Shown: positions 1 to 64,000 of the stretch, one piece after another | Numbering within the stretch: the first letter of the stretch is position 1 | Layout: every line of letters begins with the position of its first letter | NCBI RefSeq assembly: GCF_000143415.4 | Contig: NW_003314400.1 | Coordinates: 268,064 to 332,063 of the forward strand | DNA length: 64,000 nucleotides | Reading direction: 5' to 3' | DNA from: Selaginella moellendorffii | Lineage: Eukaryota > Plantae > Lycopodiophyta | Translations under genes and position numbers: made by a program | The notes under the pieces: generated by a model | Told to the model about the DNA's origin: nothing | What the model saw: the letters and a program-made list of their open reading frames with translations, nothing else | Databases searched by the model: none

Positions 1-1142
1 CTCTGCTTTGAGTACAAAAACATCTGAAGTAAAAGGATTGTATCTTACCCCTCGTACTGCATAGAAACCGTGTTGCTGATATCAGCAAACTTCCGGTCCT
101 CAAAGATCATAAAATCGTGCTTCTCCGCAATCTGCAAACACACATTTTGCATATCAGAGGCCAAAAGGAAAGACCATGAGAAGGAAGAAGCAATAGACTC
201 ACCGCACGAAGCTTGACTGTGAGCTCCTCGCTAAAATCCGAGAGCACATCAACGTGCGTCTTGAGCACGCATATCTCAGGCCCGACCTGTATGACCATCA
301 CAAACCTTGGATTCAGTGACAAACAGAAAAAAGAAAGACAAAACGAACTCACAGCGTCGGCAAGCTTGAGAAGCTCCTCGGACGTCGTGACGTCCGCCGC
401 AACACTCAAGTTACTCTTCTTCTGCTCCATGAGGTCCAAGAGTTTCTTCCCAGCAGCATTCTGCGCAAGCACGGCCCTTTCTCCATACGCCAACCTCTTT
501 GGCTTCTTGGCGGCGACAAGAGAAGAAGCAGTTGAAGGAAGCTCCGCCCTGTTAGATCGAACAAAGCTCTTCACGGACGCCGCCACCTCCTCGCGCACTC
601 TCCCATGCTTCACCAGAACATCCACCGCGTAGGTCAGAGTGATGGCGGAGTGGAGCCTCAATCCATGCCTGCGAAGGTTGTCGCCGCCACCCTGCTCTCT
701 ATCGATCAACACCACCACGTCCGAGACCTTAAGCCTCGCGGCGGTGAGAGGCTCCACGGTCTCGAGCACCGATGCGCCGCTCGTCACTAGATCCTCGATC
801 ACCAGGCACGACTGGCCGCTGGAAAAGACGCCCTCGATCGCCTTGCGGGTGCCAAAGTCCTTGACCTCCTTGATCACCATTGGCACATTGTGCGCGAGAG
901 AGATGCACGTCGCGATGGGCAGCGCGGTGTAGGGGACGCCGCAGAGGAGGTCGAACGGGGCGGCGCCGGCAACGGCGGCGGCGGCGGACCAGAGCGCGGC
1001 GGAGCAAATCAGGGTAGGAAACGATCACCCGGAGATCGATGTAGATTGGCGAGATGATGCCACTCTTGAGCTTAAACTCGCCGAATTTCACCGCCTCCGC
1101 GTCGGCGAGCGCAAGGACCAGCGCCGCCGCCGCCTCCCACAT
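1..1142 (-). pseudogene. UMPS: UMP synthase (OPRT + OMP decarboxylase), 5' part, runs off the window; frameshifted
   Basis: OPRT motifs [32 protein letters not shown] and [17 protein letters not shown], then ODC motifs SNLSVAADV, GPEICVLKTHVD and [10 protein letters not shown] across GT-AG introns. The frame changes near 990-1000 and RR is missing before KEVKD. Confidence 0.85.
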
Positions 1143-1201
1143 TTCTTTCTATACGAGGTCCTAACTCTTGTTCGTAGATTCGTGGATGATTATACGCCGG
1201 A

Positions 1202-1600
1202 TCACCCGACCTGGACGAGTGCCGCCATCGCGATCGACCACGACACGGCGTTCTTGTCAGTGATCTCCTCGAATGCCGCCATGGAATCGTCGAAGCTCTG
1301 GCAGTGGGCGTGCATTCTCACAGCACGGTGGATCGATCCATCTGGTCGCCAGCAATCGCGTAGATTGCCTTCCCAGATCCAACAACCCGGGATCGCAGCA
1401 CGCCGAGAGCGCAGTGGCGATCGTCGCAGCGTCCGGCAAACAGCTCCACGACCTCTTGGAAGAGATCCAGGCACTCGCGATGGCAGCCACTGCGGGCGGG
1501 CATACGCAGCATGCATGGCATTCCACGTCGAAGACTTTAGGAGACAGGTTGGAAAATTCAGCAAAAGAACACCGCCGGATGCGCGAGAGATTCCCGGGTA
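1202..1600 (-). pseudogene. PLS-class PPR gene fragment
   Basis: PPR-like pieces in shifting frames, e.g. STWNAMHAAYA, ECLDLFQEV, DAATIATALSACCDPGLLDLGR and AFEEITDKNAVSWSIAMAALVQ. Confidence 0.7.
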
Positions 1601-1617
1601 AGCCCTAAACCCTCGCA

Positions 1618-2005
1618 TGCTACACGTGGCAAAATCCACGAAAACAGCAATCGGGAGGAGTTTAAATGCCATTGTCACCGTCGTGAATTTTCTCGAAGCA
1701 AAGAAGCTTAATAGGATGGAACAAGATCATGATTCTCACAACAAAAGGATCAATCCAGACTCGACGATCGTTGTGCAGAGATCTTGATGGAGCACGAAAG
1801 TTCACTTTGCGAGGACGACGCCGTGTCATGGGCAACATTTATCAGAATGCTCCGATCAATCCCTTTGATTTAATGACCGTTTTTCTAACAAAGACAATAC
1901 TGGTTAAGGAAAGAAGAGAAAGAACAAAAATGAGAAAAGAGAAAAACTCGAGATCGACAATTTCGAGGAAGTAGTCACGTAGCTATTTTCCTTCCGTGAG
2001 CTTCA
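1618..2005 (+). repeat. Dispersed repeat (degenerate, PPR-derived), copy 1; copy 2 at about 19820-20385
   Basis: Shared strings such as ctacacgtggcaaaatcca, tctcgaagcaaagaagct, gcagagatcttgatggagcacgaaagtt and tagtcacgtagctattttc. Confidence 0.8.
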
Positions 2006-2199
2006 AAGAAGTTTGACTACGCTTGACTTGGCATGAGCCGTTAAGTAATTTTGAAACGGGCGGTTGAATTCGATTGCTGATGGCAGATCAACTCGACCTG
2101 GCTGTGCATGGACTCGCCACCATGGCGTCCAAGATCAGTCTCTCTATGCAAAGATGGAAGCCCTGTGAACGATATGTACAAAAGATCACATTATTTTAT

Positions 2200-3050
2200 T
2201 ATATCTCAACCTAAACCATTGCAGGATGGCATTCTCCAGGTATAAGGATCAGAAATTTTTACTGCAGCTTGATCTTCTATAGTGTTGGAGCACCAACACA
2301 AGCTATTCATCTTTTCCTTGAATTTATCTTTACTCACTTCATAAATACCATGAAATCTGTACCACAAACATGATTCACTGCATTTAAAAGTAACATTGTG
2401 ATTTCTAAAGTCAATAACTGCTGAGTGCTTGTGAAGCCAATGTTTCCCAAAAAATATACTATCAGAGGAGTCTTTAAGAACACCAAATGTTCTTCTCTTA
2501 AAAAACTTTCCCAAGTTATAAGTTACCATAACCTTTGTCCAATTGATCAGCTGCAAGTGGCCTCATTCCAAAATACTTGTGACGAACTATAGGGAGTCCA
2601 AGTTTCTTGACAAGATCAAGTATTATCTATTAGGATTTTGATTTTGTAGTCATTGATTCTCCCAGGGCAATACAGATCATAAAATGTATTACATATATGT
2701 TGATTTATCCTTCTAAACCTTCTTGACCGAGATAAATTATTGTCACCAGTGAGACAATACCCTCTATTTCAAATGTTATTATACCTTTACTACCACTACA
2801 ATCTAACTGTAGGGATGTATCCAGGGTGAACCTAACATTATATCGTTATTTGAAACAAGTGGTAATATAGTGAAAGTTTCTTTTAATTCACAGGCGTGTC
2901 TTGTAAATTTAAAATCCTTAACATGACAAATTTTATCCAATGTGATATTGAATTCTTCTGTTAATTTTTGTGACATAATAACAACCACAATCTCACTCAA
3001 CCTTTCAGCGTTAAATTTTCCAAACGCTAAAACTTTTATATTTCTTCTTA
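2200..3050 (-). mobile_element. AT-rich remnant with retroelement aspartic-protease-like peptides (Ty3/gypsy-like)
   Basis: DIMLGSPWI and IFFGKHWLHKHSAVIDFRNHNVTF resemble the retropepsin C-terminal motif D-x-I-L-G-x-x-W-L. No LTR, RT or integrase seen. Confidence 0.45.
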
Positions 3051-3393
3051 AGGATATTCTTGTTTATTGGGCGGATGACCAACAGGTGAATGCTATGATC
3101 AACGAGACTGCGAGTTCCCCTCGTCGCATGGTCTTCACGATTCATCCCATGCATCACTGAGAAGTCGTCGCTACTTTACAACTCCTGGGATTGCTCCTAC
3201 AAGTTCGCAGATGAGCTCCCCGGGAGCATCCAGCAGAAGCCATCTTCCGGATTGGGGAGGACCACGGATTGTTCCTGGGGAGTTCTTGGTTTAGACCTCG
3301 CCCCGTGGTCATGGAATGGATCGATCCTGCTAAAAGAAGAGAAGCTCGGGCGATTCATGGTGGGAAAAATAAAAGGTGTAGTGTGTACCTGTG

Positions 3394-6300
3394 TCATACC
3401 ACTCGGACCCAGTGACCACCACACATCGGACACGAATACGCCCATCTTCCAGTCCACCATGCCTCGCGAGAATTTGAAGGCACAGCACTGGCCTGTGAAT
3501 TCGGGGACCACGGGACAAGAGATGCAGTTTGCCGTCCACACCTCATGCACTGGAATACAAAGAGAAAGAGAGTGATGAAAACGAAAACGAAGAAAAGACC
3601 ATGTCTGAATACCTTGTGCCAGACTGCATGTAGGACGGTCTTCCACGACGAAGTTATCACGTCCCGCCTGGAGCCCATGAAACCTGTGTAACTTCCCAAG
3701 CCAACCGCGGTTTCCACACCGCAAGCAGCGTCTCGCTCCGCAAACCTCCGCTTTCGAGGCCACAAATCCATGGGCCTCTCGTGCTTGTCCAGGCTTTCCA
3801 GTCTCTCGGACCAAGGTCCACCGGACATGATTCTCTTGTTCCATTCTTCCGCGGGCGGATGGAGCTCCAGCTCACGCATGAGGAGTCCCGCAGCATCGGC
3901 TCCACGAGGACGAGGCAAATTCTGCAAACAACCATGAGCTCGTAAGAGACCAACCATTTGTGTTTTTGTTTTGGGTACCTGCATGTGTGGGCCAAGAGAA
4001 GCTTCGACAATCTCGGGGACCACTGAGAACTGTCCATCAATGTAATGTAGTCTAAAGCTCGGGTTGCTCGCTCCAGCGGGGAACTTTGGGAACGGATGAG
4101 CAAGCGGCGCTGTTCTCTTGCATAGATCTAACAACACGAGAAATAAATATTTCACCTGCAGTTAAAGCTCGTGAGCTTCTGGAAATGAAAACAAAAACAA
4201 ATGCGCAGACCTCGTCGGCTGTATAGCCTTGACCAGCATTTCCACTTCCCAGTCTTAAAGGACGTGTATGAACTGGCTCCTCCTTGGACGGCTGAACCAA
4301 AGCAGCTTTTGCAACTTGGCCATCCTCAGTTTTTACAGTAGGCATTAGACGAGGTCCATTGTTGGCGGACTCCTCTGCTTTGACGGGCGCTACTTCCGAC
4401 TTTCCCATGTACCGTGGGAGTTGTCTCTTGCGAAAGACCAGGCAAAAGAGGAGGAGCTGACAGAGCTTGTGCAGGAAGTAGCAGTCTCCGATGAGACGAA
4501 CCGCAGGGATGCCAGGAAACGTCGATGTGCTCATGCTTAGAGGTGGCGCCGCAGGAGCAACTGTGGCGGTATCAGTGTTGCTCATCTTCGCCACGGCACC
4601 TTGTATCCAAGCGTGGACTTGAGCGTTTCCACCATTGCTGCTGGCGCCACCAGGTTGGTTTCCTGAATAAGAATTCGGTTGAGAAGATATCAAAAAACTT
4701 TCGCCATACCTGGTGGCGGCAGCGGTGGTGGTGTTGTCGTTGTTGGTGCTGGAGGTGCTGCTGGTGTCGGAACTGGTGCTGGTGTTGGTGCTACTGGTGC
4801 TGGTGCTGCTGATGCTGGCGCTGGAGGCTGAGATCCTGCGGGAGGACCGTTTGAGCTTGGTGCTTTGACAGCAGCAAGAGTTCGGCAAAAGCTTGCGTAT
4901 CTCCGCAATCGGGTCAAAAAGTGAGACGCTAGATCCAAAACCACGTCGACGTAAGACTGCACGAGAGCGTTTCAATGACAGTGTTATTACAAGTGTCGAA
5001 ACGAACCTGAATTTGATGAACGAGAGCTGGATCAACAAGCATGGCTTCACCGCCAAGACCTGTCAGAGTTTCGCTGGGTGCTTGCCAAGGGTCGAGAATA
5101 AGCGTCGAAGGATTAACGAGTGCTGCTTCTATGCCTTTGCCTAGGACTTCCAATAAAAGTCTGGCCTGCATATCAAGGACAAGTGCTCTTACTTCAGCAG
5201 CATCTGCCCCTTCTAACATCCTACACTTAATGCGATCCAGAGCCTGTGATCCGAAAACAAATTTGAGAAAAATTTAGGACAAAATAAAAAAGAAAACTTA
5301 CAGGTCCGTAATGCTGACGATGACCTGCATTTGGCAAAGAATGAAAATCTGAATCTAGAACCGCTGCAATTGCCCCTAGAGAAACTGACAAACATAAAAG
5401 GCATGAATTAGCACGCGCGGGAGATGATAGAGACATGAAAAACTACCTAGGCCTTCGTCAGCAGCGCTTTGAGAGTACGCAATAGCGTCCCACCAATCAA
5501 GTTGAGTTACCAAGCTCCACCAAAATCTGTTTCATCAAATGGTTGAGCATCTACTTCACCCAAAGAAGGAACTTACCTGTCGGCTATCTGGCGTTCCAGG
5601 GGTGCAGTTGTAGGCCCAGATGATGAAAGGGATCGAACACGAACAATCTTCAAGAAGCTGGTGTCGGAGTCTGTGTCATGCCAGGCACATGAGAGGCAGC
5701 AACCGGAAGCAGATAGAGCTGGAGATGCAACCAAAAGCCCGACTTGGACGCAGAAGTTCTCGACCGGAACCAGCCCAGGGCCAGAGAACAAGTGAACTTC
5801 GCCACCTAAGAGTGCCACCGCAACTTCTCCCCCGTGACCGCTGAAGCGAACTTTTGCGATACACTTGACGACGGGTAAAGGCTCTGTTTCCTGTTCCTCG
5901 GCCGCAGCGTCACCTGTATCCATGCTGCTCGAAGCGTCCCGCTCTCGTTTATTATACGACATGGCCAGCTTTGTCTGAGGAAAGCTCTTGTTCACGACTG
6001 TTTTCCATGTTGTAGCCATAGGGTGCGACATAGCACCGTAATTCGCAGCTCCTGCTTCAAAAACAGAGTGTATGGCCACTTGTTGCCGTGAACTTTCCCA
6101 CCTTTGAAACTTCCATCCGGTCATAGAAGGCCCTCCATCAGGATGTTTTGGAGACATATATTGTCCTGTAGAGACAGAGAGAAAAAGAATGAGCAAAGAA
6201 CGATAATATTGACGACCAAACCTTCAACTATCACAACAAGAAGCGCCGTCCCTTGCTTTTCCGGATCGAATGCCACTGCTGCCACTCCGGTTCCCCAAGC

Positions 6301-7749
6301 TGCTACATTCGATCCAGTGGACGCCTCCGGACTCACGTAGGCTGACAAGTTTGAAATTGGCGAGCACTGCAGCAAAGGACCTTCCTTGTCAGGAAGGTCC
6401 TTCTCGCGAAGCTCCTGCCAACTGAGAAGATACGCTGCCAACGATGCCATCCCCGGCCATGAAGGAGCAGTAAATGGTAGAGGCGACGCACCAAGCTTCA
6501 TCAGCTGCTGACCATTAAATACGCCTGGAGTGATCTCCCAGATGACAATTGTAGAAGGATTACCGATAGGCACTCCTGCAACTATCAAGGAGCCAGCGTC
6601 GTTGACGATAACATCTGCAGCATAGATTCCACTCGGCCCAGCTCCTAAAACACCTCTGCTTGACGAGTACCAAACTGGCGTAGAGGAGTCTTTGAGAGGC
6701 GACTGCCGCCATCGGAGTTGCACCACACCCGACGATAAAACGATGCAAGCACAAAGAAAATTCGGCCATTTAGCTGCAAGTTAGCGAAGGTTAGCGCGAG
6801 ACGAACTTTCGAATGTAAACTTTGATCACCAGAGATTGTAGCTTGACGTGCTAGGAATCTTTCCTCAAACAGTGGTGAAGTTCCAGAACCGGCATCCGTC
6901 CATTGGTACTGAAAACATAGTTTAAAGCTAAGCCGAGAAAGGAAAACTCTGAGCTCACCGAATACTGTGGAGTGATCCATTTCGTGACAACTGCTTGATC
7001 TTGCCTCCATTCGTGCTCACAATTCCAGCAATTAAATGCCCGTGCCACATTCAAGGGGCCCTGAGGAACAATGTATAAACAGAAGGAAAGAAAGAGAAAA
7101 AAAACATACTTTGGATGGTTGAGTCCAGATAGTCACTTTTCCACGAGAATTCACCACTAAAAGCGCACGCTCACAGCTGGGAGGAGACCACTCGATGAAG
7201 GCGATGGAATCACAAGGAGTGTCTACAGCACAAGAGAAAAAAAAGAGAGAAAAAGTAGATTCTTGGAAGAACAAACACTCGCAAATTCACTCACCAGCAA
7301 CCACGTTGAAGATCGCGTGCTCCGTGGGCCTCTCAGGATCGACGAGATGGACTGGGATCCAGAACGTAGGCTTCTGCCGAGAACTAGGAAGCCAGAATTT
7401 TCATCTCGAGAGAGAAACCATCACACATACCCTGGATCTCTCGCACAAGTCTCCGTGGCGCAGGCGATTATGTTCGTTTTCCCACACCAAGCGGCGGCAC
7501 TGCTGCGAAATTTCAAGCATCAATCGCGCGTCAGCGATCGCATTCCCTGCCAGAGCAATGTTCTTGCCTGAAAGATTTGAAATCCGGGAACTTGATCCTC
7601 CGCCGCTGGCTGAAGGGCTGCGGATGCAGCGAGAGCTGGAGGATTGTGCTGCTCTCGTCATCGCCATCGGCTGCAGCTGGATTCTCCTCCTCGCCATCGC
7701 TGCCCTTGTCGCCAGTGGCTGGAGGAGCCGCTGCCGGGGCGGCATCCAT
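3394..7749 (-). CDS. MED16: Mediator subunit 16 (SFR6), multi-exon
   Basis: Spliced exons give FSAAAWCGKTNIIACATETCAR, FWIPVHLVDPERPTEHAIFNVVA, FIEWSPPSCERALL, LIGDCYFLHKLCQLLLFC and the C-terminal CMRCGRQT...RWAYSCPMCGGHWVRVV-stop, matching plant SFR6/MED16. Confidence 0.93.
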
Positions 7750-7825
7750 TTCCTAGCTACCAAGAACCCTAAAATCCTGGCATTATTTACAAACAGGGCC
7801 CTTTTACCTTTACTGTTATTAACTT

Positions 7826-10800
7826 CTATCTGGCAGGATTCTTACACTTAGTTCTTCCTTTCTTCTCGATCCCTGTCAAGGATTTGAGTATGGACGATAC
7901 GCTCTGGAGTTGCGATTTAGCGTCTGCGAGCTTCTTCTCGGCCGAGATTTTCTGTGCGGCAGCGCCCAAGTAGAATCTCTCCAAGTTCCTGCGAGAGACA
8001 ACCATGGAATGAACTCTCTCTCTGGAAGAACTCTATAAAATTGGAGAGAGCTTACTTGCGTTCCGCGTCTACTTTGCGCTCCAGGAGCTGCTTGACGTGA
8101 TCCAGTCGACGTAAAACCAGAGGTTTTGAGCGAGCAACGTCGTCGGCCGAGACCTTGCAAACCAGCTTGAGGACGTCGACAGCCTTGAAGAAGATCTCCT
8201 CCTTGTTCCTGGAAAATGCAAACGTTTCGAGCGTGGTCTGAGACGAGCAATTGTTACCTTGACATCTGGAGCTGCTCTGCGACCACTTCCAAAGAGGTTG
8301 GAGTGTTGAGAATGGTCGTAGCGAGAGCTGGATAGCGTGCCAAGTTGCCGAGGATGGACAGTGCGTGCTTTAAAACCTGCTCGTGCGGAGTGCTCCGGTT
8401 GGTTGTCTGAATCAGCTGGACAATCTTTCCGATTGCTCCGCCTTCCGCGATGCGGTCGCAGCAGTATTTCGAGTGACGAGTTGCTACGTCTGCAGCAGTA
8501 GAGTTTCCAGTTGCCGAAGTCAAGAAAAGTCGAGGAAGAAAGAAAAGAGTTACCTATAGTCGCACATATGTGAAGAATGCTGCTGACAGTCTTAAAACTC
8601 AGGAGCAATGCAAGAGCCTCGTTCAGGCGATTTCCAAGAGTCATGTTGCAGTCGACAGTTGCCGCAGCGTACTGAATGCGCAGTCGCAGCTGATATAGCT
8701 CGTTGGTTTGTACCTTCCGCGTATTGTAACCTTTCCAAAAGGCCTGAGACAAACTCACGTTATACCGGGGAAAGCATAGAAACTTGTACCTGAATGAGAA
8801 TAGCAGAGGAAAGGATCTTCTTAAGCAGAGTGCGAGCTTTCCATCCACGATAACATGATTGTATCGTAGTCGCGGCCTGCTTTCTCTTATGAACGTGTGC
8901 TGCTTCATCGGATCCAGTGCGCTTCCTGGAACAGAATCCACGCCAATAGGATTGCAAAACTGTTGCAGCTCCGTCCAAATTTCTAGACGCTTTCTGAAAA
9001 CAAACAGTCAACTCGTTACAAACGCTGTTCATTACGTACCTTTTTACTTGTTTGTCTCGCCTTCCAGCATTCGTAAGCGGCTTGTGCAATATTAGCAGCC
9101 TCCGCCTTCTTCCTCTGAACGTGTTTTCTCCATCTCGACTGTATTCTCCTGGCTGCTGAGTTCACAACAAAACTTCGGGTCGCCAACCAGCTTCTGAAAC
9201 AAGATTGGATGTGGGAAGCAGCGAGCTTAAGTCGCAAATAGCTTCTTTGAGCTCTTCGTCGTCTGTAATGGGCTTCAAGAAGGACCACCGCGTTCCTGTA
9301 CGAGCTAAACCTTTTCTGAGCAGCATATCTCCTGTAACATTTTTGAATCAGAGTCGCAGCTCCCGTCCAGTTCGATATCCGTTGTCTCACCAAGAAGCCA
9401 CGAAAAACTGCCTGTATCTTGGTCACCTTTTCCTGTCTGCGCTCTAGAATCCGTCTCCACTGCTGTTGCACAGAAACAACGCGAGCCTTGAGCAAAGCGT
9501 ATGAGCTACGATCAACATAGCCCCTCCATGATGCTTGAATTCTTCGAATGCTGGACAAAGTCGTCTTCAACCGCTTCTGTTGATCCCAACGCTTATAATG
9601 TGCCTGAATTACTGTTCCTGCAGCGCGCCTTTTCTCGTAAGTTCTTCGATCGACCACAGCGCGCCGTCTCTGCTCGATTCTTTTAACTGCGCATTTTGTC
9701 AACACGAACGTTCTGCGAGCTACAAAACATCTCCAAGCTGCCTGGATAGTAACTGCACCATCGACAATTTTCCTGTAGTTCTTCCTCCATTTCCAGCCCC
9801 TATAATTTCCCTGGATAACTACTGCTGCAGCTCGTTGTTCACGGAACTTCCTGCATTCCAGTGCAGCCGCCACCTTCCTGATGAACCACCTTGTCCGCAC
9901 ATAAGCTCGACGGGCTCTAAAGCATTTCCATGCAGCCTGGATGGTAACTGCACTCTCGATCATCCTTCTGTACTTTCTCGTATGATTCCAGCCCCTGTAA
10001 CTTGCCTGGATAACTGTGACTGCAGCTCGTTGTTTCCGAAAAGTCCTTTTGCTCAACACTGCTTCCCACCTTTGCTCGATCTTTCTAACGAGGAGTTTTG
10101 TGAGGAAATACCTCCCGCGAGCAACAAAGCTTCTCCATGCTGCCTGGATTTTAACTATACTATCAGCCACCTTCCTGTAACGTCCTCTCTGCGTACTTCC
10201 TCTATAAAATGCTTGTATGCGCAGCACGGCGTTTGTTATCCTCAGCGTAGACGCTTCTTTTCTCGCTTGAAGGAAACTTCGCCATGCCTTTTGAATAATC
10301 GTGGCAGCATCGATCTTGCGCTTAAGGGACTTCCGAAAGAGAAACCGTTTCCAGCAGCACTGAATCTTGCATACGGCCAGCCTGGTATTAGTGTATACTC
10401 GTCTCGTTTTCCAGCCTCGATAACAGCATTGGATACGTATCGCTGAATCGTCCAGTCTTTGGATTTTCGTCACCTCTGTGTGAATACAAACCATAAGCGA
10501 ACTCCAAACAGAATGCAGGTTAATATGAATGAACTGACCTTCCGATTGAAGTGCATCCTTCAGCACCTGCAGCCAAAACTATCTTATTGTTGTTCAAAAC
10601 TCAAACAAACACAAATTTTGCAACCTGGAGATCCTCGCAAACAAGCTTTGAGAACATTAGTGCCAAGAGAAAAATCGCATTTTTCTCCATCCAGAAGGAA
10701 TTCATGGCGCCACCATTACAACATTCTAGCACCTGGAGGACGCCATTAGCTGCAAGATGAACTGGCGACATCGTCAAATACAATACCTTTTGCAAAAACC

Positions 10801-13202
10801 CCATTTTTTTAGTCACATTATACAGTATTTGAAAGTGACAAGGACATCCATTGGACTGTCAAGGACCACCGAATCGTTAGTGAAGAGAAAATGCTACGAA
10901 TTTGAAAATTATGACCTCTGGAGAGGGCTCGAAGGCTTCTACAGGCAAACATGCCGGAAGATAAAAATTGATAAGGTAGCATGATGCGCGTGCAATAAAA
11001 AAAGGCGTCTTGAAGTTTTGTAACTCGAAACCGTATGATTTGCATACCATCTGTAACAAGGAAAAACTCCGTTCCCAGTTTTCTAGAATTTGATATACCT
11101 TTCCCCATTTCAAAAGAAGATCAGAAAAATTCAAAGACGAATAATCAACTGGAAACTGCAATATCATCATTGTGAGAAAACAAAGCACTGTATCCATTAA
11201 GTACCTCGGAGCTTTTGCATTCTATGCGAACAATTTCTTGTACAAGCGCCTCCTTGCTTAAAAGATGTGGTATCTGCAGACGCAGCAGTTAGGCAACCAA
11301 GAATCGACAGCGGAAGCAAAAACCTGCACTTGGATTAGAATGTTCCAGGCAAGGGCGAGCATTATCTCATGGTCCCCGTCAACAATAAAATCCGCAGAAA
11401 TTGCATATCCATGTTCGTCTTCGAGAGAAACTCCAGCTCGAGAAAGGATTTCAAGGGCAACGTCACAGTTATGCTTTTGCCGTTTCCTAAGCGTTGGTGG
11501 TAGCTGGATTTTCTGCAGTCACGAGTAGAGTCAGAGAAACTTACGAGCACCAACCAACCTTTACACCGGAAGTGTCGCCCGATATTACTTGTGCTAATCT
11601 GCACAGTCGAACGCCATCTTGAAAATCTTTGAAACTTGTAATTTGAAAGTTGAACTCGATCAAAGAAGTCTGTAAGAAACTCCATGTCAGTCAACGATCA
11701 AGGAAACAGAAAGCTAAAACCTGGACATGAATCAACCGATAGCCTACAGTGCTCAGATGAGCCATCAGATCTCCTTCTCCATGCATAGCGTTCTTTAAAA
11801 TATCTGAAAGCGCACAGTTTACTGGTGAGCAGGCTCTATCATTTTGCTTACCTTGCAATGCCTGACGGCTCGACTTGATCACCGAATCTCTACGAAACAA
11901 AAGGATTGATCCGCCATCGAGGCCGTCTATACCACGGTCGTTTTGTAGAGCAGTTTGACATCTCAGTCGATCGAGTACTAGAACGAAAATGAGTAGCCGT
12001 TTAAGAATGACCCTTCCAAGAGCCTCGTGATAACCCTGCCGATATAATCCTTCAACAGTTCTGCGAGACAAAAGTGTCAATGTTGCAGAGTCGAAACATC
12101 ACTTACTTGTTGGTTGAGTAGCATTTTGCAATTCCAGCATGGACAAAAAATTCCTGCTCGAGCATGCTTTCTAAGTATCTCGCGTCGTTATTGTCAGCGT
12201 CGCTTCCGAAACTCAAGCCGAGTACGATATAAAGCCCCAGCTTAAGCCACGGCGGAGAAAAGCCCAGGAGGACATCGACTGCTTTCTTCCGCAGCCCGAC
12301 GTCAGCAAGAACAGCACAGCCATCTTTCATCCTCAATTTTCCGTCATCTATACGCTGATAAAAATAAAAAGAAAAACGAAAGAACTAAGTTACAATCTCA
12401 CATTCGATCTTCATACCTTGCCTACTTGAAGCATGATGGAAACAATCTCCTCTCGACATACTGGATCAAACTGCGTGCTCAGACGTTGCCGGAAACTTGA
12501 CAGAGTAAACAGTGTTCGCAGGCTTTCGTTTTCCTTTCCCGTCAAAGCACTTCCTCTAGCTTCCCCGTTGGATCTGAAAGATGTTGCTTGCTCCAAGTTT
12601 CTCGAATCATTCTTTCTAATCTCCCCAAAGTTGGCGGCTTGCGGTGTCACCACACCAGCCTTCTTCACTGCCTGTTCCAGAACAAGATTGAACCAGCTCA
12701 CGTAAAGCTTTTCCTGCGACCGTAGCGAGTTTTCTCTCTTCGCGACCATTGTTTCAGGATAGTCGACTGGCTTGTTTTTCTTCTTTCCGGACAGAGGTGG
12801 CCGCAAGACCGCTTGCTTCGATCGGAGAGGCTTGGAAGCTGTTCGTGACGACGTTTTCTCAAAGTCGATCGACGGCGAGTAAGGGAATAGAACATTATTT
12901 TGCCTGTTGCTTGCCTTCAAGGGTGTGATTTGCGACGAGAACGAGCTCCGCAAGCGTGGGGGCAGCAGTGGTCCAGGCGGGAGGGAGACACAACTGATCT
13001 TGCTATGGAAATTCTCATCGTTCTCGCACGCCTGTGGAGCAGCTTCTTTCGGCTTATCAATCTGCGTCTTGTCAGCGCGAGAAATCCTGCCCCTGGTGGA
13101 CACATTCCCGCCCGGCGACGTGAAAACCAGCGGACTCTGGCACCAGAGGATGAAATCCGCGTCGAGCCTCGGATCTTGGCGCTTGGAAACCGGCGTATCC
13201 AT
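7826..13202 (-). CDS. ASPM: Abnormal spindle / ASPM homolog (CH domains, long IQ-motif array, C-terminal helical domain), multi-exon
   Basis: DVGLRKKAVDVLLGFSPPWLKLGL, LKRLLIFVLVLDR, many IQxxxRGxxxR motifs in 9016-10566, and TNRSTPHEQVLKHALSILGNLARY. Last exon NLERFYLG...NPAR-stop at 7826. Start codon inferred. Confidence 0.9.
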
Positions 13203-13467
13203 CAAATCCCTCTACGTTACCCTGATTCGCAGACACATATATCCTGATTCTCCAAAAGGAGAGAAATGGACCTCTAGTACCTCACAGATGCGATCGTCCT
13301 CCTTCGATCGCCATCGCCATCGCTTCTTCACAATATGACCGTTAGACCTAAAACCGCAGCCGTTCGATCTACTCTGCCAATCGAACGGTCCAAAATTCGA
13401 ATGTTTGGGTTTAACCAGGAATATGCTTAAATAAGATATATACGAAGAATATACTCGTCATTTGGAA

Positions 13468-14461
13468 TCAAAAGAGGGTCACAATGGACTGGACTAACGC
13501 ATTGGGCATGGAGAAAAATGGGGAATGATCTGAATTGAGCTCCAAAACCTTGAGTGGAGGGGTCTGCTTGATCATCTCCTCCTGGATTTCCAGTGGAATG
13601 GTTTTGTCCTTCTTAGCTTTGATGTAATAGCGAGGAACTTTGCCATAGTTTGCAACAGTGAAGCTCACAGTGGGATCAAAGTATGGGAATGGTTTTAGTA
13701 TCGACTTGGCAAGAACAAAGTCCTGGAATTCAGCTGTTTTAGAAACTTTGTTTGAAGCTCCTCATAGTTACCTGTGGAGGAGATCTCTGGTATAGCATTT
13801 CTCGGGCATGCTCGGGCTTAAATGAGCCAGCAGTAACAGAGCCATTTCTAAACGAAAGTATGAATTTGTCTCCAAGTCCTTGCGCGATCTTTCAATGAGA
13901 TTTAGATTCATTAGAAAGCAATCTAAGATCCAAAGATATGGATGCTTACCTTGTTGTAAATGCTAAGGGCTTGAGATCCATTGCTAGGGAGCATAATAGC
14001 AGTAATGTAAACAGCTCCAGAGATTTTCTGGGGGAATCTTTCCATAGCATATGTAAGAGAAATGCCCCCTAAACTATGTCCGACCAAGATCACCTGCAAG
14101 AACGATAGAAAATTAACAGGAACTTCTCAAAGTATACCTTGACGTTTGCTGGCAAAGACTCGAGCAATTCGATCAAAGGGACCGAGTAAGTCTCCAGGTT
14201 ACCGACGGTTTTTGCATCCACGCCGTTGGTCCCAGCGCTGGTTAAATCCACAGCCTCCACCCTGTGGCCCTCTTGTTCCAGCTTGTGTGTGACTTTGTAC
14301 CAACACCAGGCACCATGGCCAGCTCCATGAACTAAAACAAAATGGAGCTTCTTAGGAACCTTTTGCTCTAGTTTGACACCATTGGCGACCAAAACATCAC
14401 AAGATGAAATGTAATAGAGCACAATCCAAGTGATGAGAACGATCAAACTATGATCAAACAT
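13468..14461 (-). CDS. Methylesterase-like alpha/beta-hydrolase A (4 exons, signal-peptide-like N-terminus)
   Basis: HFVLVHGAGHGAWCWYK, nucleophile GHSLGG, acid KKDKTI, His SDHSPFFS. Three GT-AG introns splice in frame. Confidence 0.9.
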
Positions 14462-14594
14462 TGTAAATTCTGTACAGGCATTTAGGCTTTACCAAGGTTT
14501 TCTATGCTGACTAAAAAATAGTGTTCCTCGTGCATGTCGTCAGTTGGCTTTGACTGCCACATAGGATATTATCTTGACTTTGTTTGAATCATTG

Positions 14595-15531
14595 AATTTA
14601 CATGATAGAATGAACTAAGTTCTTGTGCTTTGAGAAAAATGGAGAATGGTCTGAATGAAGCTCTAGAACCTTAGCAGAGGTGTCTGTTTATCGTACACTC
14701 TTGACTGTCCAGTGGAATGGTGAAATCTTTTGTGGCTTTGACAAAGTAAGGAACACTTCATAGTTTGCTGCGGTGAAGATCACGGTAGGGTCAAGAAACG
14801 GGAATGACTTTAGAATTGATTTGGAGAGGACAACATCCTGTAAGTGATTTCAAAGATGGAGATCACGAAGGAGAATTAAAATCATGCATTCTTATCACCT
14901 CTGGAGGAGATTTTGGGTATAGAAGTTGTCAAGAAAGCTCTAGCTTAAGCGAACTAGCAGCAGGTGTTGAAGAGGAGCCTTTACGAAATAGAGGCGCTTC
15001 TAAATCATACAAATCTCCCATGGCTTAGTGTTAATTATATGGCTGTAGTTTAGTAGAATTTCAATAGAATTATAAAATTCTATAATAATAATAATAATAA
15101 TATGATTCAGTACCTGGTTGAAAACAATTCAAGCTTGAGTGGCATTAAGCGCAGTTACAAAAAAAGATCCAGCAACTCTCTTGGAAACTTTCCATGGCAT
15201 ATGTAAGTGAAAGACCTATGAAATCACCTGGATATTTCATACAGTTTATATAAAATGAAATATATGTGATTATCTTTTCCTTTGAAGCAGTCGGACCAAA
15301 GAATCCGATTAAGTCTCCAACTTATCCACTGTAAGTACATCCATACCGCTCGTTGCAACGCTAGTTAAGTCCAGCGGATCCACTTGGCCTGTTCCTCAAG
15401 CCCTTGTGTGACTTTATACCAGCCGCGGCCAGCTCCATGCATGAAGTGGAACTTACTGGATTCATGGTTGCTTGCTTGTGCGAGGATAGCACAGGTGTGA
15501 GGAGAATCAAAGAGATAATGAGGTGAACCAT
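14595..15531 (-). pseudogene. Methylesterase pseudogene B (E/G type)
   Basis: Colinear with gene E (17290-18275) but with deletions removing the HGAWC and GHS motifs, plus frameshifts. Confidence 0.85.
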
Positions 15532-15748
15532 TTGAGCTATACAAATTTTGCCACTATAGACAAACCGTATAGAAGAACCTTGTAGAAGAGCGTAGAAAAA
15601 TCGGGTGAACTATATCATCACTAGTCGTTCAGAAGTCATTGTTGGAAAAGACTTCTAATTTTTTTTTACTGGAACATTTTGACTTTGACACGGACTTCTT
15701 AAAGATGTACATTATATTATTACATGCTTTTAAATCCTCATTATATGA

Positions 15749-16714
15749 TTAAGCCAGAGACAATAGCAGCTTCACTAACGCAAGTGGGGTGGAGAAAAAT
15801 GGCGAGTGATCACTGTCAAGCGTTAAGACTTGGAGTGGAGGGTTCTCGTAAATCATTTCCTCTTGACGTGCCACTAGAATAACTTGATCCTGGAGTGTTT
15901 TGATGAAGTAACGAGGAACACCTCCATAGTTGGCAGAGGTGAAGTTCACAGCAACATCGAACAGCGGGAATGGCTTAAGCAGTGATTTCGCCAAAATAAC
16001 ATCCTACGTAAAAGTATCTGTTAATGAAAACTTCTAAGCTTTGTTTGTTTACCTGTGAAGGAGATTTGTTATATAGCACTTGTTGGGCGCGGTCTAGTTT
16101 AAATGCAGCAGCCGAAGGTACCGTGGAGCCATTTGAAAATATCAGTGTCAAGCTGCCGGGAGTTCCCTTTCATAATGAAAGCGACTAAAATAAAAAACTA
16201 ACAATCAAAATAATTACCGGCTGGTTGAAGATCTCCCGAGCCCGAGTTGCATTGTGAGAAAACATAAAAGCAGCGAGATAAACAGCTTTGGAGATTCGGC
16301 TAGGCATTTTCTCCAAGGCGTATGTAAGCGTGATTCCTCCCGAGCTATGGCCAACCAAGATCACCTGAAAGTTTCAATAGAAGCGAGAAACTCAAATTCC
16401 CCCAAAAAACTTACACAACTTACTGTGTCATTCACGGACTCAAGCATCTGGATCAAGGGAGCCGAATACCTCTCCACGCTACCAACGGTGGTAGCATCGA
16501 CACTGCTCGTTCCAGCACTGACCAAATCCAAGGTGTCCACTTGGTGGCCAGATTGTTGCAATGCATTCGCGATTTTGTACCAGCACCACGCACCATGGCC
16601 AGCTCCATGAACAAGAACAAAATGGTGTTTCTTGGCATCCACAATTTTACCAGAGACTGGGAACTGGAGAAGAAAGAGAACAACTATGCCTAAGAAGGCC
16701 GCAATCCATCCCAT
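15749..16714 (-). CDS. Methylesterase-like alpha/beta-hydrolase C (4 exons, signal-peptide-like N-terminus)
   Basis: HFVLVHGAGHGAWCW, GHSSGG, LQDQVI, SDHSPFFS. In-frame splicing is possible, with an AAG acceptor for exon 3. Confidence 0.88.
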
Positions 16715-16859
16715 AGCCCTGTTGATCCAAGAAGCAATCTGAGTCTTACAAAGATTGTTTAAGTTAAAAAACTTGCGAGTATAAAAGAATATACTTTATT
16801 CGATAGCATGCTTTAGCGAGTATTTTTGAACCTTAGGTATATTCGTTTGTGGAACTGAT

Positions 16860-17235
16860 AGTTAGCTTACCTGTGAAGGAGATCTGCATTTCTCTGGTGC
16901 TCTAGCTTAAATGAGCCGGCAGTAATTCCAAACAAAAGTGTCTCCAGGTCCTTGGGCGATCTTTCAATGAGATCTAGATTCAGTAGAAGCAATAGATGCA
17001 AAGATATAGATGCTTATCGAAGGGGCCAAGTAGTTTTCCAGGCTACCGACTGTGGTTGCATCCACGCCGTTGGTCCCGGTGCTCAGTTAAATCCATAGCG
17101 TCCACCCCCTCTTGTTCCAGCTTGTGTGTGACTTTGTCCGGTTAAAAGCTTTCTGAAACTTTTGCCCATGGGCGATTAAAACATCACAAGATGAAGTGTA
17201 ATAAAGTGATGAAGACGATCAAACTATGATTAGAC
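16860..17235 (-). pseudogene. Methylesterase remnant D (A type)
   Basis: Patches matching gene A (gcatccacgccgttggtccc, cgatctttcaatgagat, aaaacatcacaagatgaa, gatcaaactatgat) with large deletions. Confidence 0.8.
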
Positions 17236-17289
17236 ATCAGACATTTTGTAATAAGCCGGCCTAGAAATACAGTGACTGCCACAATTTCT

Positions 17290-18275
17290 TTACTTTTTGA
17301 CAAAATCTTTGACCACTGACATGATAGAGTGAACTAAGTTCTTGGGCATTGAGAAAAATGGAGAGTGGTCTGAATGAAGCTCTAGAACCTTTTGCGGAGG
17401 ATTCTGCTTGATCATGTCCTCTTGACGTCTCAGTGGAATGGTGCGGTCTTTCGTGGCTTTGATAAAGTAGCGAGGAATACTTCCATAGTTTGCTGCAGTG
17501 AAGCTCACGGCAGGGTCAAGAATCGGGAATGGCTTTAGAATCGATTTGGCAAGGACCACATCCTGTAAGTTGGAGAAAGATTACAAAGGAGAATTGACAA
17601 CAGTAAAATTTATTACCTCTGGAGGAGATTTTTGGTACAGAAGTTGTCGAGCAAACTGTAGCTTGAACGAAGAAGCAGCAGGTGTTGAAGAGGAGCTATT
17701 ACGAAATAGAGGTGTCATATATTTTTGTAAACCTTGAGTAATCTGTAATATAGAATTATAAAATAGTAATAATTATTATTATTATAGTACCTGGCTGTAA
17801 GCTCGCCGAGCTTGAGTTGCATTCGAAGATAGCATAAGCGCAGTTACGAAAAAAGATCCAGAAATTCTCTCTGGAAACTTTTCCATGGCATATGTAAGTG
17901 AAAGACCTGCTAGACTATGCCCAACTAAAATCACCTGGAAATTTCATACAATTTACAGTCATTCCTTTGATAAAATAGATGTGTTACCTTTTCCTTTGGT
18001 GGAAGTGATTCAAGCAGTTGAACCAAAGGAACCGAGTAAGTCTCCAAGCTATCCACTGCAAGTGCATCCACACCACTCGTTCCAGCGCTGGTTAAATCCA
18101 GTGCATCCACTTTGTGGCCCTGTTCCTCAAGCTCTTGTGTGACTTTATACCAGCACCATGCTCCATGGCCAGCTCCATGCACTAGAACAAAGTGGAACTT
18201 ACTAGATTCCTGGTTGCTTGCTTGTGCGAGGATCGCGCAGGCAAGGAGAGTCCAATAGATAAAGAGATGAACCAT
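17290..18275 (-). CDS. Methylesterase-like alpha/beta-hydrolase E (4 exons, signal-peptide-like N-terminus)
   Basis: MVHLFIYWTLLACAILAQA, HFVLVHGAGHGAWCW, GHSLAG, TKDRTI, SDHSPFFS. Confidence 0.9.
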
Positions 18276-18432
18276 TTGTGCCACTACTGTGTAGAAGAAC
18301 CGTATAGAAGTAGAAGAGCGTAGAACAGATGGGCAAAATATATTGTCACCAAGTCGTTCAGAAGTCTTTGTTGGAGAGGACCTCTAGTCTTTTTGACTGT
18401 AACTTTTTGACTTTGACTTACTTGACTATTGA

Positions 18433-18500
18433 CTAGAACTTACTGGATTTATGTTTGCTTGCTTGTGCAAGGATAACATAGGTAAGGAGAATAATGAGAT
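18433..18500 (-). pseudogene. Short duplicate of an E-type methylesterase signal-peptide segment
   Basis: LTYVILAQASKHKSSKF-stop versus LACAILAQASNQESSKF in gene E. Confidence 0.65.
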
Positions 18501-19819
18501 TTGAGTTAAGGGCCAACCCATCCAGTGTATGAGGGGAATTTTTTTGGTATATATGGAATTCAAAAACCATAACATGGAATTTTAGGGCAACTAAGCTCTT
18601 GTCCGATAAGCTTTTCAAGCTTGGATGTTTGGCTTCCTCCTTGGGCTCTTGTTGAAGAATCTGTTTGTTCTATATTTTTGCATAACTATTTCAAATTTTT
18701 GAAGTTTTTCCTGTAGCAAGTCCAACTTAATTCTTTGTTCATTTTCTTTTTGTTTCTCTCCAACTTTTGTGCTTCTTTCACTGCTGTTGTTTGTAAGTTG
18801 AAATTCTCCCATTAGCTCTTCTAATCAAACAATCTCCTGCATAAACTTCCTCAATTTTTGTGGCCTTTGCTGGCAGTAATGTATTCTAAGTTGTTCCATA
18901 GGGAAAACCTCTACCTCTCCCATGTTTGTAATTACTGTTGAGTTTACGTGAAAAATAACATTTGTGAGCTGAGCCATAAATTTCTTTCATTGTTGGCTAG
19001 TGAGGGGGAAATTTTCTTAGTGGTCATTTCCTCCCAGCGGTCCGCCTGTCAACCTATTGACTATCTCTGTAAGAATATTTAAATATTGTACTATAAACTT
19101 TTTTATCTCCATAAATTTGAAAAGGAATATAACGAGAATCCAAAACTATTTTGTCAAGCTTTGAGCAGGCAAGTAAAAAGATGATACAATATGACGTGTA
19201 TGCTCCACCAGGACAGAGATAACTAGAGCGTAGTCTAGCACTTGTTCCTGCGGTATAAAGCAAGTGTCCAAAAGTCTTTCAAGTAGAAAAGATCAAAGCG
19301 AAAGCTTACCGGCTTTGTGATTGAAAACTGGTTCATGATATCCATGCATTGTCGGTCTTGTCCTCCTTTGCTGTGACTCCAGCAGCGCTTGGAGACGATT
19401 CATTGGAAGGAGCCGGAGGCTGGGAAGGCCTTCTTCTCTCGTGACAGAGCTCGAAACATCAAGCACATCCGTCGTCGTTGGCGATTAAGATCCTGACCAT
19501 AAAAGCGGGATATATGTTCTCCAAGAAAAAGCATTCAGTTATGTGTAAGAGCACCAAATACTGAGTATACAATGAGCAACATATCGACAATTCAGGCAAC
19601 GTAACATAAGCACTTGTGTATGTGAGGAAAAACACATACCAGCGGCAAGTTTGTATGAGATTCCAAGCTCTATAGCTGCAAAACCAGGGATCCAACACAG
19701 TGATGAGACAAGATGCTCTCGAAGTATGACGTGGTGCTGACAGGCACACGACATTACCATGGAAAATTCAGCGAAGAGAAAAAATCGACACCTGGGGATC
19801 AGAATGTGCCTAAGCCCAA

Positions 19820-20385
19820 GCTACACGTGGCAAAATCCAAACCACCCATGACGAGAACGTCTCCCATGTATGGCAAATCCGGGACTTTCGATTCCATGTG
19901 CGGGACCCAACGACGCTAGTTTTTGATCGAATTCCAGTGTGGGACGTGGTTTGCTTAAATTCCATTGTCATGGAATGTGATTATTTCGGTGTATGGAGAT
20001 TTTCTCGAAGCAAAGAAGCTATTCGATAGGATGGAACGAGATTCTCACAACAAAAGACTGATCAATCCAGACTCGACGATCGTTGCGCAGAGATCTTGAT
20101 GGAGCACGAAAGTTCTTTGCGAGGACGACACCGTGTCATGAGCAACACTTACCAACTCATTTGCGTAGCATGGCTGCACTATTCTAGCAACAAGGATGTC
20201 AAACTGCGATCAATCTCTTTGATTCAATGACCGTTTTTCTAACAAAGACAATACTCGTCAAGGAAAGAAGAGAAAGAACAAAAACGAGAAAGGAGAAAAG
20301 CTCGAGATTAACAATTTTGGGGAGGAATTAGAATATGACAGGTGAGGAGAATTAGTCACGTAGCTATTTTTCTTCCGTGAGCTTC
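19820..20385 (+). repeat. Dispersed repeat copy 2 (see 1618-2005)
   Basis: Direct sequence similarity to 1618-2005, with indels. Confidence 0.8.
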
Positions 20386-20539
20386 GCAGCTTATAAAGTT
20401 CTTAAGTTCCATCCTTCGTATGTAAGTTCTTCACTAAATTACCACTTTGTTCTATGTAAAGTTCTTCGCTATGTTTTTCTTCTGTGATTTTCACAAGATT
20501 TCTTGCAAGGTTTAGGGTTTAGGGAGGAGCTCTTGTTCC

Positions 20540-21400
20540 TCAGAGCTCACTGTAGCAATCGTTCCAGCAATCGAGCTCCACCTTTGTCTTGCGTGGAACT
20601 ACCGGTTCTGGAAGCTCTCGGCGGTTTCCAGGCCTCCGCAGCTGGCGTACATGTCGAGCAGTGCGGTTGTGAGCACTGCATTGTCTTCCAGACCACCGGT
20701 CTCCAGAAGTTCCTGGTAGAGGAGCTTGCCTTGCACTGGAGCTGGAATATGCTTGAGCAGGCACTCCATCTGTAAGCAGTGACGCCATCCAGCTGCATTC
20801 TCGCGAAGAGCGACAGAGTCATCTCCAGATCCCCGACTTGGGCGTGAGCCAAGACGATGGACGTCCAGGAGCTCACGTTCTTGCTCGCCATCTTTCAAAA
20901 ATTTCCCGAACGCCCTCTAGTCTCCCAAGCTTGGCGTTCAGGAGCGAGTGCCACAAGGGTATGTTGGAAGCAAACTTGCTCTCTTCGATCAGTTGAGTGG
21001 CAATTACTTCTGGAAGATCTTTCTGACCAGAGCAAGCAAGAGCGAAGCAGAGAAATCAACAGTGACGCAAGTCACCGGAGATGGCTTTACTCGATCCAGC
21101 TCCATCCGTGTCAACAGCAACAACGCCTCAACAAAATGCCTATTCTGCGCAGAAGCAGAGACCACGAGAAAAGATCTCTGTTCCAGATGCCCGCAAACAC
21201 TTTATATGCTAGATCAAGCTTGCCTGTAGTATCGTGTTTCCGACGAACTGGTCTTCAGCGCCTCGCTGAAACAAAGCTGTGCACGCAACGAATTTGTGCT
21301 AGACTATTCTCTTGTACGGACCATTTGAGAAGAGACACAGAGGCTCTCGACACTGCCGGGTTGACATCCACGGTTCGCGAGTGATCTCCATATCTTCGCT
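20540..21400 (-). pseudogene. PLS-class PPR pseudogene
   Basis: AQNRHFVEALLLLTRMELDRVKPSPVT, KNVSSWTSIVLAHAQVGDLEMTLSLFARMQLDGV and VLTTALLDMYASCGGLETA, interrupted by stops and frameshifts. Confidence 0.8.
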
Positions 21401-21835
21401 TCCATCCAGGTCTCCATGAACTTGGCATTCACAGATTCGAATCCGCTGCAAACTCATCTAGCAGGATTGATGCATCCCATGACCAAGGAGCAAGCTCTAA
21501 ACCAAGAACTCCCCAAGAACAATCTGTGGTCCTCCCCAATCAAAAATGGCTTGCGCTCGGTGAGCCCATCCGCAAACTTGTAGAGGCAATCTGTATAACA
21601 TTTCTAGGGTTATATGGCAATAGCTTTCGTTCTTATCATGGTCAACTCTTTAAAGTCTTGAATCTGGAAGGCTTCATGGGATCGCTTGCTGCCCGACACG
21701 TTGGCTTCAATGGTTTCTGACTAAGATCTAAGCCTGTTTTAAACCCTAGAATGCAAAAGGCTGCTTATATAGATATATTCCATGAGCCATTCTTCAAATA
21801 AATTGCTTATTTTGGTGCCACAAGGGATCTTGTTA

Positions 21836-22803
21836 TTAAGCCAGAGACAATAACAACCTCACCAAAGAATGTGGGGTGGAGAAGAATGGCGAGTGATCAC
21901 TGTCAAGCGTTAAGACTTGGAATGGAGGGTTTTCATGAATCATTTGCTCTTGACGCGCCCGTAAAATCGTTCGATCCTGAAGAGTTTTGATGAAGTAACG
22001 AGGAACACGTCCATAGTTGGCAGAGGTGAAGTTCACGGCAGCATCGAACAGCGGGAATGGCTTAAGCAGTGATTTCGCCAAAACAACATCCTACTTACAG
22101 TACGTGAAAGTATCTGTTAATGCAAACTTCTAAACTTTGTTTCTTTACCTGTGAAGGAGATTTGTTATATAACACTTGTTGGGCGCGGTCTAGATTAAAT
22201 GCAGCAGCCGTAGGTACCATGGAGCCATTTGAAAAGATCATTTTCAAGTTGCCCGGAGTTCCCTTTCATAATGAAAGCAAAAAACATAAAATATAAAAAT
22301 AAACATAGCCAATAAAAATAATTACCGGCTGGTTGAAGATTTCCCGAGCCCGAGTTGCATTGTGGGAAAACATAAAAGCAGCGAGATAAACAGCTTTGGA
22401 GATTCGGCCAGGAATTTTCTCCAAGGCGTATGTAAGCGTGATTCCTCCTAAGCTATGTCCGACCAAGATCACCTGAAAAAGCGAGAAACTCAAATTCGCC
22501 CAAAAACTTGCACAAACTTACTGTGTCATTCAGAGAGTCAAGCATCTGGATCAAAGGAGCCGAATAATTCTCCACACTACCAACAGTGGTAGCATCGACA
22601 CTGCTCGTTCCAGCACTGACCAGATCCAATGTATCCACTCGGTGACCGGATTGTTCCAACTCATTCGCGATTTTGTACCAGCACCACGCACCATGGCCAG
22701 CTCCATGAACAAGAACAAAGTGGTGTTTCTTGGCATCCACCGAGAATGGGAATTGGAGAAGAAAGAGAACAAATATGCCCAAGAAAACCGCAATGCATCC
22801 CAT
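21836..22803 (-). CDS. Methylesterase-like alpha/beta-hydrolase F (paralog of C)
   Basis: MGCIAVFLGIFVLFLLQFPFSVDA, GHSLGG, LQDRTI, SDHSPFFS. Same exon structure as C. Confidence 0.9.
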
Positions 22804-22808
<5 letters not shown>

Positions 22809-22868
<60 letters not shown>

Positions 22869-23052
22869 AATGTAGTTGACGTGCATACCTTTTAAAACTT
22901 ATGCGGTCCCATGCAAAAGAGAGTAGGAATGTAGGTGACGCACATACCTTTCAAAACTTATGGTCCCATGCAAGACCCCACAGAGAGAGAGAGAGAGAGA
23001 GAGTAGAAATGTAGATGACGCGCATACCTTTTAAAAACTTATGCGGTCCCCA
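22809..23052. repeat. (AG)n microsatellites with three copies of a roughly 55-60 bp unit
   Basis: AG run at 22809-22864 and a second run near 22982-23003. The unit gagtagaaatgtag.tgacg.gcatacctttt aaaacttatgcggtccc occurs three times. Confidence 0.9.
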
Positions 23053-23229
23053 AAGAGATCTAGTTTGACTTTAAAAAGAATATACTTAAACTTAATATAT
23101 TTTTTACGAATATTCATTTGGGGCTGTTGAAAGAGCCGTGCATCAGCCGATTCGAAGAGCCAATTGAACCAGTTCAAGCAAGAGCACACTCACGCAACGA
23201 TGCCATGGAAAAGACCACTCCTACCTTTC

Positions 23230-23820
23230 AAGAGAGGAGATGTGGTAGTTGCGATGCTCAATTCTTTCGAGGAGGAAAAGCTCTAGTTGCTCGACGATAA
23301 AAGACTCTCAGCTGCAGGCTTTGGAAGAAACCAGGAACGTTGTCGGCCGAAGACCTTGCAAACTAGCTTAAGGACGTCCACGGCCTCCAAGAAGATTTCC
23401 TCCTTGTTCCTGGAAAAGTGCTACTCAGCCAACAAGTGATGGTTTGGCTTTGGCTACATCGTCTCTTAGAGCTGTTGAAGGACTATTATATATCAGCAGA
23501 GTTATCACGAGGCTCTTGGACTGCTGATTCTACTCATTGTGGTTGTAGTACTCGATCGACTCAAATGTCGAACTGCTCTGGTATGGCGGATCAAATTCTG
23601 TTCACAGAGAATTGTAAACAAACAAAGATTTAGACTTTTATTTGCTTTTATTAACAGATATTTAACTGTAACTATGGACGTGTTCCTCGTTACTTCGTCA
23701 GAACTCTCCTGGATCGAGCGCAGTGGCTCGTCAAGAGTAAATTTCACGAAAACCATCTATTCCAAATCTTAACACTTGTCACTCGCCATTTGCTTTAGTG
23801 TTGCTATTGTCTCTGCTATG
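23230..23820. other. Mosaic of fragments of neighbouring genes (25.5 kb segment, ASPM exons, C/F-type methylesterase 3' end)
   Basis: 23231-23330 resembles 25496-25605; 23341-23416 resembles 8141-8216; about 23474-23610 resembles the reverse complement of 11885-12060; about 23620-23815 resembles the reverse complement of the last intron/exon of genes C/F. Confidence 0.8.
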
Positions 23821-23976
23821 GAATAATCCAGCAAGAAGTTCGTGTCCAAGCGAAAAAGCTCCGGTCAGGAAAAGGCTATAGACAATAACTTCTGAACAAC
23901 TAGTGACCATATATTTCACCACATTTTCAATACTTCTATACAGTTTTTCTTGAGTGGCAGAATTTGTATTGCTACA

Positions 23977-24948
23977 ATGGTTCATCTCTTTATCTATTGG
24001 ATTCTCCTTGCCTGCGCGATCCTCGCACAAGCAAGCAACCAGGAATCTAGTAAGTTCCACTTTGTTCTAGTGCATGGAGCTGGCCATGGAGCATGGTGCT
24101 GGTATAAAGTCACACAAGAGCTTGAGGAACAGGGCCACAAAGTGGATGCACTGGATTTAACCAGCGCTGGAACGAGTGGTGTGGATGCACTTGCAGTGGA
24201 TAGCTTGGAGACTTACTCGGTTCCTTTGGTTCAACTGCTTGAATCACTTCCACCAAAGGAAAAGGTAACACATCTATTTTATCAAAGGAATGACTGTAAA
24301 TTGTATGAAATTTCCAGGTGATTTTAGTTGGGCATAGTCTAGCAGGTCTTTCACTTACATATGCCATGGAAAAGTTTCCAGAGAGAATTTCTGGATCCTT
24401 TTTTGTAACTGCACTTATGTTCACTTCAAACGCAACTCAAGCTCGACAAGATTTCAACCAGGTACTGAATCCTGAATCATATTATTATTTTGTCATTTTA
24501 TAATATTCCATATTGCAGATTTTTCAAGGAATTCAACCATATATCACACCTCTATTTCGCAATGGCTCTTCTTCAACACCTGCTGCTGCTTCCTTCCGGC
24601 TAGAGTTTGTTCGAAAAGTTCTATACCATAAATCTCCTCCACAGGTGATCGTACTATGTCAATGCTCCTTCGTAATCTTTTCTATCATTACAGGATGTTG
24701 TCCTCGCCAAATCGATTCTAAAGCCATTCCCGGTTCTTGACCCTGCGGTGAGCTTCACCGCAGCAAACTATGGAAGTGTTCCTCGCTACTTTATCAAAGC
24801 CACGGAAGATCGCGCCATTCCACTGGAAAGGCAAGAGGACATGATCAGGAAGACTCCTCCGTTCAAGGTTCTAAAGCTTCCTTCAGACCACTCTCCATTT
24901 TTCTCAATGCCCAAGAGCTTAGTTCACTCTATCATGTCAGTGCTCTAG
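23977..24948 (+). CDS. Methylesterase-like alpha/beta-hydrolase G (inverted paralog of E/B)
   Basis: MVHLFIYWILLACAILAQA, GHSLAG, TEDRAI, SDHSPFFS; four exons. Confidence 0.9.
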
Positions 24949-25040
24949 CTCAAGAGACCAATTCAATGTCTCAAACAGTGCAAAGTTTTTTAAACTGTAA
25001 CGAGTATACTCCGAATATCCGTTTAGGGTTCTTGAGCAAA

Positions 25041-25496
25041 ATGGGGAAGCTGGGCAGGATCTATCATCCCGGGTGCTCACAGGGCGATGCCAAGACGTAC
25101 GCGCTGGCGATCGTCCGTGCGATCCAGGAATGCGGCGCGCTTACGTCGCATCAGCTGTGGGATCACGCCCAGGCCGAGGGGATTCGCACCAAGCGCCAAC
25201 TGAAGCAATTCCTGCGGTGGATGAAGCAAGAGCACCTGGTGAGCACCGTCGAGCTTCCAGCCCATGGCGACAACCGCGTCTACAAGCTCCCGGACAGGAT
25301 CCGCGACGATGCCATCTCTGGCGTGAGCGCTGCGGCGGGGAGGATCGAGACGCCGGAAAAGGAGTACAAGATTGATCTTGGCGAGATCTGGCTCAAGAAC
25401 AATCCCCGCGAGCAGCTAACCAAGTACGAGCTCCGCCTCCAGGCGCGAGAGGAGAGGCGCGGCCTAGCTCCACTCATGCCTTTCTGGGATATATGA
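25041..25496 (+). CDS. Small basic helical protein, resembles plant mitoribosomal protein mL80
   Basis: AIVRAIQECGALTSHQLWDHAQAEGIRTKRQLKQFLRWMKQEHLV recalls the plant family I remember as mL80 (from memory, unverified). A telo-box-like ttagggtt lies about 15 nt upstream. GC-rich, intronless ORF. Confidence 0.6.
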   Translation: MGKLGRIYHPGCSQGDAKTYALAIVRAIQECGALTSHQLWDHAQAEGIRTKRQLKQFLRWMKQEHLVSTVELPAHGDNRVYKLPDRIRDDAISGVSAAAGRIETPEKEYKIDLGEIWLKNNPREQLTKYELRLQAREERRGLAPLMPFWDI

Positions 25497-25662
25497 GAGA
25501 AGAGATCTGGCAGTTGCGATGCTCGATTCTTGTCGAGGAGAAAAAGATCTAGTTGCTCGACGATGAAAGACTCTCGCTTGCAAGCTCCGGAGATCTTGGA
25601 AGAACTTACGCAAGTCAGTATGATATGAAAGAGAAACGAAAGAGAAGGTTCTCACCTTTGTT

Positions 25663-27735
25663 TTACTGGCTGGAAGTCTCGGTCCGGAATGTCTCTGCTG
25701 TGTTGCTCGATCCTCCAGTGTTGCTGCTGTGATCGAGCAACTTGAGGTTCCTGAGGCCAAAGTACCAGGGTGATTTTGTCGGGAGAGGGGCGAGCTTGAG
25801 GTAGCCAAGAAACATGGCCACGACTTCGCTCATGCTCGGCCGACTCGCCTCGTCTTCGTGCGTGCACAGCAGAGCAATGTGAATCGATCGCAGGGCCTCG
25901 GTTTGCGAGTAATTTTTCGATCGTAAGAGTTCCTTATCCACGATCTCTTCCACATTTCCGCCTGGGTGAAACGACCATAACTGTGCAGGCAAGAAAAGGA
26001 AAACTTTTAAGTTCGTGCTTGAAAACTTTGCTCGAGACATACCCATTCTAGGATCCCATCGTAGTTCGGTGATAATCTGGGATCCCGGCATTTCATCCCG
26101 CAGATGATCTCTAGAAGGAGCACCCCAAAGCTGAAAACATCAGCTTTTACTGTTAATCGCCCGCCCATGGCATACTCTGGTGCCATATATCCACTGCAAA
26201 CAGCCAAAGTTGAGAAACAAAAAAACTCATACTTTACGGATTCCATACGTACTAGGTACCCGCAATTTTTGTATCCACTGAGGTCCTGTCTTGATCAAAG
26301 AGCTTCGAGATTCCAAAGTCTGAGATCTTAGGCGTCAGGTCTTTGTCGAGAAGTATGTTGCTAGCCTTTATATCCCGGTGAATTATCTGTATCTGAGACT
26401 CCTCGTGGAGATAAGCGAGTCCCCGTGCAACTCCAATAGCAATATTGTATCGAGTTGGCCAGTCAAGGACAATCTTGCCATTGGAATCTTGCAAAGAACA
26501 GAATTTAACACTAGTCAGCAGCAGCAAAAATTCTCAATGATAGAGACTTACTGTCAAAAGCACGATCAAGGCTCCCGTTGGGAAGATACTCGTAGACTAG
26601 CAATCTTTCATCGCCTTTGACGGAGTAGCCTCGCAGCCTGGTAAGGTTTCGATGCTGGATGCCGGTGATGATGTTAACTTCATTTACAAACTCCTGATTT
26701 CCTTGGCTAGAATGTAGAGACAATTTCTTCACTGCTACTTCAGATCCGTCAGTCAGAACACCCTGCAATACGACAAAGATAAATCATATTTTTCATAACA
26801 CCAGATTTACAATTACCTTGTATACTGGGCCAAATCCTCCTTGACCAAGCTTGTTTTGCTCGCCGAACTCCTTCGTTGCAAGCTTTAGCTCCTCATAATC
26901 GAAAGTGAGAGATCGTCCTTCAAAACTATCTGAAAAGCCAGGAACATTAATTGAAAATCACAGGCAAGTTTCTTATACCTCCAAATTCTCCATGTTGCCG
27001 CAGTGACGAGCTCTGATCATCCAAATGCCGATTTCGACGACTTTTCGTCCGGAAGCAAAATACTAAAACCCCGACAGCAGCAGCCAAGGCTGCTACAGCA
27101 CCGGCAGTTACCCCCACAATCACTCCTGTTCTCGAGGAGCTACCTTGAAATATAGAAAACGTTGTTTGAGTGTTACCAGTATATTTACTACTTCTATACC
27201 TTTGCGAGCTTCCGGGATTTCTGGAGGGATGGCTACTGGAGTTACCGCGGGCGACAAGTCTCCTGGCAGCTCATAACCTTCAAAAGAGAAAAAACAACAA
27301 TCTTTTAAGATGGAAGAACAAGAACTTCCACAAACCTGGGATGAAATTGTAGTTCTCGAAGCGGAGGTAGCATCTATAGCTACTGCTGTTCACCCAATAC
27401 TGCGCACCAACGGTGAGAGGAGCTGCTTCATCGATCCCATCCCTGGCAATGTTGAAACACTGGCCGCAATCTCCCTGGGACATGTTGTAGCACTCGCAGT
27501 AGCCAAAGACTGTGTCGGGATACTTGCCAAAGCCATAGCTCGCGGAGTCATTGCGAGGAACGGTCTTGAAGAGAAAGCCAAGAACCACATCGAGGTTTAG
27601 CTTGAAAGCGCTGCCTGGAGTGGTCTTGCGCGTGTTGGAGTAGACGATATTGGGGGAAATGCCCGAAGGCACGCTCGCAAAAACCCCGCGGCACAGGAAC
27701 ACGAGCAAGAACACAGCGACAGCCCTCCTCTCCAT
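25663..27735 (-). CDS. Cysteine-rich receptor-like kinase with a single DUF26 domain
   Basis: Signal peptide, one DUF26-like domain ([14 protein letters not shown]...[10 protein letters not shown]), TM exon, and kinase motifs [26 protein letters not shown] and GTYGYMAPEY. Confidence 0.9.
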
Positions 27736-28098
27736 CTTCAAGAACAAAGAAAGAAGATTTCATCGATCGATCGATCGAACTGGAGTACCATACCTCGAAA
27801 TATCACCGCCGCCTACATTCGCCAGGCTCCATCGATGCCGCGATCGCCGCCGCCGATCGGCGCTGTGCGCGATAAGATCTCCCGCCGCCGCCGGAAGAAC
27901 AAAACCTACGATGACAACGCTGGAGGAAGTGCCCGGCATTTTCTTTCTTTTCTACTCGGTTGTCAGCTAATACTAGTATTTTAAAGGGCTCGTTGACGGA
28001 ATCTCACACGAGTAACAGAATATCCAAGACTAAGTAGTTAACAGAATATCCACATCTTGCGATTAGAATCTTCTATTTGTTAGATAGTTTGTTGTTAG

Positions 28099-30033
28099 CT
28101 ATCCAGTGACAAGGCGGGGTTGAGGCGGTAGCATGCACGAGTATGTCACGTACTTGACGCTATCCACCAAAACCACCACGAAAATTCGAGCCAGATCTTT
28201 CGATCCAGTCGATGGAACTTGCTTTGGATTGAAGATCGAGACGACCATCGAGGACGGCCGCTGGCTCTTCTCGGAGAAATTGCCTCCTCCTCCTGTGGAA
28301 CTGGAGTTGAATTGCTTACCTCCTCCTGGCGAGGACGACGATGGTCCTGGCGGAAGAGGCACCGCCGAGAGATTCCTGCGGTAGCTGCCGCTTCTCTTCG
28401 CAGAAGTCGTCGGGGATTCCTGCGGGGGCCGAGGTTCCGGACTTATCTCGAATTGGAATACCTCGTTGCAAGCACCAGTGCTGAAAGGTGTGCCTGGAAA
28501 GACGAGCAAGTTGTTAGTTAGCGCGAGATGTTCTTGCAAGACTTTACCTGCGAGATCATTCAAAATCTTTCGCTGAGGATCGTCGGTATCAACGTCGCTG
28601 GGTGGAAGCGCTCGAAATGCTATATCCTGGAACACCCCCGAGTTCAAGAGCGCTGGAGCGTGACTTGCACCGCTACGCTGAGCAGCGGTCGAAGTGGGAG
28701 AAGTGGAAGCCGACGAGTCCCTGCTGCTCGCAACGAAAACGCTCGCGGCTTTGTCCCCGGCCATGACTGCTTGGATGACGAGATCGCCATCTACTTTCAC
28801 TACTTGGTTGTCGCGAGGGAACAGCAGCGACGCCGGAAACCGCTGAGTTGCGTTGCCATACGTGCTCACGTTAGCCGGAAACATACTCCCATCGATCACC
28901 GCTCCACTCTTGTCCTGCCGCTCACACTTGCTCTCTAGCTTGTAACCATCCCCTGGAGACCAGGCCAGCTTCGAAGATTCGTTGCGCTCGTCCTCCAAGC
29001 CCATCAAAACTCTACCACCTATCCTGGCTTGTGCTGGATCCGACGAAACGTAGGCCCGAATCTGTCCAGTTCTCTGCGTCACCGGTATTCCCAGATCGAG
29101 AGGGAACACCAGCGCCATCACACAAAGCAACCCGAGAGCCGCCACACTCGCCAACTTCTTCGTTTTCCCAGAAGCTGTGGAGGACGTCGACGATGGTTTC
29201 TTCGTGGAATTCTCGTCTTTGGAAACCTTGGCACGCTTCACGCTCTTCACCGCCGAAGCTTGTGTCTTGAGTCGCGGGATCGGCACTGGAGGAGCACTGC
29301 TCCCGGGACGAAGAACGTATCCTCCGGGATACTGATACACCGGCATTCCCATGGGAGGAGGAGGAGCGTAAGCTCCCGGCTTGCCACCACCATTCCTCGA
29401 GTGATAGTAGTACGCGAGCTGGTTGCGAAGATTCACATTCTCGGCGCTGATGAGACTCACCGTGTTGTTAAGCTCGGCCACCGTCGCGTTGAGAGTCCGG
29501 ACCCTTTCTTCCAGATCGTCCACATACGCTTTCTTTCTCTGCCGAGATAGCTGCGCGCTCTCCCTGTTACGCATCAACCTGGCCTTCCTTTTCACCTCTT
29601 CATCGTCGCCGCCATCGCCATCTTCTTGCTTCTCCTCCTGGGCGTACTCTACCTTGCGCTTGCCAAGCCTCTTGATAGGGCGGCTCGAGTTGGATTCTCC
29701 CGATGAGCTGGGCTTGTTGCTGTCGGATCCGGCCTCCTCATCCTTGATAATCTCCTCGCGGCTGGAGCTATTGCTGTGCTGCGTGATGGCGCTGCTGGGA
29801 GATCCCGTGGCCTCTTTCGGGAATGGCGGCCCCTCGAGAAATTCCGGCAGGAATTCCCCCAGAGAAGCTGAATCGCAGTCATCCAGAGGCGAGGAATTCT
29901 CCAGAAAGAGCGAGACCCAGTCCTGATCGTCCAGATTCTCTAGATCCTCTGGGAAATCTGCTGGATCGGGAAGATCCAAGAGCTCTGCATCTAGTGCCAT
30001 GGCCAAACCTCGATCGAGCGCCGTGCCGGCCAA
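28099..30033 (-). CDS. Membrane-tethered ER-stress bZIP transcription factor (bZIP17/bZIP28 type)
   Basis: KRKARLMRNRESAQLSRQRKK with zipper, VPIPRLK, KTKKLASVAALGLL TM segment, GGRVL, and C-terminal RIFVVVLVDSVKYVTYSCMLP. Confidence 0.93.
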   Translation of the reverse strand: MAGTALDRGLAMALDAELLDLPDPADFPEDLENLDDQDWVSLFLENSSPLDDCDSASLGEFLPEFLEGPPFPKEATGSPSSAITQHSNSSSREEIIKDEEAGSDSNKPSSSGESNSSRPIKRLGKRKVEYAQEEKQEDGDGGDDEEVKRKARLMRNRESAQLSRQRKKAYVDDLEERVRTLNATVAELNNTVSLISAENVNLRNQLAYYYHSRNGGGKPGAYAPPPPMGMPVYQYPGGYVLRPGSSAPPVPIPRLKTQASAVKSVKRAKVSKDENSTKKPSSTSSTASGKTKKLASVAALGLLCVMALVFPLDLGIPVTQRTGQIRAYVSSDPAQARIGGRVLMGLEDERNESSKLAWSPGDGYKLESKCERQDKSGAVIDGSMFPANVSTYGNATQRFPASLLFPRDNQVVKVDGDLVIQAVMAGDKAASVFVASSRDSSASTSPTSTAAQRSGASHAPALLNSGVFQDIAFRALPPSDVDTDDPQRKILNDLAGKVLQEHLALTNNLLVFPGTPFSTGACNEVFQFEISPEPRPPQESPTTSAKRSGSYRRNLSAVPLPPGPSSSSPGGGKQFNSSSTGGGGNFSEKSQRPSSMVVSIFNPKQVPSTGSKDLARIFVVVLVDSVKYVTYSCMLPPQPRLVTG

Positions 30034-30131
30034 ATCACGCCATCGTTCGCTCCGAACCCTAACACTCGGGAATGAAATTCCTAGGCATATTTGTATATTC
30101 CAATGCCAGTTAATCTGGGCCGCTGGATCTC

Positions 30132-32423
30132 ATGGGCGGCATGACAGCCGTCGATCCTCCCGCGCTTGCCCTCTTCCAAGAGGAGTCCGCCATCGCCCGC
30201 GCCGTCAAGGAATGCGCCAGGCTCAAAGATCTCTCCAAGGCTCGCCGATTGGAATCGCTCGTCCAGCGCAGCGAGGAGCATGGATCCAGCAGATACCTTG
30301 CGAATTTGCTGGTGGAGATGTTTGGGAAATGCGGCAGCGTGGAGGACGCGCGCGCCGTTTTCGACCGGATCGAGCAGCCCAATGTCTTTTCCTGGAGCAT
30401 CCTTCTCACGGCATACGTCCAGAACGGCGATCTGCGAGAGGCGGAGATGGTCTTCGATCGAATGCCGGATCGCAATGTCTTCTCCTGGACGACCATGATC
30501 ACTGGCTACGCTTCCAGCGGCGATGTCGATCGCGCGAAGAAGATCTTCGACCGGATGCCAGAGCCCAATGTCGTCTCCTGGACGGCGATGCTCACAGCGT
30601 ACTCGCAGAACGGGCTCATCAAGGAAGCGGCCGATCTGTTCGAATCCATGCCCGAGAGAACGATCGTCTCGTGGAACGCGATGCTAGCGGCGTTCGCCAA
30701 GAATGGATTCGTGGACGAGGCAAGAAAACTCTTCGATTCAATGAAGCTGCGAGACACTGGATCTTGGAACATCATGCTCGCAGCATATGCCCAGAGTGGG
30801 CATCTTGGAGAGGCCGATACGATCCTCTCTCAGATGCTCGATGTGGATATGGTTTCCTGGAACACGATGATAGTCGCGTATGGAAACACTGGAGACATGG
30901 CTATGGCTAGAAAGATGTTCCAGGAGATGCCCAGGAGAGATGTGGTTACTTGGAACTCAATGATTGCGGCAAGCTCCGCGAATGGGCATTTGGAGGACGC
31001 GCGTTTCTACTTCGATTCGATGCCACAGAGGGATTCCGTGTCGTGGAACACGATGATCAAGGCGCTGGGGCAGCACGGCTATGTGGAAGAAGCCTACGCT
31101 CTCTTCAAATCGATCCCACAGAAGAACTTCCTCTCGTGGGTCGTGATTCTCACGGTTTACGCGCAAAGAGGCCGGATTGCCGACGCGAGAGCTATCTTCG
31201 ATCGAATGCCCAAGGAGAATCTCATGCCTTGGAACATCATGGTGGCAGCGTACGTAGAGAGCGGCCTCGTCGACGAGGCCAAGGAGTTTTTCGACCAGCT
31301 CATGCCGGAGCACAACGTCGTGTCTTGGAACGCGCTCATCGCTGGCTACGCTCACCAGGGACGAGCGAACGAAGGAAAGCGGCTCTTTGATTCGATGATG
31401 GAGAAGAACCTCGTCACTCGCAACGCTCTTCTGCTGGCTTACACCGAAGCTGGCGATGTCCGAGCAGCAAAAGAGTTTTTTGAGACCATGCCCGAGAGAG
31501 ATGTCGCGTCTTTCACGACGCTCATCGCAGGATATGGCCAGTCGGGCGACTTCCAGGCGGCAAAACGAGTTTTCGATCTTCTTCCACAGCCGGACATGAT
31601 CTCGTGGAGCACCATGATCGCAGTTTACGCGCAGAATGATCAACTCGCTTTAGCGGAGAAGATGTTCCACGGCTTGCCCGAGTGGGACGTGAAAGCTTGC
31701 AACGCGATTATAGTCGCTTACGGGCAGCACAACGAGCTGGAGAAGGCGATCTTCATGTTCGAGACGATGCCCAAGAAGGATATCGCGTCGTTCAATGCGA
31801 TGGTTACTGCGTTTGCTCGATACGGTCACCTGGAAGAAGCCCGAGTTTTGTTTGAGAGGATGCCGAGGAGAGATAGAGTCTCCTGGACAGCTCTCGTCTC
31901 TTCGTACGCTCACGCAGGTCACCTCTGGACTGCTCGAAGTTTGTTCGAGAGAACTCTCGACCGGGACGTGATCATCTGGAACTTGATCGTCTCGGCTCTC
32001 GCATCCAGTGTGCAGTTCCAGGAGGCGTTTGAGATCTTCCGGGAGATGAGAATGGAAGGATTCAAGCCGGACGAGACCACTTTCATCGGGCTCTTGAGCG
32101 GTTGTAGCCATGGAGGCCTGCTGGAGGAGAGCTTGGCTTATCTCATGTCGATGCAAGGCGACCATGGATTGACGCCATCCTCGGAGCACTACTCCTGCTT
32201 CATCGACATTCTGGGACGAGTCGGGCAGCTGGAGAGGGCCGAGGACGTGATCTTCAACACGAAAGTTGCTCCAGTCGCGGTGAGAACGCTCTTGAGCGCC
32301 TGTAACGTTCATGGCGATTCTCGTTTTGGGAGCCGAGTTGCCGGAAGAGCTCTCAAGCTCGAGGATGACAGCAGTGTCGCGTATATCCTCCTCTCCAACA
32401 TCTATGCTGCTGCCCCGACGTGA
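30132..32423 (+). CDS. PLS-class PPR protein, long run of short (31-aa) repeats, E domain, no DYW
   Basis: Repeated FDRMPxxNVVSWxxM motifs; ends EHYSCFIDILGRVG...AYILLSNIY. Confidence 0.92.
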   Translation: MGGMTAVDPPALALFQEESAIARAVKECARLKDLSKARRLESLVQRSEEHGSSRYLANLLVEMFGKCGSVEDARAVFDRIEQPNVFSWSILLTAYVQNGDLREAEMVFDRMPDRNVFSWTTMITGYASSGDVDRAKKIFDRMPEPNVVSWTAMLTAYSQNGLIKEAADLFESMPERTIVSWNAMLAAFAKNGFVDEARKLFDSMKLRDTGSWNIMLAAYAQSGHLGEADTILSQMLDVDMVSWNTMIVAYGNTGDMAMARKMFQEMPRRDVVTWNSMIAASSANGHLEDARFYFDSMPQRDSVSWNTMIKALGQHGYVEEAYALFKSIPQKNFLSWVVILTVYAQRGRIADARAIFDRMPKENLMPWNIMVAAYVESGLVDEAKEFFDQLMPEHNVVSWNALIAGYAHQGRANEGKRLFDSMMEKNLVTRNALLLAYTEAGDVRAAKEFFETMPERDVASFTTLIAGYGQSGDFQAAKRVFDLLPQPDMISWSTMIAVYAQNDQLALAEKMFHGLPEWDVKACNAIIVAYGQHNELEKAIFMFETMPKKDIASFNAMVTAFARYGHLEEARVLFERMPRRDRVSWTALVSSYAHAGHLWTARSLFERTLDRDVIIWNLIVSALASSVQFQEAFEIFREMRMEGFKPDETTFIGLLSGCSHGGLLEESLAYLMSMQGDHGLTPSSEHYSCFIDILGRVGQLERAEDVIFNTKVAPVAVRTLLSACNVHGDSRFGSRVAGRALKLEDDSSVAYILLSNIYAAAPT

Positions 32424-32706
32424 AAACTTCTGAAAGAAACTTGGAAGCGATGGATCCATTGATAGGTAGATCTCGCCACCGACAATCAAAGTTTCGATTC
32501 GCCTTTTTCTATTAGAAACTGGCCGTGAAGTGTAGGTGTGATTTCTTGAAGCTTTGCTAATCTGAGCTTCGCCAACACGGGAAGGAGGATTGACGCATCA
32601 GGAAACTTGACAAGAGTTTTTGCATGGAGTAATCGTCACACTTGGCCCAACCTTATATACAGGCTTCCTCCAACAATACAAATCGACCTTGTACTAGTTC
32701 TACACC

Positions 32707-33006
32707 ATGAAGGCTGCTCTTGTTTTCCTTGTGTTCGTGTTTGTGTTTGCTACATTCGAGGTTTCATTCTCTTCTTTGAGGAGGGAGCTCTTGGCTTTGG
32801 ATGGTGGAGTTGATGTCCAAGTTCTTCAACAAGATCCCAGTTCTCCTTTGCCTCCTCTCAGGTTGATGGACGATGATGATGATGATAAAGGCAAGCAGAA
32901 GAACAACAACAATAACAACAACAACAACATCAACATCAACATCAACGTCTGTCCGGGGCTTGCAAAGAACACTTCCGTGGATCATGTTGATTCAAAGAAT
33001 ATATAA
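32707..33006 (+). CDS. Putative small secreted protein / peptide precursor
   Basis: MKAALVFLVFVFVFATFEVSFS hydrophobic leader, RRELL, poly-Asp and poly-Asn tracts; TATA-like tatata at 32654. Confidence 0.55.
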   Translation: MKAALVFLVFVFVFATFEVSFSSLRRELLALDGGVDVQVLQQDPSSPLPPLRLMDDDDDDKGKQKNNNNNNNNNINININVCPGLAKNTSVDHVDSKNI

Positions 33007-33111
33007 CGAAGGACTAGAAAGAAGGAGAATGACAAGGATGTGTTTAACATCCGAAATGGTTATATAGTCCGAGATGTAAGAAACGTTTGGGGTAATCTTA
33101 ACATAGCTCCT

Positions 33112-33624
33112 TCATGACTTTTTTAGGATCCATGCCGCCGCCACCATGCAGCTTCCAAAAATCGTGGAAGCACCCAAGAGACTATTACCAATCTTTGTTC
33201 CCAGCAGTGAGGCATTTGTCGTTGCTGCGTCCTCAAATGATCTCCCAAGTTCCACGCAAGCTTGCTCCAGTGGTCTCATTGCGGCGCCACCTTTTGCTAG
33301 TGATTCTCCAAGCTCAGCCCCGCCTGCTACCACAGGATTTCCAGGTGCTTCTACTGCTTCCAGTGATTTCGCAACCAGAGCGCTACCTTTTACTGCCGCA
33401 TCTAGAGAATTTCCAAACGCAGTACTGCCTGTTTCAAGAGATTTTCCAAGTGTGTGGATTGATCTTCCAAGACCTAAAGATATCGTGGTTGCGTCCATGG
33501 ATCTTCCTGCTTCCAGTAGTTCGACCCTGGATTCCAGCCTTCTTAGCGATATGATCCCGCCGAGCCCAGCTCCTATAGCTATTCCTATGCAGCCAAATTT
33601 CACATCCTGCTTCCAGGCCCCCAT
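33112..33624 (-). CDS. Gly/Ala-rich amphipathic-repeat protein with hydrophobic termini (unknown family)
   Basis: 170-aa ATG-initiated ORF with repeated LG(K/R/E)SL units and Gly-rich hydrophobic segments at both ends; resembles 48507-49178. Confidence 0.6.
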   Translation of the reverse strand: MGAWKQDVKFGCIGIAIGAGLGGIISLRRLESRVELLEAGRSMDATTISLGLGRSIHTLGKSLETGSTAFGNSLDAAVKGSALVAKSLEAVEAPGNPVVAGGAELGESLAKGGAAMRPLEQACVELGRSFEDAATTNASLLGTKIGNSLLGASTIFGSCMVAAAWILKKS

Positions 33625-33864
33625 TTGAGAATGTGCTTCGCAAACTATGTCTTTAATAGCATAGTGAGCTTTTTAAAGCTTTTTAGCAGCGCTTGAAGAG
33701 TTTTCATTCTAGCATATTCTCAGTCTATTTTAATCTTTGAACACATTTGACTCTAAAGCGTTGTGACTTTAAGGCCTAGGAAAGGATATGCGTTGATGTT
33801 AGTTTAAGCTGTCTCTGTTCATAAAAAACTTGTGCTCGATCGATCACTTGGGTTAATGAAAGCA

Positions 33865-35475
33865 ATGGGAGCGAAGGAGAGCAAGCCTCCTCTTTCTCGC
33901 AGGAGAACTCGCTCGTCCAGCGCAAAGGAGAAAGAGAATGCTCCAGAGAGTAGTCAGCAAGTAGTAGACGATCATGGTGGGAGTCCAAGCAAAAAGCCAA
34001 AGCTTTCTCAAGATGATCAACACATGGCGCTGGCGAGAGCGGTGGAAGCCATATCCGAGGAGGAAAATGCAGCAGCTCAAGTAGCCAGCGATGGATCCAT
34101 GGAGCAAGAAGCGGCAAATTCTAGCCTGGAAGTTCTCGTCACACTTCCAAATGCAAAGGTTTATCTCATGGATCACGATCAGGCTGGATCGGAAAGTGTT
34201 CTTCTCGCGTCTGGGGATCTTAGTGTCATAAGGATCGTCCAGAACGGTAGCGTGGTCGCAGCCATCGTCAAGCTCGGAGACGAGCTCCAGTGGCCGCTGG
34301 CGAAGGACGCTCCAGTCTTGAAGCTCAGCGAGAGTCACTACATTTTTAGCTTGAGACTGCCAGTAACTGTGGAGGAGGATGAAGATGAGGATCAACCTTC
34401 CAGCGAAGGGAAAGAGGAGGTCTCGTTTAAGTCAAGCGCGGAAGTTCTCAACTATGGTGTCACCCTCCCTGGAGATGCGAGCCAGGAGCTTCTCAAGGAG
34501 CTGGATTTGGCCCTCGAAAGCTATAGCTCGCTGGTGCCAGTTCCAGCGCTCCTGAAAGATCAAGACGAGGAGGTCGTGGAGATGGTGCAAGATGACGGTA
34601 ATCAAGGAATCGCTGGAGTGAAGCTCACAACGAAGAAGAAGAACTACTACTTGGAGCAACTGGCTCCCAACGCCGATGACTATCAAAGCGCGATCGCAAA
34701 GGCGATTGCCAGTGGCTCGGGGCATATCGTGCGAGGAATTCTCTGGGTGAGCGAACTAATCGCGACGCAGATCGAGCGCAGTGGATTGTTGATGCAGCAG
34801 CACATCAAACCGAAAAAGAAGCCGTCAAAGATCAGCCCCAAGACAATGAAAAACATCCGGACGTAAGTTCTTGCGTTTACTAGCTTTGACTAGTGTTTTT
34901 ACTGGCTCTTTGACTAGTGCCAAGCAAATCTCAAGGATGACTGAGACGCTCGCGAGTGGTCTTCTCTCTGGAGTTGTCACTGCCACTGAATCGATCACTT
35001 CCTCTGTGCTGAAAACTAAGCCAGGGGCTGCATTGATCGGGCTGTTGCGTGGAGAAGCCGCGATTGCCACTTTGGATGCCTTTGGTAAGCCAAGTTCTTC
35101 GCAATCTCTCCCAGAAAATGAATGATCACATTGTATGTGAGATCACAGTGAAAGTTTTCGATGCTTTGGAGCTGGCTGGGAAGAACGTCATGTCGCGAAC
35201 AACTCTAGTAACTTGCCAAGTCGTATCACACAGGTAGATTGATCACTGTTGTGCTTGATTGAATCAAGAGAAATTTTTGTTCTAGATACGGAGACGAGGC
35301 AGCCGCATTGACAAAAGAGGGGCTTTCAACCGCAGGCCATGTCGTCACTACTGCATGGAAAATCTCAAAAATTAGAACAGCCATGAATCCGGTGAAGGCT
35401 TCCACAAATCCAGTCTCGCTCAAAGCCGCCGCCATCGCCGCCGCTGAACAGCTCAAAGGCAAGAAGACCATGTAA
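33865..35475 (+). CDS. Senescence/dehydration-associated protein (ERD7/spartin-like senescence domain)
   Basis: SVLLASGDLSVIRI, QWPLAKD, LNYGVT, LAPNADDY, AIASGSGHIVRGILW, LDAF-KVFDALE; three introns, stop at 35473-35475. An alternative ATG lies at 33856. Confidence 0.9.
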
Positions 35476-35591
35476 CTCCCAGTTGAATTCTAACCGTCCG
35501 ATGGATGTTAACTTAACCCTAATTTGAAAAAACTGTCAATGAATATACCGAGTATATTTCTCGAGGTTTAGGGTTCTTAGGCATTTTGGAA

Positions 35592-36880
35592 ATGACTCGC
35601 TACGCGCAGCTCGTGATCGGGCCGGCGGGCAGCGGCAAGGTGAGTCAGATTTTGCGTTTCCTGTGCTCAATCTCTGATCTCGATCTTGCAGTCGACGTAT
35701 TGCTACCATTTGCAGCAGCATTGCAACACGATCGGGCGGAACCTGGATGTGATCAATCTCGATCCAGCGGCGGAGGATTTCAAATACGCGGTTGCTGCAG
35801 GTCTGTAAGGATTTCAGTGTTGCAAAGATATTAGTTTGGATCCATTTTTCATCAGATATAAGAGAGCTTGTTCCTCTGGAGGATGTGATGGAAGAATTTA
35901 ACTATGGACCAAACGGAGGCCTCATCTATTGCATGGAGTAAGATTTGAGTAGAGCTTTCGTTCTACACAGGGATTTCTGGCTGACCATTTCTAGTGTAGA
36001 TATCTTGAGGAGAATATGGACGACTGGCTTGCAGAGAAACTAGAAGACTATATCGACGATGACTACGTTGTCTTCGACTGTCCAGGTTTGTGGTAGTTTC
36101 TCTTCACTAGTTTTAGTTGTAGTGATTACACAGGTCAGATTGAGCTCTACACACACATCCCCGTGTTTAAAAGCCTCGTCGAGCAACTTAAGCGCTGGGA
36201 TTTTAATCTGTGCGCTGTCTACCTCCTTGATTCTCAGGTAGCTCTACTCGGATTGATTTGGTGTATCACAGGCAGAAGTTTGCTTTTGTTCTTGTGCAGT
36301 TTGTTTCTGATGTTACCAAGTATATAAGTGGATGCCTGTCGTCCTTGTCTGCTATGGTCCAACTCGAACTTCCTCATGTGAATGTCCTCACGAAGATGGA
36401 TCTCGTGGCCAAGAAAAAAGACATCGAAGAGTACGTGCTACCTATCCAGTATACTTACTTCGTTTTCACAATTTTGTGTGTAGCTACCTTGACCCTGATC
36501 CGGTTTTCCTACTGTCGGAGATGAATGCAAATACCGCTCCACGATACGGAAAGCTCAACGCCGCACTCGCAGAATTGGTTTGTTTTTTCCCACAAGTTTT
36601 GTAATTATTTACAGCTTCTGCTTCCGGCAGATTGACGATTACAGGATGGTCAACTTCGTACCTCTGGACGTCACAAGCGAAGACAGGTACGCCATTTTTT
36701 TACCTGTGGGAATTGTGTGATTGAATGGCTCCTTGCAGTTTGCAGTATCTTCTCTCCACTATCGACAATGCGATTCAGTATGGAGAGAACAGTGAAGTCA
36801 AGATAAAGGACTACGATCCTGATATCGGCGATGGCATGTCGTTCAACATGGATGCTGATATCGAGACAGATAACTTCTAA
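35592..36880 (+). CDS. GPN3: GPN-loop GTPase 3, multi-exon
   Basis: [71 protein letters not shown]. Confidence 0.93.
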
Positions 36881-36911
36881 CGTCTAGTAGTATGTAACAT
36901 ACTTTCCGGTG

Positions 36912-38846
36912 CTAATTCAGTTTCGAAATGTTGTATAGCAGTACATAGGCCGCAGAATTTCGGGGTTCTGCATCCAACAGCTGCTTTGCTGCTAGAGCAC
37001 CATATTCCTTGTCAGTGTGGACCTCACAAGCACCAAGTAGGCTCCTCCAGGCTGAAGCATCAGGTTGAACCGGCATGGCAGACATGAAGCTTGCAGCTTG
37101 CTTCACCCGGCCGGACTTGGCGAGCAAGTTGACCATGCATCCGTAGTGCTCGGGAGTTGGCTCTAGATGGTGGTCTCCCTGCATGGAGAGAAAGTAGCTC
37201 CATCCTTCGTCGGCCAGTCCGGCATGAGAGCAGGCATGAAGAACAGAAGTGAACGTAACAATATTCGGCAGCACTCCGTCCTGATTCATCGTCCAGAACA
37301 GGTTGCGAGCTCTGTCTTCTTCGCCGTTCCGTGCATAAGCCGCAACAATTGAAGACCAGGAAACAACGTTTTTGCTTGCGACACTCTCGAAAGCAGTTTG
37401 AGCGGCCTCCAAGTTTCCACAGCCTCCATACAGACATATAAGAGAGTTTTTTACGACATCCGAGCAGCATCCAGTGGCAAGACTGCGAGAGTGGACTTCT
37501 CGGCCCGTGGTAAAGTCACCAAGATTGGCACAGACAGCAAGAACAGTACCGTAAGTAACGTCGCTTGCTTTTATCCCTTCTTGATTCATTCTGTGGTATA
37601 TTTGCAGGGCCTCGAGATTGAGATCCTCCTGTGCGTTGGCTACTATCATGGTGTTCCAGGTGATCACGTTGGTAGTGCGGTTTGTTGCCTCGATAAACAC
37701 TCTCGTCGCGTTTTCGAGGCTTCCACACTTGGCATACATGTTGATGAGCGCGTTGACGACGGACGTGTGGGACAGGTATCCTCTAGCAGCAGCTTCTCTG
37801 TGGAGTGACGATCCCCTTTCCATTTTGCAGGTGCTCGAACAAGAGTCCAGGAGAGTGATGAGCGTGACATCGTTCGGCGGCATTTGATTCTCCACCATCT
37901 CCAGGTACAATGCAAACGCTTTCTCCTCGCAATGGTTCTGTGCATACGCTCCGATCATTGCATTCCAGCAAACAATGTCTTTGTCCAGTATCCGATCAAA
38001 CACCTGCCTTGCGTCTTCTACAGCCTCGCATTTTCCATAAAAGCTCACCACTGCAGTTCCCACAAACACATCCGTCTCTACTCCACTTGCAACTATCCTC
38101 TCGTGAATTGCCTTTCCTTCTACCAGTGCTCTCAGGCTCGCACAAGCCTCCAGGACGCTAATGAGCGTCACTGCATCGGGCCTGGAAAACTCTTGTTCCA
38201 TTCTTCTGTATAACTGAAGAGCTTCTAGAGGATACCCTGCGTGGGCATACGCAGAGATAATTATTGTCCATGACACAACATCTCTGAAAACCATTCTCTC
38301 GAAAACCAGCCTTGCTTCGTCCAGACTCTCACAAGTCGTATACATGTTTAGAAGTGCATTGCTTGTTATTATGTCACTCTCTAGTCCTTTAGTTCTAATT
38401 CTCTCGTGAATTGTTTTCCCCAGACTCAAGTCCCCAGTCACGGAGCAGGCACCGAGAAGGCTGATGAAGGTGATCTTGTTGGCCTCAGTGCCTTCAAGAT
38501 CCATGGACTTCAGAAGCTCCAGGCCTTCGCTCGCCTCACCATTCTGGACAAGAAGCGAGATGAGTATCGTCCAGGAGAACACGTTCCGCTGGTGGATCCC
38601 TTGAAAAGCAGCTCGAGCGTCGTCCAGGCTTCCACACCTTCCATACATTTGCACCAAGAGATTTCCCAGGTACGTATCCCCGTCGAGACCATTAGAGATC
38701 ATCTGCGAGTGAACCTGTCTGCCATCCGTGAGTGACTTGGAGTTTCCATACTGCTTGAGAAGAGCTTCGTATGTGTCTATCATCTCCTTCCTCCTCCATC
38801 TGGAATCTGCCGTGAGAGTTAGAGTTCCCGGAGTTACTGCATTCAT
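36912..38846 (-). CDS. PLS-class PPR protein with E domain, no DYW
   Basis: P-L-S triplets; ends EHYGCMVNLLAKSG...WRSLLGACEVH...AYVLLYNI. Confidence 0.92.
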   Translation of the reverse strand: MNAVTPGTLTLTADSRWRRKEMIDTYEALLKQYGNSKSLTDGRQVHSQMISNGLDGDTYLGNLLVQMYGRCGSLDDARAAFQGIHQRNVFSWTILISLLVQNGEASEGLELLKSMDLEGTEANKITFISLLGACSVTGDLSLGKTIHERIRTKGLESDIITSNALLNMYTTCESLDEARLVFERMVFRDVVSWTIIISAYAHAGYPLEALQLYRRMEQEFSRPDAVTLISVLEACASLRALVEGKAIHERIVASGVETDVFVGTAVVSFYGKCEAVEDARQVFDRILDKDIVCWNAMIGAYAQNHCEEKAFALYLEMVENQMPPNDVTLITLLDSCSSTCKMERGSSLHREAAARGYLSHTSVVNALINMYAKCGSLENATRVFIEATNRTTNVITWNTMIVANAQEDLNLEALQIYHRMNQEGIKASDVTYGTVLAVCANLGDFTTGREVHSRSLATGCCSDVVKNSLICLYGGCGNLEAAQTAFESVASKNVVSWSSIVAAYARNGEEDRARNLFWTMNQDGVLPNIVTFTSVLHACSHAGLADEGWSYFLSMQGDHHLEPTPEHYGCMVNLLAKSGRVKQAASFMSAMPVQPDASAWRSLLGACEVHTDKEYGALAAKQLLDAEPRNSAAYVLLYNISKLN

Positions 38847-39119
38847 TCTTAACTTCTAAGCCCGGCCTGGAGTTTTCTCCCCGCTATTCGTATATTCCGT
38901 CGAAGAACATTTCCAGGCCTGGAGTTGGAATGCCCCTTTCTTGATGCATGCACGTTTGTTTTGTGAGCAAGCTTTGTCCAATTGCATTGCCCACTATAAA
39001 CCAAAAAAGCCTGTCAGCCTGTCGACTCATAATTGTCGTTTTTACCTTTTATTTTTCTCTTTTGTAGGGAGTGAAGCTGAGAAGCCCAAACAGTGAATCA
39101 CACTCTATCAATCTCAAGG

Positions 39120-40007
39120 ATGAAGTTCGTCGTTGCTCTGTTCGCCGCTCTGCATTTCCTATCTACAGCTCGGGGCCAGAGCTTGCACCATGAGGAGCTC
39201 GTTTCTGCGAGAGATCCGTCGACGACCACTCTCAGTCGCTACTGTTCGAGCTTCCAGTTCAATGCCGAGGTGAACAACTTTGTTAATGGCTGGCTTGTCC
39301 CTGGGGAGTGCGTGAGTCGCATCAAGAGATACATTGAGAAGGGACAGTATGCTGCTGACGTTGAGGCCGTGATCAACCAAGCTCGAATTTATGTCAAGAA
39401 TCTCACGGTCACCAACGAGGCTAAGAAGGCTTGGGTGCTAGACATCGACGAGACTTCCCTGTCGAATGTTCCTTACTATCGGACTCACAGCTATGGGTAA
39501 GCATTGCAAGAGTTAGTTCCTTGGACTCATTGTTTTCGATGCAGTGCTACGAAATTCAATGCCACGGAATTTAACGCTTGGGTGGATCAAGCTAGCGCTG
39601 CAGCGCTCGCTCCGACACTGTCTCTCGTCAAGGAGCTCGTGAGCTTGCGCTGGAATGTCATCTTTATCACTGGAAGGCCCGAGTCTCAGCGTCAAGTCAC
39701 GGTCAAGAACTTAAAGGCCGCGGGATACAAAGGCTGGACAAAACTCCTCCTCAAGTAAGCAAAGCAAAGAAAAGCAGAGTTTTCCATCTCCATTTCCTGG
39801 AGCTGAGCAATTTGTTGTTGCAGGAGTGCTGCTCAAACCAATGCTCGGATGACCGCAATGGCTTACAAGAGCAGCTTGAGGGAGGGACTTGTGAAAGATG
39901 GGTATGAGATTTGGGGGAACATTGGTGACCAGTGGAGTGACATTTCTGGATCTGCTGCTGGTAGCAAAGTTTTCAAGCTTCCCAATCCTCTTTACTTCAT
40001 CCCGTGA
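39120..40007 (+). CDS. HAD class IIIB acid phosphatase (vegetative-storage-protein-like), 3 exons
   Basis: Signal peptide, WVLDIDETSLSN, FITGR, GNIGDQWSD, FKLPNPLY. Confidence 0.92.
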
Positions 40008-40229
40008 CCAATAGCAGTAGCAGTGGCGGAGACATCCGTTGACATCAAATTAAAAACTTTAGATCTTGTCTTGATTTATACGGTGCTGATGTGTTTAATA
40101 CGGTTGACATTATGAAGAAACGTTTATATTTAGTTAAGAAAAGCTGATGAATTGAAGCTTGTCACTCCCTAGCTCGCTGTTGTCACATTTTTAATCTTTG
40201 ATCTTGCGCCAGGAGCTTGGATCCTACAC

Positions 40230-40720
40230 AGCTCCTCCATGCGGCCAGGGGTTCCTCCTCTCTCACTCTTGCCATTGTTCTAGTTTCCAGTTCATTAGAC
40301 AACTTTGCCAATGGCTGGCTCGTTCCTCGCGAGTCTGTCGGTCGGATCAAGCGATACGGTACAATGCTGATACCAAGCAAGCTCGAGCCTACACGAGGAG
40401 TCTCACTGTTACGAACGAAACTGCGAAGGCGTGGACGTTTGATATTGACGAGACGGCCTTGTCGAATGTTATCGAGCTCAGAGGTAAGAACTTAATTGAA
40501 AAAAATTGTTTTTGTTGTCTAGAGCTTGGAAACTATGCTCCAGTGCTGCGAAGTTTAATGTCACTGCGTTCATTGCTTGGATCCAAGAGGGTCGCGCTAC
40601 AGCAATCTCTCCAACTTTATCCGTCTTCAACTGGAATCTCATCTTTATCACTGAAAGGATTGAATCCCAGCGTGATATCACAGTGAAGAAGAACAGCAAA
40701 TACAAGAGCTGCCTCGGTGA
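40230..40720 (+). pseudogene. Acid phosphatase tandem pseudogene
   Basis: NFANGWLVPRE, TVTNETAKAWTFDIDETALSN and AKFNVTAFIAW in shifting frames; no signal peptide or last exon. Confidence 0.85.
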
Positions 40721-40999
40721 CTCTTGAATCGTGAAGAAAAATAAAAGCTATAAACTCTTTCTTTAATGTTAGAGAAAGTCATATTATTTTCAAGGTGTAT
40801 AATCCTTTTGTATGAAAGAAGTTCTATTTTTCAACCCCCATGTGCCTCCTGAGAAATACTACTGCAACAAAATCTGTTCCATACTTATGAGGAAATTAAA
40901 ACGCTAAGGGTTTTACCACATCAAGCATACCATAAGTTTTAAGCGCTTCACAAATTAGACTATAGTATCCACCACCAGGATAGAACCTATCAAAATTAA

Positions 41000-42340
41000 A
41001 AACATAAGCATATAGTATACATTACAAACCTCTTACGATGCTCTTCCCTGGTGACTGCCTCAGTTCCTCTCCTCATTAATTCAAAGAACCATTTAAACTC
41101 TTCCAGGTAATCCATAAAACCCCTGATCCCAGAGTGAGGTCCCACATCAGGTGAAAACCGGGTGATCTGAAGAACAAACATCAAAGTCAACAAAGAAACG
41201 AACAAGAGACTTTTGCAACAAAACTCAAACCTGTAAAACTCCTTCTGCAAATGGTGCTCGTATGGAACACTTCCACAGAAGATGGATTGACCGTTTGCAA
41301 CACTCTCCCCTTGATTCCCCCTTTGTAAAGGCGCCTGAAATAAAACATCCTATGCACATCTGAAGGTATACTCTGCTCATCCATATTAAGCTGTCCAGCA
41401 AGTTGGGTAGCCTCTCGACTCTCTTGTATCAGTGCCGAATCTGCCACCTGCTATTCAACGAGTGAGAAATTACAAGTGTATGGCTAGAGTGCATGCCTCA
41501 TAATGCATGTTTGCCCTGTATATTCAAAGTGAAACTCAGAACCAAGGTTACGACGCTATGCTAAAACGTGGTCTCCAATGTCAATGATACCGTCCGAAAG
41601 CCAATCCAAAAGCGAGGCCATAAAGCCGGAATACCCACTCTCGAATGTCATTGCTAGGATCCTGAAAATTGTGGAACTTTTCCACAGCTCATTTGACTCC
41701 TCTTCAGTGATTGCACCGCAATGAGGGCCTGCATGCCACACATCACCACCTGTATTAAAGAATACCTCAACAGTATCTGATTTGCATCGCACCACGTTAT
41801 TCTCTTAAACTGTGGTAGTTCTTCTACTCCAAATGCAGACACCAAAATGATAAGAATGTTAGGAACTATGCCTCCTCGACCTTCCTGGAAAGGTTTCAAT
41901 GCTCTCCACAGGGTCAAATTGTGATTGAATCCAGCTTGGGCTTCGTCAACGAGAAGAAACCTCAGCGGTTCGTCAGGGACAAAGAAATTCCGCAAAACCT
42001 CCTCTGCACCTTCAAAGTCAATACAAATCTAAGGACATATGCCACGGTCATCATCATAGATAGATACGAACAGCTCGTTGAAGGTAGAAGCGTTGGTGGT
42101 GGCAAGATTGACATAATAAATTTGTTTCCAAATGCCACTAGCTCTTGCCTGCGACTCCGTCAGCTGCAACAATGACGTCTTCCCACTCTGAAGAGGAGCG
42201 CGAATCAGTACAGACGCTGCTGACTGAACGAGTTCCAGTAGCTTAGTTATGGTAGAGGTTCTTTGTGCATGCCAGCGGTAGACTCTGTCCTCATTCCGCA
42301 CCCCGACACTGGCAAAAGTTTGAATAACAGGCTTCTCCAC
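41000..42340 (-). pseudogene. Crinkler (CR)-like P-loop NTPase + restriction-endonuclease-like domain gene, disrupted
   Basis: Walker A VLIRAPLQSGKTSLLQL, Walker B FLLVDEAQ, then YEHHLQKEFYR, FSPDVG, GFMDY, KWFFELMR and EHRKRF. In-frame TAG at 42029-42031 and at least two frameshifts. Confidence 0.7.
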
Positions 42341-42864
42341 TACAGCAAAACATGAGAGTAACAGAGCGTCAAGTAACACGTACAAGATCACCACGCACAA
42401 GATAGAAGACATCCCCCACAAATAACACCAAAAAATGCAACCAGTATCAGGCTATGCCAGCAACCCACTAATGAGCAACCAGAGATCTGTAAGCCAGCAA
42501 GCAGCAACAACTGACTAAAGGCGTGTCAGTCAAATGACAAGAGACGCTACAGGATTAGCTAAATCATAGGAAAGAGTAGCTTACTCTGACGCTTCATCCT
42601 CCTTACTCCTCTTCTTTCCTATGCAGGCATTCCTTGTCCATTCAGTATTGAAGATGAGAACCTCCTAATGCCAGTCTTTTCTCCACTTCCTCGTCAATCT
42701 CCTGTTCTATGGTCTTGACCTGTGCAGAAACTCCTCCTGGATCTATGGGCTCAAAACCACTAAAAGGTTGACGGGTTTATGTAGATGAGAAATGAGCCTT
42801 TTGTTCAAGTGTCATCGTTAATCAAAGTTTTATATATTTCAGATTTTTGAAAAAGAAAAAGAGT

Positions 42865-45261
42865 TTAGCCATTCTGGATGATCCTGGATGCAGCACGCAA
42901 GCTCTCCAGAGCAACCGCATCAGCCTCATAAGGCATGCAGTCTTTCAGCTCCACCGCATCGGCCACTCGCCCAGCTCTTCCCAAAACGTCGATCAAACAC
43001 ACGTAGTGCTCTCTCGCCGGCACCATCCCAAAATCGCACACCATGGAGCTCAAGCACTCGCAGGCTGCTGCTAGCTGACCGCTCTGGCTGCACGAGTAAA
43101 GAATGGTGATGAAAGTTATGTCGTCTGGAACAAATCCTTCTACCTGCATTTGCCGAGAGAGGAAGATGGCATCCCGGAAGAGCCCCTGCTTCGCGTAAGC
43201 CGAGACGATGGCGTTCCAGGACACGGCATCCTTGCAGGGAATCGATGAAAACACCCGGCTTGCATCGGCCACCCGGCTACACTTCGCGTAGAGGCTGGCC
43301 GCCGCGTTTAAGACCGTCGTGTTTTGAGTGTAGGGACCGGCGAGGACGAGAGCATGGATCCGCCTGCCTTGCTCGTGTGCTCCCACGGTCGCGCAGGCAC
43401 GCAGGACGCTTGTGAGAGTGGTGGCGTTCGGCTTTACACCTTCCAAATTCATGAGCTCGAAGGTCTTGATGGCTTCCCAGTGCTGACCATATGCCGCGAT
43501 GAAGGCGCTCCAGGAGATCACGCTGGGCCTCGAGATCCTGAGGAAAACTTCCCTGGCCTCATCCGGGTGTCCTGCTTTGCCATAAGCGGTCATGACGGCA
43601 TTGGCTGCGACCATTCTCTGCTCTAACCCGGAGGCGAGGATCCGCGAATGCACGTCCCTGACTTGAGTGGCACTGTCGCAAAAGCCGAGGACGCTGGCGA
43701 AGACGTTCTCGTCGGCTTCCATGCCTTCGAGGTCCAAGTGGTGATAGAGCTCGGTAGCTTCTCGCTTCAAGCCGTGCTGTACGTATGCTGCAATCACGGA
43801 AGCCCAGGAAGAGGTCTTCATATCCTGCCGCTGGTCATTGAAAACTTTCACGGCATCCTCAAGGCCACCGGACTTGCTGTACATGTTGACGAGAGCGTTG
43901 TTGACTGCAGAGTCGGATTCCATTCCACCGAGACGAACGTAACCATGGATTGAGGCTCCGACTGCGAGAGCTTCACGGCCACGGCATCCGTCCAAAAGTC
44001 CCGCGAAAGTGACAGACTGAGGTCGCACGCCTTCTAGCATCATCTCTCGACAGAGATAGATCCCCCCTGCGAGGTCTTCACACTGAGCATGCCCGGCAAC
44101 CATGGCAGTCCAAGTGATCACGTTTCGTCTGTAGCGCATGCGGTCAAACACGTCCCGTGCATCGCCAAGACTGCTGCATTTTCCATACATGCTAATCAGT
44201 GAGTTTTCCATTCGAAGAGAGAAATCCAAACCAGAGCCGAGTGCAAGCCTGTGAACGTGCTTACCAGTTTCAAGAACTTCCAGGCTTGAACAGGTGTCTA
44301 GAACCGTGAGAAAGGTGATCTCGTTCGATCTCAGGCCTTCCTGGTGCATTTTACTCCACGTCGCGAACGCACACTCGAGCTTTCCATGCCGTGTATACGC
44401 GGCAATGACCGTCGTCCAGGTACAAACGTCGGGCCGAAAGCTCCACTCGAAGACTGCTGTTGCATCGTCGAGACTGCCACAGTCGCTGTACATGCTGATA
44501 AGACCATTGCAAACAATCTGGTCAGAGACAAAACTGGTACCAAGAAAATGTTCGTGCAGCATTCTACCAAACTTTAGATCCCCTGATGCAAAGCAAGCAT
44601 TTAAGAGGCTGGCAAACGTCACCTCATCGGGTTTCGTCCCTTCTAGACGTGAGTATGCGTAGAGCTGAATTGCTTGCTTACCACACTCATGCTGTGCGTA
44701 GACAGTGATCATCGCGTTCCAAGAGATTAGATCCCGCTCAGGCATTCGATCAAACGCGTTCCTTGCCTCCTCGACGCTCCCACACTTCCCATACATATAA
44801 ACCAAGGAGTTACTCAGCAAAACGCTGGCGCCAAGACCACTGGAAAGAATTCGAGCATGGATTTGCTTACCTTGGAGAGAATCTCCCAACGCAGCGCAAG
44901 CGCTCACGGCGTTGAGAAGCGTGATCTCATCGCCCGGCACACCTTCCAGATCCATTGCTCGAAACACCCACAGCGCCTCTTTCCAGAGATCCCACTGCAT
45001 GTAAACAGACATTAGAATGGTCCAAGAGAAACGATTCTTCTCACGTATCGCGTCAAAGGCAGCCAGTGCCCTCTCCACACACCCGGATCTTCCATACGCC
45101 TGGACGAGCAAATTCCCGAGGAGAGTTTCCCTGTCATGGCCAGTCGAAGCCATTAATCCATGAATGCGAGCGACAGTCGCGGAAGATCCGGCAAATGCTG
45201 GCTTTCGAGCACACTGCCAAAGAATCGTTTCGTACCTTGCTGCTGGTGGATCCCCATTCAT
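42865..45261 (-). CDS. PLS-class PPR protein with truncated E domain, no DYW
   Basis: 798-aa ORF of P-L-S triplets ending EHYVCLIDVLGRAG...MPYEAD. Confidence 0.92.
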   Translation of the reverse strand: MNGDPPAARYETILWQCARKPAFAGSSATVARIHGLMASTGHDRETLLGNLLVQAYGRSGCVERALAAFDAIREKNRFSWTILMSVYMQWDLWKEALWVFRAMDLEGVPGDEITLLNAVSACAALGDSLQGKQIHARILSSGLGASVLLSNSLVYMYGKCGSVEEARNAFDRMPERDLISWNAMITVYAQHECGKQAIQLYAYSRLEGTKPDEVTFASLLNACFASGDLKFGRMLHEHFLGTSFVSDQIVCNGLISMYSDCGSLDDATAVFEWSFRPDVCTWTTVIAAYTRHGKLECAFATWSKMHQEGLRSNEITFLTVLDTCSSLEVLETGKHVHRLALGSGLDFSLRMENSLISMYGKCSSLGDARDVFDRMRYRRNVITWTAMVAGHAQCEDLAGGIYLCREMMLEGVRPQSVTFAGLLDGCRGREALAVGASIHGYVRLGGMESDSAVNNALVNMYSKSGGLEDAVKVFNDQRQDMKTSSWASVIAAYVQHGLKREATELYHHLDLEGMEADENVFASVLGFCDSATQVRDVHSRILASGLEQRMVAANAVMTAYGKAGHPDEAREVFLRISRPSVISWSAFIAAYGQHWEAIKTFELMNLEGVKPNATTLTSVLRACATVGAHEQGRRIHALVLAGPYTQNTTVLNAAASLYAKCSRVADASRVFSSIPCKDAVSWNAIVSAYAKQGLFRDAIFLSRQMQVEGFVPDDITFITILYSCSQSGQLAAACECLSSMVCDFGMVPAREHYVCLIDVLGRAGRVADAVELKDCMPYEADAVALESLRAASRIIQNG

Positions 45262-45532
45262 CCCAAGAACACGATATTTCGCTCCTGGAAGGGAGATTTC
45301 ACCGCATCGATCTGTAACCCTCGAATCTATGCCGCAGAAGCCTGCCTGATCGATCCAATCTCGCTATAGTCGCGAATGCGGGCAGAAGCCCTAGCCTAAT
45401 CGCCAGAAAAACCGCTAGAAAATTCCAGCCGCTAGGAAGCGATGAATGCGCCAAGCCCCTTGCCAAGAACCCTAGAATGGAAGAATGTAGTGTGTGAGTA
45501 TATTTTAGTGTGAGATGGAGATCATACAAGGA

Positions 45533-46186
45533 TCAATGCTGCTTGGCGCTGTGGCCCTGTGATTTGCTCCTCGTGTTCTTCGCCCGAGCTTCTGGATTGA
45601 TCACCACTCCCAGCGAGTAGCTGGGCATGCAAGAAGAGCTCATCACGAGCTTCTCCTCGGTGAATTTCACCCTGCTCCTGCCACTCCTGAGCCCTGGATC
45701 GCGATTCCTGACGCTCGCCCCTTCCACATTCGCTCCATCATCGCGGAAATCTGGCGATGATTCCTCTCGCGGCATGGATGTCTCGCCCTGATCGAAGCTA
45801 ACCCTTCTCTCGCTGCCAAGCATGGAATTGGAGCTCCTCCACTGGTGATCCGGCTGGCACGACGCCCCGAAAGACTGCTGCGCGAGAGATCGGAGCGTAG
45901 ATGTGGCCTCCTCCTCCTCCGGATCGCTGCCGTGCTGCTGCCGCGCGCTCTCGAAATCCGCGAAGGCGGGATTGACCGTGGCGAAGGAGTATTTCTTGAG
46001 GAAGGACATGGACATCGCCGAGGGATTGGCAGCGGTGGAATTGGAGCCCGATTTGCTGCTGGATTTCCTGGCGCTCCCACCGCTGCCACTGTCGCTCCTC
46101 CTCGCCTCGCCCGCCGCCCATTGCTCGGGCGTGCTGCTGTGAGAGATCGAATTCCTGGGAGGAGGCCGCGACATGCAAGCTCCCAT
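45533..46186 (-). CDS. Hypothetical Ser-rich protein with MGAC acylation-type N-terminus
   Basis: GC-rich open frame starting MGACMSR; no recognisable domain. Confidence 0.55.
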   Translation of the reverse strand: MGACMSRPPPRNSISHSSTPEQWAAGEARRSDSGSGGSARKSSSKSGSNSTAANPSAMSMSFLKKYSFATVNPAFADFESARQQHGSDPEEEEATSTLRSLAQQSFGASCQPDHQWRSSNSMLGSERRVSFDQGETSMPREESSPDFRDDGANVEGASVRNRDPGLRSGRSRVKFTEEKLVMSSSCMPSYSLGVVINPEARAKNTRSKSQGHSAKQH

Positions 46187-46588
46187 CGAAATCTCGCCCA
46201 GATTTCGCGACCGCGGAGCCGGATCGAGCGAGCTAGGTGTGGATCGATCGTCGGTCGATCGACCGCGCACCGACGATCCTTTTCTTTCCTACAGTGCTAT
46301 AATATTCGCTTTTCCCACACGCGCACGCACTCCGCTCTCCTAGCTAACATTCCTCTCGAGCATGGGATTGGTTTAGCGTTAAAACGAGGATTTCCTTAAT
46401 TAAGATTTATTTATCCGCAGCCGTTGGATGTATCCAACGGCCCACAAAAACCCCTTAAACGTAATCCGGGGAGAGACACAAACCCTTTTGCTGTGACTGA
46501 CTGATTAGCTAGGGCGAAGCGAGGCGAGCGTTGCGCGCGAGGCGCTCTAGCATTCGATCGATCGAGCGGGAGCGCATCGCTCTCTGGG

Positions 46589-47914
46589 ATGACACAGGTA
46601 CGCTGCGCGATCGCGCCTTAGGGTTGTGGAATTGATTCTATCGCCTCGTCTGCCTTGTTCCAGTCGGATAATCGAGCTGCGTCTGGAACGAAGCGAGCGC
46701 GCTCGGAAGGTAAGGCCGGCGCGTTGGCATTCTTCCGAGAAATCTTCTTTTCTCACTGGAAATTCTCTTGTCTAGGACCTCGCGGCGATGGCGATTGGAC
46801 GTGCCCCTTGTGTGGCAATGTCAATTTCGCGTTTAGAGCTACTTGCAACATGAGAAAATGTGGAGCGAGCAAGCCAGCTGATATCACTCGGGTGGGAGGA
46901 GGGCCGATTGGACCGCTACCGTATGACCAATCGCCGGCGCTCTTCATGGCCGGGCCTGGAGTTCCTCCTCCAATTCAAGTGGGGATCAATGGAGGATACA
47001 CGCAGGTGCCGATGCCTCCTCCCGTATCAACGATTCCATACGACTATGGTGGTGGAATGAATCTACAAACGACTTATAACCCGATTCCACTACCCGGTGC
47101 TTATAATCCCGCGCTAGGTGAGAACAATCGTTGGTTTTGGTGATTCTTAGCTCTCCTTTTTTTTACAGTTCATGCGGTACATCATCATGAAGGTGTGCAC
47201 TTAGGATCTGGCTTTGGAGCTCCGGTCGTGGACGGCTATGGAATGGGCATGACTATGGTTCCTCCACCTGTAAGTGTTTCGCGTCTTTTGGAGATTCCGG
47301 AGGAAGTAAAGCTTTTCGTCTTTAGTTTTCGGTGATGCAGATTCCAGGGCCTCGGCCGGGTGTACAAATCGAAGAGAATGGCTCACGGAAGCGTAGAGGC
47401 GGTACGCAGAAAGCCTGTCCTTCGTACAACCTCTCAATCTTTTTTTTTGTTTGTTGCAGGGCCGGAAGGCTCGGAGGGCGATTGGATATGTCCGAAGTGT
47501 GGCAACTCAAACTTCGCATTCAGGACCTTCTGCAACATGCGCAAATGCGGCACTCCCAAACCCGCGGAACCGGTTTGTCATTCATTCGTTTCTTCTGCTG
47601 GTTGTCACCACAGCCTAGTGTCTCTTTCGTTTTCTCGTCTGTGTGGCTCAGGTCCCTCGCATTGCACCTCAAAAGGCTAACTCACGTAAGCTCTCTCTTT
47701 CGATATCTCTCGCGTGGATTGGATGGATACCAACACAAAAACTGGTTTGTTTCGTGTTGCAGAAGGTCCAACCCCGGAAGGAAGTTGGACGTGCGATGCT
47801 TGTGGTAATGTAAATTATCCCTTCCGAACGAAATGTAATCGCAGGAACTGTGGCGTTGACAAACCCGCTGATGCAAAGCTTACAACGAAAACGTCTCCTC
47901 CTCCATCGGACTAA
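46589..47914 (+). CDS. RanBP2-type zinc finger protein (three fingers), multi-exon
   Basis: GDWTCPLCGNVNFAFRATCNMRKC, GDWICPKCGNSNFAFRTFCNMRKC, GSWTCDACGNVNYPFRTKCNRRNC. Confidence 0.9.
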
Positions 47915-47997
47915 GGTATGGCCTTTCCTCCCGCCCTCTTCTCAGTTTTTCTCCATTCTCTTTCCTCTTTTCCCTTCTTGAGCTCTTGACACCGTCA

Positions 47998-48380
47998 CAG
48001 CTCTTGCGAGCTGGTATGCCGACCATCAGAGACAGTGCTGACTTGGTTCGTTTACCGCTTGGGGCTTCCCGTGTTGTGCTGCGAGCAATTCCATTCGATC
48101 TGATTGATGGGTTTTTCGTGTCTCTGCCCCTGTTTCAGTACTGTCGTCGAGCTTGTGGAGGTCCGAAAAAAAAAAAAACCAAAAGATGAAAAAGAAAAAC
48201 ACTGTCAACGTTTTTCCGCCTGGTCCGTCGTTGGTGTCTCTTCTCAAGTCTCAGTTTTCTGATCAGGCCTCTCGTCTCCGTCGTCGTCATGGTCGCGTAT
48301 ATATACATTATGTACAGACGGCGAATGTACGTTTTTTTCTTGGTATACATATGGTCGAGAGGGTGAGGAGAGATTTTTTT
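47998..48380 (+). repeat. Non-coding segment duplicated at about 59334-59690 and, more diverged, at about 61390-61640
   Basis: agctcttgcgagctggtatgcc.accatcagagacagtgctgacttggttcg and the downstream sequence are nearly identical at 59334-59690. Confidence 0.9.
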
Positions 48381-48506
48381 TGGGGCCTTTTACAATCGCC
48401 TTTTACAATCGCCCTTTTTGGGGCGATTGTAAGATTATAGTTTAAGAGATTGGTATATTCTTTCAATAGGGTTTAAGCTATTGTTCGCGCATAGTGCTTC
48501 TTCGAA

Positions 48507-49178
48507 ATGGTTTCCGCCGTCCGGCTCGCTGGTGCTGTTGCGACGGGAGTTGTGATAGGTGGAGTGGCGGCTATCTATGGCGGGGCTGTGAAAGCCGCAG
48601 TGGATTCCATCAGCACCGGGATCAAGGAAGCAGCTGAGGCGGGGGGCGGAGCTCTAGGGAAATCCCTGGAGCTGAAAGAGGCCCTGGCAGAAGGAGGAAA
48701 GGCGCTGGAGCTGAAAGACGCCCTAGCAGCAGGAGGAAAGTCGCTGGATTTTGGTGGATCTCTTGGGACGGGGCTGTGTGCCCATGGCCTCAATAGCGTT
48801 GGCCAGGGGATCAGCTCGGGCCTCAATGGCCTTGGCAAGGGGGTCGGCTCTGGCCTTAATGGCATTGCCATGGGGATCGGCTCGGGCCTCGGCTCGATTG
48901 GCGTGGGGATCGGGATTGCTGGCATCGTCATTGGGCGCGGGATCTGCAAGCTTGCGGCTTCACAGAAGACCCTCGTCGAGAAGCTCGTCTCTGCAGTGGT
49001 CGTGCGCTCGGAGCCGGACAGGTCAGGCTCCGGAAAGCTCTCCAAGACGCAGCTCAGCTCCTCCGGCAACCCTGGAGAGGCACAGCTCGGCCTCTCCAAC
49101 CCTGGCGAGGCGCACGCTCAGCTCTCCGACCCTGGCAAGGCGCACGCTCAGCTCTCCGACCCTGGCAGCGAGATGTGA
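48507..49178 (+). CDS. Glycine-zipper / amphipathic-repeat protein (unknown family)
   Basis: 223-aa ORF: hydrophobic N-terminus, 13-aa repeats (GKSLELKEALAEG), 11-aa repeats (GLNGLGKGVGS), Gly-rich hydrophobic segment, and 10-aa C-terminal repeats (HAQLSDPGKA). Confidence 0.75.
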   Translation: MVSAVRLAGAVATGVVIGGVAAIYGGAVKAAVDSISTGIKEAAEAGGGALGKSLELKEALAEGGKALELKDALAAGGKSLDFGGSLGTGLCAHGLNSVGQGISSGLNGLGKGVGSGLNGIAMGIGSGLGSIGVGIGIAGIVIGRGICKLAASQKTLVEKLVSAVVVRSEPDRSGSGKLSKTQLSSSGNPGEAQLGLSNPGEAHAQLSDPGKAHAQLSDPGSEM

Positions 49179-50142
49179 TGGTAAAACTGTGTTCTTCCTC
49201 CTTTGTTTCTTTTCTTGACGCTTTTTTCTTGCAAGGTGGATCAAAGAAAGGCGGACTCTCTCTCGATCGGTTCTCTCTCTCTCTCTCTCTCTCGCTCAGG
49301 TCTTCCTTTTTTGTGGAATTCTCAAGAATTCGTCTTTTTGTGTAGACTGAGCTGCTAGCAAGTTTTCTCTGTGTCTTTGCTGGAACAGCAGGCACACTTT
49401 CGGATCGTCACAGAATCGTCGTTGTTATAGAGTCTAGGATGTAAAAATGTTAAATATATACCAGAATGTAACGAATCTTGTCTATGATATAGCTTCTGTT
49501 CCTTTTTCCTCTTGGGCTTAACTCGGTCGACCAGAAAGTCCACAAGCAATACAACATTCACCATGCGTAAAGTCGATCCAAAGTTCCAGCGTGACTCCAG
49601 AGCACGCCACCAGCCTCAAAAAACGGTGGCCAGGGAAGATTAAGATTGATCCGGAGATCTTGCAACCCGTGGATGGATTTCCAGCGCTTCCACGGACATT
49701 TTCTATCACGTATGATTTTCTTGCGACTGTTAGCATCGATTTTCTTATACTTTTGGAACTATGGACAGGATCATGGAGTTAACTTTGGAGGAACAGTTGG
49801 GAAGGTAACTTAACTTGGATGAGTTCTTGTTTCTCAGACTGAAGCAAGATATGGCTGGAGTGATTGATGTTTGCTGGATCCAGGGAGGACCATGCCACAG
49901 TCCAGCTTGAGCTCCAAAGCGATGGTACACTGAGGAGTGTTATGAACCACATTCAAGAACAACTCCTAGAAATGGAGGTAAGCAACAAGCCTTGTGTTTT
50001 CGTGCGCTGCATGACGAAACTTTTTCATATCAAGGAAGATCAGCGTCTGTGAGAGATCGATCAAAATCCCACAAACAAAACGACAAAGCTTCATGCATAT
50101 AGTCGACTGGAAATGACTCCAGGCCGGGCTTAGAAGTTAAGA

Positions 50143-51680
50143 ATGAATGCAGTAACTCCGGGAACTCTAACTCTCACGGCAGATTCCAGATGGAGGAGGA
50201 AGGAGATGATAGACACATACGAAGCTCTTCTCAAGCAGTATGGAAACTCCAAGTCACTCAGACGGGTTCACTCACAGATGATCTCTAATGGTCTCGACGG
50301 GGATACGTACCTGGGAAATCTCTTGGTGCAAATGTATGGAAGGTGTGGAAGCCTGGACGACGCTCGAGCTGCTTACCGAGGGATCCACCAGCGGAACGTG
50401 TTCTCCTGGACGATACTCATCTCGCTTCTTGTCCAGAATGGTCGATGCAGTGACGCTGATTAGCGTCCTGGAGGCTTGTGCGAGCCTGAGAGCATTGGTA
50501 GAAGGAAAGACAATTCACGAGAGGATAGTTGCAAGTGGAGTAGAGACGGATGTGTTTGTGGGAACTGCAGTGAGCTTCTACGGAAAATGCGAGGCTGTAG
50601 AAGACGCAAGACAGGTGTTTGATCGGGTAATGGACAAAGACATTGTTTGCTGGAATGCAATGACCGGAGCGTATGCACAGCACCATTGCGAGGAGAAAGC
50701 GTTTGCATTGTACCTGGAGATGGTGGAGAATAAATTGCCGCTCATCACGCTCCTGGACTCTTGTTCGAGCACCTGCAAAATGGAAAGGGGATCGTCACTC
50801 CACAGAGAAGCTGCTGCTAGAGGATACCTGTCCCACACGTCCGTCGTCAACGCGCTCATCAACATGTATGCCAAGTGTGGAAGCCTCGAAAACGCGACGA
50901 GAGTGTTTATCGAGGCAACAAACCGCACTACCAACGCGATCACCTGGAACACCATGATAGTAGCCAACGCACAGGAGGATCTAAATCTCGAGGCCCTGCA
51001 AATATACCACAGAATGAATCAAGAAGGGATAAAAGCAAGCGACGTTACTTACGGTACTGTTCTTGCTGTCTGTGCCAATCTTGGTGAATTTACCACGGGC
51101 CGAGAAGTCCACTCTCGCAGTCTTGCCACTAGATGCTGCTCGGACGTCGTAAAAAACTCTCTTATGTGTCTGTGTGGAAACTTGGAGGCCGCTCAAACTG
51201 CTTTCGAGAGTGTCGCAAGTAAAAACGTCGTTTCCTGGTCTTCAATCGTTGCGGCTTATGCACGGAACGGCGAAGAAGACAGAGCTCGCAACCTGTTCTG
51301 GACGATGAATCAGGACGGAGTGCTGCGGAATATTGTTACGTTCACTTCTGTTCTTCATGCCTGCTCTCATGCCGGACTGGCCGACGAAGGATGGAGCTAC
51401 TTTCTCTCCATGCAGGGAGACCACCATCTAGAGCCAACTCCCGAGCACTACGGATGCATGGCCAACTTGCTCGCCAAGTCCGGCTGGGTGAAGCACGCTG
51501 CAAGCTTCATGTCCGCCATGCCGGTTCAACCTGATGCTTCAGCCTGGAGGAGCCTACTTGGTGCTTGTGAGGTCCACACTGACAACGAATATGGTGCTCT
51601 AGAAGCAAAGCAGCTGTTGGATGCAGAACCCCGAAATTCTGCGGCCTATCTACTGCTATATGAAACTGAATTAGCACCGG
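50143..51680 (+). pseudogene. Inverted duplicate of PPR 36912-38846
   Basis: Near-identical sequence with a frameshifting deletion of about 360 bp at about 50442 and several small deletions. Confidence 0.9.
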
Positions 51681-51704
51681 AAAGTATGTTACATACTACT
51701 ACAA

Positions 51705-53022
51705 GTTAGAAGTTATCCGTCTCGATATCAGCATCCATGTTGAACGACATGCCATNNNNNNNNNNNNNNNNNNNNNNNNNNNNNNNNNNNNNNNNNNNNN
51801 NNNNNNNNNNNNNNNNNNNNNNNNNNNNNNNNNNNNNNNNNNNNNNNNNNNNNNNCGATAGTGGAGAGAAGATACTGCAAACCGCAAGGAGCCATTCAAT
51901 CACACAATTCCCACAGGTAAAGAAATGGCGTACCTGGCTTCGCTTGTGACGTCCACTGGTGACGAAGTTGACCATCCTGTAATCGTCAATCTGCCGGAAG
52001 CGGAACTTGTAAATAATTACAAAACTCTTGGTAAAAAACAAACCAATTCTGCGAGTGCGGCGTTGAGCTTTCCGTATCGTGGAGCGGTATTTGCGTTCAT
52101 CTCCGACAGTAGGAAAACCGGATCAGGGTCAAGGTAGCTACACACAAAATTGTGAAAACAAAGTAAGTAATATTGGATTGGTAGCACGTACTCTTCGATG
52201 TCTCTTTTCTTGGCCACGAGATCCATCTTCGTGAGGACATTCACATGAGGAAGTTCGAGTTGGACCATAGCAGACAAGGACGACAGGCATCCACTTATAT
52301 ACTTGGTAACATCCGAAACAAACTGCACAAGAACAAAAGCAAACTTCTGTCTGTCATACACCAAATCAATCCGAGTAGGAGCTACCTGAGAATCAAGGAG
52401 GTAGACCGCGCACAGATTAAAATCCCAGCGCTTAAGTTGTTCGACGAGGCTTTTAAACACGGGGATGTGTGTGTAGAGCTCAATCTGACCTGTGTAATAC
52501 CACTACAACTAAAACTAGTGAATAGAAACTACATAAACCTGGACAGTCGAAGACAACGTCATCGTCGATATAGTCTTCTAGTTTCTCCGCAAGCCAGTCG
52601 TCCATATTCTCCTCAAGATATCTACACTAGAAATGGTCAGCCAGAAATCCTTGTGTAGAAACTAACACCACGAAAGCTCTACTCAAATCTTACATGCAAT
52701 AGATGAGGCCTCCGTTTGGTCCATAGTTAAATTCTTCCATCACATCCTCTAGAGGAACAAGCTCTCTTATATCTGATGAAAAATAGATCCAAACTAAAAT
52801 CTTTGCAACACTGAAATCTTTACAGACCTGCAGCAACCGCGTATTTGAAATCCTCCGCCGCTGGCTCGAGATTGATCACATCCAGGTTCCGCCCGATCGT
52901 GTTGCAATGCTGCTGCAAATGGTAGCAATACGTCGACTGCAAGATCGAGATCAGAGATTGAGCACAGGAACCGCGAAATCTCACTCGCCTTGCCGCTGCC
53001 CGCCGTGGGCGTAGCGAGTCAT
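51705..53022 (-). pseudogene. Inverted duplicate of GPN3 (spans an N gap)
   Basis: A deletion in exon 1 removes part of QLVIGP and shifts the frame; first donor GT changed to GC; further indels. Confidence 0.88.
51756..51855. other. Assembly gap
   Basis: Run of N. Confidence 1.
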
Positions 53023-53139
53023 TTTGAAAATGCCTAAGACCTAAACCTCGAGAAATATACTCGGTATATTCATTGACAGTTTTCTTTTCCAAATTAGGGT
53101 TAAGTTAACATCCATCGGACGGTTAGAATTCAACTGGGT

Positions 53140-54675
53140 GTTACTTGCGTTTGAGCTCTTCAGCAGCGGTGGCGGCTTTGAGCGAGACTGGATTTGTGGA
53201 AGCCTTCAATGGATTCATGGCTGTTCTAGTTTTTGACATGTTCCATGCAGTAGTGACAACATGGCCTGCGGTTGAAAGCCCCTCTTTTGTCAATTATCTA
53301 GAGCAAAGATTTCTCTTGATTCATCAAGCACAACAGTGATCAATCTAACCTGTGTGATACGACTTGGCATGTTACTAGAGTTTTTCACGACATGACGTTC
53401 TTCCCAGCCAGCTCCAAAGCATCGAAAACTTTCACTGCGATCTCACATACAATGTGATCATCCATTTTCTGGGAGAGATTGCGAAGAACTTGGCTTACCA
53501 AAGGCATCCAAAGTGGCAATTGCGGCTTCTCCACGCAACAGCCCGATCAATGCAGCCCCTGGCTTAGTTTTCAGCGCAGAGGAAGTGATCGATTCAGTGG
53601 CAGTGACAACTCCAGTGAGAAGACCACTCGCGAGCGTCTCAGTAATCTTTGAGATTTGCTTCGCACTAGTCAAAGAGCCAGTAAAAAGACTAGTCAAAGA
53701 TAGTAAGCGCAAGAACTTACGTCCCGATGTTCTTCATTGTCTTGGGGCTGACCTTTGACGGCTTTTTTTTCGGTTTGATGTGCTTCTGCATCAACAATCC
53801 GCTGCGCTCCGATCTGCGTCGCAATTAGTTCGCTCACCCAGAGGATTCCTCGCACGATATGCCCCGAGCCACTGGCAATCGCCTTTGCGATCGCGCTTTG
53901 ATAGTCATCGGCGTTGGGAGCCAGTTGCTCCAAGTAGTAGTTCTTCTTCTTCTTGTGAGCTTCACTCCAGCGATTCCTTGATTACCGTCACCTTGCACCA
54001 TCTCCACGAGCTCCTCGTCTTGATCTTTCAGGAGCGCTGGAACTGGCACCAGCGAGCTATAGCTTTCGAGGGCCAAATCCAGCTCCTTGAGATCGCATCT
54101 CCAGGGAGGGTGACACCTATTTGAGAACTTCCGCGCTTGACTTAAACGAGACCTTCTGTTTCCCTTCGCTGGAAGGTTGATCCTCATCTTCAACTGGCAG
54201 TCTCAAGCTAAAAACGTAGTGACTCTCGCTGAGCTTCAAGACTGGAGTGTCCTTCGCCAGCGGCCACTGGAGCTCGTCTCCAAGCCTGACGATGGCTGCG
54301 ACCACGCTACCGTTCTGGACGATCCTTATGACGCTAAGATCTCCAGACGCGAGAAGAACACTTTCCGATCCAGCCTGATCGTGATCCATGAGTAAACCTT
54401 TGCATTTGGAAGTGTGACGAGAACTTCCAGGATAGAATTTGCCGCCGTTAAAGCTTCTTGCTCCATGGATCCATCGCTGGCTACTTGAGCTGCTGCATTT
54501 TCCTCCTCGGATATGGCTTCCACCGCTCTCGCCAGCGCCATGTCTTGATCATCTTGAGAAAGCTTTGGCTTTTTGCTTGGACTCCCACCATGATCGTCTA
54601 CTGCTTGCTCACTACTCTCTGGAGCATTCTCTTTCTCCTTTGCGCTGGACGAGCGAGTTCTCCTGCGAGAAAGAG
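53140..54675 (-). pseudogene. Inverted duplicate of the ERD7-like gene
   Basis: Lacks the first codons; several frameshifts split it into ORFs 54326-54697, 54117-54389, 53834-54193 and 53694-53933. Confidence 0.9.
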
Positions 54676-57600
54676 CTAATCGACTCATCCACTTCACTAC
54701 ACTACCTCACTCAAACTGTGTATTCTTTCCACCATAAAGCGACTAGCTCCTCTTCTCTCTAGCAAAAAAGGAAGACAAAGCACTAGAATCGATCGGGAAT
54801 ACAAAAGGTTGACATACATTGTCCACTCTTGCAAGAGTTAATTAGAAGCAATATCATTTTAGACAAGCTTTCAGGAAGTTAGGAAATACATTGACATGGA
54901 TGGAGCAAGTATCTCAAATCCAGCCTCGACTATCTGTATAATCTCTTGACCTGCAATTTGTATGAGTAGTGATATTTCCCAGGTAACATAAGAGGTCAGC
55001 ATTGGTGCTCGAAAGAAGCTCAAGGTTAGGTAAGAAGATTGGAAGCAAGAAAGTCATCACGTACCAGATGGGTTTCTGGATTCAAGGCCATTGTATTCAT
55101 GGCATAGCGCATCACCACCATTACGATTTTTCTGTCCTGGAAATCATCTGGGTAGATGAGGATCAAAAGGAAAAGGAATGTCGAAAGGACTTCGCGATCG
55201 ATCAGCTGGAGCTTCCAAGACATCTCCCTATAACATCCAGCAGCGGCTCCATGCTCTTGCACGTAGAAATCTTTGGTGCGTAGGTACAGCGGCGAGGAGA
55301 GCTTCCTCCACAAAGGCGGAAGAATCCAGGTCGATCGATCGAAATAGAGATCGATTTCAAAACACACGGCCTGAAACAAAAAAATTTAGTTGGGTCTCTG
55401 GCTGTGGATTCGAACCTGTGACCTTGTCAATATTTTTCTTTATTCTATATCCGTGACCTTGCCAATAATTTTCTTTATTTTAGCCGGATATCCGGCCAAC
55501 AGGTTCCCATGCAAAGCGTTCATTAGTAGCTTCTTAATGTATCTCTAATTTTTAAATGAATCGCAGTCTCGCTCGTGTTCGCTGCTCACGGACAGCGTAA
55601 TTTCCGTAGAGAAGTTCCAATTTCTTGCGAAGTGTTCTCTGGAAGCGCTCCAAGTTTCCTAGGAAAAAGGTTATGATTGAGCATTTACTGCTCTTCAATG
55701 CCTGAATCTCGGGTACTGTTCTCAGATCTCTGCTTACCCTGGAGATTTTGCGAGTAAATACTCAACCATCTGTTTAAGATCCCCAATCTGCCAGATTTCT
55801 GCTAGCAAACACTCTTAAAACTCTCATGTCACCAGCAACTCTTGCAACTTCGCAGCTGTGACGAAGATTAACCTTGACAAATGCAAAGAGTTTTTGGCAA
55901 AGCTCATCTTGCCAAGAAATCCGAGCTGGATCCGGTAGAAGTTTTCTGAGCGTTTAACGGTGTGCTCCAGGAGACAAAAGCTGACAAATGTACAAGGAAA
56001 AGGCTGTGACGACATTGAAGCGAGACAATTCCATGCCTCGAGAGATTCCTCAATTCAAGCAAAGCGGGCGAAAAATGTCTAGATAATGCTTGTAGTCTGA
56101 CAGGACAGTTGAAGAGAAGTACTCAATCGCTGGGTAGCTGCCCTGCAAAATTTCTGCTAGTAAACACTGTTAAAACTCTCATGTCACCAGTGCGAAGATC
56201 GAGTCCCTCTCATTAGAAACTTTAAAAAACAAAAAGTTTTAGTACTGTGGCGATTCTTTGCCTTATCCCTGGAATGAGGACACAAGAGCAGTATATAAGC
56301 CAGGGTCGGAAAGGATACATACTTACCTGGAGGGTCTTGGTGATCATGAAGGCCAATGGCCTGTTGGCCGGCCTACCATCTTCCCAAAGTGGAGGAGTGG
56401 ATGTCGTAATTTGTGGGAGTTGAGGGCTCGCATATGCGTGGCCCTCTCCAAATTCAAGCTCTTAAGATGGAAACGTTGATTTCTGCTAAACAAGAGTTAG
56501 AACAGCAACTTGAATCTTTCAATCTTTATGATCTAACAAACAAGTTTTCAAGTCTCTGCGATCCCTTGCTGGAGAAAGTGAAGGACATATCGTCGTTTTC
56601 GATGTAGCCACCAAAGTCACTGTTCTTGGCTTGCCAGGTGCCTGACTATGAAGAGCACGGTGTCTAGATCGTCCAGTGCTTATAAGCAAAGCAAAGAACA
56701 AGAAATCAAAAGGAGCTTATGTGTGTGAACTAGTGGTGCTCGAATGCTGAATCCTGTGATCCACGCAAGAACTTTGTCAATGACATGATAGCAGAGAGTA
56801 AGACTTACCTGTAGCATGAAATCGACTCTAACATCGGGACTTCCAGACAGCCTTTCCATCACCATACTACCATAGCTTTTCTTCTCTTTAGTGGGACTCT
56901 CCTCATCTACTGCAAGATCATTCGTAACTGTGTTAGAAGCGAATGCCAATGACACAAGAAGCATACATTTTCTATCCGAGCTTATCTTGAGCTCTGATAG
57001 CAAAACTTACAATGCATCCCAATATGTAGAGGCTTGCCTCCTTTGTGGTATGGAATAAACTCCGGCTTCTTGTCGACGAAATCCTTTGATATCAGAGGTT
57101 CCGCTCTGTAATCACGAAGAAAGGATAGATGTAAATGCTTCTAACACAAAAGTATATTGATACCTGTAAGTGACAGGATCAAATGGTTGAAATATGCTCA
57201 TCATTTTCCTGCATGCTGGCACTTCTTCTTTGATGCCTTCATCTTCCCATTACTCATGACCCATTCCTACGCAAATGCATTCAATATATGTTGCAACGTC
57301 CGTAAATCACACACGTACCCGATTCAAAGTGTACATTTCGGAGCTGAGAAACAATCCCAGTGGTGGTCCAACTGCGAAAAACGTGTCCACCTACAAGAAA
57401 GAAACTTATCAACAGCAAAGAATCAAGCCACCATGGTGTATCTGAAACAAAAGTTTTGTGTACTGAATTCGAGGGGTATGGTATTTTCAAGAAGGAGCTC
57501 GCTCTCCTTGTTTTGTTCCCAATGCTGCATTTGTTCCCAGTGACTTGAGTTCCTTTCTCAAGATCTCAACCTGCAAGCACAAGCTAGATCATATAGAAAT

Positions 57601-59754
57601 GCCACAGGAGATCACGTTCTTTTACCTCTGAATGTAATGCCTTGACTCTCTTCGTCTCCATGTCACTATCAGTGTCAGCTTCTGTAGTTGTACTAGAGTC
57701 TGATCCTTCCTTGCTACTGTCTCTTGAATCATGATCCGAGGAGTGACCAGGTTGCTCTGGCTCCGGTGGACAATGAAGCTCTCAAAACAGCTCTTGTGCA
57801 AGTGCAAATTCACCTTGGACCACCATATTACATATAGCAATTGCATCAAAGATATCCCCATATTCCATAAGAAATGCAAGATCATTAGGCATCTGACCAG
57901 CCTTCAGTGTTTTCCACCACACATTCCGAGTTATCAACCATGACATTCTTTCACTTTGCTTCCTTTACCACCTTCATTGCATTGCCAAAACTCGCTTTGC
58001 AACAGTGGTAAAGCATTGACCTGTAACATCACATTCATCTAACAAACAGATGAAACGATTTAGATGGATGAAATTTCATAATTAACTACCAATGTAAATC
58101 AGCTGGAGGCTTATACTTTCATTTGCTAAGATGCTTCTGTAACCTGTTCATTAGTCAAAGAATCCCTTGCCATCTCTATGATGATCTTCTTATAGATATT
58201 GTTTTTTTTTTTTTTTGTCTTTCTTTTTTGCTCTTGGGGTTAAAGACACTAGAACTTTAACTGCCTTTTCCAGTAAATTAGAGGTTAAGAATGCATTGAT
58301 GTGAAGGGTGACAGTTTCTTTTTCCTGATAACTCCAACATTCTGAGAAAAAAAGATTCTTTGAATTTCATGGCAGAAAAAACCTGAAATTCATGTTTGCT
58401 CAGTGATCGATGGGGTTTAAGCTCATGAAAGAAAGATAAAAAGATGGCCTCTATGCATCAATTCATATCTGGAAAAAGTTTGAAGTAGTATTTCAAGTAA
58501 GCGGTGGAGTAGCCACTTTCCTTGTCCATCATGAGTCCTCAAAGTTACCACATGCTTGTAGTGGAAGGACACTCCATGGTTTGTTTGAGTTGTGTGGACT
58601 CAAACAAGAAAAACTTACTTGGCACATTGAATAGAGCCTTTTGGATTTTCTGTGTGAACTTTGTAGCTTAGTGTCTAGTTGGAGTAGCTTTTGATTCAAA
58701 TACTCAATGTGACAGAGCAAAGAGGAATAGAAAAAATGCAAAGCACTCATTTAAATAGCATGCTTGTACCACCCTAGAAGGGTCCAATGAACAAACTAGT
58801 CACTCAATCCATATGGCATGGAATATCTCTGATCAACACAGCTTTGTCACTCTTTACTTGCCAGTAGTAGCCTCAAGATGTGAAACAATCATGTGCATGT
58901 GACCCAACCTCACAGTGCACTCCAAATGCCAACATAAGATCTCTAAACATGCTCACTCCAAAGTACTCAAGATGCTGAAAGAAACACATTTACTGTTTAA
59001 ACAAAAGAACCCATATTCATAGAATAAATATAAACACACTTCAATCCAAGCCACACTCAATACTTGTAAGAAACAAAACTTCTTTAGTCTAGAGCACACT
59101 CCAAGAAACATTGTTATATAGAATCCTTGAGGGGTGGGGGTGAGGCCCAACCTAACCCTCACTCCCTATTGTTTCTTGCTTTTATTCTCCAACTTTGAGA
59201 TTCTTGAATGTGTTGAGAAGTGAATCCATGAATATGTAAGGATGAAAATTTAATTAGAGCAGTAAAGTTATACCACACACACTTGTAATTCATGAGCAAT
59301 GACATGGATTAGGGCTTGTGAGGTGGTAGAGTTAGCTCTTGCGAGCTGGTATGCCAACCATCAGAGACAGTGCTGACTTGGTTCGTTGTTGTGCTGCGAG
59401 CAATTCCATTCGATCTGATTGATGGGTTTTTCGTGTCTCTGCCTCTGTTTCAGTACACTACTTGTCGTTGAGCTTGTGGAGGTCTGAAAAAAAAAAAAAA
59501 CCAAAAGATGAAAAAGAAAAACACTGTCAACATTTTTCTGCCTGGTCTCTCCTCAAGTCTCAGTTTTCTGATCGGGCCTCTCGTCTCCGTTGTTGTCATG
59601 GTCACGTATATATACATTATGTAATGTATGTTTTCTTCTTGGTATATATATGGTCATGGTCAAGAGAGTGAGATGAGAGCTTTTTTGGTGTCCAAACCTT
59701 TACCTTGAAAATGAAAGTATCTTTTATAGTATATTCTAGGGTTTTAGGGTTTAT

Positions 59755-60327
59755 TTGAAATTTAGGGCTTCGTTCCCTGCGGCTGGAGAATCACTTGCCT
59801 TCAAGGAGGCGATCCAAGCTGGAGGGACATCTCTAGGGGGCTCCCTTGATCTGAATGCTCTCGGTGGATCCTTGGGTGGATCTCTTGGAAAGACAGGAGT
59901 GGCACTTGGTGAGCAGCTGAGCACTCAAGTGAAAGGTGGACTCTGTGCCCTGGGTGGAAAGCATTGGAGCAGGGATTATCCTCTTTCGATTCAAATCCTC
60001 AACATTCGAGAGAAGCGAAAGGAGTCAACAGAATAAGCAAGGACCAATGGAAAAGGGCTGCAGAGAGTCAAAACTTTAAATAGCATGCTAACAAAGGGGC
60101 TACACATAGGGTTACATTTTGAGATGGAGAATGCAGGGGTCGGGATCGCGATAAGGGATGGTCTCTATTGTCATGGTAGAGCGCTGCGTATGGGGTTTGG
60201 GATATGTGGCCTTTGTATTGGCATCGGTCTTGCTTGTATTGGCCATGCCATAGGAAAATTTGCCAACAGCGTGGGCAAAGTTGCTGACTCCATGAGAAAG
60301 CTGTTGGAAACTAGTAGTTATTTGTAA
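59755..60327 (+). pseudogene. Disrupted member of the glycine-zipper family
   Basis: AAGESLAFKEAIQAGGTSLGGSLDL and GFGICGLCIGIGLACIGHAIGKFANSVGK resemble 48507-49178. No ATG-initiated N-terminus; split over two ORFs. Confidence 0.7.
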
Positions 60328-61643
60328 TTCTTATTAAATCTAATTTCCAACAAGTATACGTATTGGAACTTTTAAGTTCGTTTATAGTGGATAGGATAGG
60401 GCGTGTTTGATCTCTAATTCTGTTACAAGTCATTTCCCAGGCACTGCAAGTTGGTTTTAAGGCTTAATTTGTGACTGGAAAAAAAAGAGTCACATCATGC
60501 CTCACTAGTGGGAGGGACGTTCTCTTATTATCAAAGGGTTTCTAAGGTGATCTCAGGTACAGCTGTGTTGAACCTGCACTCCACAAAGTTGGACCTTTCC
60601 CAAACTTGGGGGGCAGCTGCACACACGTGTGGTTGGTCCATGTACATATACGTGAATATAAAACTTTTCATGTAAAATGGAAAGTTTTTGTAAGTTATGA
60701 ATGGATTTTTGTTTTGGTATGGTCATGCATGGTTTTGCATGTTATATATAAAAATCCAGCGTTACATTAGAGAGAGAGAGAGTGGGGTACATGTGACCAT
60801 AGCCACATCAGTACCACACAAAACCATGATTTGTGCATAGCATGAATTGCACTCTTGGTCACACTGGCTCAACAAATGAAGTTTATTTTGCAATCTAATA
60901 ATTTGTGAATGGATGAGGAAACATTTTTGCTGTGCAAAAACCCATTTTATGCACATTTTTTATGGTGAGCTATGCCCATGATCTGCACCAGCTCAACACT
61001 ATCCCATAGGCAAAGCCCTACAATCGCTTTATGATCAAGTGGTTCCTCAACAAATAAGTAAGTTCTTGCATGGACATGATAGAAAGCTACAAAAATAAAA
61101 ATTTTGCTACATTTATTAGTGTAATTAAACTCTTGCTAAGGTTAAAAGCACCTTTTTGACAGTTTCTTGAGAGAATTGCTCACCTTCAAGGAGGTAGGGA
61201 AAAAAACCCTCATGAATCTTCATAATTCCATGTGTTGTTGAAATAGCTTTTAATTCAAATTCTCAACCTTGTAGAAAAATTGTTAATACAAGAACAAGAT
61301 TTAAGAATGAGGAAAATGAAACAAACAAGAGTGAAGAACTAGAAAATTGCCAATGGAAGAAATCAATTAATCTCAATCTTCAGGATGCGGCAATCCCATC
61401 CAATGTGTCTATAATAGATTGGCAAGTGATTCATTTATTTTTTCTATTGGTTTTCACTGTAACCGTGTGGCTCAGTTTTTTGACTGTCTGTTGGTTGTGT
61501 ATATATACATGACGATAAATATACGTTTTCCTTATGTTTTTTTAAATCTCTCTCGATAAGAACAATAAAATATTGATATATTCTTTCAAAGATTTTACTT
61601 TTAAAGTTTAACCCATTGCTTGTGTGTTTTTGAAAAAAAAAAA

Positions 61644-61745
61644 ATGGTTTCTTCTTTCGGGATCGTAACCGCAATAGCAACCAGAGTTGTCATTGGTGGT
61701 GTGGCGTTGTTTTGTGGCACGGATGCAAATTTGAAATGGGGATAG
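61644..61745 (+). pseudogene. Truncated N-terminus of another glycine-zipper family copy
   Basis: MVSSFGIVTAIATRVVIGGVALFCG...stop versus MVSAVRLAGAVATGVVIGGVAAIYG at 48507. Confidence 0.75.
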
Positions 61746-61999
61746 CTTTCTTCTAAAGGCTAAATTTCTAGGACATTTTTTGTACGAAAGTCCCAAAAAT
61801 TTCTCAAGCAATAAATGTTGTTTTTTATAGCATATTCATTTTTCTTAAGTGTGGTCCATTTTAATAGATTTTTACTTCACAAAATTTTGTTGACTATCAA
61901 TTCAAATTTAGAATTGATTCAATGTCTATTAACCCAATTATCAACAAGTGTATTTCTACCTATGGGTATCTAAACTTTATTGTGAACCATTAAAAGTTT

Positions 62000-64000
62000 T
62001 TACAATAGCATTTTTGCTTAATATTGCATAAAAGTTTAGCAATTATCTAGTAAATAAAATTTTATAAATATTTTACAGGTTATAATGCTCAGAATTTGTG
62101 TTTAGCATGGATAGGCAGACTATCTCTCTATATAGGAAAAATTCTAATATTATTTACTTTTTGTATAGGTGACTCCATAAATATAAGTCTACAGATCTTT
62201 TTATAGGGGATAAGGCTAAATTTATTATTTATCATATTATATTTTAACCACCTCACACAAATTCTAAAAATATTTACTAAGTTATGCAATCCTTGACTTA
62301 ATTATTGAAATGTTTTTACCTCCTATACAATTAAAAAAATGTTTGTTTTTCACACAAAATAATCCATTCTAAATTTGCAACGAGAATTGTTATATGTTCA
62401 TCAACACTAAATTCAAAAAAGGGGGTGAAATACTCGTAGGGAAATCCTTAATACCTCAAAGTGAGACCATTAATTATTTTGTGTGAAAAAAAACATGAAT
62501 TTGATGTTTTGCATCGATTCTTTTTATATTGTTAATGTCATAAAAAAGTTTTATAAATAATACTAACAAAGCTGTAGTTTTCTTGGAANNNNNNNNNNNN
62601 NNNNNNNNNNNNNNNNNNNNNNNNNNNNNNNNNNNNNNNNNNNNNNNNNNNNNNNNNNNNNNNNNNNNNNNNNNNNNNNNNNNNNNNNNNNNNNNNNNNN
62701 NNNNNNNNNNNNNNNNNNNNNNNNNNNNNNNNNNNNNNNNNNNNNNNNNNNNNNNNNNNNNNNNNNNNNNNNNNNNNNNNNNNNNNNNNNNNNNNNNNNN
62801 NNNNNNNNNNNNNNNNNNNNNNNNNNNNNNNNNNNNNNNNNNNNNNNNNNNNNNNNNNNNNNNNNNNNNNNNNNNNNNNNNNNNNNNNNNNNNNNNNNNN
62901 NNNNNNNNNNNNNNNNNNNNNNNNNNNNNNNNNNNNNNNNNNNNNNNNNNNNNNNNNNNNNNNNNNNNNNNNNNNNNNNNNNNNNNNNNNNNNNNNNNNN
63001 NNNNNNNNNNNNNNTTATGTGAAAAAAAGTATGAATTTGATGTTTAGGATTGATTATTTTTATATTGCTAATATCATAAGAAAATTTTACAAATAATGTT
63101 GGAAAAGCTGTAGCTTTTTTAAAAATCATTATATTTAATTTTTCAACAATATGATGTAATAGTGAAAATCCTTTTTGTAAAAGATATGGCAAAATTTGTT
63201 ATTAGTCATATCACAGTCTAACTACCTTGCATAAATTCTTAAACTATTTACCAAGTTATACAACCTTTGACATAATTAATATTATAATATTTATAAATCT
63301 CTTTCTTAAAATCTTTATACCTAATAAAGGTTTTAATAAAAAAATTATCATTAAACTTTTCTATTTACCATACAATTCAAATAATTGATAGAAATGATAT
63401 TGCAACAATAATTGTCATGCGTTTTTATCAACACCAATGTTAAAGAAGGGGGTGAAGCTTTAAGAAAATCCTTAGACTTCAAAGATGCCATGGCAATAAT
63501 AGGGAAGTCACCTAATGTAATTATTTTTGATAATTACATAATAATTTATTTTAATACAAATGATATTACAACAGGAATTGTTATGTGTTGTCATTAGCAT
63601 CAAGTTTAAGAAAAAAGGGGTTATGGTCTTAGAAAATCTTTACACCTCAAAGATGTCATAGATTATTTTGTATGAAAAAACAAATATGAACTTGGGTTTG
63701 GAATATGTTTGGCATTAGTTTTGTTTATATTTTTAATATTGTAAAAACGTTTATTAAATAATGTTGGAAAAACTAATGACTTTAACTTTCTTAGAAATCA
63801 TTATATTTAATTTTTCAACAATATCATATGATAGTGATGATTCTTTTTATTGAGGATAAAGCTAGATTTATTTTTAGTTATCTCATATTTTAATCACTTC
63901 ACAAAAATTCTTAAAATATTTACTAAGCTATACAACCCTCAACTTAATTAATTATTATCTCTCTTAAATATTTATATTTAATAATTTTTTTAATGGGAAA
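62000..64000 (+). repeat. AT-rich tandem array (period about 550-650 bp) of eroded glycine-zipper gene copies
   Basis: Recurring blocks at about 62480, 63015 and 63665 (tgtgaaaaaaa..atgaa.ttg) and at about 62400, 63427 and 63592 (atca.cac.aa.tt.aa.aagggg). Confidence 0.8.
62589..63014. other. Assembly gap
   Basis: Run of N. Confidence 1.

Follow-up and report, generated by a model that had tools for sequence, protein, structure and literature searches.

The question raised by this 64,000-nucleotide stretch of Selaginella moellendorffii nuclear DNA (the window) is whether its glycine-rich, repeat-bearing open reading frames (ORFs) form a multi-copy family of membrane proteins, as a first-pass annotation proposed, and what such proteins might do. 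Of the copies, one gene is intact and has an allele, one paralogue is decapitated and the rest is debris; this is not a multi-copy protein family. The best explanation of the whole, to which we give a probability of about 0.6, is an orphan, repeat-built, glycine-rich gene with a tiny local family. The intact gene comprises the following features.

48507–49178, plus strand: Gene A (ORF A), a single-exon coding sequence of 223 amino acids; allele of XP_024540810.1 (LOC112349867).
48507–48602, plus strand: first hydrophobic Gly/Ala-rich segment, residues 1–32 (KD19 1.89), predicted to be a signal-anchor or first transmembrane helix.
48666–48748, plus strand: 39-bp tandem repeat encoding the 13-residue repeats (TRF, 2.1 copies, 90% match).
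48785–48913, plus strand: 33/66-bp tandem repeat encoding the 11-residue GLNxxGxGxxS repeats (TRF, 3.2 copies, 80% match; muH 0.4–0.5).
48864–48959, plus strand: second hydrophobic, very glycine-rich segment, residues 120–151 (KD19 1.93), with GxGxG and GxxxG runs.
49043–49167, plus strand: 30-bp tandem repeat encoding the 10-residue repeats of the polar C-terminal tail (TRF, 3.3–4.1 copies, 81–90% match).

ORF A is real, as originally described. Its frame is free of stops, where shuffles would be expected to contain 6.7 (P = 0.001), and the annotated frame has the best codon-usage score of all six. This DNA is also open over long stretches in other frames (174 amino acids on the minus strand and 155 in another plus-strand frame), an effect of GC-rich repeats; by the stop-count test, Gene A and its paralogue copy B are each open in one frame only (P = 0.001 and 5 × 10−5, respectively). 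The other haplotype already carries an annotated allele, the uncharacterized LOC112349867, and a literature search found no paper in which the gene ids are named. The alleles differ by five amino acids and one indel, the other haplotype having a four-residue in-frame deletion within a glycine run. By our own estimate these differences might be close to the expectation under neutral drift, so present constraint on Gene A is unproven.

The hydrophobic N terminus, the 13- and 11-residue repeats and the GxxxG-rich hydrophobic helix that the first-pass annotation saw in this ORF were all recovered, the repeats as tandem repeats of the DNA that also include the 10-residue set. In-frame repeats of 39, 33 and 30 bp make up about half of the coding sequence, and the 33/66-bp repeat continues into the second hydrophobic segment. 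Glycine accounts for 21% of the residues, and the 12 GxxxG and nine (G/A/S)xxxGxxxG motifs are concentrated at residues 97–143; motifs of the longer type begin at residues 115, 119 and 121, in or next to the segment at 120–151, and at residue 10, within the segment at 1–32. The amphipathic character claimed for the repeats holds for the 11-mers, which as a helix have a muH of 0.4–0.5, with a period of 11 in which positions 2, 5 and 9 are hydrophobic, but only weakly for the 13-mers (muH 0.15–0.2). There are about three 11-mer units, with glycine at five of 11 residues and almost no charge. The AlphaFold model is poor (pLDDT 46), and the C-terminal repeat tail has no secondary structure in it.

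With hydrophobic segments called by Kyte–Doolittle, and topology and oligomerisation read solely from hydropathy and motif counts, Gene A probably encodes a helical-hairpin membrane protein that self-associates, a function that we infer. This taxonomically restricted, single-exon Selaginella gene would specify a small Gly/Ala/Ser/Leu-rich protein in which hydrophobic glycine-rich helices at residues 1–32 and 120–151 enclose a helical middle and precede a disordered repeat tail. The protein would insert as a hairpin, its glycine-rich second helix packing against its own copies, and the outcome would be a small oligomeric membrane protein. Because young in-frame minisatellite fills about half of the coding sequence, its length and sequence would be expected to change quickly by slippage.

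Protein searches returned almost nothing beyond the gene itself, in agreement with the earlier statements that no named domain is recognizable and that the sequences are lineage-specific with fast copy turnover. Gene A had no match in Pfam or NCBIfam at E ≤ 1 and nothing in PDB below E = 0.25; Pfam likewise gave no family at E ≤ 1 for ORF D (a separate ORF considered below) or for B1, and only DUF2964 (E = 0.17) for B2, B1 and B2 being the two pieces either side of a stop codon into which copy B was divided for searching and alignment. Over 1.84 billion protein representatives, phmmer found only the allele and three repeat-driven, low-complexity matches, which we rejected as unrelated hypothetical proteins that lack a Pfam domain and match through GLxxxGxG repeats alone. 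A profile word search recovered only Gene A and its allele. The ESM Atlas gave no feature match for Gene A; its structure matches, obtained with a model of pLDDT 0.56, were set aside as long-helix proteins of a generic kind. Other lycophyte genomes are perhaps poorly represented in protein libraries, so the restriction may apply to the genus and not to the species.

Comparison with known systems gives likenesses of build. As in the glycine-zipper families (Gly-zipper_Omp, Gly-zipper_OmpA, Gly-zipper_YMGG and Rick_17kDa_Anti), a hydrophobic helix carries runs of (G/A/S)xxxGxxxG, which would be expected to favour tight helix–helix packing; Gene A differs in being a plant nuclear gene whose helix has GxGxG spacing derived partly from a 33-bp DNA repeat. 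It matches none of the Pfam glycine-zipper profiles (PF13488, PF13436, PF13441 and PF05433), and its predicted membrane helices do carry the transmembrane glycine zipper motif as reportedly defined by Kim et al. in 2005. Mic10-type hairpin proteins are also small, with two hydrophobic helices of which one is extremely glycine-rich, and this shared build suggests that the product of Gene A may oligomerise. Mic10, however, is conserved across eukaryotes, whereas Gene A is an orphan with a repeat-built loop of about 90 residues and no sequence similarity found to Mic10. Plant glycine-rich proteins (GRPs), for which we know of no family profile, share the hydrophobic N-terminal leader, short glycine-containing repeats that arise from in-frame repeats of the DNA, and rapid change within a lineage; Gene A has only its 21% glycine, lacks GGX-type blocks and contains a hydrophobic helix internally. 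There were very weak matches to F-type ATP synthase subunit c, which also has a glycine-rich transmembrane helix (PDB E = 0.54 for Gene A; NCBIfam E = 0.04–0.8 for copy B), at 10–14 bits against cut-offs of 110–135, a likeness in composition only.

Relatives of Gene A lie downstream of it, within DNA that changes in composition towards the end of the window.

47999–48383, plus strand: element upstream of Gene A, common to copy B (blastn 81% with gaps; 324 of 342 aligned bases identical).
59334–59688, plus strand: twin of the upstream element, 5′ of copy B (13 GC-to-AT against 3 AT-to-GC transitions, p = 0.02).
59740–60327, plus strand: copy B, an old paralogue (Smith–Waterman shuffles p ≤ 0.0015; DNA identity 61%, z = 5.3).
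61487–61745, plus strand: copy C, the eroded remains of a 5′ end, with an upstream remnant, an ATG and 33 codons; identical to Gene A at 14 of its first 25 residues.
62377–62468, plus strand: tail fragment T0, matching codons ~27–59 of Gene A.
62589–63014, no strand: assembly gap inside an AT-rich array of ~655-bp units, flanks not contiguous.
63394–63512, plus strand: tail fragment T1, matching codons ~24–67 of Gene A (tblastn E = 0.007; 0 of 2,000 shuffles).
63560–63661, plus strand: tail fragment T2, matching codons ~24–60 of Gene A.

Between zero and three of 2,000 composition-matched shuffles reached the observed scores of B1, B2, C and T1 against Gene A. Copies B and C and fragment T1 thus stand above shuffles and have collinear DNA matches to Gene A, which upholds the relationship proposed for 59755–60327 and 61644–61745. 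The 'eroded units at 62–64 kb' are related as claimed (63427–63510 scores above shuffles) but do not amount to gene copies, consisting of three pieces of ~100–130 bp each that are embedded in an AT-rich tandem repeat of ~655 bp. Once transitions were collapsed, T1 and Gene A agreed at 66 of 74 bases; only long or collinear matches from such transition-collapsed blastn were used, because its E-values are invalid for a two-letter alphabet.

Copy B has neither an ATG nor the first hydrophobic segment, and carries a single in-frame stop (TAA at 60034–60036); introns were judged by eye. That one stop in 195 codons compares with 11.3 expected (P = 5 × 10−5). The GLCA motif and the glycine-rich hydrophobic segment are retained, and the order of parts (repeats, GLCA motif, glycine-rich hydrophobic helix) is that of Gene A. 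A frame kept open at 61% DNA identity with the order of parts preserved speaks for prolonged coding constraint on the family. The upstream element, in which Rfam found no match, is far more alike between the two copies (324 of 342 aligned bases) than the coding part (61%), and the twin before copy B is decaying through GC-to-AT transitions, mostly at CpG sites. Copy B would accordingly be an old paralogue, long a coding gene, from which a recent exchange removed the start codon and the first helix while supplying a near-identical copy of the 385 bp upstream of Gene A.

Further along, GC content falls from 55% in Gene A to 45% in copy B, 37% in the spacer, 33% in copy C and 22–25% in the tail, where the CpG observed/expected ratio is 0.16–0.31 compared with 0.76–0.87 elsewhere; transitions in the decayed copies are mainly GC to AT. 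The strong CpG depletion is consistent with methylated cytosines having decayed. Copy C and fragments T0–T2 are debris in DNA that becomes ever more AT-rich and CpG-poor towards 64 kb, a gradient such as deamination of methylated cytosine would produce in silenced repeats. Fungal-type RIP, for which the (CpA+TpG)/(ApC+GpT) ratio should be about 1.03 or less, was rejected for the tail, as the ratio there is 1.2–1.4 and CpG is strongly depleted. A giant-virus origin of the AT-rich end was likewise dropped: the only family of clear NCLDV origin that PMC4083422 reports in Selaginella is one of exoribonucleases, and the paper describes nothing like this locus. At the gap at 62589–63014, the 106 bases before and the 106 bases after are 82% identical and so represent the same part of successive repeat units, neither contiguous nor in frame. 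The other gap (51756–51855) lies outside the family, with a PPR gene on one side and a Senescence-domain gene on the other; the sequences flanking it correspond to positions 36831 and 36764 in the twin arm of an inverted duplication and are therefore collinear, with ~66 bp missing.

The proposed distant member lies 15 kb from Gene A.

33112–33624, minus strand: ORF D, a separate annotated orphan with hydrophobic ends; allele of EFJ18973.1 / D8S9J9.

ORF D and Gene A are alike in build, with hydrophobic glycine-rich ends on either side of a helical middle in which a G-x-S-L-acid motif recurs, and the Smith–Waterman score of ORF D falls within the upper 2–3% of shuffles (44–65 of 2,000 reach it; p ~0.02–0.03). 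BLASTP nevertheless gives E = 0.16 and hhalign a probability of 0.8%, DNA similarity of ORF D or its flanks to Gene A was not found, and protein searches yielded no third sequence joining the two. The AlphaFold model of ORF D is poor (pLDDT 54). It is therefore doubtful that ORF D is a very distant member, as had been suggested; it appears instead to be a different orphan of similar composition, its likeness to Gene A not convincingly above what composition gives.

Could Gene A itself be a proto-gene or annotation artefact, with no selected function and a reading frame that a GC-rich in-frame minisatellite happens to keep open? Half of its coding sequence is young tandem repeat, it is an orphan with a low-confidence structure model, its DNA holds long ORFs in other frames, and its neighbouring copies are all dying. 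We nonetheless consider this unlikely, given the open frame and preserved order of parts in copy B and the codon usage, which is best in the frame of Gene A.

The two roles put forward in the first-pass annotation gained no support, the 11-mers being uncharged, glycine-rich units of a young minisatellite and in this differing from the repeats of perilipin, synuclein and LEA proteins. Binding to lipid surfaces in lipid droplets or desiccation protection, in the manner of perilipin, synuclein or group 3 LEA proteins, would draw on the period of 11 and amphipathic pattern that Gene A shares with group 3 LEA proteins, perilipin and alpha-synuclein; but with so few, so glycine-rich and so nearly uncharged units, which merge into the hydrophobic segment, and with no match at E ≤ 1 to LEA_4, Perilipin, Synuclein, Oleosin or Apolipoprotein, this role is quite improbable. 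Gene A belongs neither to those families nor to the oleosin-like lipid-droplet hairpins, having no Pfam match and no proline in residues 120–151, whereas an oleosin-type hairpin is long, hydrophobic and carries a proline knot. A defensive or pore-forming family whose glycine zippers build a channel is highly improbable: the (G/A/S)xxxGxxxG runs and the rapid turnover of copies speak for it, but no glycine-zipper, toxin or defence profile matches, only one gene is intact, structural support is lacking, and pseudogene decay and minisatellite slippage explain the turnover in place of diversifying selection. The orphan, repeat-built membrane protein with its tiny local family remains our preferred reading.

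We also suggest, tentatively and at rather long odds, that three stages in the life of a single young membrane-protein family can be seen together at this locus: a working gene that in-frame minisatellite expansion is still writing, an old coding paralogue that may have been decapitated only recently, and older copies that appear to be dissolving into a methylated AT-rich repeat. This is a minor lineage-specific gene and not a large undescribed system, and its importance is modest; neither a new defence system nor a new lipid system comes to light. A large fraction of the genes in plants are orphans, and it is rare for their history to be legible. At this locus an intact gene, a broken paralogue and debris all lie within 16 kb, and the DNA itself shows how a glycine-rich membrane helix came from repeats. 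Should Gene A prove to be expressed and functional, plants would offer in it a clean example of an orphan membrane protein built from repeats, with a glycine-rich helix that arose from a 33-bp DNA repeat, and the locus is a convenient case for the birth and loss of small membrane proteins.

The ORF at 48507-49178 (+), here called gene A, encodes a glycine-rich, probable membrane protein of 223 amino acids and is present as the first-pass annotation described it. Hydropathy places two hydrophobic segments at residues 1–32 and 120–151. At the DNA level the peptide repeats are tandem repeats whose periods are multiples of three, and together these account for about half of the coding sequence. 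There are 12 GxxxG and 9 (G/A/S)xxxGxxxG motifs, the majority at residues 97–143. The amphipathic character proposed for the repeats holds for the 11-mer stretch as a helix (muH 0.4–0.5), whereas the 13-mer stretch is weakly amphipathic.

Features of gene A and related loci.
39-bp repeat in gene A: 2.1 copies, 90% match
33-bp repeat in gene A: 3.2 copies, 80% match
30-bp repeat in gene A: 3.3–4.1 copies, 90% match
47999-48383: upstream element of gene A
59334-59688: the same element upstream of copy B
59740-60327 (+): copy B, paralogue of A without an ATG
61487-61745 (+): copy C, eroded 5′ stub
62377-62468, 63394-63512 and 63560-63661 (+): tail fragments T0, T1 and T2
33112-33624 (-): ORF D, a separate orphan ORF

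Several observations support gene A as coding. Only one of its frames is open, with no stops where 6.7 were expected (P = 0.001). In codon usage this frame scores highest of the six and falls within the range seen for well-supported genes of the window. The strongest argument for a real coding family is copy B, whose coding part has about 61% DNA identity to A. Its homologous frame contains 1 stop in 195 codons, where each of the other five has 6–11 and shuffles give 11.3 (P = 5e-5), and its parts follow the same order as in A: repeats, GLCA motif, glycine-rich hydrophobic helix and amphipathic end. That two sequences could diverge so far while their frames stayed open argues for coding constraint on both over a long period.

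Database searches confirmed that A has no named domain, with no Pfam or NCBIfam match at E ≤ 1, no PDB sequence match below E 0.25 and no known family. A word-indexed search of 5.8 billion proteins returned only A itself and XP_024540810.1 (‘uncharacterized protein LOC112349867’, S. moellendorffii, 219 amino acids, 96% identical), which is the allele of A on the other haplotype and differs by an in-frame deletion of four residues in a glycine run and five substitutions. An exhaustive HMMER search of 1.84 billion representatives gave three further matches (E 1e-5 to 5e-4), which were rejected as relatives; they are unrelated hypothetical proteins, similar only through GLxxxGxG repeats. One of the three, the metagenomic protein P0006 (440 amino acids, unnamed, without a Pfam domain), has an extended series of glycine/lysine repeats of GKG-x-SS type and then a multi-pass hydrophobic domain; its repeats alone match A (E 1.4e-4). 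A profile with B, C and T1 added again found only A and its allele, in protein libraries in which other lycophyte genomes are possibly thinly represented. No paper in the literature searched names the gene; the gene model is already public, and the family is so far undescribed.

The remaining copies are less complete. Composition-matched shuffles reached the observed score in only 0–3 of 2,000 cases for the two protein pieces of B, for C and for T1. B and A have 385 bp of upstream DNA in common, and three short, collinear stretches of matching DNA, which begin in the upstream region and reach the first codons, connect C with A. The eroded units reported at 62–64 kb are three fragments of about 100–130 bp rather than gene copies; each matches codons ~24–67 of A and lies within an AT-rich repeat unit. 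ORF D, proposed as a distant member, did not hold up (BLASTP E 0.16; profile–profile probability 0.8%): 44–65 of 2,000 shuffles reached its score against A, and neither the ORF nor its flanks show similarity at the DNA level. D is an annotated orphan, the allele of the public S. moellendorffii prediction EFJ18973.1/D8S9J9, for which a word search found no relatives and an Atlas search no look-alike. Its general build is like that of A (hydrophobic ends, helical Gly/Ala/Ser/Leu middle), and we consider even a very distant relationship unlikely. Since the opposite strand is open as well (33146-33628 (+), 160 codons), an open frame by itself says little at this locus; of the two, the annotated frame scores better for codon usage.

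The history of B can be read from its upstream element, in which 324 of 342 aligned bases are identical to A, a much higher identity than in the coding parts. About 200 bp of A, covering the last part of the leader, the ATG and the first hydrophobic segment, have no counterpart in B. A mobile element may have inserted before both genes. The simplest reading of both the upstream identity and the lost start would be a recent exchange, by gene conversion or unequal recombination, in which an old paralogue received the A upstream region and lost its start. The element begins with a short palindrome (AGCTC..GAGCT), contains an A-run and has no Rfam match. The gene directly upstream of A (46655-47914) has multiple exons and encodes several RanBP2-type zinc fingers; 85 bp separate its stop from the element, and the copy at the B locus thus includes some of its likely 3′ UTR.

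From A to B, 13 of 16 transitions in this element run from GC to AT, mostly at CpG sites (p = 0.02). GC content drops stepwise from A (55%) through B (45%), the spacer (37%) and C (33%) to the AT-rich tail (22–25%), where CpG observed/expected is 0.16–0.31 compared with 0.76–0.87 elsewhere. The tail fragments show 24–30 G>A and C>T changes against 4–5 in reverse, counts of which the direction alone carries weight, given the high GC content of A and an alignment scoring that tolerated transitions. Such a pattern is consistent with methylated cytosines decaying in silenced repeats; fungal RIP was rejected on its dinucleotide index.

Two assembly gaps lie nearby. The 106 bases before gap 62589-63014 (62479-62584) match the 106 after it (63015-63120) at 82%, and a unit of ~655 bp is repeated from 63016 to 63671; the gap therefore lies within a tandem array, its flanks being the equivalent part of successive units, and reading across it is impossible. 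The AT-rich array (62025-64000) extends past the window end and carries the gene fragment twice in one unit (T1, T2). An inverted segmental duplication (33890-38873 versus 54675-50116, 93–96% identity by window self-comparison) carries PPR and Senescence-domain genes. A stretch of 359 bp in the first arm (38179-38537) is absent from the second, which splits the PPR frame of the latter into ORFs 50143-50463 and 50288-51709; the first arm keeps an intact 644-amino-acid ORF (36912-38846). Gap 51756-51855 separates the PPR and Senescence-domain genes of the second arm. In the first arm the sequences flanking this gap align at 36831 and 36764; they are thus collinear, and ~66 bp are missing. No proposed family member is affected. 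The window's neighbouring genes are of land-plant type (PPR, Senescence-domain, RanBP2-type zinc-finger and HAD acid phosphatase proteins); two adjoining ORFs (39093-40686) are of the HAD class B acid phosphatase type, the second seemingly degenerate.

A structure model of A is all-helical (residues 2–60, 69–116 and 127–166, then a disordered tail) at low confidence (pLDDT 46), and the second hydrophobic segment has glycine-zipper-type spacing. The model of D is likewise of poor quality (pLDDT 54). The protein would insert into the membrane as a helical hairpin, and its second helix may self-associate through small-residue faces. The suggested toxin, pore or lipid-droplet roles gained nothing over other membrane roles. 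The first-pass observation is confirmed in part and its interpretation supported in part: there is one small gene specific to this lineage, together with a single broken paralogue and debris, and no undescribed system. Its interest is as a legible case of gene birth and loss.
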